Shown: in pieces, positions 1 to 64,000 of the stretch
Position numbering within the stretch: position 1 is the first letter of the stretch
Layout: each line of letters starts with the position of its first letter
IMG/VR virus record: IMGVR_UViG_3300028483_000002
Location: 1 to 64,000 of that record
Origin: a virus
Lineage: Duplodnaviria > Caudoviricetes
Length of the DNA: 64,000 bases
Reading direction: 5' to 3' (one strand)
The notes under the pieces: generated by a model
What the model was told of the DNA's origin: nothing
The model's database searches: none
The model's input: the letters and a program-made list of their open reading frames with translations, nothing else
Position numbers and translations under genes: made by a program

Positions 1-2072
1 CCAGTGTTAGAACCTCTAGTTGGTGCTTGAATCTTACCGACATCTAAGTTATTCCAACCATTAGGAGGTACTTTTGCTGTATGAGTATGGTCTTGTACTT
101 GGTCCATTTGACCAACTAAAACGTTCGTTAAAGTTGAAGAAAAAGCTGCATTTATAGTTACAGTATTCCCATTTACAGATAATACATCTCTTTGTTCAAA
201 AGTTGGATTTTCGCCGAGACAATCAATTAAGAGGCTGCCAACTGTTAAGTTGTGTCCATCAGCAAATGTTAATGTTGTGCCATCAATTGACAACACCTCT
301 AATTGTTTGTTGAATTCTTCTGCAGCGCCACCTGCAATGCGAGTAAATAAGCCTGTATATCTATTAGAAATATCCTCCCAATCTCCATACAAATTCATAT
401 CAATTGGAGAAGGACACAAAGGATATTGTGGATAAACAAAACCTACTGGGTATAAAACATCAGCTAAAAATTTCATATTCGGAATTTCATCACTAGGAGC
501 TGTTGGTTTGTTTGTTGGTTTTGCTCCGTGAACCACCCCATTCTTATCCCGTAAAACCAGAGTATTTTTGTTTGTTGAAGGCGAAATATAGCTTTGCAAA
601 AAGATTATGTCTGTTTCTCCTACAATAATATTATCAACAAGAGAATAAAATACACAACCTTTATTTGTATTCCCATTGATAACAGAAAAAAACTGTTTAG
701 TCATGTCAAATGCAGCTCTGACCCAAGAACTTGCTGTTATTTGATAAATTCCGTTTTCTTTTTGGTCGTTTTGGTTTTTTACTAAAACAAAATCTCCAGA
801 TGTACAAGACACTCCATCAATGAATTGTTCTCCCTGTAAACTTACATTTTGTGTTGTTGCAGCCTTGATTGTTGTTGGATTAACTGAGAATTTGGATAGA
901 ATTCTGTTTGTAGCGGCGGTTGGATCAAGATTTTGTTCAAGGTATTGAACTCTTGAAGCTAAATTATTTACCAAATTAGAGATGCTATCAGTTACAGCTT
1001 TTGTTATTAATTGATTACTTGCAGTTGCAGAATAACCGTTAGTTACTAATTTTCCTTCTGGTGTAATTGTTAAGACTGTATTATCACCAATCTTCAAATA
1101 AGCAGTTCCTTCACCATCCGCACCAAGTTTAAGAGCATTTGTAAGAATATTGTTAACATCAGCAATAGAAGATAATGCAACTTCACCATTAAAGTTAAAA
1201 GCACCGTTTTTAAGATAATTATTAAACAGTGTTGTTAAAAGTGTAGAAACTTTGACGAGCATTGATAACACACTATCTGTTGTTGAAATTGTTTCATTTG
1301 GTAAAGTTACAGATCCCCCTAACGGAATAACATTTGAGTTTAATGCGTTAGCACCTGTTCCAATGTTCATTTCTTTAGTGCCAATAACTTTCTCTTTGTG
1401 TGAACCATCTTCATTATGTTGTTCTCTGAATCGTTTATTCACATCTGAAATATATCCGATGTTGTATGTAATGCTAGGTTGTGTGGTCCAATTGTCATTG
1501 TCAAGCCCTGCAACATCACTAGTTATATTTTTTATATCAGATTCCAAAATAGTTGAATTATTTGCCCTAATTACAACTTCTGCAAGTTTGACCCACCCAT
1601 CATCTACTTCCGGAGCAACACTAGAGCCTTCTTCTCCAGCCTTAATTTGGAAAACAGGTTTTAAGAATTTCTTTGTGTCAACATACTGATATGTTTGGGT
1701 GTCTGTATCAGGGTCGTTGAAGGCACGTTGTTGATTATCATAAGTTGCCCATTCTCCTTTCACCTGAATAATATCAATTCTTCCTTCTGTAGATTCTCCA
1801 AATCCATATTCCATTACTTGTTCTTCTGTAGAACCAAAGTTTTGACCTGTTGAAAAACAAACTCCATAAATAGGTGAGATTTTTACATTCATTCCTTGGT
1901 ATGGAATGACTTTTCCGTTAATGACAAAATCCTGGTTTGCTTCTAAAACCATCTGTGTCATTCTAGACACGTTATTAATCAAATTGTCAAAAGCAAAAGT
2001 GAAATCACTTGCTTTAACAATTTCATTGTCTAAAACTTGTGCTGTGTTAAATGTTGATTCTTCTAAACTCAT
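1..2072 (-). CDS. Tail fibre protein (C-terminus runs off the left edge, >690 aa; absent from ORF track)
   Basis: My translation from ATG 2072 (MSLEESTFNTAQ...) stays open to base 1; contains AATTQNVSLQGEQFIDGV..VLVKNQNDQKENGIY, LYPVGFVYPQY and QMDQVQDHTH fibre/collar motifs; follows baseplate genes. Confidence 0.85.
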   Translation of the reverse strand, partial: MSLEESTFNTAQVLDNEIVKASDFTFAFDNLINNVSRMTQMVLEANQDFVINGKVIPYQGMNVKISPIYGVCFSTGQNFGSTEEQVMEYGFGESTEGRIDIIQVKGEWATYDNQQRAFNDPDTDTQTYQYVDTKKFLKPVFQIKAGEEGSSVAPEVDDGWVKLAEVVIRANNSTILESDIKNITSDVAGLDNDNWTTQPSITYNIGYISDVNKRFREQHNEDGSHKEKVIGTKEMNIGTGANALNSNVIPLGGSVTLPNETISTTDSVLSMLVKVSTLLTTLFNNYLKNGAFNFNGEVALSSIADVNNILTNALKLGADGEGTAYLKIGDNTVLTITPEGKLVTNGYSATASNQLITKAVTDSISNLVNNLASRVQYLEQNLDPTAATNRILSKFSVNPTTIKAATTQNVSLQGEQFIDGVSCTSGDFVLVKNQNDQKENGIYQITASSWVRAAFDMTKQFFSVINGNTNKGCVFYSLVDNIIVGETDIIFLQSYISPSTNKNTLVLRDKNGVVHGAKPTNKPTAPSDEIPNMKFLADVLYPVGFVYPQYPLCPSPIDMNLYGDWEDISNRYTGLFTRIAGGAAEEFNKQLEVLSIDGTTLTFADGHNLTVGSLLIDCLGENPTFEQRDVLSVNGNTVTINAAFSSTLTNVLVGQMDQVQDHTHTAKVPPNGWNNLDVGKIQAPTRGSNT

Positions 2073-2092
2073 TTTTCTCTCTCTCCTTATAT

Positions 2093-3178
2093 TTATTCTA
2101 TATAATCCCTTGTAATTATTTCTAAATAGGCTTTTACCCCTACAGAACGCAAATAATTCAATAAATCTTCATAAACATCTTTTGCAAACCCCGCGGCTAC
2201 TCCTGATAAAAAAGATTTATCATAATATCCATAGTTTCCATATCTTGGTTGAGGTGGTGTTGATTCAGATGTTTCTACATTTGGATCCGCATCTCCACTA
2301 GCCAAACCAAAAGCATTAGCAGCAGAATATCCTTCAAACTGTGCAATAATTGTAAAACTTGGATATGGTTGTTTTTCAAACAACCTAAAATAATCAAGAT
2401 AAGTTAGTGTTTCAATATATTCAAAACTAATCGTAACAGAATTATCGCCCTGATTAGTAATAAAAAACAAACTTTGATTATTCCAATTATTGCTTGAAAA
2501 TTCATTTTTTACTTCTTCTGTACTCCATTGTTGATTTTTATAATCCCAATATTTATTGTGATTATTTTTTATAACAACATTAATTTTGCCCTTTAGGAAA
2601 AAGTGAAGGAAGTATGTGTTCTGTGTTACAGATACAGTTTGACTTAACAATCCTCCTGTTTGGTTCATTTCAATCCCATAAGTTTTAGAAAATCTACTAT
2701 CTTTTGTTGCAGAACAGTTATTTAATATCCAAGAACTCGGATTATCTGTTTCAATATCTCCATCAACTAATAAATTGGCAAGGCTTTGTACAGAATCATC
2801 TGTTTTATTTGTGTTTTCAACTAAATAAATCTTAGCACTAGGAAAGTACTGTGAAAATACGTTTTTAACATCAAAAGGAGTTCCCCATTTAGTGTCATGG
2901 TTTCTTACAAAAATAGCACCTATTCTGTTTTTTAACGAAATTTCTGTTTCATCAACAAACTGTTTTAAATATGTAAAAAAAGCGACTGTTTTTTTAAGCA
3001 TCTCTCCAGATTGTTCATATATGCTTGCCGTTGAAACCCACTCTTGCATGTATTTTAACAAATTGTCAGTTTCATTAATTATTGGAGTAATAACAGCTTT
3101 AAAGTTTTTAGCATTCTTATCTATTGTTTTTGGGAAGTTCCCAATTATTTTTTGCGATATTGTCATACTCTCCCCCAT
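2093..3178 (-). CDS. Baseplate wedge / fibre-attachment protein
   Basis: 361 aa ORF between baseplate J and fibre; position-based call. Confidence 0.55.
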   Translation of the reverse strand: MGESMTISQKIIGNFPKTIDKNAKNFKAVITPIINETDNLLKYMQEWVSTASIYEQSGEMLKKTVAFFTYLKQFVDETEISLKNRIGAIFVRNHDTKWGTPFDVKNVFSQYFPSAKIYLVENTNKTDDSVQSLANLLVDGDIETDNPSSWILNNCSATKDSRFSKTYGIEMNQTGGLLSQTVSVTQNTYFLHFFLKGKINVVIKNNHNKYWDYKNQQWSTEEVKNEFSSNNWNNQSLFFITNQGDNSVTISFEYIETLTYLDYFRLFEKQPYPSFTIIAQFEGYSAANAFGLASGDADPNVETSESTPPQPRYGNYGYYDKSFLSGVAAGFAKDVYEDLLNYLRSVGVKAYLEIITRDYIE

Positions 3179-3181
3179 CTT

Positions 3182-4267
3182 TTATTGATTAACAATATTA
3201 ACTATAACGGAGCTAAATCTTGCAATTTGATTAATACCTATTTTTACATTATCCGCAGCATCATTAATTTCTACTCCTGATATATCTGTAATTCCCGTTA
3301 TTTGTTTAAGGAGAACAATTATTGAAGACAAAACAACATCTTCATTAATTCCTAAACTATTAATATAGTTTTGCAATTTAACTGTTATATCATCTTGTAT
3401 GCGACTAGAATCTACACGGTAAATTGTAGCAGTCAATGAAATTGAAATGTCTATAACACTTGCAGGTTGAACATCAACTTGAACCCCCGCTGCCCTTAAT
3501 CCTGGGCTTGTTTCAGTATCGTTTCCATTAATTAATTCTACTACTTTATCCCGTAAATTTTCTGTTAATCTACCAGTACCATCATCAACATAAACAGTAA
3601 AATTATAGATGTTAGATTTTGGAGGAAAATGTTCATCAATTCCAACAGATCGCACTCCTTCAACACCCAAAACTCCAGCCATTATCCCATACTTATTATT
3701 TCCTTGAAGGCCATTAATGTACAGTTTGAATCTTCGTAGCATTTCAGTATCAGTTTCCGCATTTGTTCCTCCGATAGATTTATAGGGATTAGTAACCCCT
3801 ATTATTTCAGCAGATAAGTTGCTTTCTATCGTTGTAACTGTATTTGCGGCAACATTATATTCTAGCCCAATATTTTCTGCCACTGCACTAACAGCGTTAG
3901 AAGTTGTTTCTCCGCTTGCAATTGTACCTAATTCTGTTGTAATAAAAACCAAACTTCCATTACTAACCCTAGTTCCACTTGGGATTGTTGAAACATAATC
4001 AACAGCAGAATTCCTGCTAAACACAACATCTACAGAAGCTTTTTGACCATTTTTTCTTTCAAAGTCAAAAAGGGCATACGGTATTTCTCTTAAATTATTT
4101 GCATACCCTGTTCTTGTATCAACATACCCCTGTTCCATTGGTCTAGCTACAGATTCAAAAATTGTCATTATATTTGACCCTGCATTAAAATCTGTAATTT
4201 CCTTAGATATACTTATTGCATTATTCTTCATTGATTCTACTAGTTCGCTATATGTTTTTGTTACCAT
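3182..4267 (-). CDS. Baseplate J-like wedge protein
   Basis: DFNAGS, A...GLEYNVAAN, GGTNAETDTEMLRRF motifs typical of baseplate J; synteny. Confidence 0.9.
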   Translation of the reverse strand: MVTKTYSELVESMKNNAISISKEITDFNAGSNIMTIFESVARPMEQGYVDTRTGYANNLREIPYALFDFERKNGQKASVDVVFSRNSAVDYVSTIPSGTRVSNGSLVFITTELGTIASGETTSNAVSAVAENIGLEYNVAANTVTTIESNLSAEIIGVTNPYKSIGGTNAETDTEMLRRFKLYINGLQGNNKYGIMAGVLGVEGVRSVGIDEHFPPKSNIYNFTVYVDDGTGRLTENLRDKVVELINGNDTETSPGLRAAGVQVDVQPASVIDISISLTATIYRVDSSRIQDDITVKLQNYINSLGINEDVVLSSIIVLLKQITGITDISGVEINDAADNVKIGINQIARFSSVIVNIVNQ

Positions 4268-6004
4268 TTATATATTCCCCCCAAAAGTTTTTGTTGCATT
4301 ATTAATATCTGTATATACAACTTGAATTTTTAAATTATCACCCTTCCCAAGGAAAGTAATATTATCAACACTTTCAACCCTTGGATCTTCAACCGTTGTT
4401 TGATTGATACTAGCTTGGATTAACGCAGAACTTGCTCTAGCGTCATTACCAATAGATGTTTGGATGCCATATAATTCTAACCTAACCCTAGAACCAATTT
4501 CACTAGAATATCTATTAAGTAATGCTTGTTGTAAATTATCAGCTCCTTTAATACAAACTATATCACCATTATTAATTTCAAAATCTTTTGTCATTGTGTT
4601 AATTTTCAAATCACTACCATAATTATCTTTGACATCTGGAACATTATATACTTCATTGTTAGCACTTGTATTTGATGCCATATCTAACTGTGGTATTAAT
4701 ATTTTCTTTCCTGCTTTTAACGGTTGATTGGCAGGTAAATTATTATAAACTGCAATTATACATGACAAACTAGGATCCCCATAATATTTTAATGCAATTT
4801 GGTCCCACGATGTTTCTGCATCTGAAATTTCTATTGTTTTATACCCGTAAGTAATTATTATTTGATCGTCATTTTCAACATTTCCCGGAATTACAGAAAT
4901 TCCTTGTTCATTTAGATTTTTTTTAATTGCAACTTTTACAGCATTTGCAACATTAAGAGCCGCATTATAATTTGTAATTAAGCTATCAGAAATTTCTTCT
5001 TCTGATATTTGTGTTGAATCTTCGCTTTCAATAATTTTAGAAGAAGTGCTAAACAGTTCTTTAACTTGTTGCCAATAAGCCTCTCCGTATGTATTCGGTA
5101 AATTTAACGCAAAATCTGCAATTTTAACAAAAGAATCAACCATATTTACACAAGAATTCCATACATCAGCGGCTAAAGATGGTTGAAACCTTAGGGCAGA
5201 ACTAATTGCTCTATCAGCAACCCCAATAACGTCCTTGTTGAATCCAGCAATAGCATCTGTGCCGAATTTAATAACATTCGCATAGCTTGATACAGTTGTT
5301 TCAAAAATATCAATAAGGTTATTGCTCATTTCAATTGCATTATATAACTCACCAATAAATGAAGCTCCATAATCTATTGCAGTTTGATTGTAGTCTTTTA
5401 ATTTATTGGTCCATGTTTGCACTCCGGATAAGAAATTATCATCTGTTAAAACCTTTAAACTAAAACCAACATCTTTCTTTTCATAATGAAATTTATTTTT
5501 CTTTAAAACTTCGGGCAAACCAATTGCTTCAAATTTATAGTTATATGTAAATGGTTTTTCTTTTGATCTACTAATTTCCAGTGTAGATACAAATATCTGC
5601 CACCATTTAGGATTGTTTTTTACACCAACTTCACCGCCGTTCAAAGAATATAAGTAAACTTCTTTTCTTTGCAATTTATCTTGTGATCCATATTTTTTTA
5701 AAAGATCTCTTAAATAAAATATTTCTTCACTGCCCGTTAATTCTGTAGAACCTAAAGAACTTTTGTATATTAATTTTAAAGTTTCGTTAATTGTAGACCC
5801 TGATAATGAAATTTGAACAGCATCGTTTCCATAATCAGCAACAACCATTCCACCAAAAGTTTTAGTTTCTCCTTTTCTTTGAGGAAAAGAAAAACTTTCT
5901 TGTTCTGGTGGAACAGAAAAAGTAAAAGCGTCTGTTAATATTCCATCTATTTTAAATTCGAGAAGATAACTTTTTTTCCAAAAATTAGAATTTAAATAAC
6001 TCAT
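4268..6004 (-). CDS. Fused baseplate protein: tube-initiator-like N-terminus, LysM-like centre, gp25-like C-terminus
   Basis: ETSWDQIALKYYGDPS..IAVYNNL..LKAGKKILIP (LysM-like); GADNLQQALLNR..YG..DPRVESV (gp25-like). Confidence 0.7.
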   Translation of the reverse strand: MSYLNSNFWKKSYLLEFKIDGILTDAFTFSVPPEQESFSFPQRKGETKTFGGMVVADYGNDAVQISLSGSTINETLKLIYKSSLGSTELTGSEEIFYLRDLLKKYGSQDKLQRKEVYLYSLNGGEVGVKNNPKWWQIFVSTLEISRSKEKPFTYNYKFEAIGLPEVLKKNKFHYEKKDVGFSLKVLTDDNFLSGVQTWTNKLKDYNQTAIDYGASFIGELYNAIEMSNNLIDIFETTVSSYANVIKFGTDAIAGFNKDVIGVADRAISSALRFQPSLAADVWNSCVNMVDSFVKIADFALNLPNTYGEAYWQQVKELFSTSSKIIESEDSTQISEEEISDSLITNYNAALNVANAVKVAIKKNLNEQGISVIPGNVENDDQIIITYGYKTIEISDAETSWDQIALKYYGDPSLSCIIAVYNNLPANQPLKAGKKILIPQLDMASNTSANNEVYNVPDVKDNYGSDLKINTMTKDFEINNGDIVCIKGADNLQQALLNRYSSEIGSRVRLELYGIQTSIGNDARASSALIQASINQTTVEDPRVESVDNITFLGKGDNLKIQVVYTDINNATKTFGGNI

Positions 6005-6005
6005 C

Positions 6006-6386
6006 TTATTCCACCTTCATAACACTTTGACCTGCATTTGTGATTTTTACAGTTATTACATCAGTTGCAGGGCTTGTATTTGTTCCCGTTTGCTTTTGAC
6101 CATTGATAGTAATTGTGCAACTATCTTCTTCTTTAATAATGGGCTGATTTTCTAACATATTTTTAGTTGCAGAACCTATTATCACACCATTTCCACTACC
6201 AGAACCAGGAATCCACGAAGGAACATTTGTTGATGTAAAACCGGAAACAGATATATTCATAGTTCCTTTATAAATTTCCTTTCCTTGAACGCTTCCTTTT
6301 GTTGATGGGTTTGTATTAATCTGAATCATTCCTGAACCACTAGACAACTCTAAAGTACACCCTTCTACAACTGCATTTTTCATCAT
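6006..6386 (-). CDS. Probable baseplate spike-tip protein
   Basis: 126 aa Gly/Ser/Thr-rich ORF directly after the spike gene. Confidence 0.5.
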   Translation of the reverse strand: MMKNAVVEGCTLELSSGSGMIQINTNPSTKGSVQGKEIYKGTMNISVSGFTSTNVPSWIPGSGSGNGVIIGSATKNMLENQPIIKEEDSCTITINGQKQTGTNTSPATDVITVKITNAGQSVMKVE

Positions 6387-7144
6387 TTTAATACCTCCAA
6401 ATTTCCATTAAGTGTTATTTTGGAAGCATCCATTTCTATTGTTGAACCATTTTTTACAGATATAGAAATATCATTTGACTTAGTTTCTATTACATTTCCA
6501 CTTTTATCTTCTATATATATACCATCACTAGTTCTATTAATTGTATTGCCATTAACATCAATTACAGAGATTCCATCTTCATTAATTACAATGGAATTAT
6601 CCCAAGCTAACAACTTTATTTCTTTACTTTGTGATTTGTTGTTGTTTTCAGATGTATTAACAAATATCTGTATTTTTTCATCATGAGAAACAATAGAACT
6701 ATTTCCATTAGAATAATCTTCTATAATATCCCATCCACCTTGTGTTTTTGTTTCTCTGCTATTATTTTTTTCTTCTAAATCATCATCATTTTTAGCCCAT
6801 AATTCTCTTATGTTTTCATCACCACGGGAGAATCCTGAACATAAAACGAACGCACCTGTGGCTGTCTTTGTTGGTGTTAGTACAAACACCCTTGAATTGA
6901 TTGGAGGAAGATTTCTTTGAGATGGAACGTAATCTTTTTTATCATCGACTGTTACCCATTCACCAGAAACAACAGGTAAATTTTCATACTGATAGCCAGT
7001 ATCAGAAACAACTGTTACAGCGTTTTTCTTTGAATTTTGACCTATAACGATGCCCCAAAATCCAATTCTATTAGCTAGATAGTTTTCATTGGTTAAACGA
7101 GGAGGTATTGCATTCGTTTTATGGACTATTTTTCTGACAATCAT
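6383..7144 (-). CDS. Baseplate central spike (gpV/gp45-like)
   Basis: N-terminal OB-like region (LPPINSRVFVL) and C-terminal beta-strand repeats (GNTI..TSDGI.IEDKSGNVIE). Confidence 0.75.
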   Translation of the reverse strand: MIVRKIVHKTNAIPPRLTNENYLANRIGFWGIVIGQNSKKNAVTVVSDTGYQYENLPVVSGEWVTVDDKKDYVPSQRNLPPINSRVFVLTPTKTATGAFVLCSGFSRGDENIRELWAKNDDDLEEKNNSRETKTQGGWDIIEDYSNGNSSIVSHDEKIQIFVNTSENNNKSQSKEIKLLAWDNSIVINEDGISVIDVNGNTINRTSDGIYIEDKSGNVIETKSNDISISVKNGSTIEMDASKITLNGNLEVLK

Positions 7145-8508
7145 CTCACAAACTCCTGATACGATTTACTTATTTGTTTTACAGGTGTAAAATCCCCGCT
7201 TTCTAGATAAACACCACCCCTCGAAACTTCATAATTAATAGAAGGATTATCGCCATAATTCCAACTATGAGATGCTTTTGTAATGTAAAAGTCTGCACCA
7301 CAAAATTTGAGCCATTCACCTACAGAATTATGTTTATGTGTTATATAATTCACAATCGTAATATCGCCACTAAGCATTTCATCTAAATGACTAAACCACC
7401 TATCCATTTTTGCTGCCAATTCTGACATTTTTTCGGAATTTAATTTTCCGTCTGCACTAAACCCTACAAACGAACAAGTTAATAATTGATAGCCATATTT
7501 TGAAACTTTTTCAGTATTTGCTTTTGCACACTCATAACCTTTTTCTTCAACCGATGTTCCCTTTGCTAAATTCATATAAAAACTAGGAGATTGAGAACTT
7601 CCTTCTAGATATGGCATAAATGCTGTATATACTTCTTCACAATTCCTAGTAAGAGTAAAGTCTTTTAAACATGTAGGATTAATTTGACTTATGTTTTCAT
7701 GTGATAAATCAAACGGAACTTCTCTAACCCGTATTTTTGGAGAATTATTTTTTACTATTCCATAAATTTCATAAATTGGAGATGGCAATAATTTTTTTAT
7801 ATAATTAATATATGTAATAGTTCCTTCTGTAAACATGTTTGAAGAAATTGGATAATAAAAACTTTCTTTTCCCACTTCAAAAATATCTTTGTCATACCAT
7901 TTTTCTATCAATTCTGCAATCAAAAAATTAGATATTTCTTTGTTATTTTTTGTTGCTTGAACAAACGTATCAAAACTTTTTTTTACAATATCACTAACAA
8001 GGATTGGATTTTCTCCTTGATTTTTTGCAAAATCAACAATTAACTGTTTATTATTTGAATTAAAAGAAACTGTTTTAATGTCTGTGTTGATGTTTAAATA
8101 TTGGAATAAAAAAGAAATATCTTTACCAGAAACAGTAACTATTTTTTGCAAATTTGATGCAACACACCCAATTGATATGGTCGTAACAACACCAATAAAA
8201 TCGTAGGTTGTCCCCCCATCTTCTGAAATAACGACAATATCTAATGGTGAAACTTTATCCATAAATAAATCATCAGTATTTTCATCTTCTTTTACTGTAA
8301 AAGAAAACGAACCTTCTATATTGGTTGGTGTTGAAACTTCAAATGAATATGATTGTAAATTTTTGCCTGATGAATATGTTGAATTTGGAGAAAATACTTC
8401 ATACAGTTTTTGAGCAACTTTATTATTTTCTATTGATGAATAACACTTTATAACTGGTTGTGGACTTTGACTTAAAATCTCCATTTTCACCATCTCCATT
8501 TTTTTCAA
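7141..8508 (-). CDS. Baseplate hub protein
   Basis: 455 aa ORF between tape measure and spike; true start probably ATG 8484 after GGAG. Confidence 0.65.
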   Translation of the reverse strand: MKKMEMVKMEILSQSPQPVIKCYSSIENNKVAQKLYEVFSPNSTYSSGKNLQSYSFEVSTPTNIEGSFSFTVKEDENTDDLFMDKVSPLDIVVISEDGGTTYDFIGVVTTISIGCVASNLQKIVTVSGKDISFLFQYLNINTDIKTVSFNSNNKQLIVDFAKNQGENPILVSDIVKKSFDTFVQATKNNKEISNFLIAELIEKWYDKDIFEVGKESFYYPISSNMFTEGTITYINYIKKLLPSPIYEIYGIVKNNSPKIRVREVPFDLSHENISQINPTCLKDFTLTRNCEEVYTAFMPYLEGSSQSPSFYMNLAKGTSVEEKGYECAKANTEKVSKYGYQLLTCSFVGFSADGKLNSEKMSELAAKMDRWFSHLDEMLSGDITIVNYITHKHNSVGEWLKFCGADFYITKASHSWNYGDNPSINYEVSRGGVYLESGDFTPVKQISKSYQEFVR

Positions 8509-8510
8509 AT

Positions 8511-8606
8511 AAAAAAAAGCCGCCTATTCCGAAAAAGAATAAGCGGCTGCCTTTAAAAACACACCATTAATAAATCAATAATACCACAATAAAATAGTTT
8601 TTTCAA
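8511..8606 (-). promoter_or_regulatory. Late leader L1: promoter + TGTGT motif + GCAG-stem terminator
   Basis: TTGAAA(8606-8601)-17-TATTAT(8583-8578); GGTGTGTTTTTAAAGGCAGCCGCTTATTC..GAATAGGCGGC-T8 before hub gene. Confidence 0.75.
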
Positions 8607-8609
8607 TTA

Positions 8610-10634
8610 CTATTTTCTCTCAATAATTTCCATATTTTTAACAGTATCAATTAATATTTTTAGATACTCCACCATTTGACTACGTTCGGTTGGATATAAA
8701 TAACCATCTTCAACTTGCGCTCGTAATCTTGTATATAACTCACTATCTTCCCCGTTTTTTTTAGGGAAAAGTATTTCTGCTTGCAAATAACGTTGTAATT
8801 GCGATAAATCAACGCCTTTGTTATCTGCAATATCTTGTAAAGCTTCTTCATAATTTTGTAGTAAATAATCAGTTAGTTTTTGTTTTCCATCATAAGATGT
8901 AATTCTTGGAGTTTGTTCCACATCTAATTTTTCTCTGTTATAATATAAAGGTTGTGTTTTCATATCATATTTTTGCTGATATTCAGGTAACACATTCTCT
9001 TCGTTTTCATCTCCCAATAAAAAATTTTTTATTGCATCAACACCTTGTGAGATTGGTTCAAGAGCCGCTGTACTCAGCCCCTTCACTCCCATACCAATTT
9101 CTTCTGCTGTTTCTGCAATTCTATTTAATGATTCTTGATTTCTTGTTTCTAAATTTTGATTTTTAGGATCCTTTTGTAACTTTTCAATTTCAGATTGTAA
9201 CTCCGATTCAGAAAGCCCTTTACCTTCTAATTTCAATAATTTAGATACCCCAGTGTAATTCATTCCGGTAATATCTCTTAAATATTCTGCCTTTGCTTGT
9301 ATGTCCCCCCCTGTTCTATCATTCAAAGTTTTCATCAACGAATTAAAAACTTTTCCGTCCTTCAATCCGCGTTCCATCAACATCATATCGTTAAGATACC
9401 CACCATCCTGAATATAATCACCTTCTAGAATAGTTTTTTGTGCTTGTGTATCAAATGCTGATGAGAACGCTTGCAATACCATAACATCGGATGTTTTTGC
9501 CAATGCTGTTGCACCAGCAATTCCATTATTAATTTGATTAAGTCTTTGAGCTCCCCTTTCCCCTGCCCAAAATTGGTCGTTATTAGAAAGTCTACTAAAC
9601 ATTACCATTGTATCGGCAACTTCTTTTGACGAACGAGTAAATCCTTTGGCAATACCATCTTCCATAACTTTTTCTATGCCCATAAGAAATTCACCCATTT
9701 GAGAATCTTCTAAACCACTTGCTTTAGCCGCTCCATACAAATACGAAAAATCGTTGCCAATATCTTTTGAGCCACCATAACGCATCATTTTTCCAGCCAA
9801 ATTGATATATTGGTTTTCATCTCCGTTAGTTGCATAGGCCCACTTTAATGCTGATTGTGCATTAACCCCAGCACTGTCAATATTTTTGACTCCTTGTTTT
9901 GCTAACGCTTGCACATATTGGTTGAACTCCGCATTATCTAAACCCGTTCCAACATTATAATTGTTTAGTCTTTTATATATATCAAAGTTTTCTTGTGATG
10001 AACCATCAAAATTAAAACTTTTTCCTGATTGATTAATTATTGATTCATTGCTAGCATATTTGTCCGAGAAAGCAGTTGCCCCTTTTACAATAGCCCCACC
10101 TATTAACAACCCAGGTATAGCTTTGCCTAATATACCTGCAAATGCATCCATACCATTATTTTTTGCCAAATCCTGAATTTTTGAAACAGAATCAGCAGTA
10201 TTGCTAAAAGCACCTGAAACTGCCCCACCCATATTTCCATGAATAATATTTGATGATAATGAATTCCCGTTGTTAAATAAACCAACTAACAATTGTTCCC
10301 TAGTTTTATCTATTTGTTCTTGGCTTTTATCATAATCTTTGATTGTGCGTCGTACTTTTGGAACATCATCTTTTAAATCTGCAAGTGATTTTGAAAGTTG
10401 TTGAAAATTGTATATAATAGTTGGTAATGATTTTTCAAATTCACCAACTAACATTTTTTGAGATGAATCAGAAAAAGATGGATTGTTTAATATATTTCCT
10501 TGAATGGCTTCAGAGGAAGAAGAATTAGTGTATAAAGGTTGTTGTTGTGTCTGTTTGGTAATATCATCTAATCCACTCTTTACGCTGGATGTATCTAATG
10601 ACACATGACCTTTTATATCTATTTGTGCTGACAT
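8610..10634 (-). CDS. Tape measure protein
   Basis: 674 aa Ala/Gly-rich helical ORF after tail chaperones and before hub. Confidence 0.8.
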   Translation of the reverse strand: MSAQIDIKGHVSLDTSSVKSGLDDITKQTQQQPLYTNSSSSEAIQGNILNNPSFSDSSQKMLVGEFEKSLPTIIYNFQQLSKSLADLKDDVPKVRRTIKDYDKSQEQIDKTREQLLVGLFNNGNSLSSNIIHGNMGGAVSGAFSNTADSVSKIQDLAKNNGMDAFAGILGKAIPGLLIGGAIVKGATAFSDKYASNESIINQSGKSFNFDGSSQENFDIYKRLNNYNVGTGLDNAEFNQYVQALAKQGVKNIDSAGVNAQSALKWAYATNGDENQYINLAGKMMRYGGSKDIGNDFSYLYGAAKASGLEDSQMGEFLMGIEKVMEDGIAKGFTRSSKEVADTMVMFSRLSNNDQFWAGERGAQRLNQINNGIAGATALAKTSDVMVLQAFSSAFDTQAQKTILEGDYIQDGGYLNDMMLMERGLKDGKVFNSLMKTLNDRTGGDIQAKAEYLRDITGMNYTGVSKLLKLEGKGLSESELQSEIEKLQKDPKNQNLETRNQESLNRIAETAEEIGMGVKGLSTAALEPISQGVDAIKNFLLGDENEENVLPEYQQKYDMKTQPLYYNREKLDVEQTPRITSYDGKQKLTDYLLQNYEEALQDIADNKGVDLSQLQRYLQAEILFPKKNGEDSELYTRLRAQVEDGYLYPTERSQMVEYLKILIDTVKNMEIIERK

Positions 10635-10654
10635 TTCTTCTTCCCCCTATTTTT

Positions 10655-11002
10655 TTATTCAAAAGTAGCTTTCGCTATTTCTTCTTCTGAATAACCTAAT
10701 TCTCTTAATGTATCTGCATCTACTTTAGATTCATTTTTTTCCTTTGCTTTTATATAAGCATTTTTGATCATGTCTTTGTCAAAGTTCATATAATACTCAA
10801 ACCAAATATAGAAAAATAAATTATCTAAATTATTATTATTCGAGTTTGTTGCTGCTAATATTGTCGAATAATCCTGGACCACCATCATCTGAAACGTTTC
10901 CCACGGAAGCCACGTCCGAATAGATTCCTTCCCCATTATTTTCAAGGTGTTGTTGCACTTTGAGGCGAAATTCATACGCTTTCGCATACACCTCCTGAAC
11001 AA
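10655..11002 (-). CDS. Tail assembly chaperone partner (overlapping frame; true start uncertain)
   Basis: Open frame overlapping the chaperone 3' end and ending just before the tape measure RBS. Confidence 0.55.
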   Translation of the reverse strand: MFRRCMRKRMNFASKCNNTLKIMGKESIRTWLPWETFQMMVVQDYSTILAATNSNNNNLDNLFFYIWFEYYMNFDKDMIKNAYIKAKEKNESKVDADTLRELGYSEEEIAKATFE

Positions 11003-11348
11003 AACTTTGCAAAGGGATTAATCCCCAAGAAAAGTTTGCATTTTCTCTTTTTGCATTTTCATACCAAGTAGGGCCGGAAATAACCAAGACATCTAAAGTT
11101 GCAATTTGTAACATAATTGATAAAGAAACTTCATCAAAGCATTCAGCAGGAATGTTACTTTGTCTATATGCTTTCAATCTACCAATAGCCTGTAAATCAG
11201 CCATTCTAGGATATTTGATTTTAAATTCCCCCCTAGAAGTTTGAATAGTTTCTGTTACATCTTTTCCCATAACTAACTGATTGAACATACTTGTTTTTTC
11301 AACTTCGTTCAATACTTCTTCTTTTTTTTCGATTTTTTCAAGAACCAT
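10836..11348 (-). CDS. Tail assembly chaperone
   Basis: 170 aa ORF between tube and tape measure. Confidence 0.7.
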   Translation of the reverse strand: MVLEKIEKKEEVLNEVEKTSMFNQLVMGKDVTETIQTSRGEFKIKYPRMADLQAIGRLKAYRQSNIPAECFDEVSLSIMLQIATLDVLVISGPTWYENAKRENANFSWGLIPLQSFVQEVYAKAYEFRLKVQQHLENNGEGIYSDVASVGNVSDDGGPGLFDNISSNKLE

Positions 11349-11371
11349 TTTTTTCTCCTTTTTTCATATTT

Positions 11372-11407
11372 AAAAAAAGGGCTATCTATTTACAGTAGCC
11401 CCCTTTT
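11372..11407 (-). terminator. Intrinsic terminator after tail tube gene
   Basis: GGGGCTACTGTAAATAGATAGCCC followed by T7 on minus strand. Confidence 0.7.
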
Positions 11408-11420
11408 GTTTTTTTATACC

Positions 11421-11957
11421 CTATACTTCTGCATCTGTTTGAGCTTCATAATCTGCACCAGAACTCATATCCAATGCTTCAAAACCTACGTTTCCTTTAA
11501 CGTAAGTTCCACCCTGCATTGTTACAGAGAATGAGTTTGGTACAAGTGTATCGACAGAAGCGATAATTAGTTTTTTCTTTTCATCGTAAAAATCAAGATA
11601 TTTAAACTTAGAAACGACATTACCTTGTTTAAAATCTTCTGATTTAGGATTAAAAGAAGAAATAGAAACTGATCCCCCGCCATTCAATTTTTCAGTACCT
11701 GAATATACTTTAGGACTCGCTAGAAATCCTGTTAGTCTACCAGAAACAGAAATTGCTTGTGGGTCAATTGATGCAGGGAAGATAGAATCTAAAACTTGTG
11801 CTCTTTGAGTTTGGATTTGTTTTGTCATTTCTGCACTATCAACAAATCCAATAACTTTTGCGTCTGCTGCAGATGTTCCAACACGAACTTGGCATCTATA
11901 CCCAATTGTAAAAATTGATGATGCAATACCATGTGTATATTGTGCGATTCCACTCAT
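11421..11957 (-). CDS. Tail tube protein
   Basis: 178 aa beta-rich ORF immediately after sheath. Confidence 0.8.
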   Translation of the reverse strand: MSGIAQYTHGIASSIFTIGYRCQVRVGTSAADAKVIGFVDSAEMTKQIQTQRAQVLDSIFPASIDPQAISVSGRLTGFLASPKVYSGTEKLNGGGSVSISSFNPKSEDFKQGNVVSKFKYLDFYDEKKKLIIASVDTLVPNSFSVTMQGGTYVKGNVGFEALDMSSGADYEAQTDAEV

Positions 11958-11971
11958 TATCTTCCTCCCTT

Positions 11972-13711
11972 TTAAATTTCAACAGTTGAAGTGTAAACGT
12001 GATTTACTGCTGTAATAAATACAAAATTAACCGGAGCTGTTAGATAACGTGAATAAGTAAGATATATCTTATCCCCATCAATTCTGCATTTTATATTCCA
12101 AACATTGTCATTTGAATCATTTGGAACAATATAACCATTCAAAGCCCATTCTTTTGCTCTATCAATCAGTGTTTTTATTGCTTCATTTGTTGAAACTCCT
12201 GAACCACCAATAATAGGAATAAATTGAGCTCTTAAATCACGATTCATAAATAAATCTTCACGAACCATAGAACGTTCATTATTGATTAAGTCATCCCCTT
12301 GGAATGTAGTAACCGAACGAACACAAATATATTCAGCCAAATTCTCTGGATTAGGATTACATACTGTAATACCAGCACGAATTAAAGAAGTTATGTTAGG
12401 AATATCCCGAATTTTTCCAAACGAAAGTACATTAAGAGTTTTGAATGTTAATGGCGTTGAAGGCGACATAGCGCTCTCCATAGCTGCTAACATTACTCCT
12501 AACCTAGCACCTGTAATTGTTTCTATTTTTCCAGAAATGGCATTTGTTTTAGTTGCATTGTCAATTACATACGATACTAATTTATTATTCAAACCTTGTG
12601 CTGTATTAATACCATCTGTATCAGCCATACCAATTCCGCCACCAAGGATAGCTGTTCGTTCTTTTCTATTAATAGTAGAACTCATTGATGTACAATGTGA
12701 AGAAATCAAAGACAGAACACTAGCATCTGTAGATGGAGTAGAAATTATCTGAATATCTTCTACTTCAAGGGCTTTCAATGCTTGTTGCCATTGTGTGATG
12801 GTGTAAGAACCAATTGTTCCCCCTGTAAAGTAAATGTAACTCTCTGTATTATCAGGAACTTGTCTTGTTGTTGTTTCAAGAATTTCTAAACCACCAATTA
12901 ACGACATCTTGTTCAAAGCATTAATGAATGCATCAAAGTTAGCATAAAGTTGTAAACCATTGTCAATATCAATAGGTGAATTAGTAATTGTATCAAGTTT
13001 ATATGATGATAAATCAACATCATCTGCAATTGCTTGATATGAATTAGAGTTATTGATAGCTGATACAAGAGAATCCAATGTGTCAAAATCTTCAAAACTT
13101 AAAGTTAATTCATCAATAGCAGTTGGCTCACTTCCTTCTTCTGGAATTGATTCAGCAACAAAAGAAATAGAATTATTGTTGATAGTAACAGTTGCATTCT
13201 GTCCTTCACCATAGTAAACAACATTCATTGCTTTTTTTACAATGTTATCTACTTCTTCTTGAATTTCTTTGTACACTAAATTAATTTTTTTTGAATTTTG
13301 TGCTGTTCCATCACTAATCATAATTTTTAGTTGATTAGTGTGAACTCCGTAATCCCAAGATTTAATTTCAATTGTTGGAATACTTCCACTTTGCAATGTT
13401 ACTGATGATTGTGTACCATCATTTACACGCATCGCAAAAACTCTCTGTGGAATATAAACATTTGAAGCTGTAAAAGCATCCCCTATAGCGTCCAAAAGTT
13501 CTCCACCTACAAGAGCCTCTTGTGCAGATGCAACACCATCGAATTCTAACAATTCAAAAGGTTTTCCACCGTTTGATTTACCAAGAATTACCATATTGCC
13601 TGCTGAAACACCACTAGGGCTAGATGTATTATAACTTCTTGAATAAGACCCTGGCACCCAATGTTCTGTTCTTTGGCCACCACTCTCAAAAATTGCTGGA
13701 CCTACACCCAT
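11972..13711 (-). CDS. Tail sheath protein (SPO1/Twort-like length)
   Basis: 579 aa; N-terminal HWVPGSYSR, C-terminal sheath motifs (VRSVTTF..NERSMVRE). Confidence 0.92.
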   Translation of the reverse strand: MGVGPAIFESGGQRTEHWVPGSYSRSYNTSSPSGVSAGNMVILGKSNGGKPFELLEFDGVASAQEALVGGELLDAIGDAFTASNVYIPQRVFAMRVNDGTQSSVTLQSGSIPTIEIKSWDYGVHTNQLKIMISDGTAQNSKKINLVYKEIQEEVDNIVKKAMNVVYYGEGQNATVTINNNSISFVAESIPEEGSEPTAIDELTLSFEDFDTLDSLVSAINNSNSYQAIADDVDLSSYKLDTITNSPIDIDNGLQLYANFDAFINALNKMSLIGGLEILETTTRQVPDNTESYIYFTGGTIGSYTITQWQQALKALEVEDIQIISTPSTDASVLSLISSHCTSMSSTINRKERTAILGGGIGMADTDGINTAQGLNNKLVSYVIDNATKTNAISGKIETITGARLGVMLAAMESAMSPSTPLTFKTLNVLSFGKIRDIPNITSLIRAGITVCNPNPENLAEYICVRSVTTFQGDDLINNERSMVREDLFMNRDLRAQFIPIIGGSGVSTNEAIKTLIDRAKEWALNGYIVPNDSNDNVWNIKCRIDGDKIYLTYSRYLTAPVNFVFITAVNHVYTSTVEI

Positions 13712-13735
13712 TTTTTCTCCCTCCCATTATTTTAT

Positions 13736-13951
13736 TTATCTAATGTTTGTTTTCATTAAGTCAGAAACAGTTTGATCCCATTGTGTTTTTGTTTGAATTT
13801 TTTTTGGATATAACTGTTTTAATAAGTTTGAAATATAAATATCTTTTGGATATAACTGTAGATATTTATACACACCCATCTTTCTGTTATCATTCGCAAC
13901 AGTCATTACACCTACCGTTGGAACATTCTCAGATTTAATTTTCTTTGACAT
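13736..13951 (-). CDS. Small tail-region protein
   Basis: GGGAGG RBS then ATG 13951 (MSKKIK..); small ORF before sheath. Confidence 0.6.
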   Translation of the reverse strand: MSKKIKSENVPTVGVMTVANDNRKMGVYKYLQLYPKDIYISNLLKQLYPKKIQTKTQWDQTVSDLMKTNIR

Positions 13952-14762
13952 GATTGATAACCTCCCATACAATTTCTCTGTTTATATTGTTTATTTCAGT
14001 ATCTAAAATAATTTGTGAAACATTATAATCCACCTCAAAAGTAATATGTGATCCAGATAAAAGAACATCAAAATCAAAATTGTAATTACTACTTCTTTCA
14101 CCCTGTACATTTTGCCCAAAAATAGATGGTGTAAACATTTTATATTTTTCATGTAAAATTCTGTCCAAAGAACAAGTAAACATTAAACTTAAATGTTCAT
14201 ACAATTCATCTTTTAACTGATCGTTCTCACACCATATTTCAACAGAAACTTTATCCCTTTTTCTTGTATCAATTTTTAAACCATAAACACCACCAATCTC
14301 ATCTCCAACAGTTCTGCTATCTGCCAATTGTTTTAATTCATCTATCCGTTCTTTGTCGTATATCAATACATAACCGGGAATATTTTCTTTTAATGGTTGC
14401 CCATTTCTATCGGTTAAAACTTCAACAACTCCACTTTCGTTTATGTACGTTCTATCTCTTGTTGTTTCAGAAAAAATTTCATCAAAATCTTGACTTGTCA
14501 ATTTGACAACACTATTTGTTTCAAACATTTCTTGCATTTCAGGAACTTTACCGTCTGACTGAGATGTTATTACAATAGATGGAAATGTATCACCTGCCCT
14601 TGTGTTATCTTCTAATATCATGTGCGCAAAAGGATGTTCATTCGTAACATGGAAATGAAAGTTGTCATATACAGATTCAAGATGCAACCTTTCTATATAT
14701 GTTCTAGTTACATCTACTAGAGCCTGTTCCACAACAAAACCAAAATTAAGATAATAAATCAT
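13935..14762 (-). CDS. Neck/tail terminator-like protein
   Basis: 275 aa; DTFPSIVIT motif; position before sheath. Confidence 0.6.
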   Translation of the reverse strand: MIYYLNFGFVVEQALVDVTRTYIERLHLESVYDNFHFHVTNEHPFAHMILEDNTRAGDTFPSIVITSQSDGKVPEMQEMFETNSVVKLTSQDFDEIFSETTRDRTYINESGVVEVLTDRNGQPLKENIPGYVLIYDKERIDELKQLADSRTVGDEIGGVYGLKIDTRKRDKVSVEIWCENDQLKDELYEHLSLMFTCSLDRILHEKYKMFTPSIFGQNVQGERSSNYNFDFDVLLSGSHITFEVDYNVSQIILDTEINNINREIVWEVINHVKEN

Positions 14763-14785
14763 CCTTAAAACTCCCCGAAAAAAAA

Positions 14786-14903
14786 CAAAAAAAAGGCAGC
14801 TAAAAACTTAATCTTTATTTAGATTAAATTTCTAGCTGCCCTTTTTAGACACACTAATAAAAATGTACAATAATATAATAATTTATTTATCAACTGTTGT
14901 CAA
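14786..14903 (-). promoter_or_regulatory. Late leader L2: promoter + TGTGT motif + GCAG-stem terminator
   Basis: TTGACA(14903-14898)-17-TATTAT(14880-14875); AGTGTGTCTAAAAAGGGCAGCTAG..TAGCTGCC-T8. Confidence 0.8.
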
Positions 14904-14906
14904 TGT

Positions 14907-15758
14907 TTACATATTTCTATACATTTCTTCATCTTGTTTCAAGCCTAAAGAAATTAAACTATCAATATCTGATTTAACAGCATTAGTCAATGCTCCAATA
15001 ACATCAATAGAAGGTTTTGCAGGTTTTTTATAAATCCAACTTCCTTCTGGAGATTTTGCAGAAATAATTCTAAATGTAAAATATGTACTACCCGTAACAT
15101 CTTTCATTCTAACCATTCCAACACTTCTATCATTCCACGCATTATCTTCTGTTAGCCTTCCTTTCTTAGCCCAATCATAACCTTGTCTTTCGACATCTAA
15201 ACCTTTATAGTTTTTTTCACTATATTTTTTGAATACGTTTACATAAGATAAATTTAATCCTTTTACAGCAGAATTATATGCTTTTTGTGGAATAAAATTG
15301 TTAAAATGAGCCCTTTTTGTGTTTTTATCGTTAGGTGTTCCCCACCTAAAAGGTATAATCAAATATGGAACACCTTTTTTACTTACCCTTGATTTATTAC
15401 CATAAGGATGAGTTTGTTTCATGTCATATTCAACAGCCTTAGAACCTTTTATTTTAGATTCTAATTGCATATTATTTGATCCAACAGAATAATGAAAACT
15501 ACCTTTTTTTTCTAATCTTAATGATTGCACAATTCTACTTGTTACACCGTCTAAATATGGAATTCCCGGTAATTCTTCCGTACCTTTTAAATAATTAGAA
15601 AATCTTTGATAAACATATCTTCCTGCCATCTCAAAAGCATTAGCTGTATTTGGCAATGCAGCTTCTGGAGAGTTCTTAAAAGAGTTTTCGAATTCATTTA
15701 CAAATTCTTTTAATTCTGATAAATCATAATCAATTTTTATTTGTGTCATTCCCCTCAC
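14907..15758 (-). CDS. Neck / tail completion protein
   Basis: 283 aa; KKGVPYLIIPFR and YFTFRIISAKSPEGSWI motifs; synteny. Confidence 0.6.
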   Translation of the reverse strand: MRGMTQIKIDYDLSELKEFVNEFENSFKNSPEAALPNTANAFEMAGRYVYQRFSNYLKGTEELPGIPYLDGVTSRIVQSLRLEKKGSFHYSVGSNNMQLESKIKGSKAVEYDMKQTHPYGNKSRVSKKGVPYLIIPFRWGTPNDKNTKRAHFNNFIPQKAYNSAVKGLNLSYVNVFKKYSEKNYKGLDVERQGYDWAKKGRLTEDNAWNDRSVGMVRMKDVTGSTYFTFRIISAKSPEGSWIYKKPAKPSIDVIGALTNAVKSDIDSLISLGLKQDEEMYRNM

Positions 15759-15761
15759 CCT

Positions 15762-17000
15762 TTAAAAACTACCATCAACACCTTTTCTCGTAATTGTATT
15801 GTTTTTTTGTACATTTATATTCGTTTTTTCTGCATAAGCATTAAATAGTTTTAACACTACTTTTTTGGGAAATCGTTGATCTTCTGATGTTCTTAATTGT
15901 GGAATTTGTTTTGTTGCTCTATAAGTTGGCAGAACATGATATGTAATTGAATATGATTCACCAAACATAGGAGCATTTTCAGAAGTTGATAACCATTTTA
16001 TTTTATTAGTATCTACTAAAACAAAATCCTTTCCTTCAATATATTCAACTTCTTCGCCATCAACAATACCTTTGCATGAAACAACATCGTACACAAAATA
16101 AACACCTAAAGTATCTGTATCAATTTTAGTTCTAGATATAACTTCTTTATTAGTATAAGTGCCTGTCAAAACTGTTAGAATATCATCATTTGCAACATCA
16201 CACCCATAAGGGAACGAACAAATTGCATCTCCATTTACTTCTTCAACTGCTTTTGCATCAGTTTTGCTAAAGTTCTGACTTAAAACGACAAAAGTAAAAG
16301 GTTTTAAATATTCAACATTTTCAACGGTAATTGGTTCTGTAATCGGAATTTCTTCTTGTGTTTCTTCGTTTTTTGTTGGTTCAATTAAAAACTTATTTAA
16401 TCTAAACTCTTTTGCAATATATTCTATTCCTGCTCCATCAATAATTTTCCCAATACTAATAATATCACTTGGAACAGAATAATAAACTCCATCAATATTA
16501 GACTTGCTGTTTTCTAGCCCTGGAACCGTATAATATGTACTTTGATTATTTTTTTCTGCAACAGCACTATCTAAATGATTAATCAGACTTTCTCTTGTTA
16601 CAACAGTAAAATAAGTGCCTTTTTGGGGAACTTTTTCTACATTAAGATATATAAATGAGCCTAATTTTTCTGCACTGGAGTATCTATTCCCATTCATATC
16701 GTAAACTTCTAATAATTGTCTACCATCACATTCTGCATCTGAAATTTTCAAAAATCCTTCTTCATCATTCAACATTACTGTTTGATAAGTAATCATTGTT
16801 TTTTGGAAAGTGTAATTATAGCCCCTTCCACCACAAATTTTGCAATGAATATCAGGTTGCATAGTAATAGGTTTTACACATGAACATTTTTCTGCAACTC
16901 TCCATCTTACAAATTGCCCATGTCTGTCAATTAATGCTTCATAATTGTCTTTTCCAAGAGTTAATAATACTGGTGAATTTTTCCCCAAGCCTTGACCCAT
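15762..17000 (-). CDS. Head-tail connector/stopper-like protein
   Basis: 412 aa; CSC..CKICGGRG zinc motif near N-terminus; neck synteny. Confidence 0.6.
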   Translation of the reverse strand: MGQGLGKNSPVLLTLGKDNYEALIDRHGQFVRWRVAEKCSCVKPITMQPDIHCKICGGRGYNYTFQKTMITYQTVMLNDEEGFLKISDAECDGRQLLEVYDMNGNRYSSAEKLGSFIYLNVEKVPQKGTYFTVVTRESLINHLDSAVAEKNNQSTYYTVPGLENSKSNIDGVYYSVPSDIISIGKIIDGAGIEYIAKEFRLNKFLIEPTKNEETQEEIPITEPITVENVEYLKPFTFVVLSQNFSKTDAKAVEEVNGDAICSFPYGCDVANDDILTVLTGTYTNKEVISRTKIDTDTLGVYFVYDVVSCKGIVDGEEVEYIEGKDFVLVDTNKIKWLSTSENAPMFGESYSITYHVLPTYRATKQIPQLRTSEDQRFPKKVVLKLFNAYAEKTNINVQKNNTITRKGVDGSF

Positions 17001-17010
17001 AATTTCACTC

Positions 17011-17628
17011 CTATTGATAAACGCTTGAATCAGAATATATTTGATGATATTTTTTTACATCAAATAAACTTTTAAAACTAAATTTTCCCAATCTTATATT
17101 TTTAGCAGAGTAATATCCAATCAATGGAGGGCACCATGTTACAAGATCACTCCAATGTGCATATTGTTCAATTTTATTAAAACATCTTTTTGCTTTTATT
17201 TTGGTAAATAAACCAAACAAAGGCTTTGGACTTCCAAATGTAATCAAATCTATCTTTTTACCTGTTGCCTCAAATATTTCAATCCCACAAATTTGAGCAA
17301 TAGCCCCGCCAAAACTATACCCGCAAATTTGAACTTTATAATTCGGATAGTAATACATACAATTCAAAATAGAATGTAAGACAATACCTTTTGCACTCTC
17401 CCAACTAATCCACCACCCTTTAGAAAACCAATATGGGCAACCGCCTATTATTACTGGTAAAAACATAAAAACAAAATTTAAAATCCAATCTGTTTTTTGC
17501 CTAGATTCTTGGAACATTACTCTTATAACTTGTTCTTCATCAACAACTTCAATCTTCCAATCTAAATCTTTACCATTGTGATTATAATGAATAGCTCTTA
17601 AATGATTAAACAATTCGTACGGCAACAT
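17011..17628 (-). CDS. Class 3 lipase-like alpha/beta hydrolase
   Basis: VQICGYSFGGAIA nucleophile elbow (GxSxG), ITFGSPK, DLVTWCPP motifs. Confidence 0.85.
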   Translation of the reverse strand: MLPYELFNHLRAIHYNHNGKDLDWKIEVVDEEQVIRVMFQESRQKTDWILNFVFMFLPVIIGGCPYWFSKGWWISWESAKGIVLHSILNCMYYYPNYKVQICGYSFGGAIAQICGIEIFEATGKKIDLITFGSPKPLFGLFTKIKAKRCFNKIEQYAHWSDLVTWCPPLIGYYSAKNIRLGKFSFKSLFDVKKYHQIYSDSSVYQ

Positions 17629-17737
17629 TCTTTCACTCTCCTTTTATAAAAAAAACGGTTTTTTTTAATTGGACCGTAAACCAATTTTATTTTAACAGAA
17701 AGCTGAAAAAAACTAAAAAAAAGACTTTCTGCAAAAA

Positions 17738-18877
17738 TTATAAACATCCCACCCGATAAAATCCAAAACGATATTTATTTTTTTCGATATATTCTTGAAC
17801 TTCTTTTTGATAGACAGCAATTCTCGCACCAAAATAAGCAGATGTAGCAGATTGTGTTGAACTAAACGATTCAGAAACTCCATCCATACTTAAACTAGAA
17901 CTAGAGAATCCCGACATTAAACCATCACCAATAATATTCAATAATGAAATAGCAGCAACCTTACCAATTATCTGTCTTAAATCCATAGGTATATCATCAC
18001 TTGTTTCAAAACCTGCTGAATAATCTATTGCATAAAATAGATGTTGATTCCATGTTTCAGAACCATATCTACTTATTGCCTGAGAAATTCCTAACCATGT
18101 ATCACTAGGCTTGTATGGCCTATTCATAAATTTAATAATTCCATTGGGCTTATCTAAAACAACAGAATCCATTAAATCTTTATCATCATCTCTACCACGA
18201 TTTAATAAAGTACATCTTGTTACTTTTAAGATTGGTCTTTTTTTTGTTTGTATCATTCCATATCTTTGGATTTTTCTAAAAGTAAAATCATACAATGTTT
18301 CTTCTACATCATAATCTTTCCCTTTTTCGAGTTTATACTGATTAACACTTGCTTCTGATTTTATATTTTCTTTAATAATTGTAATATTTAATAATCTTTC
18401 AACTTCTCTTGTAGCAGCTTCAATAAACCAAGAAATCTGTTCATCACTAAAGAATTCCCCGTTTGTTGCCTTAAAATCCGTTCCCCAAAGATATGTATAT
18501 CTACAATCATCAGGTGTTACTGCTGTTCCCCAACAACCTTCTGGCACAACATAATTCTTAAATGAATAACCTATTGCAGATGGAATTCCAAATTTTACCC
18601 AACACGAAAATTGATAATCTTTATATTCCGGATTTTCAATATCACTGGCCACAATTCTATATTCATACAAACCATCTTCCAACCCAAAAGAATCGACAAA
18701 ATCGCCTGCTGTTAATGCAAGCGGCTCTGTTGTTTCTTCTGTTGGATCGGCAAATCCGTTTTCAGTCCAAATAAGCCATTTTTTATTTTTATAAAATGCT
18801 CTTTCTAAATAATAAGGTTTTGCACTATTTATAGAAACGAGAATTTTAGTTTTTGTACTTTCAACGGATATTGCCAT
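17738..18877 (-). CDS. Head-tail adaptor protein
   Basis: 379 aa; C-terminal IGDGLMSGFSSSSLSMDGVSESFSSTQSATSAYFGARI motif of SPO1/Twort-type adaptors. Confidence 0.75.
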   Translation of the reverse strand: MAISVESTKTKILVSINSAKPYYLERAFYKNKKWLIWTENGFADPTEETTEPLALTAGDFVDSFGLEDGLYEYRIVASDIENPEYKDYQFSCWVKFGIPSAIGYSFKNYVVPEGCWGTAVTPDDCRYTYLWGTDFKATNGEFFSDEQISWFIEAATREVERLLNITIIKENIKSEASVNQYKLEKGKDYDVEETLYDFTFRKIQRYGMIQTKKRPILKVTRCTLLNRGRDDDKDLMDSVVLDKPNGIIKFMNRPYKPSDTWLGISQAISRYGSETWNQHLFYAIDYSAGFETSDDIPMDLRQIIGKVAAISLLNIIGDGLMSGFSSSSLSMDGVSESFSSTQSATSAYFGARIAVYQKEVQEYIEKNKYRFGFYRVGCL

Positions 18878-18888
18878 CTTTATTTTCC

Positions 18889-19194
18889 TTATTTTTTAAG
18901 ACTGTAACCTGGTATAGTTAAAAGTCTTTTTGCTTCAACTTCTGTAACTTCACACAATCCTTTATCATTAAAAGTAATAGTTCTAGTTGGTAAAACTACA
19001 GATTTGTTAATAAGAGATTTGTTGAAAACTAATACATTTCCACTTCCATTTTTAACAGAAGTGTTTTCTTGTTGTTCATCAGTTTCCACAACTTCTTCTG
19101 TTGTTTCAACTATAATTCCTAATTCCTCTACTGTTTCATTTTTTTCAACAGTAGAGGTTGTGTTTGCATTTGCTGATCTAGCCATATAACACAA
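18889..19194 (-). CDS. Small virion-region protein
   Basis: 101 aa after capsid gene, ends RLLTIPGYSLKK. Confidence 0.55.
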   Translation of the reverse strand: MCYMARSANANTTSTVEKNETVEELGIIVETTEEVVETDEQQENTSVKNGSGNVLVFNKSLINKSVVLPTRTITFNDKGLCEVTEVEAKRLLTIPGYSLKK

Positions 19195-19215
19195 CCTCCA
19201 TTTTTTTTATTTTGT

Positions 19216-20667
19216 CTAGTAAAGACCACCGTTGTAACCAACGTTTTTAATCAAAGCACAATATTCAGGAGCACGAACTTCGAGCATACCATAAAGAGCA
19301 ACTACACCACGATGAGCAAGACTTGAATCTGTTGGTAAATCAAAGTTACTCATACCCATAAGCTGACCGAATGATACGTTAGGTTCCATTTCATCTGTAT
19401 ATGGTGTAACAAGTACAATTGATGCTGTTCCTGGTAAATCTTTGTTCAAATCAACATAAGTTGTTGCACCTTGTGGTGTTTTTGGAATTCTTACCATTTC
19501 CATTAATTGTGTTCCATTGGCATTAGAACGAGTAATAATAAAGCCTGTCGCAGCAGCTCCGTTAGAATCAGGTGTAATTGTCAATGTAACTTTTTCGCCA
19601 CTTGCAACTGCAATTGGAGCAGAAACAACTGTTGCAGCTGAAATACCATAAGAGTTAATTGCGTGTACTGCGTATGTATAATTCCCTGCATAAGCTGTTG
19701 TAAATTGAGATGCAGAATCTGCTGCAGCAACTCCAGCAATTGCTGTTGGAGCATTAGGACGTTTTGTTGCATCACCAGCTGCATAAACAGGGCCTTTTAC
19801 TTTAAACATTTTGTCAGCACCACAATCATCTGTAATTCTGATTGTTGAGCTTACAGCTGTTACAATATTTGGTAATTTTTCAAATGTGAAACGAGTATCT
19901 TGTGTTGTAAAACGCAATCTATTGCTATACATTGTTTTGAACTGACTAGCCAAAATTGGTGGGAAATATGCTTCTTCCAAATCTCCACCTTTGTTGTATA
20001 CTTGTTCTGCAATTGTATCAAACAATGCTTCACCTGCATCAATAGCAACTCCATCAATAGTGTCAGATTCACCAATTTCCAAACCACGAATATCAACAAC
20101 TGTCGAACGAAGTCTTTCAGGTTTTGAAGTATCATTTGCTGCATCAGAAATAATTTTTTCAAAACCATCGTATTGTTTTGGAGAAACCGAGCTATCACCA
20201 TGGAAAATACAACGTTCTGTACCTTTTGTAACACGCATAACAGCAGATACTTTTTGAGCGTTAATTGGATTTTCAGCATTGTCTGTCAATGTCAATGGAT
20301 GTGAAACTTCCCATTTGCTTGACATGTATTTAGTTTCGTAAATCTTACGACTGAACTGTGGATCGCCTTCTGTTGCTTGTTCACCTTCGCCTACAAACAA
20401 GAATTCGTCTGAACCCACATCTGTTTGACGGTTTACTTGGTGTACTGTAGAACTTACAGGTTGTTTGTGTAATTTATGGAAAACTTTACAGTCTTTTTGT
20501 TTTACATCAAGAACAGTTACAAGAGTCGCTTCCAAATCTTCTCTTTGTAATGCACGACCTTGTGTATAGTTAGCTGCATTTGTTCCATAACCAGCATTAA
20601 GAGCTTTTTCAAGCTCATCATTTTGAGATGTTGTAACAAAATCTTCTTGTTCAAAAATATCTCCCAT
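19216..20667 (-). CDS. Major capsid protein
   Basis: 483 aa; ELEK-ALNAGYGT..GRALQREDLEATL N-terminus resembling SPO1/Twort-type capsids; C-terminal VALYGMLEVRAPEYCALIKNV. Confidence 0.93.
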   Translation of the reverse strand: MGDIFEQEDFVTTSQNDELEKALNAGYGTNAANYTQGRALQREDLEATLVTVLDVKQKDCKVFHKLHKQPVSSTVHQVNRQTDVGSDEFLFVGEGEQATEGDPQFSRKIYETKYMSSKWEVSHPLTLTDNAENPINAQKVSAVMRVTKGTERCIFHGDSSVSPKQYDGFEKIISDAANDTSKPERLRSTVVDIRGLEIGESDTIDGVAIDAGEALFDTIAEQVYNKGGDLEEAYFPPILASQFKTMYSNRLRFTTQDTRFTFEKLPNIVTAVSSTIRITDDCGADKMFKVKGPVYAAGDATKRPNAPTAIAGVAAADSASQFTTAYAGNYTYAVHAINSYGISAATVVSAPIAVASGEKVTLTITPDSNGAAATGFIITRSNANGTQLMEMVRIPKTPQGATTYVDLNKDLPGTASIVLVTPYTDEMEPNVSFGQLMGMSNFDLPTDSSLAHRGVVALYGMLEVRAPEYCALIKNVGYNGGLY

Positions 20668-20680
20668 TTTTCTCTCCTCC

Positions 20681-22126
20681 CTATCTATTTTCTCTTACAA
20701 TTGAACAAATTTTAGACCAAACTTCTGGTTTTACAGCCTGTGTTCCAAATTTCATTGATTTTTGGAATTCAGAATTGTAGAACTGAACTTGTTCTGGATT
20801 CATATTCCCTGCTTTTGCAGATTTAACAATTGCTGTTTTGAACTCATCAAAATCAGCCGATGTTGGTTTTCTGTTTGATGCGTGTAAATTTGTAGTTGAA
20901 TCTACAGATTTAGAAATTACAGATTGTCTTTCCATTGGCTGCCCAAGACTTTTTGTTACAGCAATCATTGATTCTTGTAATTCATCAATTGATTTTCTAA
21001 GTTGATTATTTTCTTCTCTTAAAATATCAATTTCAGAACTCATAGATTTAACTAATTCAGTTGCATCAAGATCTTCTTCTTCGTCAATTTCTTCATCATC
21101 TTCTTCGTCAGATTTTTTGACATTAGATTTTTTAATGCACCCCTTTTTTACACCCTTACCTTTTTTAACTTCATCATCTTCTTCATCTACTGTTTCATCA
21201 CCGTCAGATTCAATATATAAATCTTCTTCTTCGTACATTTCATCTTTTGGTTTTGCCATAGATTTTAAAAGTGAATCCATTGTTGCAGCAAAATTACTTT
21301 TCTTCATTTTGACCCCTCCCTGTTTTATTATTTCAAGAGTAGTTTCTCTTGCTTTATCCTCATCAAATCCCTTATCTATAAAGTAATCTTCAATTTCTTC
21401 TTGTGTTTTTAATTCCCCAGAATCAATTGCTTTTACACATTCTTTTATTACTTCTTTTTCAGGATCAATTTTTCCTTCATTTATTTCTAAAAGTTTTACA
21501 GTTTCTTTTTCTAAATCTTCATCTTGCAAGGCTCTACCACCTTCATAGTCAGCTGCGTTTGTTCCATAACCAGCATTCAAACTTTTACAAAAATCCACCA
21601 TTGATATTGACTTTGCGAATTTCGCACTCCCAACAGTCCAATTAACAGGAGAAACGGTTAATGCTAAATCATTCCACATAAAAGAAGTAATTGTTTCACT
21701 GCCATCTGCATTTTTATGTACTTTTGGCATAATCCCACCAATAGACGCTTTTACTCTTGTTGATTTATTTTTTAGAAGTTCAATATATGGTTTTGCAGCT
21801 TCAACACCCTTGTATAAAATACCTTTTACAAAAGTTGATTTTCCTTCTTTGCGAACAGAAATAGGTTCTCCAATAATTTTCTCTTTATGAGTTTCTACTG
21901 AACCATCTTCATTTCTGGTTTTGTGTAAGTGATCATCGGAAATTACCCCATTACTCAGAAAGTAATCTTTTGAATCTTCCAATGCACTCTGTAAAGTGAT
22001 TTGATTTTGTAAATCAAGATTTTCATTACTTGCTTCTACTTCAAAAACATAGTTCCCATTTTCATCTTCTTTACCTGTAATTGATTTACAAATGTTTTCC
22101 TGAATGTAAATGTTCTCATCCATCAT
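20681..22126 (-). CDS. Prohead protease with acidic C-terminal scaffold-like region
   Basis: EASNENLDLQNQ..DDHLH..IIGEP..KASIGG..LALTVSPVN protease motifs; acidic coiled-coil tail. Confidence 0.88.
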   Translation of the reverse strand: MMDENIYIQENICKSITGKEDENGNYVFEVEASNENLDLQNQITLQSALEDSKDYFLSNGVISDDHLHKTRNEDGSVETHKEKIIGEPISVRKEGKSTFVKGILYKGVEAAKPYIELLKNKSTRVKASIGGIMPKVHKNADGSETITSFMWNDLALTVSPVNWTVGSAKFAKSISMVDFCKSLNAGYGTNAADYEGGRALQDEDLEKETVKLLEINEGKIDPEKEVIKECVKAIDSGELKTQEEIEDYFIDKGFDEDKARETTLEIIKQGGVKMKKSNFAATMDSLLKSMAKPKDEMYEEEDLYIESDGDETVDEEDDEVKKGKGVKKGCIKKSNVKKSDEEDDEEIDEEEDLDATELVKSMSSEIDILREENNQLRKSIDELQESMIAVTKSLGQPMERQSVISKSVDSTTNLHASNRKPTSADFDEFKTAIVKSAKAGNMNPEQVQFYNSEFQKSMKFGTQAVKPEVWSKICSIVRENR

Positions 22127-22153
22127 TTTTGCAACCCTATTAAAAAATTGAAA

Positions 22154-22259
22154 TAAAAAAAGGCAGCCACAACGAACTATAAAAAATTCGTTATGACTGC
22201 CTTATAATAAGCACATCAATTATTTAGTAAATAGTATTACAACTAATACTTTTTGTCAA
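22154..22259 (-). promoter_or_regulatory. Late leader L3: promoter + operator B + TGTG motif + GCAG-stem terminator
   Basis: TTGACA(22259-22254)-17-TACTAT; GATGTGCTTATTATAAGGCAGTCAT..GTGGCTGCC-T7. Confidence 0.8.
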
Positions 22260-22272
22260 GTTTATTTGTAAT

Positions 22273-24105
22273 CTATAACCCACAAATCCCACATTCATTC
22301 AAAACTTCTTCAACCTTAAAAGCAATTGAATTAAACAATTCCGGATTTTCTGCTGAATAATCTGAAAACAATGATTCGTTATTAATTTCTTCAATGACTT
22401 CATCTTCATCTTCATCTTCAAAATCATTACAGAACATAATAATATCTTCTAAAGATTTTTTTATATCATTTGTATTGATAATACGATTTTCTAACTCAGC
22501 ACCATTTTCTATTGGTAGTAAAACAACCGCTTTATTTCCACTTTCAAATTTCACTCTGCTTTTGTTATCTCCAGGAATAACTTGCATCTTTACATTACTT
22601 AATGGACCTAAAAAGTTTTGAACAGTCTTTAGGTAATCAGTATTAAAATATCTATCCCCTAGTTTTATAATTGAAAACTCTTTTTCTTCTTTCCCGTTAT
22701 AATCTTTTCCTGTTACAACAGTTTTAGGAGCTGCTTTAATAATTGCATCAATACCATCTGGTATAGCACTTTCTTTCTGACCGTCTATTACAAATACTTT
22801 ATCCATATTAGTGATTTTATCTGTTTTAGTAGGTTCTTCAAATTTTTCTCTGCTACATAACATCACCTTTCCATCTGTTGTAATAGTCCAATCTTCTCCA
22901 TCTATGTTATAGTTATGTTTTGCAAAACGTTTTCCTTGATCTGCATTACTGGCTTTTTTTATTGCTTTCTTCTCAAAATCATCAAAAGTCTTTTGTTGTT
23001 TAGGTGTCATTTGATTCTGTTGTTTTTCTTCTTTATTTTCTTGGAAATACCCATCATCATTTATTTCCAAAGCTCCGCCTTTATAACTTTCCCAAATTTT
23101 TCTTGCAACATTATGATTAACTAATTTTGCCCACTCTTTTGCAATTTCATCAAGAGAAATTTCACTTTTTCTATCAGCCATATATTCAATAAACTTATCA
23201 ATACTACCTTTAAAATCTTCCACATGAGAATTTGCATATCTTTGAATTGTCGTAATTGGTTTTTTAAGCATTTTTTCTGTTGATAAAATTGTTTTATCAG
23301 AAACTTCGGTAACATAATCAATTTGTTTATCTGTAGCAAACTTTCCTTTAATTGCTACCTTTGTTTCATCTTTCTTTTCAGTTGATTCATTTAATTTATC
23401 TAGCACTTTTGCATATCCATCTTCACCTATTAAATTTTTTTCATTCTGAATTAGTCTTTGCCTTTTTATATAATCCTCGGCTTCCTTTTTTGTGTTAAAT
23501 TTTTCTACTTCACGACCACCTTCTTCTGTATAAACATAGTATTTGTTACCCATTTTCTGAATTGTAGCTTTGTCGTATTTATTTGGTTTTAAATCTTTCT
23601 TTTCAGTATTTTCAGATTTACCCTTACTTTCAATCTTTCCAGATTGTCTATCTACTTCTGCCCTAATTTTATCCAAAATAGGTAAGTCCATTCCATTTTC
23701 ATCTTGAAATCTTTGTTTATTCTGCATTACAAAGTTCATAAGTTCTTCAACATCATCAATCTTTTTTACTTTTGCAATTAAATGTCCTACAGCAATGTTT
23801 GTACCTCTGCCTTCTTTTTCATACATTCTAGCCCATTTTCCAGGAGCAATCTTTTTATATTTTTTCCCCTTCCAAACACGAACTGTACCAATCCCATAAC
23901 CAGCCTTTTCAATCCATTCACCAGAAATTGATTTTTCCAAATATTTATATTTTTTTTCTTCCTTACTGAATTGTTCTATTGCTTTTTTATAGTCTTTTGC
24001 TTCTTGTTTTTTAAGAATAGCAATTATTTCCTGTTTGAGTTCATCCAATTTTCTTTTACCAAGTGATTTCCAGATTTCTTTTAATACAGATTTTTGAATA
24101 AGCAT
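22273..24105 (-). CDS. Putative head-packaged protein (shared GYGIGTVR-W domain + clamp-like C-terminal region)
   Basis: 610 aa; KS-motif ends; ~85 aa domain shared with the 33-34.5 kb ORF. Confidence 0.6.
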   Translation of the reverse strand: MLIQKSVLKEIWKSLGKRKLDELKQEIIAILKKQEAKDYKKAIEQFSKEEKKYKYLEKSISGEWIEKAGYGIGTVRVWKGKKYKKIAPGKWARMYEKEGRGTNIAVGHLIAKVKKIDDVEELMNFVMQNKQRFQDENGMDLPILDKIRAEVDRQSGKIESKGKSENTEKKDLKPNKYDKATIQKMGNKYYVYTEEGGREVEKFNTKKEAEDYIKRQRLIQNEKNLIGEDGYAKVLDKLNESTEKKDETKVAIKGKFATDKQIDYVTEVSDKTILSTEKMLKKPITTIQRYANSHVEDFKGSIDKFIEYMADRKSEISLDEIAKEWAKLVNHNVARKIWESYKGGALEINDDGYFQENKEEKQQNQMTPKQQKTFDDFEKKAIKKASNADQGKRFAKHNYNIDGEDWTITTDGKVMLCSREKFEEPTKTDKITNMDKVFVIDGQKESAIPDGIDAIIKAAPKTVVTGKDYNGKEEKEFSIIKLGDRYFNTDYLKTVQNFLGPLSNVKMQVIPGDNKSRVKFESGNKAVVLLPIENGAELENRIINTNDIKKSLEDIIMFCNDFEDEDEDEVIEEINNESLFSDYSAENPELFNSIAFKVEEVLNECGICGL

Positions 24106-24136
24106 TTTATTTTCTCCCCTAAAATAATTTTAAAAC

Positions 24137-24242
24137 AAAAAAAGCAGCCACAACTATAAAAGTTATGACTGCTCTTTTGAACACATCAAATAAACACATT
24201 AAATATAATTATATTGTTATAATATATTTAAAAAAAGTCAAT
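24137..24242 (-). promoter_or_regulatory. Late leader L4
   Basis: TTGACT; GATGTGTTCAAAAGAGCAGTCAT..GTGGCTGC-T7 before the 610 aa gene; -10 spacing imperfect. Confidence 0.7.
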
Positions 24243-24274
24243 ATCAATTTTCTTTCAACTTTTCATAAATCAAA

Positions 24275-25435
24275 TTAATATTCCCCTTTTTTATATTTTT
24301 CCAAAATAGAACTAGATGATTCTATTTTTTCCCTGCCACCTACCCCAAAGCACAAATCAACCCCTAAAGATTCACACAAATCGCATTCCGGAACATTCTT
24401 ATATTCGGATCTATCCCCACCATTGCAAAATGATAATTTTGCCATAGGATATTTTTCTCTAATTTTTGACAATGCAACTTTTACAGTTCCGTCAACATCA
24501 AAATCATCATAAATAACATCTACAACACCTTTTATTGAACGCAAAACAGCTTCCCTAGATTCACGCTGTAATAATGGCTGATGTTTTCGTTCTTGTAACC
24601 ATTCATCACTATTCATAATTACTATTACACCGTCTTTTGATATTTTTGCGGCCTCTTTGATTAATTCAATATGACCTTTGTGCAATGGATCAAACCCGCC
24701 AGAAACGATGCTATATTTTTTTTCTTCTACCTCAAAACATAATTCTTGTGCATAAGGAAGCGACCTTGCCCAGTAAATAAAATCCTTACTCCATTCTGTC
24801 AACTTGTGAAATCGTCTTTGTCCTACAGAACACATATTCAAAAGATTTTCATAATTCATTGTTACAGTTCTTTTCTGTAACCAACTTTCTGGAAGCAACC
24901 TGATAAGTTCTTTCCAATAGCGTTTGTCTTTTGTTTCAAGGTATATCTTTCTTAATCTTTCTAGTTGACCTATATGTTCTTCCCAATAATCATCAAAAAA
25001 GGAATAAGGTAGAGAAATATGGTCACAACTACCCATAAAGTCATCCATTTCAAAACAATACTTCGTTATTGGAGTATTTGCTAACTTGTGCATTGTGCTT
25101 GTACTGTTTGCAACGGTTCCAACTTTGTAAGTCGAAAATTCTTTCCACCAGTACAATGGAGCTGTAATTGTAACTTCAACTTGTATTTGTCTAAGAAACT
25201 TTCTATGCTCACTTCCTGCTTTTATAAGTGTTTGTGCAAGTTTCATATCGTTTTCACCAATTATCGCATACTCGCAAATATTATTGTTTTTATGCAAAAT
25301 AACCATATCATTAGTAACGTCATTTAGGGAACAAAATCCAAACTTACTGTCGATTTTATCCCAACTGTTTTTTGGATTTCTCATACCATATAAAGCGTTC
25401 TCAAAACCACAAACTCTTGTTCTATCAAATTTCAT
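24275..25435 (-). CDS. ThyX-like domain fused to HIGH-family (cytidylyl/adenylyl)transferase
   Basis: N-terminal HRKFLRQIQV..APLYWWKEF..STSTMHKL (ThyX-like phage family); C-terminal SGGFDPLHKGH, NSDEWL, NGGDR, KIESSS. Confidence 0.75.
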   Translation of the reverse strand: MKFDRTRVCGFENALYGMRNPKNSWDKIDSKFGFCSLNDVTNDMVILHKNNNICEYAIIGENDMKLAQTLIKAGSEHRKFLRQIQVEVTITAPLYWWKEFSTYKVGTVANSTSTMHKLANTPITKYCFEMDDFMGSCDHISLPYSFFDDYWEEHIGQLERLRKIYLETKDKRYWKELIRLLPESWLQKRTVTMNYENLLNMCSVGQRRFHKLTEWSKDFIYWARSLPYAQELCFEVEEKKYSIVSGGFDPLHKGHIELIKEAAKISKDGVIVIMNSDEWLQERKHQPLLQRESREAVLRSIKGVVDVIYDDFDVDGTVKVALSKIREKYPMAKLSFCNGGDRSEYKNVPECDLCESLGVDLCFGVGGREKIESSSSILEKYKKGEY

Positions 25436-25863
25436 TTCTTTTCTCCTTTTATAAAATCTTCTGCATTTTGTCTTGCATATTCGTGAGAGTTATTTAACAA
25501 ATCTTTAATAATCGCTTTTGCATATTCCAAATCTGTTTTTAACTCTTCAATTCTATTTGACCATTCAATTTCTCTTTCATTAGCCCAATCTAACGATTGT
25601 TTTAAGTCTGTGTTATACTCTTTTATTTGCTCATTTTCTTCCATCACTTTTTGATTAATGAGTTCAAGTTCATCACAGTGTTCTTTTAATTCTTTAAACA
25701 ACTTTGTGTTTTGTTCGTTTTTTTTACATAACTTTTCAACTGTTTTTCGACAACTCCAAACACCACATTCTAAATCTATAAGATATTTATTCTCATCTGC
25801 ATAATCTTCTCTTACTGGTTTTTCAGGACAAAATTTAAATGCAGGACAATTTGTACAAATCAT
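25432..25863 (-). CDS. Hypothetical protein (Cys motif + coiled coil)
   Basis: 143 aa, overlapping start/stop with neighbours. Confidence 0.6.
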   Translation of the reverse strand: MICTNCPAFKFCPEKPVREDYADENKYLIDLECGVWSCRKTVEKLCKKNEQNTKLFKELKEHCDELELINQKVMEENEQIKEYNTDLKQSLDWANEREIEWSNRIEELKTDLEYAKAIIKDLLNNSHEYARQNAEDFIKGEKK

Positions 25864-26237
25864 TCTTCCACTCCTAATTGTTTAAATACTTTTTGCATTT
25901 TAGGAAATTGTTTCGCAAACCAATCTGTCATTTCTTCATTCGTAGCCCAATCACAATTTTCCCATAAACCACATTCAAATAAGAAGGCGTGAATTATTTC
26001 GTGTCTAAAAACTGACGGTATATGTCTTTCTAGACCACCTGCAATAGAAGGGGCTTTCTTGTATTCTTCATCATATAAATCACTGTTTATATGAATTTCT
26101 TTAAGAAACCTTTCTACATATCCATCTGCACGTGTCATTTTTGGGTTACATTTTTCGCTATCGTAAAAAATTTTGTATTTAACTCCTAAAACATTAACTT
26201 CTTTAGGTAATTTATTTGTACTAGTTTTTTTTCTCAT
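25860..26237 (-). CDS. Small HExxH metallopeptidase-like protein
   Basis: FRHEIIHAFL..NEEMTDWF. Confidence 0.65.
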   Translation of the reverse strand: MRKKTSTNKLPKEVNVLGVKYKIFYDSEKCNPKMTRADGYVERFLKEIHINSDLYDEEYKKAPSIAGGLERHIPSVFRHEIIHAFLFECGLWENCDWATNEEMTDWFAKQFPKMQKVFKQLGVEE

Positions 26238-26431
26238 TATTTCATTCTCCAGTTACTTAAATTTTCGCAATCACAACCTTCAAATTCAAAAAGTTTTGTA
26301 TAATCAATACAATTTTCGCAACATCTAAGATTTTTAATAATTTCTTTTAATTCTTTAATCTCATCTTCCTTTTGTTTTAGTAAAGTTTCGTTATTCGTGA
26401 TTAAATTCTTCACAATCAAATTCAACTTCAA
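26237..26431 (-). CDS. Hypothetical protein (coiled coil + CCxxC)
   Basis: 64 aa; related to motif in 41606-42067. Confidence 0.5.
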   Translation of the reverse strand: MKLNLIVKNLITNNETLLKQKEDEIKELKEIIKNLRCCENCIDYTKLFEFEGCDCENLSNWRMK

Positions 26432-26651
26432 TAAGACGTTTTTTAATTTCAGCGTTAAGTTGTTTTTCGTTTTTCAAATCCTCTATTAATTTTTCATTTT
26501 TAGATTTTTCCCTCGATAAATCAGATTGTAGTTCATATATGCGTTTTGCAAGGCTTTGTTTTTCTTGTTTTAATTCTTCATCAAGTTTTTGATATTCAGC
26601 AAATCGAACCCAAGACTTGTCATTGAATACTACTATTTCTATATCTTTCAT
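26391..26651 (-). CDS. Hypothetical coiled-coil protein
   Basis: GGAGGAGG RBS before ATG 26651 (MKDIEIV..). Confidence 0.55.
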   Translation of the reverse strand: MKDIEIVVFNDKSWVRFAEYQKLDEELKQEKQSLAKRIYELQSDLSREKSKNEKLIEDLKNEKQLNAEIKKRLIEVEFDCEEFNHE

Positions 26652-26655
26652 TTGT

Positions 26656-27012
26656 TTAATATCCTCCTCCACACAAACAGTCATACCAAGAAATATTTTT
26701 ACTAGACACAGATTTTCTAGATTGATAATTCTTGTAATTCTTCTGATTAAAATGCTCTTCCACTTTTTCGATTTCATTTACGACGCAGTAAGTAGCCATA
26801 TAAAAAGCAGCCTGCCAGCTTTTTCGTTCAAAAGATAAAGGCAACCCTGCTTCAATCGAACATCCAAGAGAATTAAGTTTGTTAATATCTCTCTCTGATT
26901 TTGACAATAACCATTTAGCTTTATTAATTGTGCCACTAGGATTACGATGATGTTCTAAATAGTTTCTTTTTCCAAAAGTAGTTGTATAAGGTTTAATTAT
27001 TGTTACTGCCAT
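26656..27012 (-). CDS. Hypothetical protein
   Basis: 118 aa ORF in operon context. Confidence 0.5.
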   Translation of the reverse strand: MAVTIIKPYTTTFGKRNYLEHHRNPSGTINKAKWLLSKSERDINKLNSLGCSIEAGLPLSFERKSWQAAFYMATYCVVNEIEKVEEHFNQKNYKNYQSRKSVSSKNISWYDCLCGGGY

Positions 27013-27015
27013 ATA

Positions 27016-27333
27016 CTAATCCTTGAATTTTGCAATTTCTTCTTCTGTTACACCCATACTTATTAACAATAAAACACAATAGCCAATAATATCTGCTACA
27101 TCGTTTACTCTTGGTTTTTCGTCTGTATTAGATTTAATTCTGCCAATTTTATCGTCAAGTCTAATTAAAATAGAATTTGTGGCATCTCCCTTGTAAAAAA
27201 TATTATTAGGATTCAAGGCAGAATCACCATATTTGTGATTTTTATATAGCAACAAATCCTGCATTGCATTTGTGATTTTTTTAATTTTTTCTTGCGTACT
27301 TTCACAAAAAGGATAAATATTATTTTCAATCAT
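27016..27333 (-). CDS. Nucleotide modification associated domain 1 (Nmad1/DUF1599-like)
   Basis: LLYKNHKYGDS..ILIRLDDKIGRI..DIIGYCVL. Confidence 0.8.
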   Translation of the reverse strand: MIENNIYPFCESTQEKIKKITNAMQDLLLYKNHKYGDSALNPNNIFYKGDATNSILIRLDDKIGRIKSNTDEKPRVNDVADIIGYCVLLLISMGVTEEEIAKFKD

Positions 27334-27491
27334 GATTTCTCCTTAAAATACCTGGTATAAATTTTATCTTTCAACGAACCTAATAAAATTCTGGCACCAG
27401 GTAAGCCAAAAATAATTTTAATATAAGTTTTTTTTGTGGTGGTTACTTCTCCACACAGTTTTTTTGAACAATCAACGATTGTTTTATATGT

Positions 27492-29174
27492 CTAACAACT
27501 TGGCAGCCCAAGAAGTGAAACACCTGAATCAATTCCAACTTGAAAATTAGACTTCCAAATACTGTTTATTTCTTGTTCTGAAAGATCCATTTCTTTCATG
27601 GCCTCTGTTTTATTTTGAACCCATCCGTTTATTCTTGCCATTTCAACGTTTAACTTTTGCATAAACTCTTTACAAAACTTTACATGTCTATTACCGTTTT
27701 TATATAGCTTAATGTTTGCAAAAAGTTTTCCATCAGTTGTATAAACATCAAAATCATTCCAATCGCTTTCTTTTACAGTTTCGTATTTATCTGGAAATGT
27801 AATCTGTGTTTTAAATCCTAGATTTTCTGCAATAATTAAAGTGTCTTGTACAAACTCAATTGCACTTCTATCAATTCTGCAAGAGTTACTTCCCCAACCA
27901 TATTCAAAGTTTCTCCAACCTTTAACTACAATCCTGTAATCTAATTGAAAATACTTTGCTTTTTTCATTCTTTCTTTTTTATCATCCCCATAAAAATGCT
28001 TAGTTTCATCAAATGTATCTTTGATATATCGCCAATCATCTTCATTCCAACGTTTATTTGATTTATAACGGTGAATTGTTTTTGTGTTGCATAAACTAAA
28101 GAAATATTCTGTTATCTGCTCGTCAAAAAGTGTATTGGAATGTTTAATCATCCATACTGTAAGTTGAACAATATTTTTTAATGTGAAATCAATGGCTGTG
28201 TTGTCATTCAACCTATTGATAACTTTCTCTCTACCTGTTGATGTTAGCCGACTTGTAAGTTTGTCATATTTTTTGAAAAGTAAATCCCAATAAATATGTT
28301 TCAAACCTTGCAACCTTTCTTTTAGGGCAGCTTTTAATCCAGGAATATCAATTTTTAATTCCTTTAATAAGTCATAATCAAGTTCTTCCAATTTTCTATA
28401 GTTTCTATAGAGTTTTTCCATATCTTTGTTATAGAACTCTACTAGCATTTCTGCTGTATCACCCTTTTGGATAATTTCATTTTTAAGATTTTCTTCTGTT
28501 TCCCTTCTGTATGATGTTTCATACTGTCTGTTTTTATCTGCATCAATTTTGAAAGTTTCCTCGAACCACAAATCAAAAGGATCTGTTGGTTTATTATCAT
28601 AACTTTTGTTTTGATACATATAAGGGGCAGGTGTAAGCACAATCAAGTCTACAGTTGCTCTTGCTTTTCTTTCAGCTTCTAAAAAATCATAAGTTCCAAT
28701 AATTTGATATTTGAACTTTCTTTTTTCAATTGCATCAATCAACTTTTCATTATTTTTCCATCGACTAGGAATTACTAAAGCAATTTTTTCTGCATTGCCT
28801 TGTTTTATGATTTTTTCAGTCCAAATTTCAAATTCTGAATAAGGTGGATTACAGAAAATCATATCCACTTTTTTATCAATTAAAGTTTGTTCGTGAAAAT
28901 CTGAACCTAAAAGTACAATATCATCTGGGAGATTTGCTGCAAGAATGTCAGATTTTTCAATTCCATATTTTGTAATATATTTAAATTCTTCACAATTACA
29001 AAACTTTTCAAAAAATGAGCCATTACCACAACCAATATCTAAAACTTTTCTAGGAATTTTTTCATATTTCAAATGTTTTTTTAACGCCTCTACAATTTCT
29101 GTTGTAGTAGGATAAAATTCAAAATCTTCACACCACTGTTTAAGTTCTTTAACAATTGTCGATGTTCTTTTCAC
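27492..29174 (-). CDS. N6-adenine DNA methyltransferase, DUF4942-like
   Basis: FEFYPTT, VLDIGCGNG, IFCNPPYS motifs; C-terminal KLYKNGNRHVKF; GTG start. Confidence 0.85.
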   Translation of the reverse strand: MKRTSTIVKELKQWCEDFEFYPTTTEIVEALKKHLKYEKIPRKVLDIGCGNGSFFEKFCNCEEFKYITKYGIEKSDILAANLPDDIVLLGSDFHEQTLIDKKVDMIFCNPPYSEFEIWTEKIIKQGNAEKIALVIPSRWKNNEKLIDAIEKRKFKYQIIGTYDFLEAERKARATVDLIVLTPAPYMYQNKSYDNKPTDPFDLWFEETFKIDADKNRQYETSYRRETEENLKNEIIQKGDTAEMLVEFYNKDMEKLYRNYRKLEELDYDLLKELKIDIPGLKAALKERLQGLKHIYWDLLFKKYDKLTSRLTSTGREKVINRLNDNTAIDFTLKNIVQLTVWMIKHSNTLFDEQITEYFFSLCNTKTIHRYKSNKRWNEDDWRYIKDTFDETKHFYGDDKKERMKKAKYFQLDYRIVVKGWRNFEYGWGSNSCRIDRSAIEFVQDTLIIAENLGFKTQITFPDKYETVKESDWNDFDVYTTDGKLFANIKLYKNGNRHVKFCKEFMQKLNVEMARINGWVQNKTEAMKEMDLSEQEINSIWKSNFQVGIDSGVSLLGLPSC

Positions 29175-29186
29175 ATTTTACTCCGT

Positions 29187-29210
29187 TTAAGTATTAGTTC
29201 TAATACTTTT
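29187..29210. promoter_or_regulatory. Operator B palindrome between MTase and divergent XRE gene
   Basis: AAGTAT-TAGTTCTA-ATACTT; near-identical sites at 22230-22253 and 54813-54836. Confidence 0.7.
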
Positions 29211-29289
29211 TATAAAGTATAGCATATTAAACGTTTTGTCAACAAAAAGTTTAGTAATTTTTATTACACTTTATGCCGATAATATTATT

Positions 29290-29499
29290 ATGAATTTAGA
29301 AACACAAGAATTTTGGATTAGAGTTAACAAATTAACAAAAGAAAAGAAACTTACACAAATCAAACTTTGTGAAAAATGTAACATTGCGTTGCCCACTTAC
29401 AAGGGATGGATAATGAGAGGTATATATCCAAACGCAAAGCAGGTTGTAGACATGGCAAAAATCTTAGAGACAACACCTGATTTTTTGGTCTATGGGTAA
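29290..29499 (+). CDS. XRE-family HTH regulator 1
   Basis: LTQIKLCEKCNIALPTYKGW..YPN..VDMAKILETTPDFLVYG; ATG 29290. Confidence 0.88.
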   Translation: MNLETQEFWIRVNKLTKEKKLTQIKLCEKCNIALPTYKGWIMRGIYPNAKQVVDMAKILETTPDFLVYG

Positions 29500-29563
29500 A
29501 ATATTTTATTGACAATTAAAATATTTTATATTAATTTAAGTTTAATTATTACGTTGTAATAAT

Positions 29564-29610
29564 TAAGGTTGGTAAAAAGAGTCTCCGTTCTGTTTACCAA
29601 CCTTTTTTTA
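29564..29610. terminator. Intrinsic (likely bidirectional) terminator between XRE1 and the large polyvalent gene
   Basis: AAGGTTGGTAAA..TTTACCAACCTT followed by a T run. Confidence 0.7.
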
Positions 29611-29614
29611 ATTT

Positions 29615-32600
29615 TTAATTAATTCTGATATAAAATCTGCCATTCTTAATATAGAATAGTGATTTTTTTACAGTTTTTGGTTTTAATTCCTTTTCAACCT
29701 TTTTCAATTCTGCTTCGTATGTAGAAATCTTTCCTGGTAAGGTTTTTAGATTTTCCTGTGCTTGTTTTAAGTAATACTCACCATTGTAATAATTTGTATT
29801 ACCAGAATATCTTTCAACATCTTCTTTTGCACTTGCCAATTGTTTTTTCATATTAGTAACAGAATTTTTAAGTGCAGCTCTTTTTACCTGATTGTAATAA
29901 GGATTTGATGGGCTGATAGTAATACTATCTTTCTCAAAATAATCAGTCATAATATCTGAATTATTCTCTACTTTATCCGTTTCTGAACTTAAAAAACCTA
30001 ACGATGAACCATACCTGTCTGAATGTACTTTTATTGGACCATTTACATCCCCAATACCATAATAAACAGAAACGTATTCCCCATCAGGTTTTCTAATTCC
30101 GTTTACAGTAAACTGATATGGTTTTACTTCTTTGGCTTTTGCTTTGGCTTTTTCTTTTAATTTTTCGTCAATAGTTGTAAGTTCAATTTTTACATTTTCG
30201 CCATTTTCACCATTTTGTTTTCTGTATTCATATCTGTAATTTGGATTACTGTGATAAGAATGGTTTAGCGGCCAACTTCCTCCATAAGACTTAGATTCAG
30301 AACCGTCTTTGTTTAATTTAATTAGATTAAAATGAGTTCCATTATTGGCAACATTTCCAATTCTGAAAAGACCATTTTCACCTTTTGTGTAAGAGTTAGA
30401 AATTTTGACAATATCACCTTCTTTTATTTCTTGTCCTGTAGTTGTGTCTTTTACTTTAGAAACAACATTACCGTTTACTACTTTTAAGCCATTTTTTTGA
30501 GCTTCCAGAATTCTTCCAATTTCTTGAACATTTTTCCATTGTTCTTCATCTTTTGGATCTTTTCTATGCCCCCAATATGAATACCCAGTTTTTGTTTCAT
30601 ACAACTTAGTCATAACATCATGAGAAGATTGTGTTTTTAATTCTCTTTCAATATCTGCAAGAGTTATCCTTGATGGTAAATTACCAATTACAGATGGAGC
30701 AAAAATACCGGCACTCTGTTGATAACCTGCAATAAGTTCATCTAACATATCAGCCTTTGCTCTTTTTTCACCAAGTTCTTTTCCGCTACCGTCAGATGTT
30801 ACAATATCATACATTTCTTTTGAATCTGGTACAGAAATTTTATCTCTTAACTTTTTAATTTCATCCAAAGATAATTCAGCAAAATCGTTTTTGTAATCTT
30901 CCCTAGTTTTGTTATATGAATCGTTGTATTCATCCCATCTATTTGATTCTAAACGGTACTGTTCCATTTCTTTATCTTGGTTATATTGTTTTTCTGCTTC
31001 ATCAATTGCACCGTGTTCCAAAGAATTAGTTGTTCTATTACGCAATTCATCAAAGAATTTATCACCAACAGTTTGATTGTTTTTAATCCTATCAAGAATT
31101 CCGTTTTTCATTTTCCATACTTCGTCTTGACGTTTTCTATTCTCAATAATTTTATAAAGTTCAGAATAATTACCGTCTAATAATAATTGTCCTTCTGTAT
31201 GGTAATTTTCATCTTCCAATAACGAAAAGATTTTATATAATTCAACAGTATCACCATTATGAATTGCATTAGACCAACGATGTACATAAGATTCTAATAA
31301 ATCAGTAGTAATACCATGTTCCCATTGTTTTTCTCTTTCATCTTTAATATTTTCCCAAATATTTTGAAGCTCTTCTTTTGAAAAATCTTCAACAATGTCT
31401 TTATATTTTAGTTTTTTTTGTTGCCCACGTTCATCTAAGAAATCTTTTTTTGCAACAAATTTACCACCATTATCATATTGTTTTTTCAAATCCAATAAGA
31501 AAGTAGATAAATCATCAACTTTAGCACCAGCAATAATATTAACAAGATTATTCATAAACAATGGGTCTCTTTTTATGCTATTTGCCATTAATCTAGCATA
31601 ATTTCTATCATCCCATTCCCCATTTGAATCTTCATATACTTCTGCTACTTTTCCCATTAGATAATCAAAATTATCTTTACTGATTGTGTAATTTCCAATA
31701 GCAGCGTTTAATGATGTTTGTGGTGTTGAAGTGTTTAGTCCATTATCGGCAGCATTGGTAATTTCCCCACTTTGATAATAAGAATCGAATTCTTCCATGC
31801 TATCAAACTCAATTCTTTCACCATCTTTAGAAGTCATAATTGGAGCATCATTTTTATCAAATCCAACTATAGTCCAAACTTTTCCCTCAAAATTATATTG
31901 ATAACCTTCTTTAATTGGATCTTCAATTACAGTAATATCTTTTTTGGCATTATCATTATTCAATAAAGCAATCGAATTTCCATGTTCTTGTTTTTGCCCG
32001 TTTTCTTCTGCCTCATTAGCGACTTCTTGATTTGTTGGATTAAGTTTCTGTAAATCTTTAACAAATAGTCTAGCAACTTTTCCATCATCAAATTTTACCA
32101 TAACCATTTTATCGCTAACTAAATTTGTAATAGAACCTGTTGCCCCATTAAATGACACTTTATCACCAATGTCAAAATCCAAAGTGTTATTTAATTCAAC
32201 TTTTTTATCTTCTGGAACAGAATTATACATAGAGTAGATTTTTCTCATTAATGAGTTATTCCATTTTGTTTCAAAGTTTTTTTCATCATTAGAAGTTAAA
32301 GTTTGCTTTTCTTTTTTCTCTTGATCAATTATTTTCTGTTTTGAATTAGAAGATTTCTCTTTTTTGTTTGATGGTGTTTTATATCTGTCGCGATTGAATT
32401 TATCACTAAAGAATTTATCCCACACTTTTTTATTGGATAAGTATTCTAAGACGTGAGCCCCAAATTCATTTTTGGTTACACCATAAGCACTTTCTATGTT
32501 ATTTCTAACATAAGCGTCTGTGATTTTTTCTTCTTTAATTCCAAAAATAGCCATCAAAGTTTTTAATGGGCTTTTGAAATCTTTAGGATAAATATAGTTA

Positions 32601-32713
32601 TATCCTTTCCCAGCCTTTTTTGGAATTCTTCTGATGTATTTATGACTTCTTCCTGATTTTTCGATGAAGTTATCCCAATACATTTTTGCAAATGTTTTTG
32701 AAACTGTAAACAT
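29615..32713 (-). CDS. Large polyvalent-type protein (~1030 aa), putative head cargo
   Basis: RBS before ATG 32713; IEKS-GRSHKYIRR..GYNYIY N-terminus, multiple small domains, VKKS-LFYIK C-terminus. Confidence 0.7.
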   Translation of the reverse strand: MFTVSKTFAKMYWDNFIEKSGRSHKYIRRIPKKAGKGYNYIYPKDFKSPLKTLMAIFGIKEEKITDAYVRNNIESAYGVTKNEFGAHVLEYLSNKKVWDKFFSDKFNRDRYKTPSNKKEKSSNSKQKIIDQEKKEKQTLTSNDEKNFETKWNNSLMRKIYSMYNSVPEDKKVELNNTLDFDIGDKVSFNGATGSITNLVSDKMVMVKFDDGKVARLFVKDLQKLNPTNQEVANEAEENGQKQEHGNSIALLNNDNAKKDITVIEDPIKEGYQYNFEGKVWTIVGFDKNDAPIMTSKDGERIEFDSMEEFDSYYQSGEITNAADNGLNTSTPQTSLNAAIGNYTISKDNFDYLMGKVAEVYEDSNGEWDDRNYARLMANSIKRDPLFMNNLVNIIAGAKVDDLSTFLLDLKKQYDNGGKFVAKKDFLDERGQQKKLKYKDIVEDFSKEELQNIWENIKDEREKQWEHGITTDLLESYVHRWSNAIHNGDTVELYKIFSLLEDENYHTEGQLLLDGNYSELYKIIENRKRQDEVWKMKNGILDRIKNNQTVGDKFFDELRNRTTNSLEHGAIDEAEKQYNQDKEMEQYRLESNRWDEYNDSYNKTREDYKNDFAELSLDEIKKLRDKISVPDSKEMYDIVTSDGSGKELGEKRAKADMLDELIAGYQQSAGIFAPSVIGNLPSRITLADIERELKTQSSHDVMTKLYETKTGYSYWGHRKDPKDEEQWKNVQEIGRILEAQKNGLKVVNGNVVSKVKDTTTGQEIKEGDIVKISNSYTKGENGLFRIGNVANNGTHFNLIKLNKDGSESKSYGGSWPLNHSYHSNPNYRYEYRKQNGENGENVKIELTTIDEKLKEKAKAKAKEVKPYQFTVNGIRKPDGEYVSVYYGIGDVNGPIKVHSDRYGSSLGFLSSETDKVENNSDIMTDYFEKDSITISPSNPYYNQVKRAALKNSVTNMKKQLASAKEDVERYSGNTNYYNGEYYLKQAQENLKTLPGKISTYEAELKKVEKELKPKTVKKSLFYIKNGRFYIRIN

Positions 32714-32734
32714 TTTCTCCCCCCCCCTTATAAA

Positions 32735-32815
32735 CAAAAAAGGCAGCTATCAAAAAACAAGTATTATTACTTGAAATTTGATAACTGCCTTTGTTTTAGA
32801 CACATTATTTAATAA
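32735..32815 (-). promoter_or_regulatory. Late leader L5
   Basis: AATGTGTCTAAAACAAAGGCAGTTATCAAA..TTTGATAGCTGCC-T6; promoter boxes weak. Confidence 0.7.
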
Positions 32816-32861
32816 AAGACTATCACATATTTATTAATTTCTCGCTTCTTATAAAAAGAAT

Positions 32862-33032
32862 CTATCTTATTCTTATATCCCCATATTTTTTTAGATATGC
32901 TTTTAACGCATCTACAACCTCTTTAGGCGTATTTTCTTTTAAATTATCTAATGTTTCATCTTTACTTGGATCAATTAAATATTTTCGCCAAGGAAACATT
33001 TTTTCATAATCGCCAGGATTGCTTGTTATCAT
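32862..33032 (-). CDS. Small 56 aa protein immediately after the peptidase gene
   Basis: AGAGGT RBS, ATG 33032 (MITSNPGDYEK..). Confidence 0.6.
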   Translation of the reverse strand: MITSNPGDYEKMFPWRKYLIDPSKDETLDNLKENTPKEVVDALKAYLKKYGDIRIR

Positions 33033-33036
33033 TATT

Positions 33037-34503
33037 TTACCTCTTAATTGCATTATATTCCATTTTTGCAAGTTGTACAATCCTTTTACTAAATGGGCTT
33101 GCGTTTTCGCCATATTGGTATACATCAGCAAAGGCTTCTGCAAATAGTTCCATATCAGTTTCTTCTGCATAATCAGAAATAGTAAGTTTAGCATCTTCAT
33201 AAGACATACCATTTAATTGAGTTTGTCGTATTTGTTCGTATGCTTTTTTACAAATTTCTACATCAGAATACATTCCATTATTTTTTAATAATGCTGCTAA
33301 AACATGAGCTCCTTCATGATACCCAAATGATTCTGCATTTAATTGCTCATCCCCTGCATGAAAATATATATTCTTATCTTCCTCTTTTTTTGTTCCATCT
33401 TCAATTATAAACTTAGATCCAAAACTTATTTCTATTGGTTTTTCATTAATAAATTGAACACACATTATACAATTTTCTCTCGTAATTCCAATTCTTGGGA
33501 TTAATTTTTGAACTAAAGGAAACTCATCAAGAAATTCAAGTAACCCAATAGAACATTTTTTCGTATCTTCAAACATTGCTCTTTTTTTTAAGTCGTCAGA
33601 AACTTCAATGCCATATTTATTTACTATATTTTCATAATCATCAAAGTTTCTTGCTTTATTTAATATATTTTTAGAAGTATCTCTTTTATTATATTCTTTA
33701 TGATAATTTTTAAATAAATCAATTCTTTTTTCAATATAGTTTGCTGCATTTACTACCTTTTTATTAGGAATCCCTTTTGATATTAAAAATTCTGAAACCC
33801 TTTCAATAACATTTTCTGTCGTAACATCTTTGTTTAATATTTTTCGTAATACAGTTTTATATTCTTTTTGAACTAGTTTATCCCCAATAAATAATTTAAA
33901 ATAATTTTGTATAGATTTATTGTTTCCTTTTAGTACACCTTGGTTTGGGAATTTTATAACACTGGTAATAAAATTTTCTCTCTCTTTAGAAATATCAGAA
34001 ATATTATTAAAAGTAGTTTTGCTAGTATTAAGTTTAGATTTACGTTCATTCACAGCATTTTTTAATTCTTCTACAATCGGCAGTAATTTACCATCGCTAT
34101 CCATAAATCTATTTGTATTTTCCATGACAAGTTGCAATAATTCATCAATACTTTTTGCATTTTCAATTTTCTTCTTAATAATTGCAATTGATTGATTTGC
34201 TCCCCTAGAATGCACATCATAGATTTTTCGCCATTTTCCAGGAGCAATTTTTCTGTATTTATGCCCTTTCCACTCTCTAACAGTTCCTATACCATATCCC
34301 CTAGATTTATTAATGCTATATTCAGTTAAAAATGTACGAGCCATTGAATTATCATAATCTTCAATCGCTTTACTAATTATCTTTTCTTCTCTTACTTCAC
34401 TTTCTTCTAAGATTTTTAACAACTCTTTTTTAAAGTGATTCAAAATCCTATTTGAATGTTTGTTTATTAAATTGTCATAAACACTTTTCTTTACTGTAAT
34501 CAT
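33037..34503 (-). CDS. Putative head-packaged zincin metallopeptidase
   Basis: Start 34503 (MITVKKS); shared GYGIGTVR-W domain; C-terminal GYHEGAHV..SDYAE..ELFAEAF. Confidence 0.75.
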   Translation of the reverse strand: MITVKKSVYDNLINKHSNRILNHFKKELLKILEESEVREEKIISKAIEDYDNSMARTFLTEYSINKSRGYGIGTVREWKGHKYRKIAPGKWRKIYDVHSRGANQSIAIIKKKIENAKSIDELLQLVMENTNRFMDSDGKLLPIVEELKNAVNERKSKLNTSKTTFNNISDISKERENFITSVIKFPNQGVLKGNNKSIQNYFKLFIGDKLVQKEYKTVLRKILNKDVTTENVIERVSEFLISKGIPNKKVVNAANYIEKRIDLFKNYHKEYNKRDTSKNILNKARNFDDYENIVNKYGIEVSDDLKKRAMFEDTKKCSIGLLEFLDEFPLVQKLIPRIGITRENCIMCVQFINEKPIEISFGSKFIIEDGTKKEEDKNIYFHAGDEQLNAESFGYHEGAHVLAALLKNNGMYSDVEICKKAYEQIRQTQLNGMSYEDAKLTISDYAEETDMELFAEAFADVYQYGENASPFSKRIVQLAKMEYNAIKR

Positions 34504-34526
34504 TTCATACCCCACCTTAAAATTGT

Positions 34527-37271
34527 TTACAATAATTCCGGGAATACTCTTACCCATGAACCTCTACACCACGGATGAACAGTTGCAATTGGAGCATCAC
34601 CATCCAATTTGCCTTCCCATATCGCATATTTTGCATAAGGATCTTTTATTCTTTCGTTTGGCAATGGAACATCACTCCACAATGCAATAGCACCTTTTAA
34701 TTTTTGGCACTTTTTACAGGTGTTGTCATCTAACACTTCATAGCGTTCAAAATATACCTTTTCTTCTGGTTTGGTGTTGTACACTTCTTCTTTGATATAA
34801 GCTGTATTTGTTGCAATTTGTAATTCTGTATCAGCGATTCGTTGCATATCCCTATTCAAACTTGCGCATTTATCAAATAAGTTTTGAGCCACAACCGACT
34901 TGCTTGATTTGTCTCTTACACCATCAATTATTATTTGTTGGATATTATTTCTCATATCATCTTTAACACGTGTAACTCTTTGAGTTGCAGAATCAATTGC
35001 AACTTGAATTCTTGCAGCCCTTTCTCTAGTGATACTTTCCCCAAAAACATCTTTTATGTTTTTAACACTCTCACTTATCCAATCAACATCTTTTCTTTTT
35101 ATTTTTAATTCAGACAGGTGCATTTTTTTTATTGCAGATAAAGAATTTGTTTTACTTAATCGTTCCAATATAGCACCTAATGCTTCGCCACTCAGAACAA
35201 TTTTTTCACCAATACCAGAATAATTACGATTTAGAAACTTTTCTAATTCTGTAATAAAACGTTGCCATTCTTTAGTTGATATTGGTTTACCATTTTCAGG
35301 ATTGTAAATAACCTTACCTTTCCATTTCAATTTAGCTTTACTTACAATTCTTATATCAGGTAAATCAAAATAAGAAATCACAAAATTATAAATTGCTAAA
35401 GTTTTTTGAGATAATTCTCTAAACAATTTATCTGTCAGTTCTTCTTCGGCCTTGTACAAAAACTTTTCACCTTGTACAGTTTTCATGTTTGTATCTAAAG
35501 ACAATGAAACTTTATGCAGAGCTTTTTCAATTTTTTCTTTGTCAAAATTTGTAAATCTCAAATATAAATTATCATATCTTGTAGATTTATTATCAGATTG
35601 AATATGTTTAATTACAAAAGGTTTATTTTCGTAAATTGCATTAAGAGCCTTTTCTAATTGTTCATACTTTTTTTGTTTGTTATTTTCTGTAATATCAGTT
35701 ATACAAACATCAAAGGATTTATGTATTCTACTACCTTGTTTTGAGAATACAAAAGACTTAAATTGTTCTACAGTTAAAGTTTCCATACTTCCAAAAAATC
35801 CTGGTCTATCATATTGTTTCATATATGCTTTTTTTGCTGCTTCTGCATTTTCAAAACACAACATACATTTATCTTCATCGTATTTATGAGTAACAGGATT
35901 GTTTTGATGAATTACATAAACTTTTTTTGCGTTTTTATCAGGACCAATATAACAATCTACAAAGTCTGAATCAGTCCCTACAGTTCCCCTAATATATCCA
36001 TAATCATAGTGCATTAAAGTTTTCCACTTATGCCCATCTGAATCAACACCACTTCTATAAGTTCCTTTTTTATTTTCAATGGAAATATCCATGCCATAAA
36101 GTTTAGTTCTACCCTGTAATTTATGGCCGGAATAAGTTAAAGATTTTGTTAAAGCCTTATATGCTTTGTACGCAATTACATTTTCTACATCTTGATGCAA
36201 TTGTTCTTCTGCTACAAACCTTGTCAATTTATCATCATACTTCTGAATAACAGAATCATAATTTAAGCCTTTTTTATCACAAAGATGATGTAATTCTACT
36301 TTCCAATCAGTGAATAATGATTTTGTAACATTTTTACTTGACAAATTATTACAATGCACTATATTAATAGATGGAGATAGACTACAATCCGGTTGTAGTT
36401 GTAACGCTTTATTAAGCTGTCTCCCCTTAAATCCCTTGCTATTTTGCAAGGGATATTTTTTTAACAAAAGTTCTACAGAGTAGACTAACTTACCTGTAAT
36501 TTTATATTCCTTAATTGTAATATATGCCATTCCTTTTCTTGTAGATAATTGAATAGGTATATTTCCTCTGTAAATAGATTCTACGTTGTCATCACCTTTC
36601 CTATCTGGATATTTCTTAAAGTTTTCAACATTTTCAACAAGTTCTTTTATCTTTGATGCCGCTTCAAAATGCTCTTTTGTTGAAAAACCATTTAGAACAG
36701 ATTTATTTATAGCTTTATCACAAGATAATTTATCAATAGATTTTTGAGAAAATCTAAATGTTAAATCTTTATTATGAAAGTTAGTCTGTTTATATTTTAC
36801 CATTTCTTTCTTAAATGTATTTCTAAGCTCTGTTCTTAAAAGATATTCATTATGATCAATTTTTAATACTTTCCAAGCCGGAATTTTTTCATTTTCATTT
36901 TCTTTGTTTATAAAAATATAATCGTGAGAACCATTTATATAATATTCATATAAATCATACTTAGTCTTATCTAACTTAAATTTTATTGGTTTTTGTTTTT
37001 CATCGGAAAGACCCTTTAATTTTTTTATTCTTATTCCATAAACATCAGCATCATATTCATATACCCAATGCCCATTTACCCATCTTTTATTACGATATTT
37101 ATGTGATTTTTGTATTTCTTTATCATTTTCAGAATATAAGTCCGATTTTTGCAGATTTTCTGCAAATTCGTCATTTAAATTATCTTTTTTTTCATTTCTA
37201 ACTTGCTTATAACTTTCTAATTTCTTTTTAATTTCTTCTGCAACAGATTTTTCAATTACTATTTTTCCCAT
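34527..37271 (-). CDS. MuF head-morphogenesis protein with N-terminal LPD3/BECR-like and inorganic pyrophosphatase-like domains
   Basis: C-terminal IADTELQ..DDNTCKKC..HPWCRGSW (MuF); GHKLQGR..SIENKKG..HYDYGYIRGT.GTDSDFVDCYIGP (InPase-like); HFEAASKI..YPDRKGDDNV..YITIKE (LPD3-like). Confidence 0.8.
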   Translation of the reverse strand: MGKIVIEKSVAEEIKKKLESYKQVRNEKKDNLNDEFAENLQKSDLYSENDKEIQKSHKYRNKRWVNGHWVYEYDADVYGIRIKKLKGLSDEKQKPIKFKLDKTKYDLYEYYINGSHDYIFINKENENEKIPAWKVLKIDHNEYLLRTELRNTFKKEMVKYKQTNFHNKDLTFRFSQKSIDKLSCDKAINKSVLNGFSTKEHFEAASKIKELVENVENFKKYPDRKGDDNVESIYRGNIPIQLSTRKGMAYITIKEYKITGKLVYSVELLLKKYPLQNSKGFKGRQLNKALQLQPDCSLSPSINIVHCNNLSSKNVTKSLFTDWKVELHHLCDKKGLNYDSVIQKYDDKLTRFVAEEQLHQDVENVIAYKAYKALTKSLTYSGHKLQGRTKLYGMDISIENKKGTYRSGVDSDGHKWKTLMHYDYGYIRGTVGTDSDFVDCYIGPDKNAKKVYVIHQNNPVTHKYDEDKCMLCFENAEAAKKAYMKQYDRPGFFGSMETLTVEQFKSFVFSKQGSRIHKSFDVCITDITENNKQKKYEQLEKALNAIYENKPFVIKHIQSDNKSTRYDNLYLRFTNFDKEKIEKALHKVSLSLDTNMKTVQGEKFLYKAEEELTDKLFRELSQKTLAIYNFVISYFDLPDIRIVSKAKLKWKGKVIYNPENGKPISTKEWQRFITELEKFLNRNYSGIGEKIVLSGEALGAILERLSKTNSLSAIKKMHLSELKIKRKDVDWISESVKNIKDVFGESITRERAARIQVAIDSATQRVTRVKDDMRNNIQQIIIDGVRDKSSKSVVAQNLFDKCASLNRDMQRIADTELQIATNTAYIKEEVYNTKPEEKVYFERYEVLDDNTCKKCQKLKGAIALWSDVPLPNERIKDPYAKYAIWEGKLDGDAPIATVHPWCRGSWVRVFPELL

Positions 37272-37326
37272 TTTATCTCCTTTTAAATAAACAAGGGAAA
37301 TTTCCCTTAATTTCCATTAATTTCCC

Positions 37327-37527
37327 TTATTTCGACATTTTCTTTTTACACAAATTCTTTAATCTAAACTTCCAATCACAAATAAAGTATTGTTCATAAT
37401 GCTTTTTATATTCCCCACCACTACCAACTCTTTCTTTACGACATCTTTTATTTGCTTGTCTTTTAAAAAATTGTTTATGTTTGCCATTATCTTTTACTAT
37501 TGGAGTTTTTCGATAACTTCTACTCAT
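37327..37527 (-). CDS. Small basic conserved phage protein
   Basis: MSRSYRKTP..KRQANKR..GGEYKK. Confidence 0.6.
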   Translation of the reverse strand: MSRSYRKTPIVKDNGKHKQFFKRQANKRCRKERVGSGGEYKKHYEQYFICDWKFRLKNLCKKKMSK

Positions 37528-37676
37528 GATTAAATTCCCCACAATCACATTCATCATCAGATTTTTTATGTGTAAATAAATCTTGCAATAGACAAAAACC
37601 TTTATTTTGTTTTAGAGCTTCCTTATGTTCGTACTCTCCGATTATATCAGTTTCTTCTACCCACCAAGTACAATTT

Positions 37677-38093
37677 TTACATTTTGTGTCCATATTCAAC
37701 TCCCCCTAATTGATTTGCCCAATTTTCAGGAAAGCCGCTGTAATACCAAACATCTCGCTGTGAATAAGTCCATTTTTTATGAAACAATCTATCAAATATA
37801 TTTCTTGCAACAGACGGAATTCCAACAATTAATAAATATAACCAACCTAACTTTTTGGATTGTAAAGAATACCCATATTCGTGTCTTAACGTGTTGTATA
37901 AATCCCCTGAAGAATAGTTAGAATCAATAATAATGTACTGCCCTAAACTTACCCCAAAATCAAAAAAATTATTAATTGAATAACATATTATTCCTGATAT
38001 TTCATGTTTTTTACCAAACAAAGATAAAACAAAACCTAAAATATTTTGGGGAAGTTGCCACACATACAAAACGAAAGCGATTAAATATTTCAT
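37677..38093 (-). CDS. Membrane protein of HEYGH-type family
   Basis: WQLPQNILG..GVSLGQYII..HEYGYSLQSKKLGWLYLLIVGIPS. Confidence 0.65.
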   Translation of the reverse strand: MKYLIAFVLYVWQLPQNILGFVLSLFGKKHEISGIICYSINNFFDFGVSLGQYIIIDSNYSSGDLYNTLRHEYGYSLQSKKLGWLYLLIVGIPSVARNIFDRLFHKKWTYSQRDVWYYSGFPENWANQLGGVEYGHKM

Positions 38094-38103
38094 TCTTTAT
38101 CTC

Positions 38104-39684
38104 CTAAATAAACAACATTGATTTATTAATTGATTTATTCATATCTTCTGGTAACATTGGTTCTTCCATATCTTCTGGTAACATAGGCTCATCTGCATCA
38201 GACTGTTCTTCCATTCCCAAATCACCACCTTGCATATCATCTTCATTACCCATGCCACCCATACCATCTTGGGCTTGTTGTGATTGGAATAATTGAGTTA
38301 ATTGAACATTCATAGGTAAATCAGCAGGATTTTCTATTTTTGATAAATCAATTGGACCAAGCCCTTTTTCTTCTCTTTTTTCGTTGATACTTTTCCAGGT
38401 TCTAACTTCTTTTTCATCCAAGTCTGCTACAGTGTTTGGATTATCTTTTTCATAGCCTACAAACTCGATAACATATTCTGGATTAATTCTTTTAATTATT
38501 TTATTAAGATAAGATTCTAAAAATGTTAATAAATCACCTAATAGAGCCGATTTTGCAGCTTGAATTCTATCCCCACCACCATTTTCAAACATAGCTTGTG
38601 ATTTTTGAGATTGGATTCCTAATTCATCGGCACTACAACCAAACAAAGCCATAACACCACTAGACAGATAATCTAACCATTGTTGGAATTCCATATCTCT
38701 ATTAGTGTTAATTGATTTCCATTCGATTGAACTTTCTTTTGTTCCCGATGGCATAATTGGAATTCTCCATTGATTTAATGGTCCACCACTCATAATTTCT
38801 GCAATGTAATCTTCCATCTGTGCTATAACAGTATCATCTGCTTCACCATTAATTAAAAACATTCCTTTTGGCAGTTTATTTTCAGTAAAGTTTCCAGAAT
38901 TATACACAAAAGTATTAATTTCTGATGTAATTAAATCAATTGCTTGTTCTACATACGAATAACCATATTGAGAATGGTAAATGTCTGTTCTTGGATTTTG
39001 AAAATCAAAGACCATATTATCCATCGTATATCCGGCGGCAGGCATACCTTCTACGATTTGCAAAAACTTAAAATCTGTTTTGTTGTTGCTATCATCAATA
39101 ACTCTTTCGATTGTTGCAGCGTCAACAGCGAAAAAAGCAACTGCATCACCTTTTTTATTATATTGAATTTCCGTTGCAACTTGATCCAATGTTAAAATAT
39201 CTCTAATAATTTTTGTGGCATACTTTACTAAATCATCTCTAGTTAAATCTTCATAATCTCCGGTATTACAAATAAAATCTCTAATACGTTCAATTTCTTT
39301 TTCATCTTGATTTTTAGATGTTATATCTTCAAATTTTTTATGAATTAAAAAACCTCTCTCATTTCTAGCTGTTACAGGTTTTAGGTAGGGCTTAATTTTT
39401 CGTATAACATGTACAATACAACAGTTAATAATCCATGCTTTTTGAGCAACAGCTCTTAAAGTTCTACAATGGATTCCCCCACATTGAATTCTAGACATCG
39501 TTCTGATGCCATCAAAAGCGTTAGAAGCAACAAAATAAGGATCATAAAAAACAGAATCAGCTCCATGTTCACGCCCTTCGTCCTGAAAAAAATACTGATT
39601 AAATATCTTATTTCCTTCTGCCATTTTGTTGTATGCAACTCTTTTAGCTAAAAGTTTATCCATATCAATTTTCTCTCTAGCCAT
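38104..39684 (-). CDS. Portal protein
   Basis: Start 39684 (MAREK); VDAATI, YGYSYVEQA..YNSGNF..PKGM, MEFQQW motifs. Confidence 0.92.
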   Translation of the reverse strand: MAREKIDMDKLLAKRVAYNKMAEGNKIFNQYFFQDEGREHGADSVFYDPYFVASNAFDGIRTMSRIQCGGIHCRTLRAVAQKAWIINCCIVHVIRKIKPYLKPVTARNERGFLIHKKFEDITSKNQDEKEIERIRDFICNTGDYEDLTRDDLVKYATKIIRDILTLDQVATEIQYNKKGDAVAFFAVDAATIERVIDDSNNKTDFKFLQIVEGMPAAGYTMDNMVFDFQNPRTDIYHSQYGYSYVEQAIDLITSEINTFVYNSGNFTENKLPKGMFLINGEADDTVIAQMEDYIAEIMSGGPLNQWRIPIMPSGTKESSIEWKSINTNRDMEFQQWLDYLSSGVMALFGCSADELGIQSQKSQAMFENGGGDRIQAAKSALLGDLLTFLESYLNKIIKRINPEYVIEFVGYEKDNPNTVADLDEKEVRTWKSINEKREEKGLGPIDLSKIENPADLPMNVQLTQLFQSQQAQDGMGGMGNEDDMQGGDLGMEEQSDADEPMLPEDMEEPMLPEDMNKSINKSMLFI

Positions 39685-39709
39685 CTTTCCCTCCCAAAAA
39701 TATTTAAAA

Positions 39710-39800
39710 TAAAAAAAAACAGCCACTTATTCCAAAAAAAATAGAATAAAATGGCTGCTTGTTATAAACACACCTAATATTTAATTCATTTTATAACATT
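39710..39800 (-). promoter_or_regulatory. Late leader L6
   Basis: Extended -10 TGTTATAAA; GGTGTGTTTATAACAAGCAGCCATTTTATTC..GAATAAGTGGCTG-T9 before portal. Confidence 0.75.
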
Positions 39801-39819
39801 TTTTATTAAATGTATAGTT

Positions 39820-40380
39820 TCATTTTATTTCCTTAATTACGAATTGAGATCCATAATAATAACAACAGTCTATACATTTTGTTGTATTATAAGTTTCATT
39901 ATTATAATTATTACAAATTTTACAAGGGGAAGTGATGTTTGGAATTTCATTCATAAAATCTTGAACCTTGGATAAACAGAGAATTTTTTCCAATTCTTTT
40001 ATCCTATCAGAACACTTTGCAAGTTGTTGAATAAGATTAGTGTTTTCTAGGTCTTGTTCGGGAAATGTAGGTTGTATATTATTTGGGTTAGATAAGTTTT
40101 CAAAATGCTTGTTAATTCTTGCAAATACATCTTCTGCCGTTAAATATCCTAGAACTGTATCTCCAATTCCTTCCAATTCTTGTTCTGTTAATAATCCTTG
40201 TATTTCCAATTTATCTTTTTCTCTTCCGTAAGAGCAATCGTGTTCTATGACAGAACAAATAACATTATCTTTGCTTGGATAACAAATATGATAACCACCA
40301 TGAAATTCTGAAAAGTCAAAAGGGATTTGGTGTTGAGTTAACATTTCTTTTAATTTTAAAATTTCATTATATTTTTCCAT
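39820..40380 (-). CDS. Hypothetical phage protein
   Basis: 186 aa with RBS; SYG..KLEIQGLL..GYLTAEDV motif. Confidence 0.6.
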   Translation of the reverse strand: MEKYNEILKLKEMLTQHQIPFDFSEFHGGYHICYPSKDNVICSVIEHDCSYGREKDKLEIQGLLTEQELEGIGDTVLGYLTAEDVFARINKHFENLSNPNNIQPTFPEQDLENTNLIQQLAKCSDRIKELEKILCLSKVQDFMNEIPNITSPCKICNNYNNETYNTTKCIDCCYYYGSQFVIKEIK

Positions 40381-40696
40381 ACATTGCTCCTTTAATCTTC
40401 AAACATTTTTAGCCAGCCCATTATTCCTAAAAATAGAATACATAATGGAGCTGTAATAATCAATAAGATTGTCATTCCAATTTTGAACAAGTTATTTGTA
40501 TTTTTCATTCCGTATCCCTATCTTATTAGTACAGTGAGGTGCGGCAAAATATAATACACTCATTTCTATTCACTCCTTTTCTTCCATTCCTTTTTAAAGA
40601 TACCTTTTGTGCAACTGCAAGCAACAAGCCCTTTTACATCTTTCTCCTTACATTTTCTGCAAGGTGAAAGATACCATAAGATTTTCTGAATTATTT

Positions 40697-41080
40697 TCAT
40701 TCAATCTCCTTTGGAAGTTCTGGAAGTTTTTCTGAGTATTTCCAAGCATAAATCTTCCCAAAAATATCTACCTTTTTCCAGCCAACAGGTTTTCTAGCAT
40801 CCCAATAAATGAAATTAGTTCCATCAAAACAACAGTCCTTTTCACAAGGATTTTGGTAAGCATTGATGTAAGCAACTGTAACATCTGCTCTACCGAACTC
40901 TGTATTCGGTAAATCTCCATCTTTCACAAAATGCCATTCATTAGCCTTGTTATAACCGAACTCTGCACCTTTCTGAAAGGCTTTTTTAACATTGTTATAA
41001 TCAGTAATGTATGCATATTCATCACTGCCATATACCTTTTTATTTTCTTCTGCGTATTCTTCTGCTTCTTTCTCAAACAT
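40697..41080 (-). CDS. Small accessory protein (DUF551-like C-terminus)
   Basis: MFEKEAEEYA..NEWHFVKDGDLP. Confidence 0.6.
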   Translation of the reverse strand: MFEKEAEEYAEENKKVYGSDEYAYITDYNNVKKAFQKGAEFGYNKANEWHFVKDGDLPNTEFGRADVTVAYINAYQNPCEKDCCFDGTNFIYWDARKPVGWKKVDIFGKIYAWKYSEKLPELPKEIE

Positions 41081-41082
41081 AG

Positions 41083-41433
41083 TTACTCCTTAAACGGTTC
41101 AATATAACACCAATACTCAACTTCATTATCATCTACCCAATCACCGTCTAACTGTTCAAATTGAGTAAGGATATGTCCATATCCAATTTCATCTTCTGTA
41201 GGATAATAGGCAAAAGTTTTACAAATATATTCTTCTCTATATTTAGTTCTTACTCTTACGAGCCTATCTAATTTAGGATAGTCTTTTTTCCAATCAAGTT
41301 TGTGCCACTTAGATTTGCCTGCTTTAAGTCCAGCAAGATAAGCTTGTTTTAATGCTTTGTAGTTAGTTTGTCCTTCTTCGTAATGTTTCCAATTTTCAAT
41401 TGCATATTTTTCTGCCATTTCTTCATCTGTCAT
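41083..41433 (-). CDS. Small accessory protein
   Basis: MTDEEMAEKYA..AYLAGL..KWH..YP. Confidence 0.6.
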   Translation of the reverse strand: MTDEEMAEKYAIENWKHYEEGQTNYKALKQAYLAGLKAGKSKWHKLDWKKDYPKLDRLVRVRTKYREEYICKTFAYYPTEDEIGYGHILTQFEQLDGDWVDDNEVEYWCYIEPFKE

Positions 41434-41444
41434 ATCTATCCTCC

Positions 41445-41603
41445 TTATAATCCTGTACTCTCTGTCTTACAACCACACTTAACACAAATCCAGTAAAAAC
41501 CTCCGCCACAATACTTACATTGTAACATCGGAATATTACAAGTAGGGCAAAGTGTTGTGGTAGTAACTTTGTTTATATAAGTTTTCTTGTCTTTCTCAAA
41601 CAT
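41445..41603 (-). CDS. 52 aa zinc-ribbon protein (not in ORF track)
   Basis: GGAG RBS; MFEKDKK..CPTC..CKYC..CVKCGC. Confidence 0.6.
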   Translation of the reverse strand: MFEKDKKTYINKVTTTTLCPTCNIPMLQCKYCGGGFYWICVKCGCKTESTGL

Positions 41604-41605
41604 AG

Positions 41606-42067
41606 TTACTCCTTTAAAAATTGCTCTGCTTCTTCACAAAGTTCATTCCACATTTTTGTATGTACTTCGGGATTTTCGGGGTCATATTCAACTTCATTAT
41701 TTACAAACTCCAGAAATCTTTTAACAATACCTTTTAATTTGGTGAGTTGGTTATAGAACTTCTGCTCCATTTTGGAGTAGTTATCAACCATAACCTTGTT
41801 ATCGTCTTTCAGTTCTGCTAACTCCCACTTATCTTTGTATTTATTGTCGTTTATTGGTGTTGGACCGAAATGAATACAATTATCACAAATGCAGTAAAAG
41901 TTTTCTACATTTTTACAATTTTGACAACATCGCATCTTTTTATTTATTAACTTCAATTGCTCGATTTCTTCTTCAAGTTCAACTATATATTCAAGTGCAA
42001 TTGTGCCAATTGCCTCGCCAATGTTGGAAAGTCTATTTTTAATTACTTCTGGTGTATATTTTGTCAT
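41606..42067 (-). CDS. Small accessory protein
   Basis: 153 aa; CCQNC motif, ends AEQFLKE. Confidence 0.6.
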   Translation of the reverse strand: MTKYTPEVIKNRLSNIGEAIGTIALEYIVELEEEIEQLKLINKKMRCCQNCKNVENFYCICDNCIHFGPTPINDNKYKDKWELAELKDDNKVMVDNYSKMEQKFYNQLTKLKGIVKRFLEFVNNEVEYDPENPEVHTKMWNELCEEAEQFLKE

Positions 42068-42387
42068 TCTTTCACCTCGTTATTTAAGAATTGCTCTGCT
42101 TTATTTACAGCATCTTGAAAAGAAAACATTTTCTTCTGTTGTAACTCGATATTAGTGCCAGAATAAGTATCTGGTGCATTAGCAATCAATTTCTGCATAA
42201 TTTCTTTTGCTTCGATGAGATTTTCGTTTAAGTCTATTAAATCTTTTTCATACTGTTCATTTTGTGCAAGAAAAGTATTTCGTTCATTTCTTAAAGAAAA
42301 CTGTTGTTTTTTCAGTTCTGCGTTTTCTTTTGTACATTCATCAAGATTTTCGCCGAACTCCATAGCAGCTTCTATCCAAGCACACAA
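42064..42387 (-). CDS. Small coiled-coil accessory protein
   Basis: 107 aa, ends AEQFLNNEVKE. Confidence 0.55.
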   Translation of the reverse strand: MCAWIEAAMEFGENLDECTKENAELKKQQFSLRNERNTFLAQNEQYEKDLIDLNENLIEAKEIMQKLIANAPDTYSGTNIELQQKKMFSFQDAVNKAEQFLNNEVKE

Positions 42388-42644
42388 CTGCTTAACTTTT
42401 CATTCATAATAATGCTATCTTTTAATGCTCGAACAAAGCTCGTATCTTTTAGTTTTAGCATGTATTCATTTTCTAGTTCTTTTGCACCTGCAATATAGCC
42501 TTCTTCCAAACCATTAATATAGCCTTCGTTATAACCTTTATCATACTCTAAGTCAGAAGTATCATCATAAACTCCTAATATACAATGTTTTTCTTGTTCT
42601 TCAGCATAGTTTTCTGCTTTCTTTTCTAATTCTTTATCTATCAT
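42372..42644 (-). CDS. Small accessory protein
   Basis: MIDKELEKKAENYA..GYIAGA. Confidence 0.55.
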   Translation of the reverse strand: MIDKELEKKAENYAEEQEKHCILGVYDDTSDLEYDKGYNEGYINGLEEGYIAGAKELENEYMLKLKDTSFVRALKDSIIMNEKLSSCVLG

Positions 42645-42918
42645 TTATAACCTCGTCATAAGTTTTGTTTACAATTACTGTTAAACAAAGTTTTTGAGTA
42701 ACTCCATCAACTTTATCCCAATTTTCAATTACTTCTGTTATAACCAAATCATTCCACCCTTTTGGAAAAGATGATATGGAATACAGAAGCATTGGGAATT
42801 CTTTACCATCTGAACTCTTTACAGCACAATCTGGTCTGTTGTCTTGGAACATTTCTTCTAAAATATCAGAAGCATCTTTTAGTGTTCGGTTAATTAAATT
42901 TTCATATTTTCTTAACAT
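42634..42918 (-). CDS. Hypothetical protein
   Basis: 94 aa, coupled to neighbours. Confidence 0.5.
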   Translation of the reverse strand: MLRKYENLINRTLKDASDILEEMFQDNRPDCAVKSSDGKEFPMLLYSISSFPKGWNDLVITEVIENWDKVDGVTQKLCLTVIVNKTYDEVINDR

Positions 42919-43145
42919 TCTTCACCTCTTTGTTTTCTTATTCTTTTAACCCTTTCGTGTCCTTTCCAATTAGAATCAAGTTTATTTAAATGTAATTTAA
43001 CAAATTCTAATACATTGTTTACTTCGCACATTCTTAGTTTGTTCATGTCTTCTTTTAAAACTTTTTTTGCCTTATCAATCTCTCGGTATGTTTCTTTAAG
43101 TTTTCTTTGGTCTTTGTTTATTTCTTCTAAAATATTATGTTTCAT
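42912..43145 (-). CDS. Hypothetical protein
   Basis: 77 aa with RBS. Confidence 0.5.
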   Translation of the reverse strand: MKHNILEEINKDQRKLKETYREIDKAKKVLKEDMNKLRMCEVNNVLEFVKLHLNKLDSNWKGHERVKRIRKQRGEEC

Positions 43146-43321
43146 TCTTCCACCTCCTCAAACTTTTCAAGAAACTCTTTCTTTTCTCTTATGAATAATT
43201 TTTTACCATCATTGTAAAGAATACAAATCGTTCCATCTCTTTCATTTGTACAATCTATTACTTCACTAATAACTATATAGATTTTTCCGTTCTTTTTATT
43301 TCTGTATTTATTATTTTTCAT
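43142..43321 (-). CDS. DUF1653-like small protein (not in ORF track)
   Basis: MKNNKYRNKKNGKIYIVI..DCTNERDG..LFIREKKEFLEKF, 59 aa. Confidence 0.6.
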   Translation of the reverse strand: MKNNKYRNKKNGKIYIVISEVIDCTNERDGTICILYNDGKKLFIREKKEFLEKFEEVEE

Positions 43322-43393
43322 TCTTCTATCTCAAATTCTCTTAAAGTTTTGTATAGAATATCTAAATCACCACGACACCAACCCAATAAATAT

Positions 43394-43729
43394 TCAAACA
43401 TTCTTCTTTACCTCACCAAAAGTATTTTTAATCTTCATTAAGACTGCTCCAACTTGTGATAGTTCTGAAATGCAATATTCAAGGTATTCTTCAATGACTA
43501 TATCAATATCTTTTGGATTTATTTTTGTATCTTGTTTAATCCATTTCCAAAAATCTTCTAAAGAATATTTTATTCTTGTCATATCTTCGCTTGCTTCTTC
43601 CACTTCTTCCAAAAGAACAGCATAACCCTCGTGAAGTGAGTGGTATTTTTCTCCAAACTTTTCGCAAGCATTCTTATATTCTGTTTGGATAAGTTCATTT
43701 ACTAACTTTTCTGTTTCTGGTGCAAACAT
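43394..43729 (-). CDS. MazG-like nucleotide pyrophosphohydrolase
   Basis: HEGYAVLLEEVEEA..ELSQVGAV. Confidence 0.65.
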   Translation of the reverse strand: MFAPETEKLVNELIQTEYKNACEKFGEKYHSLHEGYAVLLEEVEEASEDMTRIKYSLEDFWKWIKQDTKINPKDIDIVIEEYLEYCISELSQVGAVLMKIKNTFGEVKKNV

Positions 43730-43734
43730 TTTCC

Positions 43735-44637
43735 TTACTCCTTATTTTCTTTTTCTATTTCTGCTTCTGCGTCGATTCCAGAAATTTCTTTGAATATTTC
43801 GTTATCCCAATTTGGCAAGCCAAGAAGTTTTTTATGTTCTTCTGTGTTTGCTTTATCCCAAGCAAGTTTAAACGCTTCTTTGTATTCAAGAGTTTTTAGA
43901 AAGCCACCACAAATTTCTATCTCTTGTTTGTGCTCTTTTTTTTCTTCATCAGTAGCAGTGTCGTGAGATACCCAAACAGTTAAGTCAAAGTAAAGAAATG
44001 ATGGGAAATTAATATCATTTCTTTCAATAGCAGTTTCTTTATTGAACATTCTAAGTAATGGTGTGCTGGTATTGAAAAAACCACTATTCCAATCGCCACT
44101 ATTCCAATTGCCACTATTATAACTTCCACTGTTATAACTTCCAGTATTGTAAAAACCACTATTCCAATCGCCACTATTCCAATTGCCACTATTACGATCG
44201 CCACTATTACAATTGCCACTATTACGATCGCCACTATTCCAATTGCCACTATTATAACTTCCACTGTTATAACTTCCAGTATTGTAAAAACCACTATTCC
44301 AATCGCCACTATTCCAATCGCCACTATTACAATTGCCACTATTAATCAGTTCTTTTTTTTCATCTCCTGTAATCTCACGGAGGATTGTAATTGAATTCGT
44401 TCCGTACTTGTCGCCCTGTTTTATATATTCACCTGCGATAATTTCGCAAATTCTCGATTCTGAAAGTTTGTAATTACTTTCTTTTTTTATAGCAAGAAGT
44501 TCTCGACAAAAATGAAATACTTTGTCAGTACAACATTCTAAATCTTCTTTTTTAGTGTCTTTTGTATAAGTTTTTCCCACTTCAAACTGGAATCCTCGAC
44601 AACATAAATTTTGGTCAAATGCTTTATACCCTATCAT
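43735..44637 (-). CDS. Pentapeptide (NSGxx) repeat protein
   Basis: GYKAF..CRGFQFEVG N-terminus, NSGDW/NSGNC/NTGSY repeats, C-terminal LPNWDNEIFKEISGI. Confidence 0.85.
   Translation of the reverse strand: MIGYKAFDQNLCCRGFQFEVGKTYTKDTKKEDLECCTDKVFHFCRELLAIKKESNYKLSESRICEIIAGEYIKQGDKYGTNSITILREITGDEKKELINSGNCNSGDWNSGDWNSGFYNTGSYNSGSYNSGNWNSGDRNSGNCNSGDRNSGNWNSGDWNSGFYNTGSYNSGSYNSGNWNSGDWNSGFFNTSTPLLRMFNKETAIERNDINFPSFLYFDLTVWVSHDTATDEEKKEHKQEIEICGGFLKTLEYKEAFKLAWDKANTEEHKKLLGLPNWDNEIFKEISGIDAEAEIEKENKE
44081..44343. repeat. 15-bp coding tandem repeat with a 120-bp higher-order duplication
   Basis: CCACTATTCCAATCG-type units; block NSGDWNSGFYNTGSYNSGSYNSGNWNSGD occurs twice. Confidence 0.9.
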
Positions 44638-44988
44638 AAATTTCCCCTGTCAATTTATAAAATTCTTCCATATCCACAAAGTCTACAATTTCATCACATT
44701 TTCGCCGATTGTATAATTCTTTCTGGACCCGGCAGTAAAACTATCCTTCACTAATTTTTCTGTTTGTTCACTAAAGGCCATAATATCCCCCATAAAAAAT
44801 ACGGTTTGATATTTCGCACGTTTGTAGTCGATTTATCCATTGCAGAACTACCTCTGTGTTATCCCCACCACCGTAAGGTCAAAACTAAAAAGGTTAATAG
44901 AAATAAAAAAAATATTTTATGCACAACTTTTTTTTCGGAAGTTGCTACCGAGATTTATTTTAAATAGTCAACGACTATTTTTTTTAAC

Positions 44989-45160
44989 AAAAAAAGCTAA
45001 CCACATTTCTTCTCCCAAAAGGAGGTTGCGTAAGAAATATGATTAGCAAAAATTTTTCAACTTAAAAAATCACGCAACACAATTTCTTAAACTGAAACAA
45101 AAAAAATAATTTACATTTGTAAACTTAACTTATAATAAATCACAGGTGTTATTTTGTCAA
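44989..45160 (-). promoter_or_regulatory. Kissing-loop leader K1 (promoter, hairpin, terminator)
   Basis: TTGACA-17-TATTAT; hairpin loop GTTGCGT; terminator bulge ACGCAAC; T7. Confidence 0.7.
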
Positions 45161-45182
45161 GATTAATTTTAACATTTGTAAA

Positions 45183-46814
45183 CTAATAACCAAACATTTT
45201 ATTCAATTGTCTTAAACTTTTCCCTTTTGGAATGATAATTCCAGATTCCGTTTGAACTGTTCCGCCATGATCTCTAGCATAATCAGAATTATTTTGATTA
45301 ATCTTTTCTTGCATTTTTCGTTCTGCACGTTGAGACCAATAATTAATCGTTTGTGTATTCCCACACGCAATATTAGACAAGGCAAAACTCCAAAATGTAT
45401 CTGCATGCCCGTTTTCATCTCGGTCTGCATCATACCTAAAATTATTTCCACTAGTTGCAATTCTTCTGATACTGTGTATTTGATGATGCAAGTTTTTATC
45501 ATTTGGCAAAATGAACTCTCTGTGTTGTAACCCTATTTTTATTCCCTGTGCCATTTCCTCTTTCGCTTGGGCTGTAAAATATATTCCTTCAACTTTTGCT
45601 TTTCCAATATCTTTTTCAAGTCTTTCAAGTATCGGCAACCCCATTCCCGTACAGTCAATACACATTCTTCTAATAGGCAATGCCTGATTCAATCTTTTTA
45701 TTGCTGCAATCTGATATTCAAAATCTTTACCCCTTAATTCTTCATACCCAAAAACTTTCTTTTTACCATTTGGCAAAAGCCCCAAAACAAAAATACTTGC
45801 CGCATCTCTTTTTTTCGCAATATCATATCCCAAGTACAAAACTCCATGTTTTTCCGGATTGTATTCTGTAGTACACATATCATCTACAGTCTTGCAAATT
45901 TGTAATTCTTTACCAAAAAAACTATCTGCTTCACCAAATTCTAAATCTTTTTCTAAATCTTCATTAGAATAATCTTCATTCATTCCAGGAGTACAAGAAT
46001 AAATTTCCTCCAAAGTGATATAACTTTCGGCGCTATCAATAAACAGACATTCACACTCTTGCTGAAAATCCTCCAAAACATCGTTCCTAAAAATCTCTTT
46101 TAATGTTTCTGTTGCAAACTTCTCAACTCTTTCCTCTGTATTCATATTAGGTGCTTCACGAACAGCTGTTCCTACATCGATACATAATGCAGTCGAAAAC
46201 CACCAAGGTACATTAAATCTTTGATATGCAGGATATTTTTTTTTGTCAGTACATATCTCATAAAATCTCCCAATACATCCTAATGGTGTTGAGCCTACTT
46301 CAATCGTTCCTCCGCGTGAAATAACATATAAAGCGGCAGTGTATACTAATTTAGACATGTTAGGAAGAAATATACCGTATTCATCAAGAGAAATGTCCCC
46401 ACCTTTTCCACGAGGTGGTCTACAAGGCATAGAAATTAAACGAGATGTAGTTTTCCCATTTGCGTCCAATAATTCAATTTCTGATTTATTCTCTGTTCTA
46501 ATTCTTTTTTTTGCAAAATTTGGAATTGAATCATAAAACTCCCGTATATACCTAATTTTTTCTTGTGCGTCAGATTCATTATAAGATACAAATTGTTTTA
46601 CATATTTTTGGCGGCCAGGATCTAAAGCCTTAGACAACCCTTTTAATCCTGTCGCAAAAGAAAATCCAGTACGTCTGGATTTGAGAATTGAAATAAATTG
46701 TTTTGTTGATAAGATAAAATCTTCTTGCCAAGGATCAAGAATTAATTGTTTATCATCGAATTTACAGTAAGCGTAGAGATAATCTAATCTTTGTTCTGGT
46801 GTTAATTTATCCAC
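45183..46814 (-). CDS. terL: Terminase large subunit
   Basis: ILKSRRTGFS Walker A (Mu gp28-like), ISLDE, VGSTPLG, LGYDIAKKRD, HADTFWS; GTG start. Confidence 0.93.
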   Translation of the reverse strand: MDKLTPEQRLDYLYAYCKFDDKQLILDPWQEDFILSTKQFISILKSRRTGFSFATGLKGLSKALDPGRQKYVKQFVSYNESDAQEKIRYIREFYDSIPNFAKKRIRTENKSEIELLDANGKTTSRLISMPCRPPRGKGGDISLDEYGIFLPNMSKLVYTAALYVISRGGTIEVGSTPLGCIGRFYEICTDKKKYPAYQRFNVPWWFSTALCIDVGTAVREAPNMNTEERVEKFATETLKEIFRNDVLEDFQQECECLFIDSAESYITLEEIYSCTPGMNEDYSNEDLEKDLEFGEADSFFGKELQICKTVDDMCTTEYNPEKHGVLYLGYDIAKKRDAASIFVLGLLPNGKKKVFGYEELRGKDFEYQIAAIKRLNQALPIRRMCIDCTGMGLPILERLEKDIGKAKVEGIYFTAQAKEEMAQGIKIGLQHREFILPNDKNLHHQIHSIRRIATSGNNFRYDADRDENGHADTFWSFALSNIACGNTQTINYWSQRAERKMQEKINQNNSDYARDHGGTVQTESGIIIPKGKSLRQLNKMFGY

Positions 46815-46933
46815 GAAAAACCCCTTGTTTTGTAAAAAATGATAAAATAGGATAATTTTTGTGGGATATTTTTATAAATTTTTTAATAAAAAAACAATTT
46901 AAAAATTAAAAACCATGAAGATTTTAATACAAA

Positions 46934-47641
46934 TTAATCATAATCAGGCTGATTCTCGTTAGTTTCGATGTATTCACCAGCAGCTTCTCTAATTTCTTGA
47001 TTTCTAAGTTTAATTGTTGTTTTAACTGATGCGAAGTTTTCTTTGATTACATCAAGAGTAGTTTCAACATCATACTCGTTGTTTGATTTAGTACCATTCA
47101 ATTGTTCATTGAGTTTGAACAGTTCTTGTGTTTCTTTTTCTCTGTTAGGTAGTTTGTATGTTGGTATGCCCGAATTATTAATCTCAACGTTATCAATGAT
47201 ACTCGCTTGTTCTTCACTCATATTTTTTAGAGGTCTAATAACAGTGATATTTCGTACAGCCCCAGATTCTGTTTGTATTTGTTCATTTTCGTAGTAATCC
47301 TTAATGTTGTATGTGGCCCTAGAAATTTTTTGAGAAATTAATTTATCAACAGCATCTTTTACGGAAACCTTAATTTGTTCATCTGTAAATTTTTTAATAA
47401 GATTTGCAACAGTAGGGCATTCACGAATTAATTTGTGTTTGGCAACGTAAGAAGTTTTTGTAGAATACCCAGCTTTTTGAGCTGCAACTGTAGGATTTTT
47501 ATATCCATTTTGTCCTGGCGTTGTATACCAAATAATTAATAACTTTTGCCGTTTTAATAATTTTACATCGCCCCAGTCATAAGCATCTAAATCAATTATT
47601 GAGCCATCTGGTAATGTATCTGTATACTTTTCTCTCCCCAT
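46934..47641 (-). CDS. terS: Terminase small subunit
   Basis: NPTVAAQKAGYSTKTS HTH motif; directly upstream of terL. Confidence 0.85.
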   Translation of the reverse strand: MGREKYTDTLPDGSIIDLDAYDWGDVKLLKRQKLLIIWYTTPGQNGYKNPTVAAQKAGYSTKTSYVAKHKLIRECPTVANLIKKFTDEQIKVSVKDAVDKLISQKISRATYNIKDYYENEQIQTESGAVRNITVIRPLKNMSEEQASIIDNVEINNSGIPTYKLPNREKETQELFKLNEQLNGTKSNNEYDVETTLDVIKENFASVKTTIKLRNQEIREAAGEYIETNENQPDYD

Positions 47642-47647
47642 TTTTAA

Positions 47648-47902
47648 TTACTCCTCCAAAACAACAGCAATATCATTGTTGTCGCAAATATGAGTAGCAC
47701 CATCAATTGTTACTTCAACTAATTTATATTTGTCTACTAGGACAACATCCCCATTTTTTATGTCTTTTATTTCGCAAGGGCATTCAACCACTAAAGCCTT
47801 GATAAATCTTTCTTCTGATTCTTTAGTTAAAATAATTCCAGAACTTGTTTTATTTTCAATTTCAATTTTTTTAATTAATACTTTGTTGTTCAACATTTTC
47901 AT
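47648..47902 (-). CDS. groES: GroES/Cpn10-like co-chaperonin
   Basis: LNNKVLIKK..KTSSGIIL..GDVVLVDKY..VTIDG. Confidence 0.85.
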   Translation of the reverse strand: MKMLNNKVLIKKIEIENKTSSGIILTKESEERFIKALVVECPCEIKDIKNGDVVLVDKYKLVEVTIDGATHICDNNDIAVVLEE

Positions 47903-48062
47903 TATTTTCCCCTTTCATTTTACATTTATGTAAGACATAAACTTTAATTTCTCTGCCCGTATAAGTGTATGCTGTTTGTTCTTCTGCATCACAACATACA
48001 ACTTGATCTTTGGTGGTTGGAATATACCTAATTTCTTTTTGGCAAATCTGACATAACTGCAT
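47871..48062 (-). CDS. Small Cys-containing hypothetical protein
   Basis: 63 aa CQIC..CCD; coupled to neighbours. Confidence 0.5.
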   Translation of the reverse strand: MQLCQICQKEIRYIPTTKDQVVCCDAEEQTAYTYTGREIKVYVLHKCKMKGENNENVEQQSIN

Positions 48063-48366
48063 TTACTTTATTCCTCAAATCTTGTCCGTTACAAGAGTAA
48101 AACCAATCAAATTGGGTTATTTCCCCGTTACAAATGTCAAATTCAAAAGCCCCAAAATATGGGGAATATTCAGTTTTCAATTCTCCAATTTGGTTTTCAA
48201 TATCTTTTAAACTAACTGTCTGGTTAGAAGAATTACATTTTGAATTCATTGACAGAGCCACAACGTTTGATTTTTCCACACCAAAACGAACATGCCCCTG
48301 AAACCCCGAGCATAACAAATTAGATAATTCACAAATAATAAAATTAATCATCATTACACCACCCAT
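48028..48366 (-). CDS. Hypothetical protein with two DUF2292-like units
   Basis: GFQGHVRFGVEKSNVV and PYFGAFEFDICNGEITQF; preceded by TAGACT-17-TATAAT. Confidence 0.45.
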   Translation of the reverse strand: MGGVMMINFIICELSNLLCSGFQGHVRFGVEKSNVVALSMNSKCNSSNQTVSLKDIENQIGELKTEYSPYFGAFEFDICNGEITQFDWFYSCNGQDLRNKVNAVMSDLPKRN

Positions 48367-48404
48367 TTTAATTATATATCAAAAATTTAATTAAGTCTAG
48401 TTTA

Positions 48405-48845
48405 CTAAACTTCTTTGAAAATAATTTCTGAATATTTATACTTAAATAATTTTCTTTTCAAAATGTATGTGGGATTTTTTTTAGTAATTTTGCTCTTAAC
48501 ATCTTCTGCAATAGTTTTTCCGTCTTGTTCATAAACAAAATCTGCAATGTAGTAAACAGCCCTTTCATCTTTTGTTTTTGGTATGATCTCATATTTTTTT
48601 TGGCATTCTAAATTATGAATAAAGCCTTGTTCCTGTAATTTTTTTAATTCAAAAAACCTTTGTGCTTCTTTCTGTGAATCAAATGTGCCAAATTCTGTAA
48701 TTGTCTTTTTTGCATTATATTTATTTTTGCCCTTAAAATATTTGCAATCAGAACACTCATAAATTGTCGTTCTCAAAACTTCGCAATAAAACATGTTAGA
48801 ATGAATTGTGATAACTTTTGCATTTTTACATTTTGCACATTTCAT
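48405..48845 (-). CDS. DUF1064-family PD-(D/E)XK nuclease
   Basis: NKYNAKKT..FDSQKEA..YIADFVY..EDVKS. Confidence 0.85.
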   Translation of the reverse strand: MKCAKCKNAKVITIHSNMFYCEVLRTTIYECSDCKYFKGKNKYNAKKTITEFGTFDSQKEAQRFFELKKLQEQGFIHNLECQKKYEIIPKTKDERAVYYIADFVYEQDGKTIAEDVKSKITKKNPTYILKRKLFKYKYSEIIFKEV

Positions 48846-48904
48846 TTTTACCCCTCCAAAGAAATGACAGAGATTAAATAAATAACCCCTGCCATTTTTT
48901 ATTA

Positions 48905-49234
48905 TTAATCTTTAGACAATTTTACACCTGTAAAAATACCAAAAATTAATAATAATACACCACCAACTGCTGCGATTAGTTTAGTGATATTATCTGCCGG
49001 AATACCAGCCAAACCTAAAAGAAAAGAACCAACAGCAATTAAAATAATTGCTAAGATTGTTTTCCAATCTTTTTTTTCTGATTTTTTCCAAACAGACATA
49101 CATGCACTTGCTGCGGCAACAAAAGCCACAGCTAAAGCTGAATACTCAACAATTGCAACATCAGTAAAGAATGCAACAATTGTTCCAATTAGCACTAATG
49201 CTAAACAAACATACTTGAAAACTTTGCTATTCAT
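48905..49234 (-). CDS. Four-helix membrane protein (holin-like possibility)
   Basis: Four hydrophobic segments, internal repeat. Confidence 0.55.
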   Translation of the reverse strand: MNSKVFKYVCLALVLIGTIVAFFTDVAIVEYSALAVAFVAAASACMSVWKKSEKKDWKTILAIILIAVGSFLLGLAGIPADNITKLIAAVGGVLLLIFGIFTGVKLSKD

Positions 49235-49342
49235 GTTTTCACCTCCCTTTATTTTTCTAGTTTTACAACGGGTAAGGTAATAATAATATTACACGCAGCA
49301 TGAAGCTGGCATTTCCCCGTAAAAAACTAGCAAACCCCAAAA

Positions 49343-49786
49343 TTAAAAAGGCATTCCTTCACCAAATTCACTGTCAGAATATCCACCCCAATTATCACTA
49401 TTTTGTTGTGGATAAATATTTTCAGGTTGGAAATCAGCCTTTTGATTTTCTGCATTTCTGGCCCCAACTAGTTGAACACTGTTAGCAACAATTTGAATTT
49501 TGCTGAACTTTTGACCATCTTTTTCCCAACGGTCTTGTTTTAAATAACCATCAACGGCAATTTTTTGACCTTTTACCAAATATGGTTTTAAGTTTTCAGC
49601 AGTTTTTCCCCAAATAGTAATATCAAAATAGCTTACTTCATCGACCCATTGATCCCCGTTTTTTTTACTTCTGTTTACAGCAATACTAACACTTGCTTTT
49701 GCAGTGCCATTTGACAAAACAGAATATCCATCTCCAACATCTCTAGTTAGATTCCCAATTAAAACAACATGATTTAAGTCTGTCAT
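49343..49786 (-). CDS. ssb: Single-stranded DNA-binding protein
   Basis: MTDLNHVVLIGNLTRD..WGKTAE..GQKIAVDGYLKQDRW, acidic tail ending MPF. Confidence 0.95.
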   Translation of the reverse strand: MTDLNHVVLIGNLTRDVGDGYSVLSNGTAKASVSIAVNRSKKNGDQWVDEVSYFDITIWGKTAENLKPYLVKGQKIAVDGYLKQDRWEKDGQKFSKIQIVANSVQLVGARNAENQKADFQPENIYPQQNSDNWGGYSDSEFGEGMPF

Positions 49787-49805
49787 TTATTATATCCCCC
49801 TAAAA

Positions 49806-50507
49806 TTATTTATCTCTCATGTTTATTCGGTAAGATTCAAAGTTGAATTCAAGACAAGTACAATTTTCTGTAAATCTGTCATAAATAGGTTGCCCCAAAT
49901 ATTCAATCAATTCCATTTTTGATTTATTTGAAATCAAAACAGTGCTTTTATTTTTTTCATATCTCTCATTTAAAATCATGAAAAGAAATTTTACCTCATC
50001 TTTGCTTTCAAATTTGCCAATTTCGTCAATCACCAATAACGGATATTCAGCATATCTTTTGATTAAATCAGAGTTAGATTCTTTTGCTTTAAAACTTTTG
50101 CAATCATCTAGTTCTAATTCGATTTGGTATGATTTTACGTAATGACTTCCCCAACACTCCCGACAGATAATAGCAGCTAGCATTGTCTTTCCTGTTCCAG
50201 GATTGCCAACTAACCACAATGTCCTTTTCAAATAATTAATAACAAAGTCTTTTATTTTATCTAAAATATTTTTTTTCTGTGGAATATCAATTTTAAAACT
50301 ATCAAAACTACAATTCCAATATTTAGAACCGATTCCACTTTCTTTTAGTCTTTCAAACTTTGCTGTTTCATTAATATTTTTTTGGTGTTCTTTTTCAAAG
50401 ACTGTATCGTCAGCAGAAAGTGGCACTTCTTCCCATTCCTGCATTTCTTTGCATATTTCATCTAAACGACCCAACCCATAAGAAACACCTTGTTTTATTT
50501 CCCCCAT
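49806..50507 (-). CDS. DnaC/IstB-like helicase loader ATPase
   Basis: GNPGTGKT Walker A, LVIDEIG Walker B, ISN, YDRF. Confidence 0.9.
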   Translation of the reverse strand: MGEIKQGVSYGLGRLDEICKEMQEWEEVPLSADDTVFEKEHQKNINETAKFERLKESGIGSKYWNCSFDSFKIDIPQKKNILDKIKDFVINYLKRTLWLVGNPGTGKTMLAAIICRECWGSHYVKSYQIELELDDCKSFKAKESNSDLIKRYAEYPLLVIDEIGKFESKDEVKFLFMILNERYEKNKSTVLISNKSKMELIEYLGQPIYDRFTENCTCLEFNFESYRINMRDK

Positions 50508-50516
50508 GTTTACCCC

Positions 50517-51332
50517 TTAAAAAGCAATATCTGCTTCTGTGAAATTATCTGGAATTCTATCACTCCTAGATTTTCCAATATTTTTTGGATCATAATAATT
50601 ATTTTTATTTGGCCCATCTCTTTGTTCGTATGCAGAAATTCCCCATTTTTTAAGAGCAAGATAATCAGAGTTATATTTATACCCTTTCATTTCTTTCAGT
50701 TCTGAAAAAAAGTTAATAATATTATTTGTTTTTTCTTCACCGTGTTCTGTTTTTAATTTATCAAATTCAGAATCAGAAAGTAAAACATTTTTATACTCAC
50801 CATATTTATTTTTTTTAGGCTTTGTTTTTTTAGGCTTTTCTTCTGGTATATATATATTATTAATACTTGTATTGTTAACTCTTGTATTATTCTCTTTGGC
50901 AATTTGGCAATACCCCTCTTGCCAAATATCAATACCCTCTTGGCAATTTGGCAATACCCCTTGACAAATATCAATACCCTCTTGGCAATTTGGCAATACC
51001 CCTTGACAAATATCAATACCCTCTTGATTTTCTGCACTACCTTTAGCATTTGTATTAATAAAGATTTTTCTCTCAGTACATTCCTTGCCATTGTATTTAT
51101 ATTCAATCTTGATATACCCTTTATCTGCAAGCTGCTTTAACCATTTTGAAATTGAAGAAGGATCAACTTCATACAATTTTGCAAAATAATTATTTGATGC
51201 ATAACAATAGCCATCTTTTTCTGATAAACAAGTTAATTCTGAGTATAAAAGTTTTGCATTTGCTTTTAATGATTTATCATATCGGACTGTAGCCGGTATA
51301 ATTCCAAAATATGACGGTTTTTCTTTACCCAT
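50517..51332 (-). CDS. Phage replication initiator (winged-HTH N-terminus)
   Basis: AKLLYSELTCL..GYCYASNNYFA..LADKGYI; internal iteron repeats; upstream of loader. Confidence 0.88.
   Translation of the reverse strand: MGKEKPSYFGIIPATVRYDKSLKANAKLLYSELTCLSEKDGYCYASNNYFAKLYEVDPSSISKWLKQLADKGYIKIEYKYNGKECTERKIFINTNAKGSAENQEGIDICQGVLPNCQEGIDICQGVLPNCQEGIDIWQEGYCQIAKENNTRVNNTSINNIYIPEEKPKKTKPKKNKYGEYKNVLLSDSEFDKLKTEHGEEKTNNIINFFSELKEMKGYKYNSDYLALKKWGISAYEQRDGPNKNNYYDPKNIGKSRSDRIPDNFTEADIAF
50896..51026. repeat. Iteron array / probable replication origin inside initiator gene
   Basis: Three ~42-bp tandem units (six CAATACCC cores) encoding GIDICQGVLPNCQE. Confidence 0.8.
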
Positions 51333-51353
51333 TTTTTACCCCCTATATATTTT

Positions 51354-51764
51354 TTACACCACTTGTTTTAAGTTTTGATTTTCAATCTCAACCCACTTAA
51401 AATTAACATCATCCCACTTTGCAGGAACAAAACAATTTTTTTCGATGCTCCAAATACTTCCTGGCTCAATAGGCCTTTCATTCCATTTAGTTCCATCACT
51501 TCTACAAGTATAAAATAATCGGAATGTGTCTACTGTAATCCTATCTGAATTACAATTAGGGCATCTATATTTATCTTCATAAAACAATTTGCCTTGCCCA
51601 TCTGGAGTTTTCATGTATACAGAGTAAGTAACAACAATTAAAGGCTTTAAAAAGTCTTTGTACTTTTTACCTTCGTTTTCAGCCTTTTTAACACAGTAAG
51701 GACAATATGAATATTTATCTTCTCCACTTAAATATTTTTTACCAACTTCTTTAATATTTTCCAT
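51354..51764 (-). CDS. Zinc-finger hypothetical protein
   Basis: CPYC and CPNC motifs. Confidence 0.6.
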   Translation of the reverse strand: MENIKEVGKKYLSGEDKYSYCPYCVKKAENEGKKYKDFLKPLIVVTYSVYMKTPDGQGKLFYEDKYRCPNCNSDRITVDTFRLFYTCRSDGTKWNERPIEPGSIWSIEKNCFVPAKWDDVNFKWVEIENQNLKQVV

Positions 51765-52098
51765 CTATAGCCCCCCTATTTTTTTTCATAGACACCCCAT
51801 TTTTTTTTATAGCCCCCCTATTTTTTTTATATAGGGTGTCTATAGGCCCCCTATTCCATCGTTGGTTTGCACCTTTTTGACCGTTTATTTTCGATGTTTC
51901 AAGGTCTAAATCATAAAAATCTTTGATAGATTCAAAATATTTCTTTGTTTTTTTATTTAATTTGGGTGTTGTTCCTTTTTCTGCATAATCAATAATTGCA
52001 ATAATCAAACTTTTTGCATTTCGACCAGATAACTCGACAAAAGCACCTTTATACAAATAAAAAAATTTAAACCATCTTGATTTTTTATTGTGCTCCAT
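51751..52098 (-). CDS. Short DUF6291-like replication-protein N-terminal domain
   Basis: AIIDYAEKG..FESIK..INGQKGA; ends within G/A-run repeats. Confidence 0.55.
   Translation of the reverse strand: MEHNKKSRWFKFFYLYKGAFVELSGRNAKSLIIAIIDYAEKGTTPKLNKKTKKYFESIKDFYDLDLETSKINGQKGANQRWNRGPIDTLYKKNRGAIKKNGVSMKKNRGAIDGKY
51765..51856. repeat. Second iteron-like array (~21-bp period)
   Basis: ATAGCCCCCCTATTTTTT / ATAGACACCCCATTTTTT units repeated 4-5 times. Confidence 0.7.
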
Positions 52099-52100
52099 AA

Positions 52101-52907
52101 TTATTTACTCCTATTTATTAATAAAGAATTGTTTTCCTGTACTAATTCTGCTGCTTTACGTTGAGCAGTTTCAATTTTTCCTCTCAAATGAGGATAACGT
52201 TCTAAAAATTCATCATAATTTTTACATTGTTGGTGAAAAAAATTATGTTCATCAGGCGTAAGAGCAAGGATATTCCATGCTTTGTCAATAGCTGCAGGAC
52301 ATGCCCCACGTGATACAATATGGTGATAATGGACAGGCGTTCTTCCACTTGCCTCTGAAAAAATAACATACTCTCGCATTTCTTCAATACTTGAAAATTC
52401 TTCAAATTCATTTTCCGGCTTATACTTCCATTCTTCCCATTCATAAATGAACTTTCTAACACTACTTTGCAAATCAATTGATAACTCGCACAATGTAGCA
52501 AGATGGAATAGTAAAGAATTAATGAATCTTCCGGCCTGTTCTGTATTCATTTCTGATAAGTGAATAGGTCGTAATCTATCGTTTAATCTGGATGGTTTTT
52601 TATCTGCATATTCTTCAAGTAAATCACAATACAATTCATATAATTCTTCATGTGTTCCATTGCGACCTTCCATGCTCTGAAAAATTATGCTAATTAAAAT
52701 CCATACAGCATTATTTTGTTTAAATGTTCTATGTTGATATGGAGCATTTATTTCACACCTGAGTAAAACTTCTTGTTTTGTTCTACCTTCTCTTTCTTTT
52801 TTATTTCTAAAGAGCTTTTCAACTATGTATCTGTCATTTTCATCTACAAGTTTTAAGACAATAAAATTATTCTGATAGACACCGTGAAAATGTGATATTA
52901 TTTTCAT
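52101..52907 (-). CDS. Putative HNHc-type nuclease
   Basis: C-terminal HYHHIVSRG..ALTPDEHNFFH; downstream of recT. Confidence 0.7.
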   Translation of the reverse strand: MKIISHFHGVYQNNFIVLKLVDENDRYIVEKLFRNKKEREGRTKQEVLLRCEINAPYQHRTFKQNNAVWILISIIFQSMEGRNGTHEELYELYCDLLEEYADKKPSRLNDRLRPIHLSEMNTEQAGRFINSLLFHLATLCELSIDLQSSVRKFIYEWEEWKYKPENEFEEFSSIEEMREYVIFSEASGRTPVHYHHIVSRGACPAAIDKAWNILALTPDEHNFFHQQCKNYDEFLERYPHLRGKIETAQRKAAELVQENNSLLINRSK

Positions 52908-53710
52908 CGCACACTCTCCTTTATTGCTCTATCAACTGAATAACCCTTTCTTAAACGGTTATAAAGCATATTCTTTGAAAGATTTAGCTCTCTGCACCAA
53001 TCAGAAACACACTGTGTTTTACCCTGATATGTTAGAAAATGATTTTTTCGAGTATTACAATTTTGTCTTTCCAATGGAATCCAGGTACAATTATTAGGTT
53101 CATAATTTCCATTGAAATCCTTACGTTCAATAGTTAGGTTATCAGCATAACCATTGTCATAAGCCCATTTTCTGAAACAATCAAAATCTAGCCAATCATC
53201 ACAAATTGTAATTCCTCTTGCACCATACCACTTCCAATTTACAGAACTTTTTACAAAACATCTGGCTTTCATATTTGACCATATTTTATATAATCGTGTA
53301 TAACAACCACCGTGTTTTGTAGTTCCGATTTTTCTATGAGCTTTGCCTAAACAACCACAAGACAATATTTTTCCGGCTTTCAAATCTGGACTAGAAACAT
53401 CTTTTATTGTTCCACAATCACACAGAACCTTAAAAAAAGCCTTATTCTTAATGGTTTTAGAATAACTTAATACAGTGAGAATTCCATATCTATTACCGGA
53501 AATATCTTCATATTGTTTTGTATGTTTTAAGCATCCACAACTTTTTGTATGGCCTGACTGTAAATGACATAGACTAACTGTACAGGTATTTCCACAATCA
53601 CATAAACATTCATAATATGATGCATTACGACCATTATTTTGTTTCTTGTAAAAGTGTTTCTGTAGTGTAAGAATTCCTATTCTTTTTCCAACTAGATCAT
53701 TTACAGCCAT
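52904..53710 (-). CDS. HNH-type homing endonuclease-like protein
   Basis: Two CDCG..SCGCL repeats, RLYKIWSNMKARC, YGARGITIC, TIERKDFNGNYEPNNC. Confidence 0.85.
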   Translation of the reverse strand: MAVNDLVGKRIGILTLQKHFYKKQNNGRNASYYECLCDCGNTCTVSLCHLQSGHTKSCGCLKHTKQYEDISGNRYGILTVLSYSKTIKNKAFFKVLCDCGTIKDVSSPDLKAGKILSCGCLGKAHRKIGTTKHGGCYTRLYKIWSNMKARCFVKSSVNWKWYGARGITICDDWLDFDCFRKWAYDNGYADNLTIERKDFNGNYEPNNCTWIPLERQNCNTRKNHFLTYQGKTQCVSDWCRELNLSKNMLYNRLRKGYSVDRAIKESVR

Positions 53711-53739
53711 TTTTTTACTTCCCCTTAGAAAATATCGTT

Positions 53740-54669
53740 CTAAAATACACTAGCATTATCAAAAGCCTGTGAAACCGCCATTTCTTCATCAGGACTTAAC
53801 ATTTGTTGCTGTGGTAAAGATTGTGGTTGGTTTTCAACAGTTATTTTCGCTGTTTCTACAATTTCAACATCATCTGCAACATCTGAAACGTTATAATCTT
53901 CTTCATTTAATACAGTTGCGTCTTTCAAATCTTCTTTTTCTTCTCTTTCTACAGCATCAAGAGCTTCAATTGAAATAGGACACAATTTTAATGCCTGAAT
54001 TACACAAGTTTTTAATGCCATTGCATCAAAATTCTTATTCCAAATGTTTTCTTTATCGTCTTTGTTGTAAGCCTTAGAAAATTTATCTCTATGCAATTCA
54101 ACATCTTTTTTGCTCATGACTTTAAATTGCACACCACCGTTTTCTAATTCAACTAAACAGTAATACCCAACGATTTCACCACGTTCTTTTTTTAGATCCA
54201 TTCGATGAGATAGATTTCTACCCACACCTAACTGAACGTCAAAAATGTCATTCTCATAAACCGGTTCTGCGGCAATAGTTTTAATAGTTGCAGAACGTCG
54301 AGCTAACGCAATTAAACCTTTATACCCCATTTGAAAATGACAAATCATTCTCTTTTCCCATTTGCCATTTACATTCACACTTTCATTGTAAGGTATAAGA
54401 TACGCTTGCCCTAAAGTGCCATTCAATTCCAATCCATAACTAGCAGCTTCTTTTAAAGCTCTAAAGATTGAATCTTTATCACAATTTAAAAGCTGTTTTT
54501 GCTTTGGATTTGTAATAGCAAGAAAAGCAGATTGCATAAATCTGTCAATTTCTACAGTTCCTTTTGGAATAGCAGAAAGAAAAGATTCCTTTCTTTCACT
54601 CAACCATTCACCCAAAGTTCCAGTTTTACCTGTCTGTTGAGTAACAGGTACACTTCCGTTTGTTTTCAT
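53740..54669 (-). CDS. recT: RecT single-strand annealing protein
   Basis: GLELNGTLGQAYLIPY..FQMGYKGLIALARRS..MALKT. Confidence 0.93.
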   Translation of the reverse strand: MKTNGSVPVTQQTGKTGTLGEWLSERKESFLSAIPKGTVEIDRFMQSAFLAITNPKQKQLLNCDKDSIFRALKEAASYGLELNGTLGQAYLIPYNESVNVNGKWEKRMICHFQMGYKGLIALARRSATIKTIAAEPVYENDIFDVQLGVGRNLSHRMDLKKERGEIVGYYCLVELENGGVQFKVMSKKDVELHRDKFSKAYNKDDKENIWNKNFDAMALKTCVIQALKLCPISIEALDAVEREEKEDLKDATVLNEEDYNVSDVADDVEIVETAKITVENQPQSLPQQQMLSPDEEMAVSQAFDNASVF

Positions 54670-54682
54670 TTTTTTCTCCTAC

Positions 54683-54842
54683 AAAAAAAGCCGCCCTGAA
54701 TCCCACAATTTCAAGACGGCCCAAATTGCTTTTAAAGCAATTAAGCAATGTGGGCAAACTTAATCACTCTACCAATTTTTTATAAAAGCACAGTTTCCTG
54801 TACCCTTATATTAAAAGTATCACATCTAATACTTTTTGTCAA
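54683..54842 (-). promoter_or_regulatory. Kissing-loop leader K2 with operator B
   Basis: TTGACA-17-TACTTT; hairpin loop CCCACA; terminator loop TGTGGG; T7. Confidence 0.65.
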
Positions 54843-54845
54843 TTA

Positions 54846-55841
54846 TTATTTTTTAGAAATTCTTAAAACTTTTGAAACAGATTCTTTTGAATATTCTTCA
54901 AAAAGCCCAGATTTTTTTAACAAATCTGTATCTACCATTTTTTTTCTTTGAGTATTGTAAGTGAGTTTGTATTTATCACCAATTGCAGTTACTTTATCTA
55001 TTTTTTTGCTGTCATCAGATGATAATTTATAAAGGTTCACAACAATTTGATTTTTAATCTGGTCTAGTTTTTGTTTTAATTTTTTTATTTCTTCATCTAA
55101 TTGTTGTTGTTCTTCAACCAATTGATTTGTTTCATCATCTAATGTAATTTCTGCATTAATTGGTAAATTTTTTAGGTAATCTTTTTCAGATTCAACACCT
55201 TTTGGAGCAGGAGGAACATTCGCTAAAACATTATTTTCCCAAAAATCACGTTCTGCAGGAATTAAAGTTGTATAAATAAATTCATCGCTGCGAAGAATAA
55301 CATAATGTCGTGCTTTTTTTGATGATAAAATAAAAACAGTTAAAATAAACCAAGGTAAATCAGTTACAGCCATATAGTGCTGTACTTGGCAATAATAACT
55401 ATCTGGAATTTCACCATCCCCAAAACCATCACCTTTTGCACTAGTTTTGATTTCATGGCCACCAAAACCTTGAATTTCTTTCCCCTCAATTATTTTTGCC
55501 ACTGGAACATAGCACAAACCGTCTAAATTCGCATTCATAAACGGATAATCATAACTAGTATACATTCCTGGTACAGTTACAATTTCAATTCCCAACTCTT
55601 TAGCTGTCATTTGTCTAATAGGATCTTCTAGAATATGCCCCCATTCCGTTGAAGCATTTCCTTCAAATCCATTAATGTTTTTTTTAGCAAAATAGACATT
55701 CAAAGCTGATGTATACTCATTCATTCCTAAAATTGCACCAGCATCACTGCCACCAATTCCAGTAGTTCTTAATTCTAACCATTTTTTTTCTTCTGTTGCT
55801 TGATCAACAGGTGTAAATTTTGCATTAATTTTTATATCCAT
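54846..55841 (-). CDS. YqaJ-family viral recombinase exonuclease
   Basis: WLELRTTGIGGSDAGAILG..ANLDG..HEIKT..YYCQVQHYM. Confidence 0.93.
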   Translation of the reverse strand: MDIKINAKFTPVDQATEEKKWLELRTTGIGGSDAGAILGMNEYTSALNVYFAKKNINGFEGNASTEWGHILEDPIRQMTAKELGIEIVTVPGMYTSYDYPFMNANLDGLCYVPVAKIIEGKEIQGFGGHEIKTSAKGDGFGDGEIPDSYYCQVQHYMAVTDLPWFILTVFILSSKKARHYVILRSDEFIYTTLIPAERDFWENNVLANVPPAPKGVESEKDYLKNLPINAEITLDDETNQLVEEQQQLDEEIKKLKQKLDQIKNQIVVNLYKLSSDDSKKIDKVTAIGDKYKLTYNTQRKKMVDTDLLKKSGLFEEYSKESVSKVLRISKK

Positions 55842-55976
55842 AACTATTTCCTTCCTTTTTTTTCTTTAATATAAAAGCCTTGTGCCGCTTTCATGTAAAA
55901 TTGCATTAATAAAAAATCCTTTTTATTAAAACATTCCATTGCTTTTTTCACACATTCATTATGTTCTTTTGTGTAA

Positions 55977-56168
55977 TTACTCTTGTATATCATCTTCATA
56001 ATCCATTTCCTCATCTTCAATTAATGTGTGAATCTTTTTTTCATCCAAATTGTTGCTTTTAATGTAATTATCAATTTTCTTTTGTGCCTCATAGTTATTT
56101 TTACACCAAAAGTCAGCAATTTTTTGGCCATCTGCATCAAAAATATATCCAATTGAACAAACTGCCAT
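55977..56168 (-). CDS. Small hypothetical protein
   Basis: AGGAGG RBS before ATG 56168 (MAVCSIG..). Confidence 0.55.
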   Translation of the reverse strand: MAVCSIGYIFDADGQKIADFWCKNNYEAQKKIDNYIKSNNLDEKKIHTLIEDEEMDYEDDIQE

Positions 56169-56169
56169 A

Positions 56170-57183
56170 TTATTCCTCCTTCCCATTGCATTCACCTTTT
56201 GGATTGTAATATGTCCCATCTTTTATTCTAGAATAAATATCAAAAGCCTTTTTTAATATTTCCATACCTTTCTCTGTAATTTTATTATCATCATCAATGT
56301 ATTCATTTGCTAAAATTGTTTTTTTACCTGTAAAATCTGCATAATGACGAATTTTTAAATATTCCTTAATCATGTTTTCAGGAATATCTAAAATTACAGA
56401 TGCTTCTTTCAATGTATAAGAATGACTTTCAACAGATTCAATAAACTTTTCAGAAGTTTTATTGATAATTTTTTGATATTCTTCTTCACCTTTTTCAATA
56501 AAACTCTCTGCAACAGCTCCAGGTTTATACTTATTAATAAAGTATGTAATCCCTTCCATATTTAAAAGAAGTTGTTCACCTGTTTTGTCTGTTGATTTGT
56601 TAAAAGTTCTTAAAGTGAAGTATTTTTGATATTCTGCTTTTGCTCTGTATTCACCAATAGAATTTTTATAAACATATTTTGCTTTCAAAATTGTCATAAA
56701 TTCTGTTTGTTTCATACCGAGTTTTGCGGCCATATCTCTAAAGTTCATTGTCTTAGATCGGTCTACTAATTCATCATAAACAACTGCTTTTGGTTGCATA
56801 ATTGCTACTTGATGTCTAATGTTGTCTAATGTTTGGTTTGCAAGTTGCAAGGCTCTAGACATTACAGCTTCTGGTGTGTTCCATGCTTTTTCGAGTCTGA
56901 TTAAATAATTGCGATATGTTTTACCAATTTCTGTTCTAGACATTAAACAGATTGATTTAGCCATATCAATAGAAATTGCATAGTCTTGAATTTCTTGTTC
57001 TCCACCATGTTGGTTGCCCTGTATCTTTAAATACACCCCAGAAAAATCTTCATTTTCAACGAACTCTTTAGAATTATTTTCCCACCAAAGAGAAAAACGA
57101 CATTTAATTTGTAAACCTTTGTACAATTCTCTAGCTGATACAGCTTGAATTCCGTCTTTTTCAATAATTTGTAATTCGTTCAT
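56170..57183 (-). CDS. AntA/AntB + KilA-C antirepressor
   Basis: AVSARELYKGL..DYAISIDMAKSICLM..R.YLIRLEKAWNTPEAVMSRAL; MQPKAVVYD. Confidence 0.9.
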   Translation of the reverse strand: MNELQIIEKDGIQAVSARELYKGLQIKCRFSLWWENNSKEFVENEDFSGVYLKIQGNQHGGEQEIQDYAISIDMAKSICLMSRTEIGKTYRNYLIRLEKAWNTPEAVMSRALQLANQTLDNIRHQVAIMQPKAVVYDELVDRSKTMNFRDMAAKLGMKQTEFMTILKAKYVYKNSIGEYRAKAEYQKYFTLRTFNKSTDKTGEQLLLNMEGITYFINKYKPGAVAESFIEKGEEEYQKIINKTSEKFIESVESHSYTLKEASVILDIPENMIKEYLKIRHYADFTGKKTILANEYIDDDNKITEKGMEILKKAFDIYSRIKDGTYYNPKGECNGKEE

Positions 57184-57185
57184 AG

Positions 57186-57878
57186 TTACCCTCTCTTTTG
57201 AAGTTTGTCTAATGTTTTTTTGATATAATCAACACCCTTTTGAAAAACAACTGTTTTAAGGTTGATGTGGGTATCTCCGTCTTTATCTTCAAACTTTGTT
57301 TCGATAACTCTGAAATATCCAGCGTCAATATATTTCTGATATGGTTGATTGTGATTGTCTAAGATTTTTTCATCTCGTAAGATTTCAAAAAGTTTATTTC
57401 TGCCGACATTCTTATAATTAAGAAGTTTTGCAACTTCTTTCATATCGCAAGTATCAGGTGAACCTGTTACTTTGTTGTAGAAGTCAACCTTTGGCTGCAT
57501 ACTATTTAGCTGTGCCATCAATTCATTGTTACGATTTTGCAAAATTGCCATTGCTTTCATAACAATTTGATTTTCTTCTACTTGTGTAGAAACAGAATCA
57601 ATTTGTCTTGTTGCCAAGTTGTGATGCTTTTGAATTTCCTGTTTAATCAATGTTGCTTGTTCTTCGGTAAAAACCTTGACAGATTGATTTCCACCATTGG
57701 TTTTTAAGGTATGGAAAGTACCTTCCACCCCTTTAGTTTTAGCTGTTTCTCTAATTGTTCTTTCTGATACTCCAAGAACTGTGGCAAGTTCTTTTGTAGT
57801 CATTGTTTTTTGATTTTGCTGTGTGGAAGTTTTCACGCTTGTAAAATCTTTATTTTCAATAATTTGCAATTCATTCAT
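57186..57878 (-). CDS. KilA-C (ANT) antirepressor
   Basis: MQPKVDFY..EVAKLL..GRNKLFEILR..PYQKYIDAGYF..TVVFQKG. Confidence 0.9.
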   Translation of the reverse strand: MNELQIIENKDFTSVKTSTQQNQKTMTTKELATVLGVSERTIRETAKTKGVEGTFHTLKTNGGNQSVKVFTEEQATLIKQEIQKHHNLATRQIDSVSTQVEENQIVMKAMAILQNRNNELMAQLNSMQPKVDFYNKVTGSPDTCDMKEVAKLLNYKNVGRNKLFEILRDEKILDNHNQPYQKYIDAGYFRVIETKFEDKDGDTHINLKTVVFQKGVDYIKKTLDKLQKRG

Positions 57879-57880
57879 AA

Positions 57881-58357
57881 TTAGTTCCCTCCATTTAATG
57901 ATTCAGGCAAAGCGTTTGTTTTTAATGTTTCTTCTGTAACTGAATTAAAGAAATCAATGTTTAGTTTCTTTGCGTTTTTCCAAAATTTAAGAAGAAATTG
58001 AAATTCTTCGTTTTCTGAATTTCTAATTCTTTCCCGAAATTCCTGTGTGGCATCAGTCAATCTTCTTTCTAGCATCATGTAATTTTTCATAATTTTATTG
58101 CGTCGTAAATTCAATGCTGCCATTTCTCTGTTGTAGATGTTTGAGCCAGGAATCATTCTTGTTGTTGCAATAAATTCAGTCTTTTCCTGTTTTAAATCAT
58201 GAAGGGAATCTTTTACTTTTCTAAAGATTTTACTTATCTCTTTTGGAGATAAAAGATCAAGTTCCTTTTCTGAAAACTGATAGTTTTCAAAATTTGAAAT
58301 TTGTAGTAAACTATTTTTTGAGTTTACCGATACTTTAATTGTAGGTGTCATAGACAT
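57881..58357 (-). CDS. Hypothetical helical protein heading the antirepressor operon
   Basis: 158 aa, GGAG RBS. Confidence 0.6.
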   Translation of the reverse strand: MSMTPTIKVSVNSKNSLLQISNFENYQFSEKELDLLSPKEISKIFRKVKDSLHDLKQEKTEFIATTRMIPGSNIYNREMAALNLRRNKIMKNYMMLERRLTDATQEFRERIRNSENEEFQFLLKFWKNAKKLNIDFFNSVTEETLKTNALPESLNGGN

Positions 58358-58417
58358 CTCCTATAAATTTTCGTGTTACTAGGTGCTTGGCGGTGCGATA
58401 AGTAACACGAAAGAAAT

Positions 58418-58560
58418 AAAAAAGGCTCAAGCCTTTTCCATCACAAAAAGTCTTGAGCCAGAGGTCTACACACCCACTTTTATAGTATCGGTGATCACCC
58501 TGACAGAGCAATCAAGTAGTGTGATGGACCTGCTTCATTACTCTATAGGTTGTAAAGATG
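58418..58560 (-). ncRNA. Structured leader/small RNA K3 (paralog of K5)
   Basis: Hairpin AGAGTAAT/ATTGCTCT with loop GTCCATCACA; terminator GGCTCAAG/CTTGAGCC with loop TGTGATGG; promoter TTGACA-16-TATAAT at 58610-58583. Confidence 0.7.
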
Positions 58561-58640
58561 AATATTCGTCTTTACATTTGTCATTATAGTTAAGTATTTA
58601 TCTTTGTCAAGTTAAAAAAGATAAATATTCATCTTTTTTT
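58551..58640. promoter_or_regulatory. Operator C sites between K3 promoter and XRE2
   Basis: TGTAAAGATGAATATTCGTCTTTACA and AAAAAAGATAAATATTCATCTTTTTT palindromes. Confidence 0.7.
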
Positions 58641-58645
58641 TAATT

Positions 58646-58915
58646 ATGGACTTCTACGAAAACGTAAAAATTCTTGTAAAAAAACATGGGCTTCAGTTAA
58701 TACCTTTGTTGGAATCGTTAGGAATTAACTATTCAACTTACAAAGGGTACAAACAGTATGGCAATCTTCCAAGAGCTGACGAAGCGGTGAAGATTGCTCA
58801 AGCCCTCGAAACCACTGTTGAATACTTAGTAACTGGTAATAAACCAGACCTAAGTTCTAAAACAAAATCTCTAATAAATGAATTAGAGATGACCATAAAT
58901 AAGTACAAAAACTAA
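58646..58915 (+). CDS. XRE-family HTH regulator 2
   Basis: LGINYSTYKGY..LPRADEAVKIAQALETTVEYLVTG. Confidence 0.9.
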   Translation: MDFYENVKILVKKHGLQLIPLLESLGINYSTYKGYKQYGNLPRADEAVKIAQALETTVEYLVTGNKPDLSSKTKSLINELEMTINKYKN

Positions 58916-59763
58916 GCATCTGGTTGAATAGATTCGTCTATTTCTGCATTGAATTTCTTCGCAAGATAAACAAGACCTTTTCCAGTAACCAATGTTACAG
59001 GTTTACTTCCAATCTCATCGTTAATATGTTTAACTACAACTTTGAAATGACCTGAGTTTATTTGGTCTTGCTTAGGAGAGTTATCTTGATTTAATACTTG
59101 TAAGGTTCTTAGATTCTGAAATAAAGTTTTGTTACCATAAGGGAGTTTTAATGCTTTTGCAGCCTGATTAACTGTATAACAGCCTTTGCCATCAGCAATG
59201 CGATTAAGAGCTGTTTCTGCTAATTCAGCTCTGACTGTTAATTCTTCAATTCTTTTATCTCGATATGCATCTAAAAGTTTTTGTTCTTCTTCTCTTTTCT
59301 TTAATAAAGCAAAAAACTCTAAATCATTGCCAATTTGAGAAACAACAGAGTTATCTTTTAAATTATTACGTTCTCTCAATTTTAATTTTATTAAGGTTGC
59401 TTGTTTTTCAGTTAATAAGTAACCACCTTGATTATTTTTTTTGACTTCGCCAAGTACTTGCCGGAGTTCGTTTATATTATTTTTAATTGTACTTTCTGCT
59501 ACTTTTAAGTCATTTGCTAATTCTTTTACAGTTACAACTACAGCAACTTCTGCTGCCTTTTTTATTTTTAATGCAGGTATTAGGTCGGTAGTAGTTTCTA
59601 ACCTACAAGGCTGCCTTGTAGGTTCTAGAGTTTCTGCAACTTGTTTCACTGTCATTGTTTTTTGATTTTGGTTAATTTCTAATTCGTTCATGTTCTGTTG
59701 AACAACCTCTTGTTTTTGTGATAAAATAACACTTGGTTTAGTCGATGATTTTATTGTAGTCAT
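58912..59763 (-). CDS. KilA-C-type antirepressor with tandem N-terminal HTH-like segments
   Basis: TMTVKQVA, VTVKELANDL; YTVNQAAKAL..GNKTLFQNLR..TLVTGKGLVYL. Confidence 0.85.
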   Translation of the reverse strand: MTTIKSSTKPSVILSQKQEVVQQNMNELEINQNQKTMTVKQVAETLEPTRQPCRLETTTDLIPALKIKKAAEVAVVVTVKELANDLKVAESTIKNNINELRQVLGEVKKNNQGGYLLTEKQATLIKLKLRERNNLKDNSVVSQIGNDLEFFALLKKREEEQKLLDAYRDKRIEELTVRAELAETALNRIADGKGCYTVNQAAKALKLPYGNKTLFQNLRTLQVLNQDNSPKQDQINSGHFKVVVKHINDEIGSKPVTLVTGKGLVYLAKKFNAEIDESIQPDA

Positions 59764-59779
59764 TAACTATCTCCTTTTT

Positions 59780-60006
59780 AAAATTAGAGAAGTTAAGGGT
59801 TTTTATCTCTAATTTTTAAGATAAAAAACGACCCTAAAAACTTTCCTACATTGCAACTGCAATGTTAACCCCAGGAAAGTTTTTAAGGTCGTAAGTTGTT
59901 TTACCAACTTAGAAATGGGGTTAAAATTTCTAAAGTGGCAAACTAACCTTATAATTAACGTTTGTAAACTACAATTTAATATAAAATACATCTGTTGCTT
60001 TGTCAA
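59780..60006 (-). promoter_or_regulatory. Kissing-loop leader K4
   Basis: TTGACA-17-TATATT; hairpin loop TAACCCC; long terminator with GGGGTTA bulge. Confidence 0.7.
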
Positions 60007-60061
60007 TAATATTTACATTTGTTAATTTTTATTAAAGTAATTTATGTATAAACCGATACAT

Positions 60062-60190
60062 AAAAAAAGGCACAAGCCTTATCTTCCCTTTAAGACTTGT
60101 GCCAAACGGAGTAAAACCTAATATAGGATGGCGATTACCCTCGGCAGAGCAATCAAATAATAGGGAAGCCTTATTTCATTGCTCTAGTTA
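60062..60190 (-). ncRNA. Small structured RNA K5 (paralog of K3)
   Basis: Promoter TTGACA-17-TATATA (60221-60193); hairpin AGAGCAAT/ATTGCTCT loop GGCTTCCCTA; terminator GGCACAAG/CTTGTGCC loop AAGGGAAGA; T7. Confidence 0.72.
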
Positions 60191-60260
60191 TATATATAAT
60201 ACACATTTGTTTAATTGTCAATAAACTTTTGTGTATTAATTATTAATATTTAAAATTATT

Positions 60261-60587
60261 ATGGAATTTTCTGCTGAATTAATTATTAATCGCATAAAAG
60301 ATTTATGTGAATTGAAAGAATTAGAAAAAATAAGTATTTCTCCCCAAGTAGTTTCAAATTGGAAATCAAGAAATACAGTGCCAAAAGCAGATGATTTATA
60401 CAGAATTGCAAAATATTTAAATGTAACAATGGAATGGCTGCTAACCGGAGAGAATCCAAATACAGAACTTCCAGAAGATATTCAAAAATCAGTTCAAAAA
60501 ATGCTAACTTTAACCGAAAAGCAACGTGAACCAATTAATGTGCTTATTGACGGACAAGTAAATTATTGGAAAAATATAGATAGATAG
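60261..60587 (+). CDS. XRE-family HTH regulator 3 (candidate CI-like repressor)
   Basis: ISPQVVSNWKSRNTVPKADDLYRIAKYLNVTMEWLLTG. Confidence 0.9.
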   Translation: MEFSAELIINRIKDLCELKELEKISISPQVVSNWKSRNTVPKADDLYRIAKYLNVTMEWLLTGENPNTELPEDIQKSVQKMLTLTEKQREPINVLIDGQVNYWKNIDR

Positions 60588-60597
60588 GAGATTTTTA

Positions 60598-61275
60598 TTG
60601 GATATTATTAATCAAAGAAAAAAAGACGTTTTACTGTTTGATACAGGAATTTTAACATTTGTTTTTATTGTTTTATACGCTTGGAAAAACTACATTGACG
60701 GTTTCAATCTAAGTAATATCCTATATATTGCTGTAAATGCAATATATTTCCCCCTAATATTCATCTGGAAAAGAAAATATTTTTGTTTATATCACGTTTT
60801 GTACGCCTACATTTTAGTTGCTACAATTATATTAAGAAAAACTTTATTGTATAATAATTTCACAGCATATTTTATTATTTTAGCAATTGCTATAATTCGG
60901 CCACGTTGGAAAATCAGTATTTTAATTGGGTATTTCACAATTGCGACTATAGCTTTTATTCATAACGACCAACACTTAGTTAATTATCTAATACACATTT
61001 CTAGAGCTGCATATTATTACGTTATCTTTAATTATTTTATTTTTACTCATTTTAGAACTAAGGCCATAAATAAAAACATAGAATTATTAGATTTGAAAGA
61101 AGAAGAAATTGAGATATTGACCCAAATGGCTGCTGGTAAAAAACAGAAAGAAATAGAAGGTTATTCAATTAACACTGTTACAAAAAAATTGCTCCAAGCA
61201 AGAACAAGAAATAACATTAACACTACACAAGAATTATTAATAAGATTCATTGGAGAAGTAATTAAAGAAGAATAA
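60598..61275 (+). CDS. Membrane protein with C-terminal LuxR-type HTH
   Basis: Several TM segments; LKEEEIEILTQMAAGKKQKEI..SINTVTKKL; TTG start after GGAG. Confidence 0.75.
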   Translation: MDIINQRKKDVLLFDTGILTFVFIVLYAWKNYIDGFNLSNILYIAVNAIYFPLIFIWKRKYFCLYHVLYAYILVATIILRKTLLYNNFTAYFIILAIAIIRPRWKISILIGYFTIATIAFIHNDQHLVNYLIHISRAAYYYVIFNYFIFTHFRTKAINKNIELLDLKEEEIEILTQMAAGKKQKEIEGYSINTVTKKLLQARTRNNINTTQELLIRFIGEVIKEE

Positions 61276-61378
61276 GAAAATTGTGAACAAATCACACAGT
61301 AATTCACATACTAATAAATAAAATACTGTTATATTTTTTCTTAATTTTTAATTATTATAATTTTAGGAGATTAAAAAA

Positions 61379-61516
61379 ATGAAAATTATTCAGTATTTCA
61401 AATTAATAATTCAGTTTGTGCAGTTGCCAATTGAATTTAAAAATTCGGTTTTTAATGTTATCAGCTCTTACAGCAAATTAAACAATCGTGAAAAGATAGA
61501 AGAATACGAAGATTAA
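61379..61516 (+). CDS. 45 aa hypothetical protein (not in ORF track)
   Basis: AGGAG RBS; MKIIQYFKL..EEYED. Confidence 0.4.
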   Translation: MKIIQYFKLIIQFVQLPIEFKNSVFNVISSYSKLNNREKIEEYED

Positions 61517-61578
61517 TTAAAAAGACCCTGTACGAAACAGACCTGCTCTACCAATAATCGCTTAGGAGAAAAATTAAG

Positions 61579-64000
61579 ATGAGTAAAAGTAAGTTCTTTG
61601 ATAAGATTAAACATGCAAAAGAAGAAAGAGAAGTTGAAAATGTTTATAATGAAGGGATTTCTCTGTATTTTTTAAAAGAAGATGATTGTGTTATAACTCA
61701 TCCTTATAAATGTGATGGTCTTGTTGACTGGGGCTTGTTTTTACGATTAATTATTGAATATAAATTCAATGAAGAACTTCATAATCCAACTTCAAGAGCC
61801 AAAGTTTTAATTCAAGTTATTTACTACTTAAAACAATTTGAATTAAATGGAGATAGACTTCCAAATGTAGTAATGGTCGGAGATAGAGATGAAGTCTTTG
61901 TTATGCACACAAATCCATTATTAAAGTATTTAGATGAAGAAACAAACTGGAATATTGCTCCAAGTAATGCTCATGATAAAAACCCTGCTTTATTATTAAA
62001 AATCTCAAAAGATACAGAAATAGATCCTTATGTTTATGACATAAATGAAACATTTTCTTTTAAAGAAGTTGCAGAAAAAATAGTTGAAATTGCGACAAAT
62101 ATTGTTAGAAAAGTTCGTGTTACAGAACATAATATTTCAAAAATATTTGATGATTTCTCAAAAAGAGTACTTAGAGATGTAAAAGACATATCTCCAAATG
62201 ATTTAGTAGGAGTTTTTATAAACTCCATAATTGATAGGGAAAATTGTTATCAGCATCCAAATAATCCTAATATATTGATTTGTTATAACAAACAATATCA
62301 AATAAATGGAACTTACTATCAAACATTTTTTAAGCATTTTGAAAAAGAATATTCTCCAAAAGATAAAAATAAATTTACCGAAGTATCTGACCGTTTAATT
62401 GAAGATGCGAAACGGCGAAAGAGTGGAGAGTTTTATACACCAACTCTTTTTACAGATTATGCACATAAAATGCTTTCCGAAGAATTAGGTGAGGATTGGA
62501 AAGAAAAATATGTTGTTTGGGATTGTTGTTGGGGAACTGGAAATCTAACACGAGATTATAGATTTAAAGAATTATATGCTAGTACTTTAGAGCAGGCTGA
62601 ATTGGATTGTGGTAATAGATATAATCCCGAAGCTACAAAATTTGTATTTGATTTTTTGAATGATGATATTACTTTTCTCGACCAAAAAACTGGAAAACTT
62701 CCTGAAGGTTTGTACAATGCTTTAGAATCAAAAAAGCCCATTGTTTTTTTGATAAATCCACCTTATGCAACTTCTTCTAGTAATATGGGACAGGGTGATA
62801 AACAAGGAAAAGGAAAAAATGCAACCTTATCTGTTGTTTATAATGAAATGGTAAAAACTGACCTAAAAGAAGCTTGTAAAAATTTATTTTCACAGTTTTT
62901 GTACAGAATTTATCAGATAAAAAAGAATTATGAATTAACAGATATTGTTATAGGATTATTTTGTAACCCTATATATTTAAGCGGCTCAACTTTTGAAAGT
63001 TTTAGAAAATTATTCTTTAAGGAATTTGAATATAAACAAGGGATTTTGTTTAATGCTTCAAATTTCTCTGATGTTTCTGATAGATGGGGTATTCATTTTA
63101 CTGTTTGGAAACATGGAGAAACAAAGAATAAATCAGATTTTTTACATAATCTGATTGAAGAAAATGATGCTGAATTACAAATTGTAGGAAAGAAAATTAT
63201 TTACAATTTGGATGGAATTCAATCTGCAAAAGATTGGATAAAAGAACCTATTGTTAATATAAAAACTTCAAAAGTAAAAAAGCCACCTTTATCTAATGCT
63301 ATCACGGTAAAACCAGGTAAAAGTTCAAATACATCAATATTTGAAAACGCATTGGGTTGTTATTTGAACGTAGGCAATGATGTTTATAACAGTGCTATAA
63401 AAGTTGCATTGTTTACAAGCTGTGATAGTAGTAATGCAAATGGAATATCTGTTACACCTGAAAATTATGATAGAATTATGACAATATTCTCTGCAAGAAA
63501 ACTTATTGAATCAACCTGGATAAATAACAAAGATAACTACTTACAACCAGATGAAAAACATAGCAAGTGGGAAGAATTTAAGACCGACAGTTATATTTAT
63601 AGCTTGTTTCATTCTGCTTCCAATCAATCTTCATTAAAAAATCTAGTATATGAAAATAAATCCTGGAATATAAAAAACGAGTTCTTCTTTATGTCTAAAC
63701 AAGATATTATGGTTTTAGCAGATAAACATAGTTATGATTTCACATATAATGATGCCAGAGTTTCAGAAGATAGATTTGTTTATAAGAAACTTCAAAATAT
63801 TACATTATCAACAGAAGCAAAAGCTGTTTTGGATAAAGCTAGAGAATTAACAATCAAAACTTTTGAATATCGAGAAATGTTTAATCAACAATATCCTGAA
63901 TATCAAATTATGAACTGGGATTGTGGATGGTATCAAATAAAAGGATTGTTGAAAGAATATTTCGCAGATGATTTAAACGAGTTTAATAATTTGTTTAAGC
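61579..64000 (+). CDS. Type IIG-like fused restriction endonuclease/N6-methyltransferase (runs off the right edge, >807 aa)
   Basis: My translation MSKSKFFDKI..: N-terminal CDG..IIEYK (PD-(D/E)XK-like), KSGEFYTP, VWDCCWGTGNL, FLINPPYA; open to base 64000. Confidence 0.82.
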   Translation, partial: MSKSKFFDKIKHAKEEREVENVYNEGISLYFLKEDDCVITHPYKCDGLVDWGLFLRLIIEYKFNEELHNPTSRAKVLIQVIYYLKQFELNGDRLPNVVMVGDRDEVFVMHTNPLLKYLDEETNWNIAPSNAHDKNPALLLKISKDTEIDPYVYDINETFSFKEVAEKIVEIATNIVRKVRVTEHNISKIFDDFSKRVLRDVKDISPNDLVGVFINSIIDRENCYQHPNNPNILICYNKQYQINGTYYQTFFKHFEKEYSPKDKNKFTEVSDRLIEDAKRRKSGEFYTPTLFTDYAHKMLSEELGEDWKEKYVVWDCCWGTGNLTRDYRFKELYASTLEQAELDCGNRYNPEATKFVFDFLNDDITFLDQKTGKLPEGLYNALESKKPIVFLINPPYATSSSNMGQGDKQGKGKNATLSVVYNEMVKTDLKEACKNLFSQFLYRIYQIKKNYELTDIVIGLFCNPIYLSGSTFESFRKLFFKEFEYKQGILFNASNFSDVSDRWGIHFTVWKHGETKNKSDFLHNLIEENDAELQIVGKKIIYNLDGIQSAKDWIKEPIVNIKTSKVKKPPLSNAITVKPGKSSNTSIFENALGCYLNVGNDVYNSAIKVALFTSCDSSNANGISVTPENYDRIMTIFSARKLIESTWINNKDNYLQPDEKHSKWEEFKTDSYIYSLFHSASNQSSLKNLVYENKSWNIKNEFFFMSKQDIMVLADKHSYDFTYNDARVSEDRFVYKKLQNITLSTEAKAVLDKARELTIKTFEYREMFNQQYPEYQIMNWDCGWYQIKGLLKEYFADDLNEFNNLFK

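Follow-up and report, generated by a model that had tools for sequence, protein, structure and literature searches.

How are the virion genes of a phage expressed when their blocks begin with a transcription terminator? The question is raised by the window analyzed here, a stretch of 64,000 nucleotides from a 73.6-kb phage record that is 91% complete and probably has a Treponema host. A sequence-only reading reported a TGTGY-GCAG motif in six late-gene leaders and proposed antitermination at multiple sites. What is known of late-gene control in phages comes largely from a small set of models (lambda Q, sigma-like factors, and activators such as RinA, Alt, and Ogr); to our knowledge, nothing is known of late-gene control in spirochaete phages. 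The leaders were compared across ~12 related phage or prophage records (probable hosts: Treponema), with base-pairing counted in 47 unique leaders, and motif bases and promoters at 38 sites.

Six late leaders with a common layout

All six TGTGY-GCAG sites were located on the minus strand, where the TGTG start positions are 8563, 14853, 22215, 24185, 32804, and 39772 and the spacer is N(5–12) (Table 1). Each site runs into a hairpin with one long stem (ΔG −19.0 to −30.3 kcal/mol) followed by T6–T9, so that all six qualify as intrinsic terminators, and the RBS and start codon lie 10–45 nt downstream. The sequence-only reading had described this arrangement correctly, and had noted near-consensus −35/17/−10 promoters upstream of three sites; a sigma-70-like promoter matching at least 10 of 12 positions is found at four of the six. 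Between terminator and gene, no promoter is found at the late units, and the late genes therefore need read-through of the terminator. This dependence had also been claimed. The order of promoter, motif, terminator, and RBS is repeated in the window and conserved in the relatives. We infer that the read-through is controlled.

Ordinary terminators were checked for the motif as well. A strong terminator of the late region (11349–11420) and a structure at 17629–17737 have neither motif nor promoter; since the terminators without a promoter are also without the motif, it does not mark the terminators of this phage in general. Expression of the tail genes downstream of 11349–11420 requires passing the motif-less terminator there.

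Table 1. Leader elements, promoters, and associated features in the window
Feature	Coordinates	Strand	Details
Portal leader element	39711–39774	−	Motif and P0 39754–39774 (GGTGTGTTTATAACAAGCAGC); terminator hairpin 39717–39760, then T9
Portal ATG	~30 nt past T9 of portal leader	−	
Portal promoter, weak sigma-70-like	39788–39816	−	TATACA-17-TAAAAT, upstream of portal element
~1040-aa cargo leader element	32736–32806	−	Motif and P0 32784–32806; terminator hairpin 32739–32792, then T6
~1040-aa cargo promoter	32819–32827	−	Extended −10 alone (TGTGATAGT), no good −35; weakest of the six
610-aa cargo leader element	24137–24187	−	Motif and P0 24168–24187; terminator hairpin 24141–24175, then T7
610-aa cargo promoter, sigma-70-like	24219–24247	−	TTGATA-17-TATTAT
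Protease and major capsid leader element	22155–22217	−	Motif and P0 22196–22217; terminator hairpin 22160–22203, then T7
Capsid promoter	22231–22259	−	TTGACA-17-TACTAT
Operator-like palindrome in capsid promoter spacer	22233–22252	−	AAAGTATTAG-N4-AATACT
Leader element of 275-aa ‘neck’ gene	14787–14855	−	Motif and P0 14835–14855; terminator hairpin 14792–14843 (ΔG −30), then T8
Neck promoter	14875–14903	−	TTGACA-17-TATTAT, 11/12 positions
Leader element of 455-aa ‘hub’ gene	8511–8565	−	Motif and P0 8546–8565; terminator hairpin 8518–8548, then T8
Hub promoter	8578–8606	−	TTGAAA-17-TATTAT plus TG extension
63-aa zinc protein, CxxC...HxC	47871–48062	−	Clade-wide, just upstream of terS; candidate trans-factor

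The leader unit is kept before the portal, MuF, cargo, protease–capsid, neck, and hub genes in eight related records, and among the records that share it the identity of the major capsid protein to that of G000 falls to 47%. Each phage has 6–9 leaders with one common code, placed in a single orientation relative to the genes in all cases. In host MAGs (2.5–3 Mb), the motif pattern is concentrated on prophage contigs, and in IMG/VR it occurs in ~13 contigs, all from one clade; the leader element is confined to phages. With the 379-aa protein as query, the GenBank phage collection gave a sole, distant match in Leptospira phage LE1. The cargo genes between the sites are the least conserved genes, and the sequence upstream of the ~1040-aa cargo leader is near-identical in the relative G001.

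The conserved unit and its distance from promoter and terminator

Within the window, the loose pattern TGTGY-N(5-12)-GCAG has 9 matches against 2.5 expected, a number reached in 0 of 100 shuffles. The three matches outside the leaders (31685 on the plus strand, 35860 and 53011 on the minus strand) seem to be chance occurrences; they fall within coding sequence and lack a hairpin. Comparison with the relatives upholds the motif and redraws its limits: it extends to G-A-T-R-T-G-Y-Y, an A-rich spacer, and RRCAG-Y, so that the unit is longer than TGTGY (G/A at −2 and A/G at −1, then T-R-T-G-Y-Y), and GCAG belongs to RRCAG-Y, which lies at the base of the hairpin. At the 38 sites, bases that the search did not select are also constrained, with G at −2 in 29, A or G at −1 in all 38, and C at +1 absent; no information content is detected upstream of position −2. 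Position +1, which lies outside the pairing described below, is constant inside each phage and is G, A, or T from phage to phage, a pattern that fits a phage-specific reader. The sequence shared among leaders is at most ~20 nt long.

The distances on the two sides of the motif differ in kind. Across the clade, a promoter score of 10/12 or higher is reached at 28 of 38 sites and in 1.5% of control windows, and ~25% of sites have no good promoter. The −10 hexamer precedes the motif by a variable 8–43 nt, and the motif stands 1–14 nt from the hairpin throughout. Lambda pR′ with Q had been offered as the established parallel; with this variable spacing, the promoter-poor sites, and the pairing of the motif with the hairpin base, it is not supported as the mechanism.

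A small hairpin that overlaps the terminator base

In the leaders, TGYY(N) can pair with (N)RRCA, which makes up the first 4–6 nt of the 5′ arm of the terminator. This complementarity gives a predicted small hairpin, P0, that would exclude the terminator base. RRCAG-Y is in turn paired fully to CTGYC at four of the six sites and partly at hub and portal. The stems of orthologous terminators keep their pairing through compensatory changes, and the base GRCAG/CTGYC is conserved.

Several observations argue that P0 is maintained as a pairing. At the variable positions of the 47 unique leaders, 117 of 141 possible pairs form, against 100.4 ± 2.9 after permutation (0 of 10,000 permutations), a figure that is not a true probability because the leaders are related by descent and homogenized within genomes. 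Slid registers give 60–85 pairs. The third pair of P0 forms in 47/47 leaders with three pair types, and Y4 is C solely alongside GGCAG, never GACAG; the fourth forms in 41/47, and its four types include a double change, TGTA/TACA. The two other pairs are invariant and hence uninformative on pairing. Pairs were counted with our own script, anchored at both ends, as MAFFT places gaps beside CAG and its alignment columns are unusable for this purpose. T-A pairs arise easily in such A/T-rich leaders.

P0 is the minimum-energy fold of most isolated leaders (mean ΔG −3.0 versus −1.0 kcal/mol for shuffled sequences), and each leader has one small hairpin, with no tandem pair. The loops are purine-rich, GAAA in several phages, and no GNRA-like loop is conserved clade-wide. 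At hub-type sites, P0 and the terminator stem overlap by merely 1–3 nt. Being weak in comparison with the terminators, P0 alone should not block termination. The variable promoter distance, the fixed proximity to the terminator, and the covarying complementarity together argue for a RAT- or nut-like RNA element tied to each terminator, and against a site next to the promoter at which a Q-like factor would load.

Four other readings of the motif were rejected. A leader peptide starting at the motif RTG would be 2–36 aa long, with arbitrary stops and no SD sequence. Neither an extended −10 or TRTG promoter element nor a pause site resembling a −10 fits the nearby hexamers, which lack A2/T6 and have no fixed upstream −35/−10. 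A host boxA copy is excluded by the Treponema rrn leaders and spacer, which read TCTTTGACAG and have just GACAG in common with the late motif. Pairing in trans with GATRTGYY is disfavored, the complement being neither enriched nor present in any of the leaders. Rfam yielded no match at gathering score in the whole window and only chance-level matches under permissive settings (E ≤ 5, 8400–40000).

Proposed switch

We propose, tentatively and at somewhat less than an even chance, that each late unit is a promoter-proximal intrinsic terminator with a built-in antiterminator hairpin, and that a phage factor locks P0. Transcription would begin at the sigma-70-type promoter, and the nascent RNA would fold P0 first, as 5′-GAUR-[UGYY(N)]-A-rich loop-[(N)RRCA]-GY, a helix of 4–6 bp with a predicted ΔG of about −3 kcal/mol whose 3′ strand doubles as the bottom of the terminator 5′ arm. 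By default, the far stronger terminator helix would oust P0 and polymerase would halt at U6–U9, leaving a short RNA and the late genes off; the terminator would additionally insulate each late unit from the upstream one. A sequence-specific factor, most likely phage-encoded, would bind GAUR together with P0 and lock it, barring the bottom 4–6 bp of the terminator and permitting read-through. Since all 6–9 leaders of a phage follow one code, a single factor would turn on every late unit together.

Comparison with known antitermination systems

The closest design is that of BglG/SacY/LicT acting on the RAT. There, every regulated intrinsic terminator is directly preceded by a small, weak hairpin of its own that overlaps the 5′ arm of the terminator, and locking of this hairpin prevents termination. 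The overlap that defines the BglG/LicT RAT is found here in P0. In contrast to these proteins, the CAT domain is absent from the phage record, P0 spans ~15–20 nt against the 29-nt RAT consensus, and six to nine sites precede virion genes where a sugar operon has one. The RAT design is established in bacterial sugar operons; we know of no terminator-overlapping RNA hairpin of this type in phage late operons. Lambda N/nut is similar in having a single-stranded motif next to a 4–6 bp hairpin with an A-rich loop, in leader RNA soon after the promoters and at several sites per genome, but the phage hairpin overlaps the terminator, the motif is not a host boxA, and no N-like protein is recognizable.

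Lambda Q and AlpA share with the phage a constitutive-looking promoter followed by an immediate intrinsic terminator before late or lysis genes, and AlpA is active at more than one operon (PMC7969949). Their DNA element is fixed between −35 and −10, whereas the phage element lies downstream of −10 at a variable distance and pairs with the terminator; the promoter-proximal terminator is present here, the fixed-position element is not, and no Q-family protein was found in the record. The put sites of HK022 are likewise cis RNA elements just past promoters that enable terminator passage, but they are ~70 nt long with two stem-loops, are protein-free, and do not overlap a terminator, whereas P0 is one short hairpin. 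ANTAR-regulated terminators have two tandem hexaloop hairpins and an ANTAR protein, neither of which was found in the phage record. What looks like a leader switch is explained by no described RNA or protein family.

Search for a trans-acting factor

The sequence-only reading had found no identifiable antiterminator protein, and profile searches agree. In the six-frame translation of the record, Q-family profiles (PF03589, PF06530, PF06323; E ≤ 1), the CAT RNA-binding domain (PF03123), and the ANTAR domain have no match, and Pfam and PHROGs scans of ~60 proteins yielded no RNA-binding antiterminator. N proteins are too short and too divergent for detection by profile search. Basic small ORFs are present, such as 37327–37557, which sits within the late region.

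It is possible, though doubtful, that an undescribed phage-encoded RNA-binding antiterminator reads one RNA code at all late units of this Treponema phage lineage, with the 63-aa zinc protein as one candidate and five early leaders bearing separate, individual codes. The zinc protein has no family match, its homologue search returned one near-identical sequence alone, and its AlphaFold model (pLDDT 59.8) is too poor for a fold search. A 186-aa ORF (39820–40380) and other small, Cys-rich ORFs at 40–43 kb are lower-ranked candidates. Two other proteins were set aside: a 268-aa core protein (52101–52907), which resembles a DUF968/HNH-type nuclease, and a 136-aa TFIIB-type zinc-ribbon protein (51354–51764), which is not conserved across the clade.

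Alternative explanations

A processive factor similar to lambda Q, AlpA, or lambda N would be loaded by the motif, as DNA or as boxB-like RNA, and polymerase would then ignore the adjacent and later terminators. We consider this unlikely. The promoter-then-terminator order before late genes is the lambda pR′-tR′ design, which AlpA-dependent antitermination follows at two operons (PMC7969949). The motif lies inside the early transcribed region at most sites, P0 is about the size of boxB with the GAAA loops noted above, and passage of the motif-less terminator before the tail genes would come naturally to such a factor. Yet Q and AlpA require a fixed site in the promoter, which neither the spacing nor the promoter-poor sites provide; the motif is missing the A2/T6 bases that mark a −10-like pause and is no copy of the host rrn boxA, a Q-family domain was not found, and processive action demands neither a conserved terminator base nor complementarity to it. 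No better supported, in our judgment, is an account with no dedicated regulator, in which ordinary, partly leaky terminators beside booster promoters insulate neighboring late units and stabilize the 3′ ends of upstream mRNAs, and P0 acts in cis as a decoy arm on which the leak rate depends. Phage late operons commonly contain internal partial terminators, two of the six hairpins are terminator-like on the opposite strand too, and the searches gave no trans-factor. Nevertheless, stems this stable (−19 to −30 kcal/mol) followed by U6–U9 should be efficient terminators, yet one of them precedes the capsid genes; a helix of 4–6 bp should give way quickly to the terminator arm, and a simple decoy does not explain why GAUR is conserved though unpaired, why UG/CA is invariant, or why +1 is uniform within each phage.

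The repeated units of 45–70 bp might instead be linkers at module boundaries, where homologous recombination swaps cargo and structural cassettes; their conservation would then stem from this exchange and not from gene expression. The near-identical hairpin GGCAGTCATRAC...GTYGTGGCTGCC reappears at various sites and in various phages, the poorly conserved cargo genes lie between the sites, and the phage has the recombination genes RecT and YqaJ. We regard this as highly improbable, given that the shared sequence is so short and covaries as RNA pairs, and that the units keep a constant orientation to the genes with a functional-looking terminator every time; if recombination does occur at the linkers, it may be incidental to their function.

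Implications for the phage lineage

Judged from the comparison of leaders, this phage lineage appears to gate every virion-gene block separately through the same terminator-overlapping RNA hairpin. If confirmed, the locked-P0 switch would bring in an RNA element not described before, probably together with an equally new antiterminator protein, and would provide a compact, portable promoter–terminator switch, for which the comparative data already specify the mutations for testing. It would also explain how consensus promoters stay silent in the lysogen of a temperate phage.

Terminators before the late genes

All six motif strings that the sequence-only reading had claimed in minus-strand leaders (before the hub, neck, protease/capsid, 610-aa cargo, ~1040-aa cargo and portal genes) are found where it put them, and each leads directly into a terminator, as it had also said: at 6/6 sites the motif enters one long hairpin (dG −19 to −30 kcal/mol) followed by T6–T9, with the RBS and start codon downstream of the T-run. 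The loose motif pattern matches nine times in the window against 2.5 expected, a count reached by 0/100 shuffles; the remaining three matches lie within coding sequence and have no hairpin. Sigma-70-like promoters with at least 10/12 matching positions stand at four of the six sites, with a weaker one at the portal site and an extended −10 only at the ~1040-aa cargo site. The interval from T-run to RBS is too short for any promoter, and the anatomy therefore suggests that the genes behind the six terminators, capsid genes among them, need read-through for any expression.

The phage, its relatives and the spread of the motif

The IMG/VR virus record whose bases 1–64000 form the window has 73,579 bp, is 91% complete and contains 30.8% G+C. 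Nearly all genes of the window lie on the minus strand. In transcription order, a first group encodes a CI-like repressor, antirepressors, RecT/YqaJ, replication genes, SSB, TerS and TerL, and a second the portal, a MuF-like 914-aa protein, large and poorly conserved ‘cargo’ proteins, the prohead protease, the major capsid protein and tail genes. Sequences closely related to the capsid protein occur on IMG/VR contigs and Treponema MAG contigs; one lies within a 159-kb Treponema contig, and the host is therefore probably a gut or rumen Treponema. Also present is a gene for a DNA polymerase III beta sliding clamp with all three domains, near a PAPS-reductase-like gene, a C5-cytosine methylase and an adenine-methylase-like gene. 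A C11 run ends the record; this run and a G9 run in a ribosome-binding region could be slippage-prone or assembly-sensitive.

The motif unit is present in relatives with a wider consensus: G/A at −2, A/G at −1, T, R at +1 (never C), T, G, Y, Y, then an A-rich spacer, RRCAG-Y at the hairpin foot, CTGYC on the 3′ arm and a T-run. Typical forms are GATGTGTCAAAAAGACAG, TATGTTCTGAAAAGGGCAG, GATTTGTCTTGCAAAGGCAG and GATATGCGAAAGCAG. The search pattern selected neither the bases at −2 and −1 nor the missing C at +1, so that their conservation is real; upstream of −2, the aligned sites gave no positional information. Across eight records, with capsid identity to our phage down to 47%, the sites are positionally orthologous before the portal, MuF and cargo genes, the protease-capsid genes, the 275-aa ‘neck’ and the 455-aa ‘hub’. 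Each phage has 4–9 sites, every one in the virion-gene region. In four host MAGs (2.5–3 Mb) the pattern is concentrated on prophage contigs, with few scattered, coding-looking matches elsewhere, and a scan of all IMG/VR contigs found it in ~13 contigs of a single clade. Two structures in the late region, a strong terminator among them, have neither promoter nor motif, and the terminators of early-region leaders carry different stems. The motif is therefore not equally common at ordinary gene-end terminators, an outcome that the original claim had named as counting against it.

A promoter of at least 10/12 lies within 75 nt upstream of 28/38 sites versus 1.5% of random windows of the same genomes, and a perfect TTGACA at 16/38 versus 1.9% of controls. 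Spacing between the −10 hexamer and the motif is variable (8–43 nt), and roughly one in four of the 38 sites lacks a good promoter, whereas RRCAG always follows the motif at 1–14 nt. It is therefore the terminator, not the promoter, to which the motif belongs.

A hairpin overlapping the terminator base

The terminator 5′ arm begins with (N)-R-R-C-A, which is complementary to motif positions T2-G3-Y4-Y5-(N); the small hairpin formed by this pairing is here named P0. Among 47 non-identical leaders, the third P0 pair is present in 47/47 (U·G 24, U-A 14, C-G 9) and the fourth in 41/47, in four types (C-G 22, U·G 11, U-A 6, A-U 2), the A-U pairs being double changes (TGTA...TACA in the related record G022). 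C at Y4 occurs with GGCAG only, never with GACAG, and this rule recurs in several separate lineages (G000/G001, L029, L032/L033, G022 and G024). When the three variable positions are summed, 117/141 cells are paired versus 60–85 in shifted registers, and random exchange of partners between leaders yields 100.4±2.9 (maximum 110; 0/10,000 permutations reach 117). The leaders are mutually related, two pairs are invariant and T-A pairs are easy in A/T-rich sequence; the figure shows that the pattern is consistent and should not be read as a probability. The isolated leader folds as P0 in most cases (mean dG −3.0 kcal/mol versus −1.0 in shuffles). In the long terminator stems, pairing is kept via compensatory changes and the stem base is conserved. 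P0 has an invariant UG/CA, and the GA that stays unpaired is conserved. Position +1 is not part of P0; it is the same at all sites of a given phage and varies from phage to phage, with G in G000, G001, G022 and G023, A in G005 and G024, and T in G009.

Early and middle leaders

Structured leaders ending in terminators also follow early and middle promoters, and their stems (GGCTCAAG..., GCCGTCTTG..., GCTAATCAT...) are unlike those of the late leaders. The RecT leader contains a hairpin with the loop CCCACA, which complements a TGTGGG in its terminator loop. Promoter-proximal terminators, found in early and late leaders, thus seem to be the general control style of this phage. An operator-like palindrome, AAAGTATTAG-N4-RATACT, has three copies in the window versus 0.27 expected, and the 29.2-kb copy adjoins a divergent 87-aa HTH gene; it looks as though one repressor acts on three promoters, one each of the early, middle and late kinds. 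The plus strand carries three small HTH repressor-like genes amid the minus-strand operons, and two of them are kept in most relatives.

Features of the phage genome and related records
Feature	Position	Strand	Remark
Strong terminator	11349-11420	−	after 178-aa gene; genes behind it have no own promoter
Terminator-like structure	17629-17737	−	after 379-aa gene
Early/middle leader	44638-45182	−	−35 at 45160
RecT leader	54670-54845	−	−35 at 54842
Early/middle leader	58418-58610	−	−35 at 58610
Early/middle leader	59800-60221	−	
Palindrome	22233-22252		capsid promoter spacer
Palindrome	29190-29209		just after 29.2-kb promoter
Palindrome	54816-54835		RecT-operon promoter spacer
HTH gene (87 aa)	29236-29499	+	
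HTH gene	58646-58915	+	
HTH gene	60261-60587	+	
Zinc protein (56-63 aa)	47871-48062	−	clade-wide; relatives L011:11649-11816, L016:5729-5908, L067:10184-10366, L068:8108-8287
TFIIB-type zinc ribbon (136 aa)	51354-51764	−	Pfam PF08271, 32.7 bits, above cut-off; in G005, not clade-wide
Nine-G run	~32716-32745	−	TAAGGGGGGGGGAGAAAATG; ~1040-aa cargo gene
Sliding clamp	67377-68483 (L051:3377-4483)	−	

Proposed mechanism and its rivals

P0 and the terminator would be rivals for the same 4–6 nt adjoining the U-tract. By default the terminator would beat the far weaker P0, and transcription would end ~50–100 nt past its start; a factor bound to the unpaired GAUR and P0 would hold P0, leaving the terminator stem short of the U-tract, and polymerase would read on. 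From the sequence patterns we consider such a conditional lock plausible, with the chances about evenly balanced. A processive N-, Q- or AlpA-like mechanism would also account for passing the motif-less terminator at 11.4 kb, but it leaves the complementarity to the terminator base unexplained and we regard it as unlikely. On the ordinary reading, the terminators are leaky and unregulated and P0 is a cis decoy; this is similarly doubtful, as neither the conserved unpaired bases nor a capsid operon behind a −28 kcal/mol terminator is explained by it. Far less probable still, the elements could be recombination linkers, a role that may be a side effect.

Within the conditional lock, we favour a sequence-specific reader of the element because UG/CA is invariant though any pair would do structurally, because the unpaired GA is conserved, and because +1 is uniform within a phage and different between phages. 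Since the host genomes do not use the element, the simplest guess is that the reader would be phage-encoded.

Candidate factors

That no antiterminator protein is identifiable, as first noted, agrees with our searches: six-frame translation gave no match to Q families, CAT_RBD or ANTAR, and Pfam and PHROGs scans of ~60 proteins showed repressors, antirepressors, recombination, replication, methylases, a sliding clamp and a lysin, and no antiterminator. The non-structural genes common to all fuller genomes include one for a 63-aa CxxC...HxC zinc protein (invariant C4, C7, Y13, I14, E27, T33, G36, R37, Y42, H45 and C47), which matches no Pfam or PHROG family and whose structure model is too poor for use. 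Its gene in relatives directly precedes terS, a location where phages of Gram-positive bacteria usually carry their late regulators. The protein is no more than a candidate for the trans-factor.

Comparison with known systems

Late antitermination had been proposed with lambda pR'/tR' and Q as the parallel; the observation is confirmed and extended and the interpretation finds support in part, but the parallel fails on testable defining features, with no Q-family protein, no fixed promoter geometry and no −10-like pause element. Promoter-terminator gating at multiple operons exists for AlpA of Pseudomonas, which reads DNA between −35 and −10 (PMC7969949). The P0 leader is similar in shape to lambda nut (motif plus small hairpin), but the boxA test fails, the presumed Treponema rrn boxA being TCTTTGACAG. 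In this Treponema group, the rrn leaders (16S, L053, L054) and the 16S-23S spacer (L052) share this string followed by GGGAAGGAA, presumably boxA and its adjoining sequence. At RAT sites with LicT or SacY, the bound small hairpin is held, the terminator is blocked and polymerase reads on; the overlap of small hairpin and terminator is shared with the phage leaders, but protein and consensus are not. In Rfam, no family matches. Given these failed or partial matches, we therefore call the system not a member of the Q, AlpA, nut, RAT or Rfam families but a new variant of transcription attenuation/antitermination.

Follow-up and report, generated by a model that had tools for sequence, protein, structure and literature searches.

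Candidate polyvalent head cargo with conserved end modules and predicted prohead-protease sites in a temperate myovirus

Introduction

What are the four large proteins encoded between the portal and the protease-scaffold of an uncultivated phage, and might its own head protease process them? The phage, IMGVR_UViG_3300028483_000002, is a temperate myovirus of ~74 kb, and its host is probably Treponema. The window analysed here is the whole stretch of 64,000 nucleotides at positions 1 to 64,000 of this record. An initial annotation had read the four proteins as a polymorphic internal set, matured by the prohead protease and injected to counter host defence. Iyer et al. (2017, J Bacteriol, PMC5512222) predict that MuF and polyvalent proteins are carried in virions as cargo. 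We find that the earlier reading is partly supported: all of its computationally testable parts held, and a role of the cargo set in counter-defence may be suggested.

Layout of the head locus

The gene order is terminase, portal, cargo, protease-scaffold, major capsid protein (MCP) and sheath, and all features described below are on the minus strand. The portal (38104-39726) matches PHROG portal families, the protease-scaffold (20681-22126) matches phrog_1028 'head maturation protease' (1.9e-23), and the MCP (19216-20667) matches phrog_752 (1.5e-68). The interval from portal to protease-scaffold encodes four large proteins (914, 488, 1032 and 610 aa). P914 (34527-37271) and P610 (22273-24105) are taken from the ORF list; P506 (ORF 33037-34557) has a database form of 488 aa beginning MITVKKS (33037..34503), and P1040 (ORF 29615-32737) has one of 1032 aa beginning MFTVSKT (29615..32713). 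These four had been placed correctly, but seven genes unrelated to the cargo set had been overlooked in the same interval. The seven lie between P1040 and P610 (24275..29174) and comprise a phrog_6721+cytidylyltransferase gene (24275-25435), a methyltransferase+DUF4942 gene (27492-29174) and five small ORFs (within 24275-29174). None of them carries an N-module, a leader or a tail, and their placement is not retained in relatives. The synteny portal - MuF - P1040-like - P610-like - protease - MCP is found in five relatives, a Treponema prophage included. Across the related loci compared, the ends are retained and the middles are exchanged.

The N1 module of P610 and P506

P610 and P506 have a common N-terminal module, here called N1 (34% identity, BLASTP E 7e-29). 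The annotation had seen it as a domain of about 85 aa; it extends over ~165 aa, namely aa 1-165 of P610 (23611-24105), where it contains LIQK|S, LEK|S and IEK|AGYG, and 34009-34503 in the 488-aa form of P506, where it begins MITVKK|S. No Pfam or PHROGs model matches N1, and 394 protein clusters of 134-2321 aa match it at E<=0.001. The expectation of variable effector domains was borne out: N1 is followed by many different C-termini rather than a fixed one, and the 42 members sampled include ddrB-ParB, LPD1, InPase, Zeta toxin, LPD3, SNF2, PBECR3, ART and Eco57I methylase domains. Several relatives combine N1 with HExxH domains. In L009 the body is P1040-like, yet the N1 module stands in front.

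N1 sits at the N-terminus in 127 of 137 relatives and internally in six, where the K-[SA] positions are unchanged. Within the first 14 aa, phi-x-K-[SA] (phi, hydrophobic) occurs in 84 of the 127 N-terminal cases, compared with 4% of control windows, and phi-x-K-[SAG] stands directly ahead of the K-, R-, W- and Y-rich hairpin in 137/137. Because of the six internal copies, N1 cannot strictly be called an N-terminal signal and might be a functional domain, e.g. a DNA-binding one; the 'address' role that the annotation gave it is putative.

The remainder of the two proteins differs. The AF2 model of P506 has pLDDT 86-93 at residues 70-160. The C-terminal part of the protein (33040-33651), with HEGAH and ELFAEAF, is judged an M34-like zincin: VIA gives Z 9.5 against the catalytic domain of anthrax LF and Z 7.2 against PPEP-1/3, and ESM Atlas places it in a 'Pro-Pro endopeptidase family' cluster (score 0.95). 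In P610, comparison of relatives reveals a shuffled middle between N1 and a possible clamp-like domain (aa ~395-546, 22468-22923). The latter is suggested by structure comparison, as the 50 best VIA matches were all sliding clamps (Z 5.2-6.0) in a stretch of low pLDDT. The modules of P610 relatives are likewise shuffled, and the protein ends in a conserved acidic tail (aa 551-610, 22276-22455) beginning DIKK|SL. This tail, ..KK|SLFD-acidic-NDYSAEQPELFNS, is kept in 32 clusters of 454-1277 aa and has no Pfam or PHROG model.

P1040 and P914

P1040 starts with an N-module of ~250 aa (31964-32713) that has the leader MFTVSK|T followed by IEK|S..HKYIRR..G.GYNYIY. In 49 clusters (589-1804 aa) these 250 aa head variable bodies with LPD1, ART or LPD3, and 44 of the 49 homologs start MAKLVILK|S and end phi-x-K-[SA]..FIIKNGRFLIRK. 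Orthologs in related loci measure 1377, 1644, 1334 and 1717 aa. The body of P1040 has no match in Pfam, PDB or Atlas, and its C-terminal tail (29618-29662), TVKK|SLFYIKNGRFYIRIN, has no Pfam or PHROG model.

P914 is, by its domain matches, an LPD3-InPase-MuF polyvalent head protein, in line with the annotation's mention of MuF-linked polyvalent proteins. It has the leader MGKIVIEK|S at the N-terminus, the HKY..G.W.Y.Y motif (aa 55-73, 37053-37109), LPD3 (aa 147-257, 36501-36833; Pfam 7.2e-08), InPase (aa 377-505, 35757-36143; Pfam 4.5e-43) bracketed by LTK|SL and QFK|SF, and a MuF-like C-terminus with CxxC...HPWCRG (aa 775-914, 34530-34949), whose Phage_Mu_F match of 26.1 bits lies under the Pfam cut-off of 29.6 bits. 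Orthologs retain the K-S sites, including both InPase flanks, and their comparison places a module (recombination) boundary exactly at K|SLTYSG.

The motif KS..HKY..G..Y.Y, seen by the annotation in P1040 and P914, has exactly these two copies in the window; BLAST is blind to it because the stretch is too short. HKY..G.[WY].Y is conserved among the relatives of both proteins, and the link of this region to the N1 domain is weak (hhalign P 0.02). A real common domain is found for P610 and P506; P1040 and P914 have only a short motif in common. The proteins are modular, and their conserved C-terminal tails are no less important than the N-termini.

The K|S/A motif in head proteins

The N-terminal phi-x-K-S/T sites noted earlier in all four proteins are present, as are IKK|S and VKK|S at the C-terminal ends of P610 and P1040. 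Per 1000 aa, the head set has 6.84 phi-x-K-[SA]-phi sites and all other ORFs have 0.92 (7-fold). Against composition-preserving shuffles of each protein, the protease-scaffold has 10 sites (0.51 expected), P914 nine (0.98), P610 four (0.61) and P506 three (0.60). The proposed cleavage pattern is thus enriched in three of the cargo proteins but not in P1040 as a whole (1 observed, 0.75 expected).

In the MCP a predicted propeptide of 21 aa (20605-20667) ends at ELEK|ALNAGYG, and the mature part has no further phi-x-K-S site. The site is conserved in MCP relatives, while the propeptide ahead of it is variable. The chain of PDB entry 9row (439 aa), a homologous phi812-type MCP deposited from S25, after VVK, has its first residue aligned with A22, the P1' residue of our site. 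SPO1 Gp6.1 has ALNK|ALEAGH at the equivalent place. The post-K segment of the MCP recurs in the protease, as it does between MCP and protease of Herelleviridae: here the prohead protease part (aa 1-181 of 20681..22126) is joined in one protein to an acidic, scaffold-like coiled-coil part (aa 182-481) with the junction FCK|SLNAGYGTNAA. The sites of the protease-scaffold are 98-100% conserved in 121 homologs, which is weak evidence because the members of this family are closely related (mean column conservation 0.82). The portal ends in ..DMNK|SINK|SMLFI, and the G001 portal in INK|SLLRI. Judged from these sequences, the K|S pattern is likely the prohead-protease site; it marks the MCP propeptide and fills the scaffold part. 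The cargo tail has no similarity to the scaffold C-terminus, so the targeting mechanism cannot be read from sequence.

Alternative explanations

The K-S/A positions could be structural. They would then sit in conserved helices or linkers, N1 would be functional rather than an address, e.g. a nucleic-acid-binding hairpin plus helical bundle, and the effectors would stay uncleaved, packaged or not. The internal copies of N1 with the same K-[SA] positions, the hairpin rich in K, R, W and Y, the missing site excess of P1040 and the fairly close relationship within the families, whose conservation alone proves little, all agree with this. However, the pattern occurs at unrelated places (MCP propeptide, ten scaffold sites, leaders, tail starts, InPase flanks), non-head ORFs of equal composition have it 7-fold less often, the MCP site coincides with a mature N-terminus in PDB, and leaders and tails are bounded exactly by such sites despite unrelated bodies. 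Taken as a whole, we consider this explanation unlikely.

The four proteins might also be late cytoplasmic ones (anti-defence, replication or lysogeny), which stand in the head module by position and are never packaged. The region does contain genes whose function is clearly non-structural, for a methylase and for a cytidylyltransferase, and P914 alone has a head-associated (MuF) domain. Nevertheless, the synteny in five relatives, the site motifs common to cargo, MCP, scaffold and portal, and the typical virion-delivered domains in relatives (ART, PBECR, ddrB-ParB) make this very improbable.

That a companion or embedded metallopeptidase, the P506 M34-like zincin, rather than the prohead protease processes the polyvalent proteins, as Iyer et al. 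2017 (PMC5512222) propose in their MPTase model, fits N1 plus zincin in P506 and N1 plus HExxH in several relatives, but we hold it to be most improbable, given that MCP, protease-scaffold and the Herelleviridae MCP and protease have the same site pattern, which points to the head protease, and that L013/L004 and the Treponema locus L017, both parts of contigs, have P610-like and P1040-like proteins and no P506 ortholog.

Proposed mechanism

Hence, we favour, as fairly probable, a reading of the set as polyvalent cargo of the head that the prohead protease trims or dices. The sequences themselves show the architecture, the exchange of modules between relatives, the enrichment and conservation of the motif, and that the MCP site is homologous to the N-terminus of a mature phi812-type MCP; packaging, cargo cleavage, ejection and effector roles are what we infer.

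Each cargo protein consists of a conflict-type variable body inside conserved terminal frames. The bodies are LPD3 plus InPase in P914, the M34-like zincin in P506 and possibly the clamp-like domain in P610, with nothing recognisable in P1040. The N-terminal frame runs from a short hydrophobic leader ending K|S, through a helix with more phi-x-K|S/A sites, to a basic-aromatic beta-hairpin (KY.K..GKW..Y or HKY..G.W.Y.Y); P610 and P1040 also have a conserved C-terminal tail opening at a KK|S site.

First, the frames may recruit the cargo into the assembling procapsid, and P914 may in addition use its MuF part adjoining the portal. Then the HK97-type, scaffold-fused protease would cut after the lysine in phi-x-K|S/A: the MCP propeptide would come off, the scaffold would be degraded, leaders and tails would be stripped, and P914 would be cut into single-domain pieces, e.g. 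InPase 377-505. Finally, upon infection the cargo pieces may exit with the DNA and affect the host's defences or its physiology.

Comparison with known systems

HK97 gp5 is cleaved at K103|S104. Like HK97 gp4 and the Herelleviridae prohead proteases, the protease here is predicted to cut after lysine, and, as in Herelleviridae, MCP and protease carry the duplicated post-K segment. To our knowledge, the lysine site of HK97 and Herelleviridae has not been described as processing a polyvalent cargo set.

The internal proteins and Alt of phage T4 have an N-terminal capsid targeting sequence, which gp21 cuts at I/L-x-E (Mullaney and Black 1996, in PMC12991175, PMC9024508). The likeness lies in a short N-terminal leader ending in the head protease's own site and in leader removal inside the prohead followed by injection with DNA, which here is proposed. 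Unlike in T4, the protease is of another family and the site is K|S/A instead of E|; the cargo is much larger, multi-domain and has C-terminal tails too, and leader targeting is only putative.

In phage P1, the first 30 aa of DarB are enough to direct it to the capsid (PMC9024508). The Dar proteins (DarB, DdrB and others) are also very large and polyvalent; they are anti-restriction proteins packaged via an N-terminal signal (PMC9024508), and the ddrB-ParB domain is present in N1-family relatives. However, P1 loading is stepwise and needs Hdf and DarA, and we identified no such helpers here. The two systems were compared by architecture.

The prohead-protease site of phiKZ/SPN3US is S/A/G-x-E. 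In these phages the prohead protease recognises one short motif in numerous head-internal proteins, cuts them there and removes propeptides (PMC10052503, PMC7411985), and such a motif common to many head-internal proteins is what their ejection proteins have in common with our set. Those are, however, jumbo phages with a T4-gp21-like protease, and their cargo is unrelated to P914, P506, P1040 and P610.

Also close are the polyvalent proteins of phages and conjugative elements, including MuF-fused effectors (Iyer, Burroughs, Anand, de Souza, Aravind 2017; PMC5512222). They too are large, mosaic, located beside portal and head genes, predicted to be packaged and injected, and extensively domain-shuffled, with the same repertoire of LPD1, LPD3, InPase, MuF, ddrB-ParB, PBECR, ART, SNF2-methylase and zincin peptidases; the word 'clamp' has 0 occurrences in the main text of that paper. 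Unlike there, the N1 module and both C-tails have no Pfam/PHROG model, and we propose the prohead protease acting at phi-x-K|S/A in place of an embedded MPTase. The locus is of a known kind, and its end pieces are new and uncatalogued.

Four large proteins between the head protease and the portal

The four large ORFs of the initial annotation are confirmed on the minus strand, namely P914 (34527-37271), P506 (33037-34503), P1040 (29615-32713) and P610 (22273-24105). Its approximate sizes of ~1030 and ~490 aa agree with the database forms of P1040 (1032 aa, MFTVSKT) and P506 (488 aa, MITVKKS), which begin at inner ATGs. The four proteins are indeed located between the protease and the portal; however, seven further genes between P1040 and P610 had been omitted: a methyltransferase with DUF4942, a phrog_6721 and cytidylyltransferase protein, and five small ORFs.

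All four proteins start with a leader carrying K-S/T, as had been noticed: MLIQK↓S, MFTVSK↓T, MITVKK↓S and MGKIVIEK↓S (here and below the arrow marks the predicted cut). The domain common to P610 and P506 is also borne out (E 7e-29), but it spans ~165 N-terminal residues rather than ~85; we call it the N1 module. P1040 and P914 share the motif KS..HKY..G.[WY].Y (HKY), which occurs nowhere else within the window and is not detected by BLAST. Shared N-terminal address domains had been proposed for the four as well; a shared domain, putatively an address, is seen in the P610/P506 pair. In the hhalign comparison of the N1 and HKY families the sites and the KY..G.W..Y motif align, but with P of 0.02 and a probability of 2%, so that a single address element in all four proteins is a weak lead from sequence.

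Two of the intervening genes are of separate interest. The 560-aa N6-adenine-type methyltransferase with the C-terminal DUF4942 (27492-29174, minus strand) lies among the cargo genes without leader, N-module or tail; fused methylases are present in some N1-family relatives. In the middle of the head module, the 386-aa protein (24275-25435, minus strand) is a fusion of phrog_6721 (E 1.2e-50), an uncharacterised phage family, with a cytidylyltransferase-like nucleotidyltransferase (PF01467).

Phage, gene order and host

The IMG/VR record is 73.6 kb long and 91% complete; the window is its first 64 kb. The G+C content is ~30% and nearly all genes of the window are on the minus strand. PHROG and Pfam scans of the window reveal a myovirus late region with the large terminase (45183-46814), the portal (38104-39726, minus strand), the head protease fused to a scaffold-like part (20681-22126, minus strand), the major capsid protein (MCP; 19216-20667, minus strand), the tail sheath (11972-13711), and baseplate and fibre genes. 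The head protease, a candidate HK97-type enzyme cutting after Lys, matches phrog_1028 (1.9e-23), with no Pfam Peptidase_S78 match and no PDB sequence match. The MCP is less than 30% identical to that of any named phage, the nearest being SPO1/Twort-like and some Pseudomonas and Bacteroides myoviruses, and a megablast search with the region gives no match in 50,697 phage records, hence no close relatives among named phages.

The locus search with a single protease sequence as the query gave no match; the protease alignment as the query recovered the related loci, and five related viral contigs were found. The contig JAILKS010000025.1 (159.5 kb) of a Treponema sp. MAG shows the order MuF, P1040-like, P610-like, protease, MCP, and likely contains an integrated prophage with the same cargo-protease-MCP synteny. 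The Treponema label is also found on one protease homolog. Hence, a Treponema of the gut or rumen is the probable host, and the phage is likely to be temperate; the clade appears linked to Treponema. The prophage is a possible source of inducible virions.

A predicted lysine-specific cleavage site shared by capsid, scaffold and putative cargo

The MCP starts with MGDIFEQEDFVTTSQNDELEK↓ALNAGYGTNAANYTQGRALQREDLE, and the protease gene reads ..VDFCK↓SLNAGYGTNAADYEGGRALQDEDLE at residue 181, followed by an acidic coiled-coil scaffold-like part with many phi-x-K-S sites. A stated cut site for Herelleviridae was not found in the literature looked through for it, and the start of a deposited chain was used as evidence. 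The MCP of phi812 in PDB 5lii has 463 aa and contains ..EDVVK↓SFQTGYG. In PDB 9row, 9rox and 9roz the MCP chain has 439 aa and its third residue is the Q of QTGYG, thus S25 is where the deposited chain begins. This residue corresponds in the alignment to A22 of the window MCP, directly after ELEK, and SPO1 Gp6.1 has ALNK↓ALEAGH at the same place. By homology, the window MCP is predicted to be cut after K21. Three relatives keep ELEK↓AL.AGYG, while their MCP propeptide is variable.

A segment of ~35 aa (LNAGYGTNAA.Y..GRALQ.EDLE, 51-59% identity) directly follows K↓S/A in both the MCP (20605-20667) and the protease-scaffold (21476-21586). The Herelleviridae phage phiSA_BS1 has the same post-lysine duplication in its MCP and protease (QLSK↓SFQTGYG.. 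and KFVK↓SFVTGYG..). The scaffold part may open with an imitation of the N-arm that the mature MCP has.

The density of phi-x-K-[SA]-phi is 6.84 per 1000 aa in the head set against 0.92 in all other ORFs. Per-protein counts were compared with the expectation from sequence shuffles. The excess is found in the protease-scaffold (10 observed against 0.51), P914 (9 against 0.98), P610 (4 against 0.61) and P506 (3 against 0.60); P1040 is not enriched (1 against 0.75), and none occurs in the mature MCP. Across 121 protease homologs, conservation of the ten scaffold sites is 98-100%, which weighs little because the family is close-knit.

Similar sites are seen in two further genes. A 101-aa ORF just after the MCP (18889-19194, minus strand) has an acidic N-terminal half followed by FNK↓SLINK↓SVV, with 2 phi-x-K-[SA]-phi where 0.07 are expected; this too may be a head protein that is processed. 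The portal C-terminus (38104-38130, minus strand) reads ..DMNK↓SINK↓SMLFI, that of the portal in the related complete genome G001 ends INK↓SLLRI, and this end of the portal may also be trimmed.

Conserved frames around variable bodies

In G001 (80.5 kb) the cargo set comprises proteins of 1215, 1644, 797 and 491 aa, in an order different from that of the window. For P610, the match to the 797-aa protein is confined to residues 1-246 and 363-606, and that to an 848-aa protein of another related locus to residues 1-163 plus the final 30. In the locus L009 the HKY N-terminus of a P1040-like body is replaced by the N1 module. Modules of P610 and P914 are found at other positions in other N1 proteins.

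With P610 residues 55-165 as the query against 1.84 billion cluster representatives, the N1 module is found in 394 proteins at E<=0.001, of which 63 reach E<=1e-30; the 394 are between 134 and 2321 aa long. The proposed check, whether the shared domain carries diverse C-termini, comes out in favor: the domain is clearly not tied to one fixed C-terminus. Of 137 proteins that have the hairpin anchor, 127 carry the module at the N-terminus and 6 carry it internally. Pfam scans of 42 members show ddrB-ParB, LPD1, InPase, Zeta toxin, LPD3, SNF2 helicase, PBECR3, ADP-ribosyltransferase (ART) and Eco57I-type methylase; no Pfam family covers the module itself in these 42, and there is none in PHROGs. 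The N-terminal 250 aa of P1040 recur in 49 clusters (589-1804 aa), many with LPD1, ART or LPD3.

Within the first 14 residues phi-x-K-[SA] is present in 84 of 127 N1 proteins, against 4% of control windows, and just before the hairpin it is present in 137 of 137, internal copies included. At the other end, 32 N1 clusters (454-1277 aa) terminate with [VI]KK↓SLFD, an acidic stretch and then NDYSAEQPELFNS..REA.NR. P610 has this tail, from DIKK↓SL, and P1040 ends with TVKK↓SLFYIKNGRFYIRIN, in line with the KKS that had been reported before both C-termini. Of the P1040-type clusters, 44/49 start with MAKLVILK↓S and end with phi-x-K-[SA]..FIIKNGRFLIRK. In both families, therefore, the N-frame and the tail are fixed and the body between them varies, with a predicted K↓S site at the beginning of both tails.

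One of the tails ends in ..GRFLIRK, which resembles what cleavage at such a site would leave behind. Mimicry of the scaffold was considered for the P610-type tail and rejected, as hhalign against the scaffold C-terminus gives P of 0.13, no better than the reversed control. A third, shorter protein of L009 (8308-9552, 414 aa) combines the leader LFVKK↓S with the hairpin and lacks the long N1 helix, hence the frame exists in reduced forms.

P914 is segmented by candidate sites

P914 lies downstream of the portal with two small ORFs in between. Pfam places LPD3 at residues 147-257 and InPase at 386-507 (E 4.5e-43). MuF (PF04233) at residues 775-870 stays below the threshold (26.1 bits against the 29.6-bit cut-off, E 1.5e-05; 18.3 bits in the G001 ortholog). 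The C-terminus has a CxxC...HPWCRG signature, reading DDNTCKKCQK...HPWCRGSW. A C-terminal CxxC...HPxCR signature and a gene directly downstream of the portal characterise MuF/SPP1 gp7 head proteins, and P914 shows both.

InPase is bracketed by K376↓S377 and K505↓S506, both kept in orthologs. Three P914 orthologs are unrelated upstream of K↓SLTYSG, which places a recombination boundary at the site. A plausible reading is that the protease would release single domains from P914. The orthologs in G001 (L008:2115-5762) and in another related locus (L013:62-2743) carry a ~340-aa intein (Hint and LAGLIDADG homing endonuclease) inside InPase, at ..DHLD/C..THN/C...; P914 of the window has none.

Domains of P506, P610 and P1040

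The AF2 model of P506 has a mean pLDDT of 66.6, with 86-93 over residues 70-160. From the N-terminus, a long helix that bears the K-S sites leads into a hairpin of three strands (GYGIGTVREWKGHKYRKIAPGKW), followed by a small bundle of helices and a C-terminal domain. The latter resembles the anthrax lethal factor catalytic domain (LF 561-775; VIA Z 9.5, 166 aligned residues, rmsd 3.7) and the Pro-Pro endopeptidases PPEP-1/3 (VIA Z 7.2); by Foldseek alone the match is weak (E 0.3). The ESM Atlas cluster of P506 is named ‘Pro-Pro endopeptidase family’ (score 0.95). HEGAH and ELFAEAF, that is HExxH plus a downstream Glu in an E-x(2,3)-AEAF-like helix, are both conserved in the homolog P0156 (55% identity). 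We read this domain as a putative M34-like zincin; P506 has no match to the Pfam profile ATLF.

P610 and P506 have no useful match to the PDB by sequence, and the P610 model is poor (mean pLDDT 58). For residues ~395-546, a possible clamp-like domain on a low-pLDDT stretch (30-65), the top 50 VIA rows are all sliding clamps (Z 5.2-6.0, 78-92 residues aligned), with residues ~442-546 matching clamps only. Foldseek gives E of about 1 for this region, the clamp profile search against the PDB returned no clamp and coiled-coil noise only, and DNA_pol3_beta_3 (Pfam) matches 2 of 42 N1-family members, P610 not among them. The P610 sequence contains TDG and FN..YL....LLP, motifs typical of DnaN. The P1040 body has no match in Pfam, PDB sequences or ESM Atlas.

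Proposed loading and processing of the cargo

With moderate confidence, we favor as the most economical reading that the four proteins are polyvalent-class head cargo, carried into the procapsid by their frames and trimmed or diced by the prohead protease at phi-x-K↓S/A. The conserved frames would bring the proteins into the procapsid, with P914 presumably loaded also via its MuF part. The prohead protease would then cut them at the same site as the MCP and the scaffold.

We consider it unlikely that the K-S/A sites are structural and that the N1 module is a working domain rather than an address. That the cargo proteins are never packaged is improbable, and processing of the cargo by the P506 zincin is slightly more so.

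An extension of the favored frame-and-protease reading is tentative. The leader, the N1/HKY module and the two C-tails might be removable loading tags recognised by the protease-scaffold fusion, so that any body between them would be loaded and then diced at phi-x-K↓S/A into single-domain effectors. It would amount to a general, programmable way of loading and releasing cargo, common to a large clade of phages from gut and rumen that are uncultivated.

Iyer et al. (2017, PMC5512222) predicted polyvalent proteins to be phage weapons delivered by injection. How such proteins are loaded into heads and split into working units is described mainly for T4 and P1. The locus gives a concrete model with terminal frames, a four-residue site whose anchor is the known N-terminus of a mature capsid protein, and an exactly bracketed InPase. 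If it is true, a single head protease would account for maturation of the capsid, removal of the scaffold and release of effectors, and the frames would be tags with which foreign proteins could be brought into phage heads. In addition, the analysis defines an uncatalogued domain present in about 400 protein clusters and appears to tie an abundant uncultivated phage group to Treponema.

Comparison with known systems

Neither polyvalent cargo nor internal proteins matured by a protease are new in themselves. The N1 module and the two tail types are uncatalogued, with no Pfam or PHROG model. In the sections of Iyer et al. 2017 (PMC5512222) considered here, neither a bipartite frame around variable bodies nor a lysine-specific head-protease site for releasing domains is described; the domain repertoire of the N1 family is the same as the one given there. 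Polyvalent proteins have at least two conflict-type domains per polypeptide, as have P914 (LPD3, InPase and a sub-threshold MuF) and P506 (N1 and a putative zincin). Their phage genes adjoin portal and virion genes and are mosaic among relatives, and so they are in this locus. In function, the proposed system comes closest to T4, with a capsid targeting sequence that gp21 cleaves at I/L-x-E, and to P1, with the N-terminal signal of DarB. T4-type targeting uses a short N-terminal leader ending in a head-protease site, and the four cargo leaders likewise end in a predicted one.

Follow-up and report, generated by a model that had tools for sequence, protein, structure and literature searches.

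Leader RNAs at five early promoters of a temperate phage share a hairpin loop complementary to their own terminator: a candidate RNA gate

The C4 RNA of P1 and P7 provides RNA-based immunity that controls antirepressor operons. In ColIb-P9/IncB repZ, cis pairing between a hairpin loop and a remote complement activates expression, and the Inc RNA, which bears the sequence of the distant partner, competes in trans for the loop; the specificity of this competition defines incompatibility groups. The CI RNA of satellite phage P4 (seqB with seqA/seqC; PMC4825925) likewise confers RNA immunity and controls early replication genes by premature termination. In the isrK-orf45-anrP locus of the Gifsy-1 prophage, one promoter yields both a short terminated RNA, IsrK, and a read-through antirepressor mRNA, and the short RNA, acting in trans, and the copy present in cis contend for one complementary site (PMC4825925). 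In the pT181 and pIP501 attenuators, kissing-loop recognition decides whether the leader terminator forms, and loop changes give orthogonal regulators (PMC4878617). Finally, promoter-proximal RNA or terminator units gating long operons of phages or mobile elements include lambda PR'-6S RNA-tR' with Q, HK022 put, Bacillus EAR, and Tn916 canT (PMC9378689; PMC11658703).

Here, we analyzed a window of 64,000 nt from a temperate phage, in which five early transcription units each start with a short folded leader RNA (K1 to K5). All five minus-strand leaders fold into one shared design, a 5' hairpin (H1) and a strong intrinsic terminator, and inspection of the sequence located the five loop/terminator complements where the initial annotation had placed them. 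We call the 6 to 9 nt of the H1 loop that form the complement in K1 to K5 the address (X) and its Watson-Crick partner in the terminator X'. In class A (K2, K3, and K5), X' lies in the terminator loop; in class B (K1 and K4), it lies in a bulge beside an inner hairpin. The hairpins and terminators are as follows.

45055-45097, minus strand: K1 hairpin H1, X at 45078-45072 (folds and parse)
44989-45047, minus strand: K1 class B terminator, X' at 45031-45025 in a 7-nt bulge; 16-bp outer stem, inner hairpin, T-run at 44995-44989 (folds, parse, and scan)
54733-54771, minus strand: K2 hairpin H1 with the class A conserved base, X at 54754-54749 (folds and parse)
54683-54722, minus strand: K2 class A terminator with T-run, X' at 54707-54702 in the apical loop (folds, parse, and scan)
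58503-58546, minus strand: K3 hairpin H1, class A, X at 58528-58520 (folds, parse, and covariance model)
58418-58459, minus strand: K3 class A terminator, X' at 58445-58437, T-run at 58423-58418 (folds, parse, and scans)
59900-59942, minus strand: K4 hairpin H1, X at 59924-59916 (folds and parse)
59822-59892, minus strand: K4 class B terminator, X' at 59873-59865 in the bulge; 20-bp outer stem, inner hairpin, T-run (folds, parse, and scan)
60145-60186, minus strand: K5 hairpin H1, class A, X at 60168-60162 (folds, parse, and covariance model)
60062-60103, minus strand: K5 class A terminator, X' at 60089-60083, T-run at 60068-60062 (folds, parse, and scan)

The addresses of K1 to K5 all differ within the genome, in agreement with the five different complementary pairs first reported. 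The lengths given for K1 (7 nt), K2 (6 nt), and K5 (7 nt) were correct; K3 proved to be 9 nt, one more than counted before, and the K4 pair, although present, is also 9 nt, two above the earlier figure. The bulge and inner-hairpin architecture ascribed to both K1 and K4 was recovered; the assertion that they have no sequence similarity was not, since their H1 stems have short AT-rich words in common. A database pattern built from these words retrieved no real homologues.

Folding recovered H1 and the terminator in 5/5 leaders as their MFE structure (z = -3.5 to -7.0), and 0/200 shuffles folded as well as each leader. In all five, a G+C-containing hairpin directly precedes a U-run, with stems of 11 to 20 bp, hairpin energies of -15 to -34 kcal/mol, and then T6-T7. 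Extra G-U pairs close the K1 H1 loop further in the MFE fold, so the pairing of X with X' (the kiss) needs that loop to open; for a class A kiss, weak U-A pairs topping the terminator stem must open. The H1 of K2 matched the covariance model (CM) with 26 bits. In K3, the conserved base of H1 holds a G-G mismatch, and a conserved box located 3' of H1 offers the 3' arm of H1 an alternative partner.

Next, the promoters and surrounding genes were evaluated. A sigma70-like promoter had been assigned to every leader; the promoter scan lists those of K1, K3, and K4, while those of K2 and K5 were recognized by eye, K2 without a full -10.

45132-45160, minus strand: K1 promoter, -35 at 45160-45155 and -10 at 45137-45132 (scan, 11/12)
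45182-45169 and 45123-45110: operator-like palindromes flanking the K1 promoter (motif, 0 and 1 mismatches)
54814-54842, minus strand: K2 promoter-like site, -35 TTGACA at 54842-54837 (by eye; absent from the scan list)
58583-58610, minus strand: K3 promoter (scan, 12/12 consensus)
58584-58571: K3 operator-like site (motif match)
59978-60006, minus strand: K4 promoter (scan, 11/12)
60025-60012 and 59968-59955: K4 operator-like sites (motif match)
60193-60221, minus strand: K5 promoter, TTGACA, 17 nt, TATATA (by eye)

The K2 site, which has only an extended -10-like TGnTACTTT and is the weakest of the five promoters, lies 4 nt past the stop of a YqaJ exonuclease gene. Gene annotation agreed with the placement proposed earlier: K1 precedes the accessory cassette, K2 precedes recT (start at 54669, behind its terminator), and K3 and K4/K5 precede antirepressor operons, the antirepressor gene behind the K4 terminator starting at 59763. 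The K3 promoter stands back to back with a plus-strand HTH gene (58646-58915), and the K5 promoter is divergent from a plus-strand CI-like repressor gene with a CI-like HTH (60261-60587). No ORF lies between the K5 terminator and the K4 promoter, so K5 would either stand alone as an RNA of ~125 nt or be the leading member of a tandem pair of gates.

The same fold was found in twenty leaders, drawn from the studied phage, from the sister phage G001, and from 12 further contigs. The features that define the family were observed: an early promoter, a 5' hairpin, an intrinsic terminator whose loop or bulge complements the hairpin loop, and upkeep of this pair by compensatory change. The initial annotation had pointed to covariation in homologues as a check, and the pairing does covary, being kept with ~19 different addresses in other phage contigs and metagenomes. 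The cognate X/X' complement is 6 to 10 nt in 19/19 parsed leaders, against a non-cognate median of 4 nt. Pairing of the given structure on alignment A3 was 92.6% versus 81.5% in shuffles, of which 0/500 reached the former value; sliding the partners lowered pairing to 31 to 51%, and both sides changed in 4/7 kiss pairs. Wobble pairs, G-U and invariant in H1 and U-G in the terminator, are consistent with an RNA of the leader strand, and CM scores on the reverse strand were far lower. As judged from these comparisons, loop and terminator pair in an RNA-RNA contact that is under selection.

Sequence change among these leaders is concentrated in the address. L016, L217, and L083 have ~84 nt of promoter and H1 stems in common almost letter for letter but differ at 4 to 5 of 7 address positions, with matching changes in the partner, and between the paralogues K3 and K5 the stems are retained while the whole address is swapped. 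The K2 homologues in L153 and L179 likewise precede recT with a different address, and in L303 an Ant gene 83% identical to that of K4 is preceded by an orthologue of the K4 leader, alike in architecture but different in address. Both L179 and L016 have multiple leaders. The sister-phage orthologue of K1 (G001:43389-43443) has an identical X and entirely different stems. Since the K1 address is thus the same in two phages whose operators differ, addresses do not simply track immunity type. A 158-aa gene nearly identical in the studied phage (G000) and G001 follows a class A leader in the former and a class B leader in the latter, and by this comparison the two classes are interchangeable architectures. 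The geometry fits a cis contact: X begins 16 to 20 nt from the H1 base in every member, and class B X' lies 16 to 19 nt up the outer stem, with a linker of just 2 to 9 nt, and 29 to 39 nt ahead of the stem end, which would leave time for the kiss to form first.

To place these RNAs, the window was searched with Rfam 15 by cmscan, which returned 0 matches at the gathering score; with E values up to 5, the sole match in 44500-60400 was an unrelated, weak RAGATH-26. There is hence no sequence relation to the C4/CI families, in agreement with the initial annotation, or to any other Rfam family, and literature searches on such terms found no description of these leader RNAs. Taken from sequence comparison, these leaders are a real, uncatalogued RNA element, an undescribed family of temperate-phage promoter-proximal leader RNAs without a public name. 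Like P4 CI and P1 C4, they encode an element complementary to another site in the same transcript, and the putative regulator and target covary (~19 X/X' pairs) and differ between related phages; the matching outcome, premature termination of early or antirepressor genes, would be expected here. Unlike in those systems, the partner lies inside an intrinsic terminator hairpin rather than at a ribosome-binding site, the phage also has protein repressors with operators, one genome holds five separate addresses, and no Rfam model applies. IsrK resembles K1 to K5 in that a promoter is followed by a short RNA ending at an intrinsic terminator, with predicted read-through into an antirepressor gene here; however, its target lies downstream in orf45 and controls translation, whereas in K1 to K5 the short RNA contains both partners and termination is what they would likely act on. 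ColIb-P9 differs as a plasmid system that acts on translation through a true antisense competitor, with no terminator involved. The pT181 and pIP501 attenuators also place kissing loops at a leader terminator, and engineered orthogonal variants exist, but they need an antisense promoter and pre-emptor pairing with a terminator arm. The promoter scan found no plus-strand promoter-like site inside any leader, and the folds showed no alternative pairing with terminator arms, X' being in unpaired positions; a pT181-type countertranscript attenuator was therefore rejected. In put-type RNAs, two adjacent stem-loops make polymerase terminator-resistant. put, EAR, and canT are not terminators themselves and have no address-coded loop pair, whereas the second hairpin here folds as a canonical terminator with a U-run, and a put-type cis antiterminator was likewise set aside. 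Nothing in K1 to K5 shows processive antitermination, and no Q homologue was found among 40 phage proteins scanned.

The leader is probably a gate on early genes. More specifically, we consider it an even call that the X-X' kiss gates the leader's own terminator, making K1 to K5 an RNA-only gate. Each leader would be transcribed from a strong early promoter carrying putative repressor-type operators, and the kiss would set the amount of RNA polymerase that gets through to the antirepressor, recombination, and accessory genes. In the direction we prefer, H1 is already folded when X' emerges, and early pairing, before the terminator 3' arm is out, would create a closed ring that runs through the linker and takes in the 3' arm of H1 and the 5' arm of the terminator. 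By our own topological reasoning, the polymerase-tethered 3' arm would be unable to wind the needed 1 to 2 turns through this ring, leaving an incomplete terminator stem and allowing read-through. If X were already taken, as by a free leader RNA with an identical address, the terminator would close, and the short RNA would then be an address-specific feedback or immunity signal. This logic, cis pairing against a competing trans RNA, would be that of ColIb-P9 Inc, IsrK, and P4 CI. Two points count against gating: X' occupies terminator positions that are unpaired, so the classical antiterminator scheme, in which one pairing precludes the other, is not involved, and the terminators are strong on their own.

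Several other explanations were weighed against such a gate. The genome is AT-rich, and the complements could be chance or DNA-level inverted repeats, such as protein sites, near ordinary terminators. When the H1 loop was shuffled against the whole downstream part, the observed length was reached in 15 to 269 of 5000 trials per leader, so shuffled sequences do not give such complements equally often, an outcome that the initial annotation had named as fatal to its proposal. The individual p-values are only 0.003 to 0.05, with a product of ~5e-10 if the leaders are independent. A strict blind scan placed the feature at 4/27 minus-strand terminators (K1, K3, K4, and K5) and at 0/25 plus-strand ones, and was zero on non-coding strands. 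A looser scan of the whole 73.6-kb genome recovered all five leaders plus four weak 6- to 7-nt matches among ~65 other terminators (~6%), a rate that, with the individual p-values and the AT-richness, speaks for chance. Apart from these weak matches, the other terminators, including those before late genes, are without the feature in both scans, and the term phage-wide was too strong. The complementarity is not chance: it occurs in 5/5 leaders and is kept across the covarying addresses. An X-X' spacing of ~40 to 75 nt would ill suit a dimeric DNA binder, and the G-U pairs are strand specific. Contradicted by the covariation, chance or DNA repeats are extremely improbable.

Protein-based control deserves more weight. 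The terminator could stop by default, like lambda PR'-6S RNA-tR', and be overridden by a phage antiterminator or modified polymerase, with the kiss serving only as a scaffold that makes the short RNA compact and nuclease resistant or terminator folding robust. The strength of the terminators and the absence of overlap between X' and their stems favor this idea, as does the sterically ordinary nature of a kiss formed after both hairpins. In addition, the coding strand has 27 to 33 terminator-like hairpins, many before late genes, so some general antitermination is likely. Against it, comparison of 40 proteins with PHROGs (30 of them also with Pfam) revealed nothing resembling Q, N, RinA, or ArpU, and a scaffold should drift slowly, yet near-identical leaders change mainly in X and X' and K3 and K5 have swapped whole addresses; nor does a scaffold give a reason for five addresses in one genome. 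We regard it as unlikely, though a real contender. Several small ORFs of the phage have no family, including one for a 136-aa zinc-ribbon protein at 51354-51764. A protein might instead read the kissing complex, in the way that Rom does with ColE1, or bind the base of H1 and the box in class A, switching all leaders together, and the differing addresses would serve only against mispairing between leaders. Consistent with this, conservation in class A is far higher at the H1 base, G-G mismatch included, and at the box than in the flanking sequence, across contigs with differing promoters and operators, and every class A member has a box able to pair with the 3' arm of H1. However, class B has neither base nor box and yet replaces class A before the same gene, the families common to leader-bearing loci are only HTH regulators, Ant, YqaJ, and RecT, and no candidate RNA-binding protein was found, so that we hold such a reader to be quite improbable.

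Returning to the RNA gate, addresses change quickly, which suggests additional action in trans between RNAs that have an address in common, and the address-focused divergence of near-identical leaders and of K3/K5 gives this idea of orthogonal specificities indirect support. In its fullest form, which is possible but doubtful, the leaders would be mutually orthogonal, self-addressed switches, a terminated RNA flipping only nascent leaders of the same address and providing operon-by-operon feedback or superinfection immunity. New addresses would be under diversifying selection, much like heteroimmune repressor/operator pairs, and loop and bulge would be alternative solutions by which the kiss controls stem closure without an overlapping antiterminator. 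In the finished short RNA, X and X' could pair together, which, barring processing of the RNA, would keep both from trans partners, and the operator-like sites at the promoters mean that the RNAs may not be made in lysogens, which weakens an immunity role. It also counts against the proposal that the genome holds no further copies of X or X' as separate targets and that addresses do not simply follow immunity type.

If the kiss does gate termination, this would be a compact, protein-free terminator control without a competing antiterminator helix, its specificity written in 6 to 10 loop letters that evolution could easily rewrite. It would explain how antirepressor and recombination genes are kept silent or timed in the phage, add an RNA layer to phage immunity in gut/rumen Firmicute-type phages, and offer ready-made orthogonal parts for synthetic RNA circuits.

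Reading and folding of the leader stretches bore out the design that the initial annotation had proposed for the five minus-strand leaders, K1 to K5: in all five stretches, a promoter is followed by a hairpin and a terminator that carries a complement of the hairpin loop. Each leader begins with a near-consensus promoter, weakest in K2, which precedes a 5' hairpin of 38 to 47 nt (H1) and then a strong intrinsic terminator. Between 6 and 9 nt of the H1 loop (the address, X) are Watson-Crick complementary to unpaired terminator positions (X'), and we refer to the X-X' pairing as the kiss. In class A leaders (K2, K3, and K5), X' occupies the apical loop, usually flanked by a U-rich stretch on one side and an A-rich stretch on the other. 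In class B leaders (K1 and K4), X' is a bulge of 7 to 9 nt, with an outer stem of 16 to 20 bp below it and an inner hairpin above it. In all members X starts 16 to 20 nt from the base of H1. In class B leaders, the outer stem runs for 16 to 19 nt before X' is reached and is joined to H1 by a linker of only 2 to 9 nt, so the two helices can lie parallel and touch at the same level. X is C-rich and G-poor, and X' G-rich, in ~17 of the 19 leaders parsed across the wider family, the exceptions being K1, its orthologue, and the leader of contig L235; these H1 loops call to mind the C-rich loops of Firmicute sRNAs.

The window covers 64 kb from the start of a temperate-phage sequence, an IMG/VR virus record of 73.6 kb; it has a G+C content of ~30% and carries nearly all of its genes on the minus strand. 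The genes around the leaders are as follows.

60261-60587, plus strand, CI-like HTH gene (protein-family annotation)
58646-58915, plus strand, second HTH gene
58912-59763, 57186-57878, and 56170-57183, three antirepressor genes
54846-55841, YqaJ exonuclease gene
53740-54669, RecT gene
replication module, then TerS and TerL (45183-46814)
43735-44637, pentapeptide-repeat/DUF7666 gene, first of the accessory cassette
past the accessory cassette, portal gene, so that the cassette sits between TerL and portal

The immunity region had no megablast match among GenBank phages, and tblastn with TerL found only distant ones (≤37% identity), which on sequence comparison leaves the phage without a close relative among them. 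Three 42-nt repeats (iterons) lie in tandem at 50896-51040, within the replication-initiator gene (50517-51332), and probably mark the replication origin. We also observed a GroES-like Cpn10 of 84 aa (47648-47902) and, in the early region, a TFIIB-type zinc-ribbon protein of 136 aa (51354-51764), which is a possible transcription factor. A weak RAGATH-26 match at 51621-51701 on the minus strand (25 bits, where the gathering score is 86; E = 0.64) is most likely due to chance.

Four tests, namely shuffles, two terminator scans, and covariation, indicate that the loop/terminator pairing is more than chance. When each H1 loop was shuffled and compared with its own downstream part, 15 to 269 hits per 5,000 trials were obtained per leader, giving a joint probability of ~5e-10 if the leaders are assumed to be independent. 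A strict blind scan of every terminator recovered K1, K3, K4, and K5 from the 27 on the minus strand and none from the 25 on the plus strand; in the sister phage G001, it returned 2 of 30 coding-strand terminators and none of the 32 on the opposite strand. A looser scan of the entire 73.6-kb genome recovered all five leaders, together with four weak matches (6 to 7 nt) among ~65 other terminators. Many more terminator-like hairpins stand upstream of late genes on the minus strand between 8.5 and 40 kb; neither scan found an H1 kiss at any of them. These hairpins suggest a separate late antitermination system. A search of the 73.6-kb genome for additional copies of X or X' as targets in trans gave scattered chance matches only.

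Covariation of the pairing was present among homologues. In a seven-sequence alignment with the kiss modeled as a pseudoknot, the structure was 92.6% paired, against 81.5% in shuffles (0 of 500 reached the observed value) and 31 to 51% when the partners were slid, and four of the seven kiss pairs had changed on both sides. The presence of G-U pairs and the far lower scores of the reverse-strand model point to an RNA of the coding strand. Similar folds were found in 20 leaders, and all 19 that were parsed have a cognate complement of 6 to 10 nt, against a non-cognate median of 4 nt. Cognate duplex energies were on average ~2 SD better than non-cognate ones, a noisy measure to which stem letters contribute. 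Overall, these results confirm a family that extends to two architectures and ~19 addresses.

The H1 base is conserved among K2, K3, and K5, and a pattern derived from it retrieved true homologues from viral contigs, GTDB genomes, and metagenomes, each with a promoter, the same H1 base, a terminator, and its own distinct complementary pair. A pattern built from words common to the K1 and K4 H1 stems gave 40 loci in viral contigs, all of them spurious coding sequence; class B relatives were reached through neighboring proteins and a covariance model, as follows.

G001 (complete, 80.5-kb sister phage), K1 orthologue, address as in K1, stems wholly different
L303 (phage contig), K4 orthologue, address differs from that of K4
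G001:21291-21354, class B leader
L179:1214-1332 (phage contig), class B leader

Leader sets are mixed in several phages. A search for a conserved partner protein at leader-bearing loci yielded only the shared clusters HTH, Ant, YqaJ, and RecT. The 158-aa gene behind K3 is nearly identical in G001, where it is preceded by a class B leader, which makes the two classes interchangeable modules.

Further conserved elements were seen in and near the leaders. A hairpin (58372-58409; also G001 ~21365-21420, equivalent to L391:1365-1420, and L010 downstream of 13258) separates the leader terminator from the ribosome-binding site of the 158-aa gene, or of the paralogue of that gene. Its stems vary among copies and its loop invariably contains CGCCAA; the hairpin may serve as a site for a protein or for processing. 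Directly after H1, class A leaders carry a GCARTC-like box (e.g., 58490-58506 and 60133-60149; alignment A2) that, with the 3' arm of H1 as its partner, can form a hairpin of 6 to 10 bp that excludes H1; the only changes in this helix are from A-U to G-U. Without its 5' flank, K3 adopts this alternative as its MFE fold, and most class B leaders lack it. A DNA operator was rejected as an explanation of the box, its spacing of 4 to 9 nt to the H1 3' arm being ill-suited to a dimeric DNA binder. A leader peptide was likewise rejected, since the frame that starts at the ATG in the conserved stem of class A ranges from 2 to >40 codons among members (judged by eye) and is no conserved ORF.

X' lies outside the terminator arms, so that an ordinary antiterminator helix is absent. 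The distance transcribed from X' to the end of the terminator stem is 29 to 39 nt in class B and 11 to 17 nt in class A; X' is therefore made ahead of the stem end, and the kiss can precede stem closure, above all in class B. We favor a topological gate, in which a kiss formed first would close a ring out of the linker and the two arms that it joins, the 3' arm of H1 and the 5' arm of the terminator. To wind its one to two helical turns, the 3' arm of the terminator, still bound to the polymerase, would need to pass through this ring; with that passage blocked, the terminator stem would remain incomplete and the polymerase would read through. If X were blocked beforehand, the terminator would form, and such a blocker could be a free RNA with the same address, which would provide address-specific feedback or immunity.

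It is also possible that the kiss acts in the opposite direction, or that a protein recognizes the kissing complex. Another possibility is that the kiss serves as a scaffold, with a separate protein antiterminator. In contigs L016, L217, and L083, promoters and H1 stems are nearly identical, and yet four to five of the seven address positions differ, with matched changes in X'; between K3 and K5, the stems are kept and the entire address is swapped. A purely internal scaffold would not readily drift in so address-focused a way, and the pattern suggests that the choice of pairing partner counts between RNA molecules. The initial annotation's view of the five leaders as one RNA design is upheld by folds, covariation, and ~19 addresses, and its reading of them as a putative regulatory gate is plausible.

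One operator-like palindrome is copied at the K1, K3, K4, and K5 promoters, which it flanks or overlaps.

45110-45123, 45169-45182, 58571-58584, 59955-59968, 60012-60025, and ~60200, operator-like palindrome, consensus near TTTACAAATGTAAA

This shared palindrome suggests that these four promoters are probably early and repressor controlled. At the corresponding promoters of G001, that of the K1 orthologue among them, the palindrome is a different one; given the palindromes at both K1 promoters, the accessory cassette between TerL and portal is apparently controlled by the immunity repressor. The K5 unit (60062-60221) is complete from promoter through terminator and contains no ORF. It occupies the position expected of cro, facing away from the CI-like gene, and the K4 promoter follows immediately downstream of it; no cro-like gene was seen adjoining either HTH gene.

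Rfam 15, searched at gathering and permissive thresholds, had nothing relevant to the leaders, in agreement with the earlier failure to recognize similarity to known phage RNAs, and no description of the design was found in literature searches on phage kissing-loop/terminator RNAs. The logic of the proposed gate can be likened to that of ColIb-P9, in which a pseudoknot is in competition with Inc RNA, and to those of P4 CI and IsrK. IsrK acts on its own read-through mRNA upstream of an antirepressor gene (PMC4825925, which summarizes P4 CI as well). The leaders resemble the C4/CI, pT181, put, and Q-unit families in purpose; by the features tested, they fall outside the first three and probably outside the Q-unit family. 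They plausibly represent a new variant of RNA-controlled termination, in which the leaders would gate their downstream genes.

Follow-up and report, generated by a model that had tools for sequence, protein, structure and literature searches.

Phages classically exert control through promoter-proximal terminators and immunity RNAs derived from leaders, and to our knowledge the characterised cases all come from a few enterobacterial phages. The c4 RNA of P1 and P7 (a′/b′ with a2/b2) and the CA RNA of N15 are immunity RNAs derived from leaders, and in the CI RNA of P4, seqB pairs with seqA/seqC. The P4 CI RNA is likewise leader-derived, with premature termination as its output, and in the Gifsy-1 IsrK leader a short form ends at its own terminator and acts on the read-through form (PMC4825925).

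Here we describe the K RNAs, of which three (K2, K3 and K5) are encoded on the minus strand of a tailed phage within the window, i.e. the whole 64,000-nt stretch of DNA analysed. Like P4 CI, P1/P7 c4 and N15 CA, they would be short RNAs originating in the leaders of operons for immunity or antirepression, and carry short complementary segments within one transcript that change as matched pairs between heteroimmune phages. Unlike these, they have a single segment pair instead of two, show no likeness in sequence or structure (no C4-type match by cmscan at E ≤ 10), appear to have repressor-controlled instead of constitutive promoters, and in most alleles do not precede ant. A preliminary description of this DNA had drawn a parallel with P1 c4, which fails on the location of the partner: the complement of each loop lies in the loop of its own RNA's intrinsic terminator, not at flanking sites or at a ribosome-binding site, which in P1 c4 is that of the first ant-operon gene. 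RNAs of the P4 CI/N15 CA type are stable, processed from the leader and act in trans to terminate transcription early in the lysogen; for the K RNAs, such processing and trans action are hypothetical.

Three further systems share part of this design. In the lambdoid PR′-6S RNA-tR′ arrangement, as predicted for K, a promoter-proximal intrinsic terminator yields mostly short RNA and gates a long operon; for K, the ORFs tested revealed no Q-like protein, and no qut-like element was seen; its leader combines a conserved kissing-loop fold with an alternative helix, and would gate early rather than late genes. In the cobalamin riboswitch (L5-L13), a loop of the upstream domain also kisses the loop of a regulatory hairpin in the expression platform, but K has no evident ligand core, its loop letters are hypervariable and its regulatory hairpin is a full intrinsic terminator. 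The IsrK leader resembles the modelled K leader in being prophage-type, with a short terminated and a read-through form, but controls, through linear pairing, how a downstream ORF is translated, and has neither a loop-terminator kiss nor sequence similarity to K. Our literature search found no paper on a hairpin-to-terminator kissing leader in phages. The K RNA would represent a different RNA solution at the lysis-lysogeny switch, directly after a repressor-controlled early promoter, in which the terminator is tied to an upstream hairpin by a re-addressable kissing helix and accompanied by a conserved alternative fold.

The K3, K5 and K2 leaders

The K3 RNA (58418-58544, minus strand, ∼127 nt; covariance model R1, 138.9 bits) comprises a hairpin termed P1, a middle hairpin and an intrinsic terminator. 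The 5′ strand of P1, AGAGUAAUGAA (58534-58544), and its 3′ strand, UUGAUUGCUCU (58505-58515), enclose loop L1 with the kissing segment UCCAUCACA (58520-58528). The 3′ strand has an alternative partner in the next element, AGGGUGAUCA (58492-58501), which also supplies the 5′ part of the middle hairpin. The terminator hairpin (58424-58459) is followed by a U6 tract (58418-58423) and carries in its loop, L3, the segment UGUGAUGGA (58437-58445), which matches UCCAUCACA over 9 bp. Shuffled first loops reach equal complementarity in 0.04% of trials, the two 9-mers do not occur elsewhere in the 73.6-kb phage, and the folding energy relative to shuffled sequence is z = -3.0. A 58-aa ORF on the minus strand overlaps K3 alone and has no K5 counterpart. 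A coding function of K3 was rejected given the absence of a matching ORF in K5 and the out-of-frame gaps in the K3/K5 alignment.

The K5 RNA (60062-60185, minus strand, ∼124 nt), delimited by sequence, folding and the covariance model, has the same three hairpins, with P1 strands at 60175-60185 and 60146-60156, the element following P1 at 60132-60141, the terminator at 60069-60103 and a U7 tract at 60062-60068. Its L1 segment CUUCCCU (60162-60168) matches the L3 segment AGGGAAG (60083-60089) over 7 bp, a complementarity equalled by 2% of first-loop shuffles; the 7-mer has a few further matches in the phage, none of them by the ribosome-binding sites of the downstream genes, and the folding energy gives z = -4.6. 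An 8-nt match between the first loop of K5 and the 5′ strand of its own terminator was dropped, as it is absent from other alleles.

Both RNAs carry AGAG(U/C)AAUGAA and, distal to it, UUGAUUGCUCUG, which together form an 11-bp hairpin stem with one G.G mismatch; they also have in common a GGGU(G/A)AUC(A/G)CC element and the terminator stem GGC(U/A)CAAG ... CUUG(A/U)GCC, in which the U/A difference is compensated on the opposite strand. The preliminary description had noted these elements, all of which are present on the minus strand, as well as the 7-bp match in K5; its loop complementarity in K3 is also present, with a length of 9 bp instead of the 8 first counted. It had further placed each RNA divergent from an XRE gene and upstream of antirepressor genes; the surrounding genes agree with this, with a divergent HTH gene at each RNA and antirepressors of the KilAC/AntA type.

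K3 is preceded by a promoter with 12/12 matches in a promoter scan (TTGACA-16-TATAAT, 58583-58610, minus strand). As read from the sequence, a putative operator-like palindrome (58554-58575) lies between the -10 hexamer and K3, with a likely second copy at ∼58617-58637, and an XRE-type HTH gene of 89 aa (58646-58915, plus strand) is divergent from K3. The genes 3′ of K3 (56170-58357, minus strand) encode a 158-aa protein without known family, a KilAC antirepressor (230 aa) and an AntA+KilAC antirepressor (337 aa). The presumed K5 promoter has TTGACA as its -35 (60216-60221, minus strand) and an imperfect -10 (TATATA/TATTAT), and the promoter scan made no call there. A CI-type HTH repressor gene of 108 aa (60261-60587, plus strand) is divergent from K5, and a KilAC antirepressor of 283 aa (58912-59763, minus strand) is encoded downstream of K5 and of a further leader, K4. 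The third paralogue, K2 (54683-54770, minus strand; covariance model, 17.5 bits), is a short form without the middle hairpin, located directly upstream of recT and ending in a U7 tract, with L1 CCCACA (54749-54754) and L3 UGUGGG (54702-54707).

Ten alleles in early and immunity regions

Pattern scans and the covariance model yielded ten distinct alleles, K2, K3 and K5 from the window and seven from other metagenomic phages (L005, L009, L051, L165, L227, L264 and L278). A metagenome scan with the motif contributed a single new allele, L051, and otherwise recovered alleles already in the set. In a specificity control, model R1 was run on ∼890 kb of phage DNA chosen beforehand because it matched parts of the motif, and the sole match was a true member, L278. 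A strict motif scan of 185,579 prokaryote species genomes returned chance matches in coding regions and nothing else, so the family is rare among reference genomes or missing from them. By blastn, neither K region had a real match in 50,697 phage records. At gathering scores, cmscan with Rfam 15, riboswitch models included, found no match anywhere in the window. At E ≤ 10, the region 58300-60300 gave 18 weak matches, none to a C4-type family, and the only one overlapping a K RNA on its strand was to a coronavirus 5′UTR model (E = 7.1). The proposal of a new RNA family, which the preliminary description had made from two copies, is borne out by this absence from Rfam 15, C4 included, and by the ten alleles. 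On sequence grounds, the K RNAs form a real RNA family not yet catalogued, and K3 and K5 are two paralogous members.

The genes downstream of the K RNAs are diverse. The suggested link to antirepressor operons stands for K3, K5 and L005, which precede ant, and does not extend to the other seven alleles: recT follows K2 and L051, erf follows L009, a DUF6291 gene follows L264, and small early genes follow L165, L227 and L278. Four alleles lie within early operons, ahead of recombination genes. At the L264 locus the K element is downstream of recT, and in the RecT relatives found by a protein-guided search, recT lacks a K element ahead of it. Few relatives resulted from searches with the 158-aa protein, the 283-aa antirepressor, the first gene of L165 and RecT.

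An HTH repressor gene is divergent from K in six of the ten alleles. In five (K2, K3, L051, L165 and L278) a scripted search placed the end of a promoter match 35-43 nt 5′ of P1, and in four of these (K3, L051, L165 and L278) the interval contains a palindrome; the corresponding distance in L227, read by eye, is ∼38 nt. The K promoters look repressor-controlled. K5, L005 and L264 begin ∼6-10 nt past the presumed -10. L165 and L227 share a first gene with 93% identity, and have different K alleles and unrelated repressors. K5 and its orthologue L005 are identical in 21 of 22 bases of the P1 stem and in 24 of 24 of the terminator stem, and differ in their loops. The K RNA thus sits in an exchangeable, mosaic immunity region, where its allele switches along with the repressor.

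Conserved stems and covarying loops

The P1 pairing is present in every allele, and its inner positions show compensatory changes (A-U, G-C and U-A); its G.G mismatch is present in eight of ten. The sequence of the stem itself, and not merely its pairing, is conserved across phages with unrelated repressors. The alternative helix between the P1 3′ strand and the next element (GAUUGC/GCAAUC) is found in all ten alleles; in K2 and L227 both bases of a pair have changed, G-C becoming A-U. The need for one strand to pair with two partners already accounts for the sequence conservation of P1. The word GCAAU(C/G)A occurs in three copies, whose spacing varies among alleles, and only one strand tolerates variation, which is of the G.U type.

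Every allele ends in its own GC-rich stem and a U tract, on one strand only. In nine of the ten, the GC-rich stem measures 8-16 bp and U6-U8 follows; L009 and L264 have one or two other bases before the U tract, and the tract is interrupted in L051 and L278. A simple terminator scan returns truncated versions only, because the loops exceed its limit. In all minimum-free-energy predictions the terminator is present in both states. An antiterminator model was rejected: when the P1 5′ strand was blocked in folding, the terminator still formed in all alleles, and no classical antiterminator structure was found in the folding of the alleles. A small GNRA-capped hairpin lies between P1 and the terminator in L165, L227 and L278 and is missing in the other seven; in the three it suggests a compact tertiary fold. 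Base pairs were counted by anchored scripts, as a MAFFT alignment of the seven short and medium forms misplaced the loops.

In all ten alleles, the loop of P1 matches that of the terminator over 6-9 Watson-Crick bp, with different letters each time. Non-cognate combinations among the first eight alleles give 2-4 bp in 53 of 56 cases, and shuffle frequencies per allele range from 0.0003 to 0.06. The covariation first seen between K3 and K5 thus extends to all ten alleles, none of which has non-complementary loops. K2, K3 and K5 are mutually orthogonal, with cross-complementarity of ≤4 bp. The kissing segment lies 13-18 nt from the stem base in P1; for the terminator this distance is mostly 11-15 nt, and with hairpins of such similar height a side-by-side stance with a 6-9 bp kissing helix is possible.

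A proposed conditional terminator and its alternatives

We regard K2, K3 and K5, with moderate confidence, as an uncatalogued leader RNA that serves as a promoter-proximal conditional terminator, or transcription gate. Transcription would start at an early promoter, usually divergent from a repressor gene and under operator-like palindromes. The conserved P1 hairpin would be the first to fold, displaying a loop of ∼10 nt, and some 10-45 nt further on, the GC-rich hairpin and U6-U8 tract would halt most polymerases to give an RNA of ∼85-125 nt. The start, end, abundance and termination efficiency of this RNA are model predictions. Within one molecule, the P1 loop would kiss the terminator loop, while pairing of the P1 3′ strand with the following element would give a second state that does not display the first loop. 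We infer that some factor switches between the two states and sets transcription into the antirepressors, recT and other early genes; in which direction the kiss would act on termination is likewise a matter of inference. As the loop letters need only match each other, every lineage and paralogue can have its own pair. Even if the kiss occurs in cis only, this would be a new attenuator architecture.

The divergence of loops on near-identical backbones, as in K5 and L005, is not obviously needed by a purely structural kiss in cis, and is also the pattern expected of a trans-acting specificity determinant. It is possible, if doubtful, that the K RNA is a trans riboregulator addressed to its own leader: the terminated RNA would kiss nascent or read-through copies of the same leader, either enforcing termination (immunity, cf. 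P4 CI RNA) or relieving it at abundance (a threshold or commitment filter), with the loop pair as an address that prevents cross-talk among paralogues and heteroimmune phages. Consistent with this, loops are replaced between orthologues whose stems are almost identical, the K allele switches with the repressor in mosaic immunity regions, and the matched hairpin heights are compatible with an antiparallel dimer too; terminated leader RNAs acting on their own locus have precedent in P4 CI RNA and Gifsy-1 IsrK (PMC4825925). The mutual orthogonality of three paralogues in one genome (≤4 bp) also fits, but is no greater than chance gives. Since operator-like palindromes cover part of the K promoters, a repressed, stable lysogen probably does not make the RNA, which weakens a standing-immunity role of the P1/P4 type. 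Nor is an immunity role easily envisaged for the four alleles that precede recombination genes in early operons. More tentatively still, the terminated leaders may shut or open matching terminators in trans as an RNA-level layer of immunity or commitment, with paired loop changes evolving alongside repressor-operator specificity. If the address acts in trans, superinfection immunity or lytic commitment would have a new determinant, and the loop pairs would provide a ready set of orthogonal RNA parts.

The remaining alternatives give the kiss a lesser or different role. Nut and put sites sit just downstream of early promoters, and the K RNAs have this same position; K may similarly be a loading site for a protein or RNA polymerase (like lambda nut/N or HK022 put), at which a phage or host factor, bound to the G.G-mismatched P1 stem and the GNRA hairpin, decides terminator read-through, with the kiss only shaping the scaffold. 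The conservation of P1 sequence across phages with unrelated repressors, the retention of the G.G mismatch in 8/10 alleles and the boxB-like GNRA-capped hairpins of three alleles would fit such a site. We consider it unlikely, as the double pairing of one strand already accounts for the P1 conservation, seven alleles have no GNRA hairpin, and no antiterminator of the Q, N or RinA type was found among ∼30 ORFs scanned with Pfam and PHROGs, several of which have no family. A riboswitch-like sensor of a small molecule or ion, with a kissing loop from sensor to expression platform as in cobalamin L5-L13, is very improbable: apparent compactness, the kiss onto a regulatory hairpin, the GNRA hairpin and the two alternative helices recall one, but no conserved unpaired core for a ligand pocket is seen among the ten alleles, the short forms are little beyond two hairpins, and the downstream genes have no common metabolic theme. 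Hardly credible is the reading without any RNA element, i.e. chance inverted repeats or DNA-level protein sites around ordinary terminators. The three GCAAU(C/G)A copies could in principle be half-sites, but their spacing differs among alleles, the G.U-type variation is tolerated on a single strand, the U tract is on one strand only, and loop complementarity is kept in 10/10 alleles with different letters. For the conditional terminator, the ten alleles found in nature, with three in a single genome, form a compact set sufficient for compensatory-mutation work.

A leader of like design that is not homologous to the K family, K4, lies with its own promoter, the second one here (TTGACA-17-TATATT), at 59810-60006 (minus strand), between K5 and the 283-aa antirepressor gene. 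In a whole-phage search, the loop words of K3 and K4 had no partner outside their own hairpin and terminator; in K4, the hairpin loop UUAACCCC (59917-59924) pairs with a bulge, GGGGUUAA (59865-59872), of a long terminator. If the K RNAs are self-addressed gates, they and the non-homologous leaders of like design (K1, K4 and those in L005 and L156) would make up a widespread, undescribed control of phage transcription. The large terminase of the phage has 37% identity to its nearest known relative.

Architecture of the K3 and K5 leader RNAs

The paralogous leaders K3 (58544 to 58418) and K5 (60185 to 60062) of the window, which derives from a 73.6-kb uncultured virus record in IMG/VR, are ∼80% identical when aligned in the minus-strand reading, and are predicted to be minus-strand transcripts because the U tract is present on that strand only. 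Both contain four parts: a 5' hairpin (P1), whose stem strands AGAGYAAUGAA and UUGAUUGCUCU are near-identical in the two and enclose a variable 18-nt interior; a GGGURAUCRCC element; a variable middle hairpin; and a GC-rich hairpin that leads into a U6 or U7 tract. For K5, ViennaRNA predicts P1 together with the terminator, and for K3 it gives two structures of nearly equal energy; folding energies are far lower than for shuffled sequence. The complementarity between the P1 and terminator loops (the kiss), noticed in the preliminary description, proved exact, comprising 9 bp in K3 (UCCAUCACA with UGUGAUGGA) and 7 bp in K5 (CUUCCCU with AGGGAAG).

Loop covariation and two conserved states

Motif scans of IMG/VR and JGI metagenomes, together with a covariance model (R1) based on K3, K5 and a single relative, identified a third paralogue in the window, K2 (54770 to 54683, minus strand), immediately before recT, and seven further alleles on other phage contigs. 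All ten offer 6-9 Watson-Crick bp between P1 loop and terminator loop, through ten different pairs, the others being CCCACA/UGUGGG (K2), CACCGC/GCGGUG (L005), CUGUCAGAA/UUCUGACAG (L009), CCCCAC/GUGGGG (L051), CCGUACA/UGUACGG (L165), CAGCGC/GCGCUG (L227), CAGGUCUU/AAGACCUG (L264) and CCUCACA/UGUGAGG (L278). Shuffle frequencies for individual alleles are 0.0003-0.06. When the loops of the first eight alleles were crossed in an 8x8 matrix (the last two were found afterwards), 53 of the 56 mismatched combinations gave 2-4 bp, and the sole 6-bp cross-match joined K2 and L051, whose loops are similar. As a specificity control, R1 was run on ∼890 kb of phage sequence chosen beforehand for partial matches to the motif, and its one hit was the true member L278. 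The strict motif gave only chance matches in coding regions across 185,579 prokaryote species (one genome each).

P1 is conserved at the sequence level among alleles, with a G.G mismatch at mid-stem retained in eight of the ten and compensatory changes at its inner positions. In every allele an alternative helix (core GAUUGC/GCAAUC) is open to the 3' strand of P1, whose second possible partner is the element after it; in this helix K2 and L227 carry a G-C to A-U replacement changed on both sides. Blocking the 5' strand of P1 in folding yields this helix in all alleles with the terminator retained, and the K RNA therefore has two conserved states. Since the terminator persists in both, the modelled switch would not be a classical antiterminator. 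The kissing segments lie 13-18 nt from the P1 base and mostly 11-15 nt from the terminator base, heights that suit two side-by-side hairpins. Only L165 (5046-5059, GCAA), L227 (2788-2797, GAAA) and L278 (∼2622-2633, GAAA) carry a small GNRA-capped hairpin between alternative helix and terminator; its stems covary, and the hairpin as such is boxB-like.

Promoters, neighbouring genes and allele exchange

K3 is preceded by a perfect promoter (TTGACA-16-TATAAT), and K5 by TTGACA with an imperfect -10 hexamer. Divergent from them lie genes for an 89-aa XRE-type HTH protein (K3) and a 108-aa CI-type HTH protein (K5; 60261-60587). K3 is followed by a gene for a 158-aa protein of no known family and two KilAC antirepressor genes, and K5 by a second promoter and leader (K4) and one KilAC antirepressor gene. 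The placement before antirepressor genes proposed earlier thus holds for K3 and K5 but not for the family, as it is found in only three of ten alleles. An imperfect palindrome, AAGAYRAATATTCRTCTT, occurs on either side of the K3 promoter (58554-58575 and 58617-58637), the copies probably being operators of the 89-aa protein, and an inverted repeat (ATACACAA/TTGTGTAT) flanks the K5 -35 hexamer. An extra hairpin between leader terminator and first-gene ribosome-binding site (window 58368-58412, minus strand; L005:5531-5572; L005:6981-7026) has CGCCAA in its loop in all three cases despite differing upstream leaders.

Five alleles (K2, K3, L051, L165 and L278) have a promoter, matched by script, whose end lies 35-43 nt upstream of P1. 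The interval contains an operator-like palindrome in all of these except K2, and K3 and L278 have a further copy close to the promoter. By eye, L227 has TTGACT-17-TAAAAA ∼38 nt from P1, while in K5, L005 and L264 the RNA starts ∼6-10 nt from the presumed -10 hexamer. Four alleles have their own promoter within early operons: K2 and L051 (before recT), L009 (erf) and L264 (a DUF6291 gene).

A divergent HTH repressor gene adjoins six of the ten alleles (K3, K5, L005, L165, L227 and L278). The K element is part of the exchangeable immunity module: in two comparisons, L165 with L227 and K5 with L005, the K allele changes with the repressor. L165 and L227 have different K alleles and unrelated repressors, and their homology begins immediately past the terminator, the first gene being 93% identical. 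The CI-type proteins beside K5 and L005 (L005:4893-5231) match completely in their C-terminal ∼60 residues, with ∼40% identity in the N-terminal HTH part, which marks an intragenic recombination boundary swapping DNA-binding specificity along with K allele and ant gene. The two leaders share 21 of 22 P1-stem and 24 of 24 terminator-stem bases, with both loops replaced.

Proposed mechanism and relation to known leaders

The best-supported reading of the K RNA is a putative cis-folding, promoter-proximal conditional terminator, which would stop most early transcripts, read-through being set by two states arising from the kiss and the choice between P1 and alternative helix. The main rival is action in trans, in which released K RNA would act on sister leaders of the same address, a mode with precedents in P4 CI RNA and IsrK (PMC4825925). 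Loops swapped on conserved backbones, and alleles that move together with the repressor, are consistent with such action; as standing immunity, however, it accords poorly with the operator-like palindromes at K promoters and with the alleles located within recombination operons. Protein-dependent antitermination and ligand sensing are both possible; an antiterminator family was recognized in none of ∼30 ORFs scanned.

In its proposed working, the K element (as a cis-folding conditional terminator) is closest to the P4/P1/N15 leader RNAs and the lambda PR'-6S-tR' unit, and the kiss onto a regulatory hairpin recalls the L5-L13 contact of cobalamin riboswitches. K falls outside the C4 family because it has no model match, its loop partner is not at a ribosome-binding site, and it has one segment pair rather than two. 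Rfam 15 gave no match over the whole window at gathering scores and no C4-type match at E<=10 around the K3/K5 locus (best on a K RNA, E=7.1). No published description of a loop-to-terminator kissing leader was found in the literature. K is a real, uncatalogued form of leader terminator/attenuator RNA with a putative function.

In several leaders that share no sequence similarity with K, a bulge within a long terminator is complementary to the loop of a hairpin. In K4 (59810-60006, minus strand; UUAACCCC/GGGGUUAA) and K1 (∼44990-45110, minus strand; GUUGCGU/ACGCAAC), the 7-8-nt bulge is on the 5' side of the terminator, which also bears an apical mini-hairpin. Others precede the 158-aa gene orthologue (99% identical) in L005 (6780-6975; UCUGCACA/UGUGCAGA, 8 bp) and a relative (83% identical) of the 283-aa antirepressor downstream of K4 in the phage locus L156 (400-530; UUCCCAC/GUGGGAA, 7 bp), at positions orthologous to K3 and K4, respectively; these leaders of related phages differ from K3 and K4.

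Elsewhere in the window, Pfam places a TFIIB-type zinc ribbon (E=5e-8) in a 136-aa early protein (51354-51764, minus strand). The protein is a candidate transcription factor; this phage has no recognized Q/N/RinA-type regulator. A GroES-like co-chaperonin and, behind the K1 leader, a 300-aa protein containing pentapeptide repeats and a DUF7666 domain are also encoded (47648-47902 and 43735-44637, respectively; minus strand).
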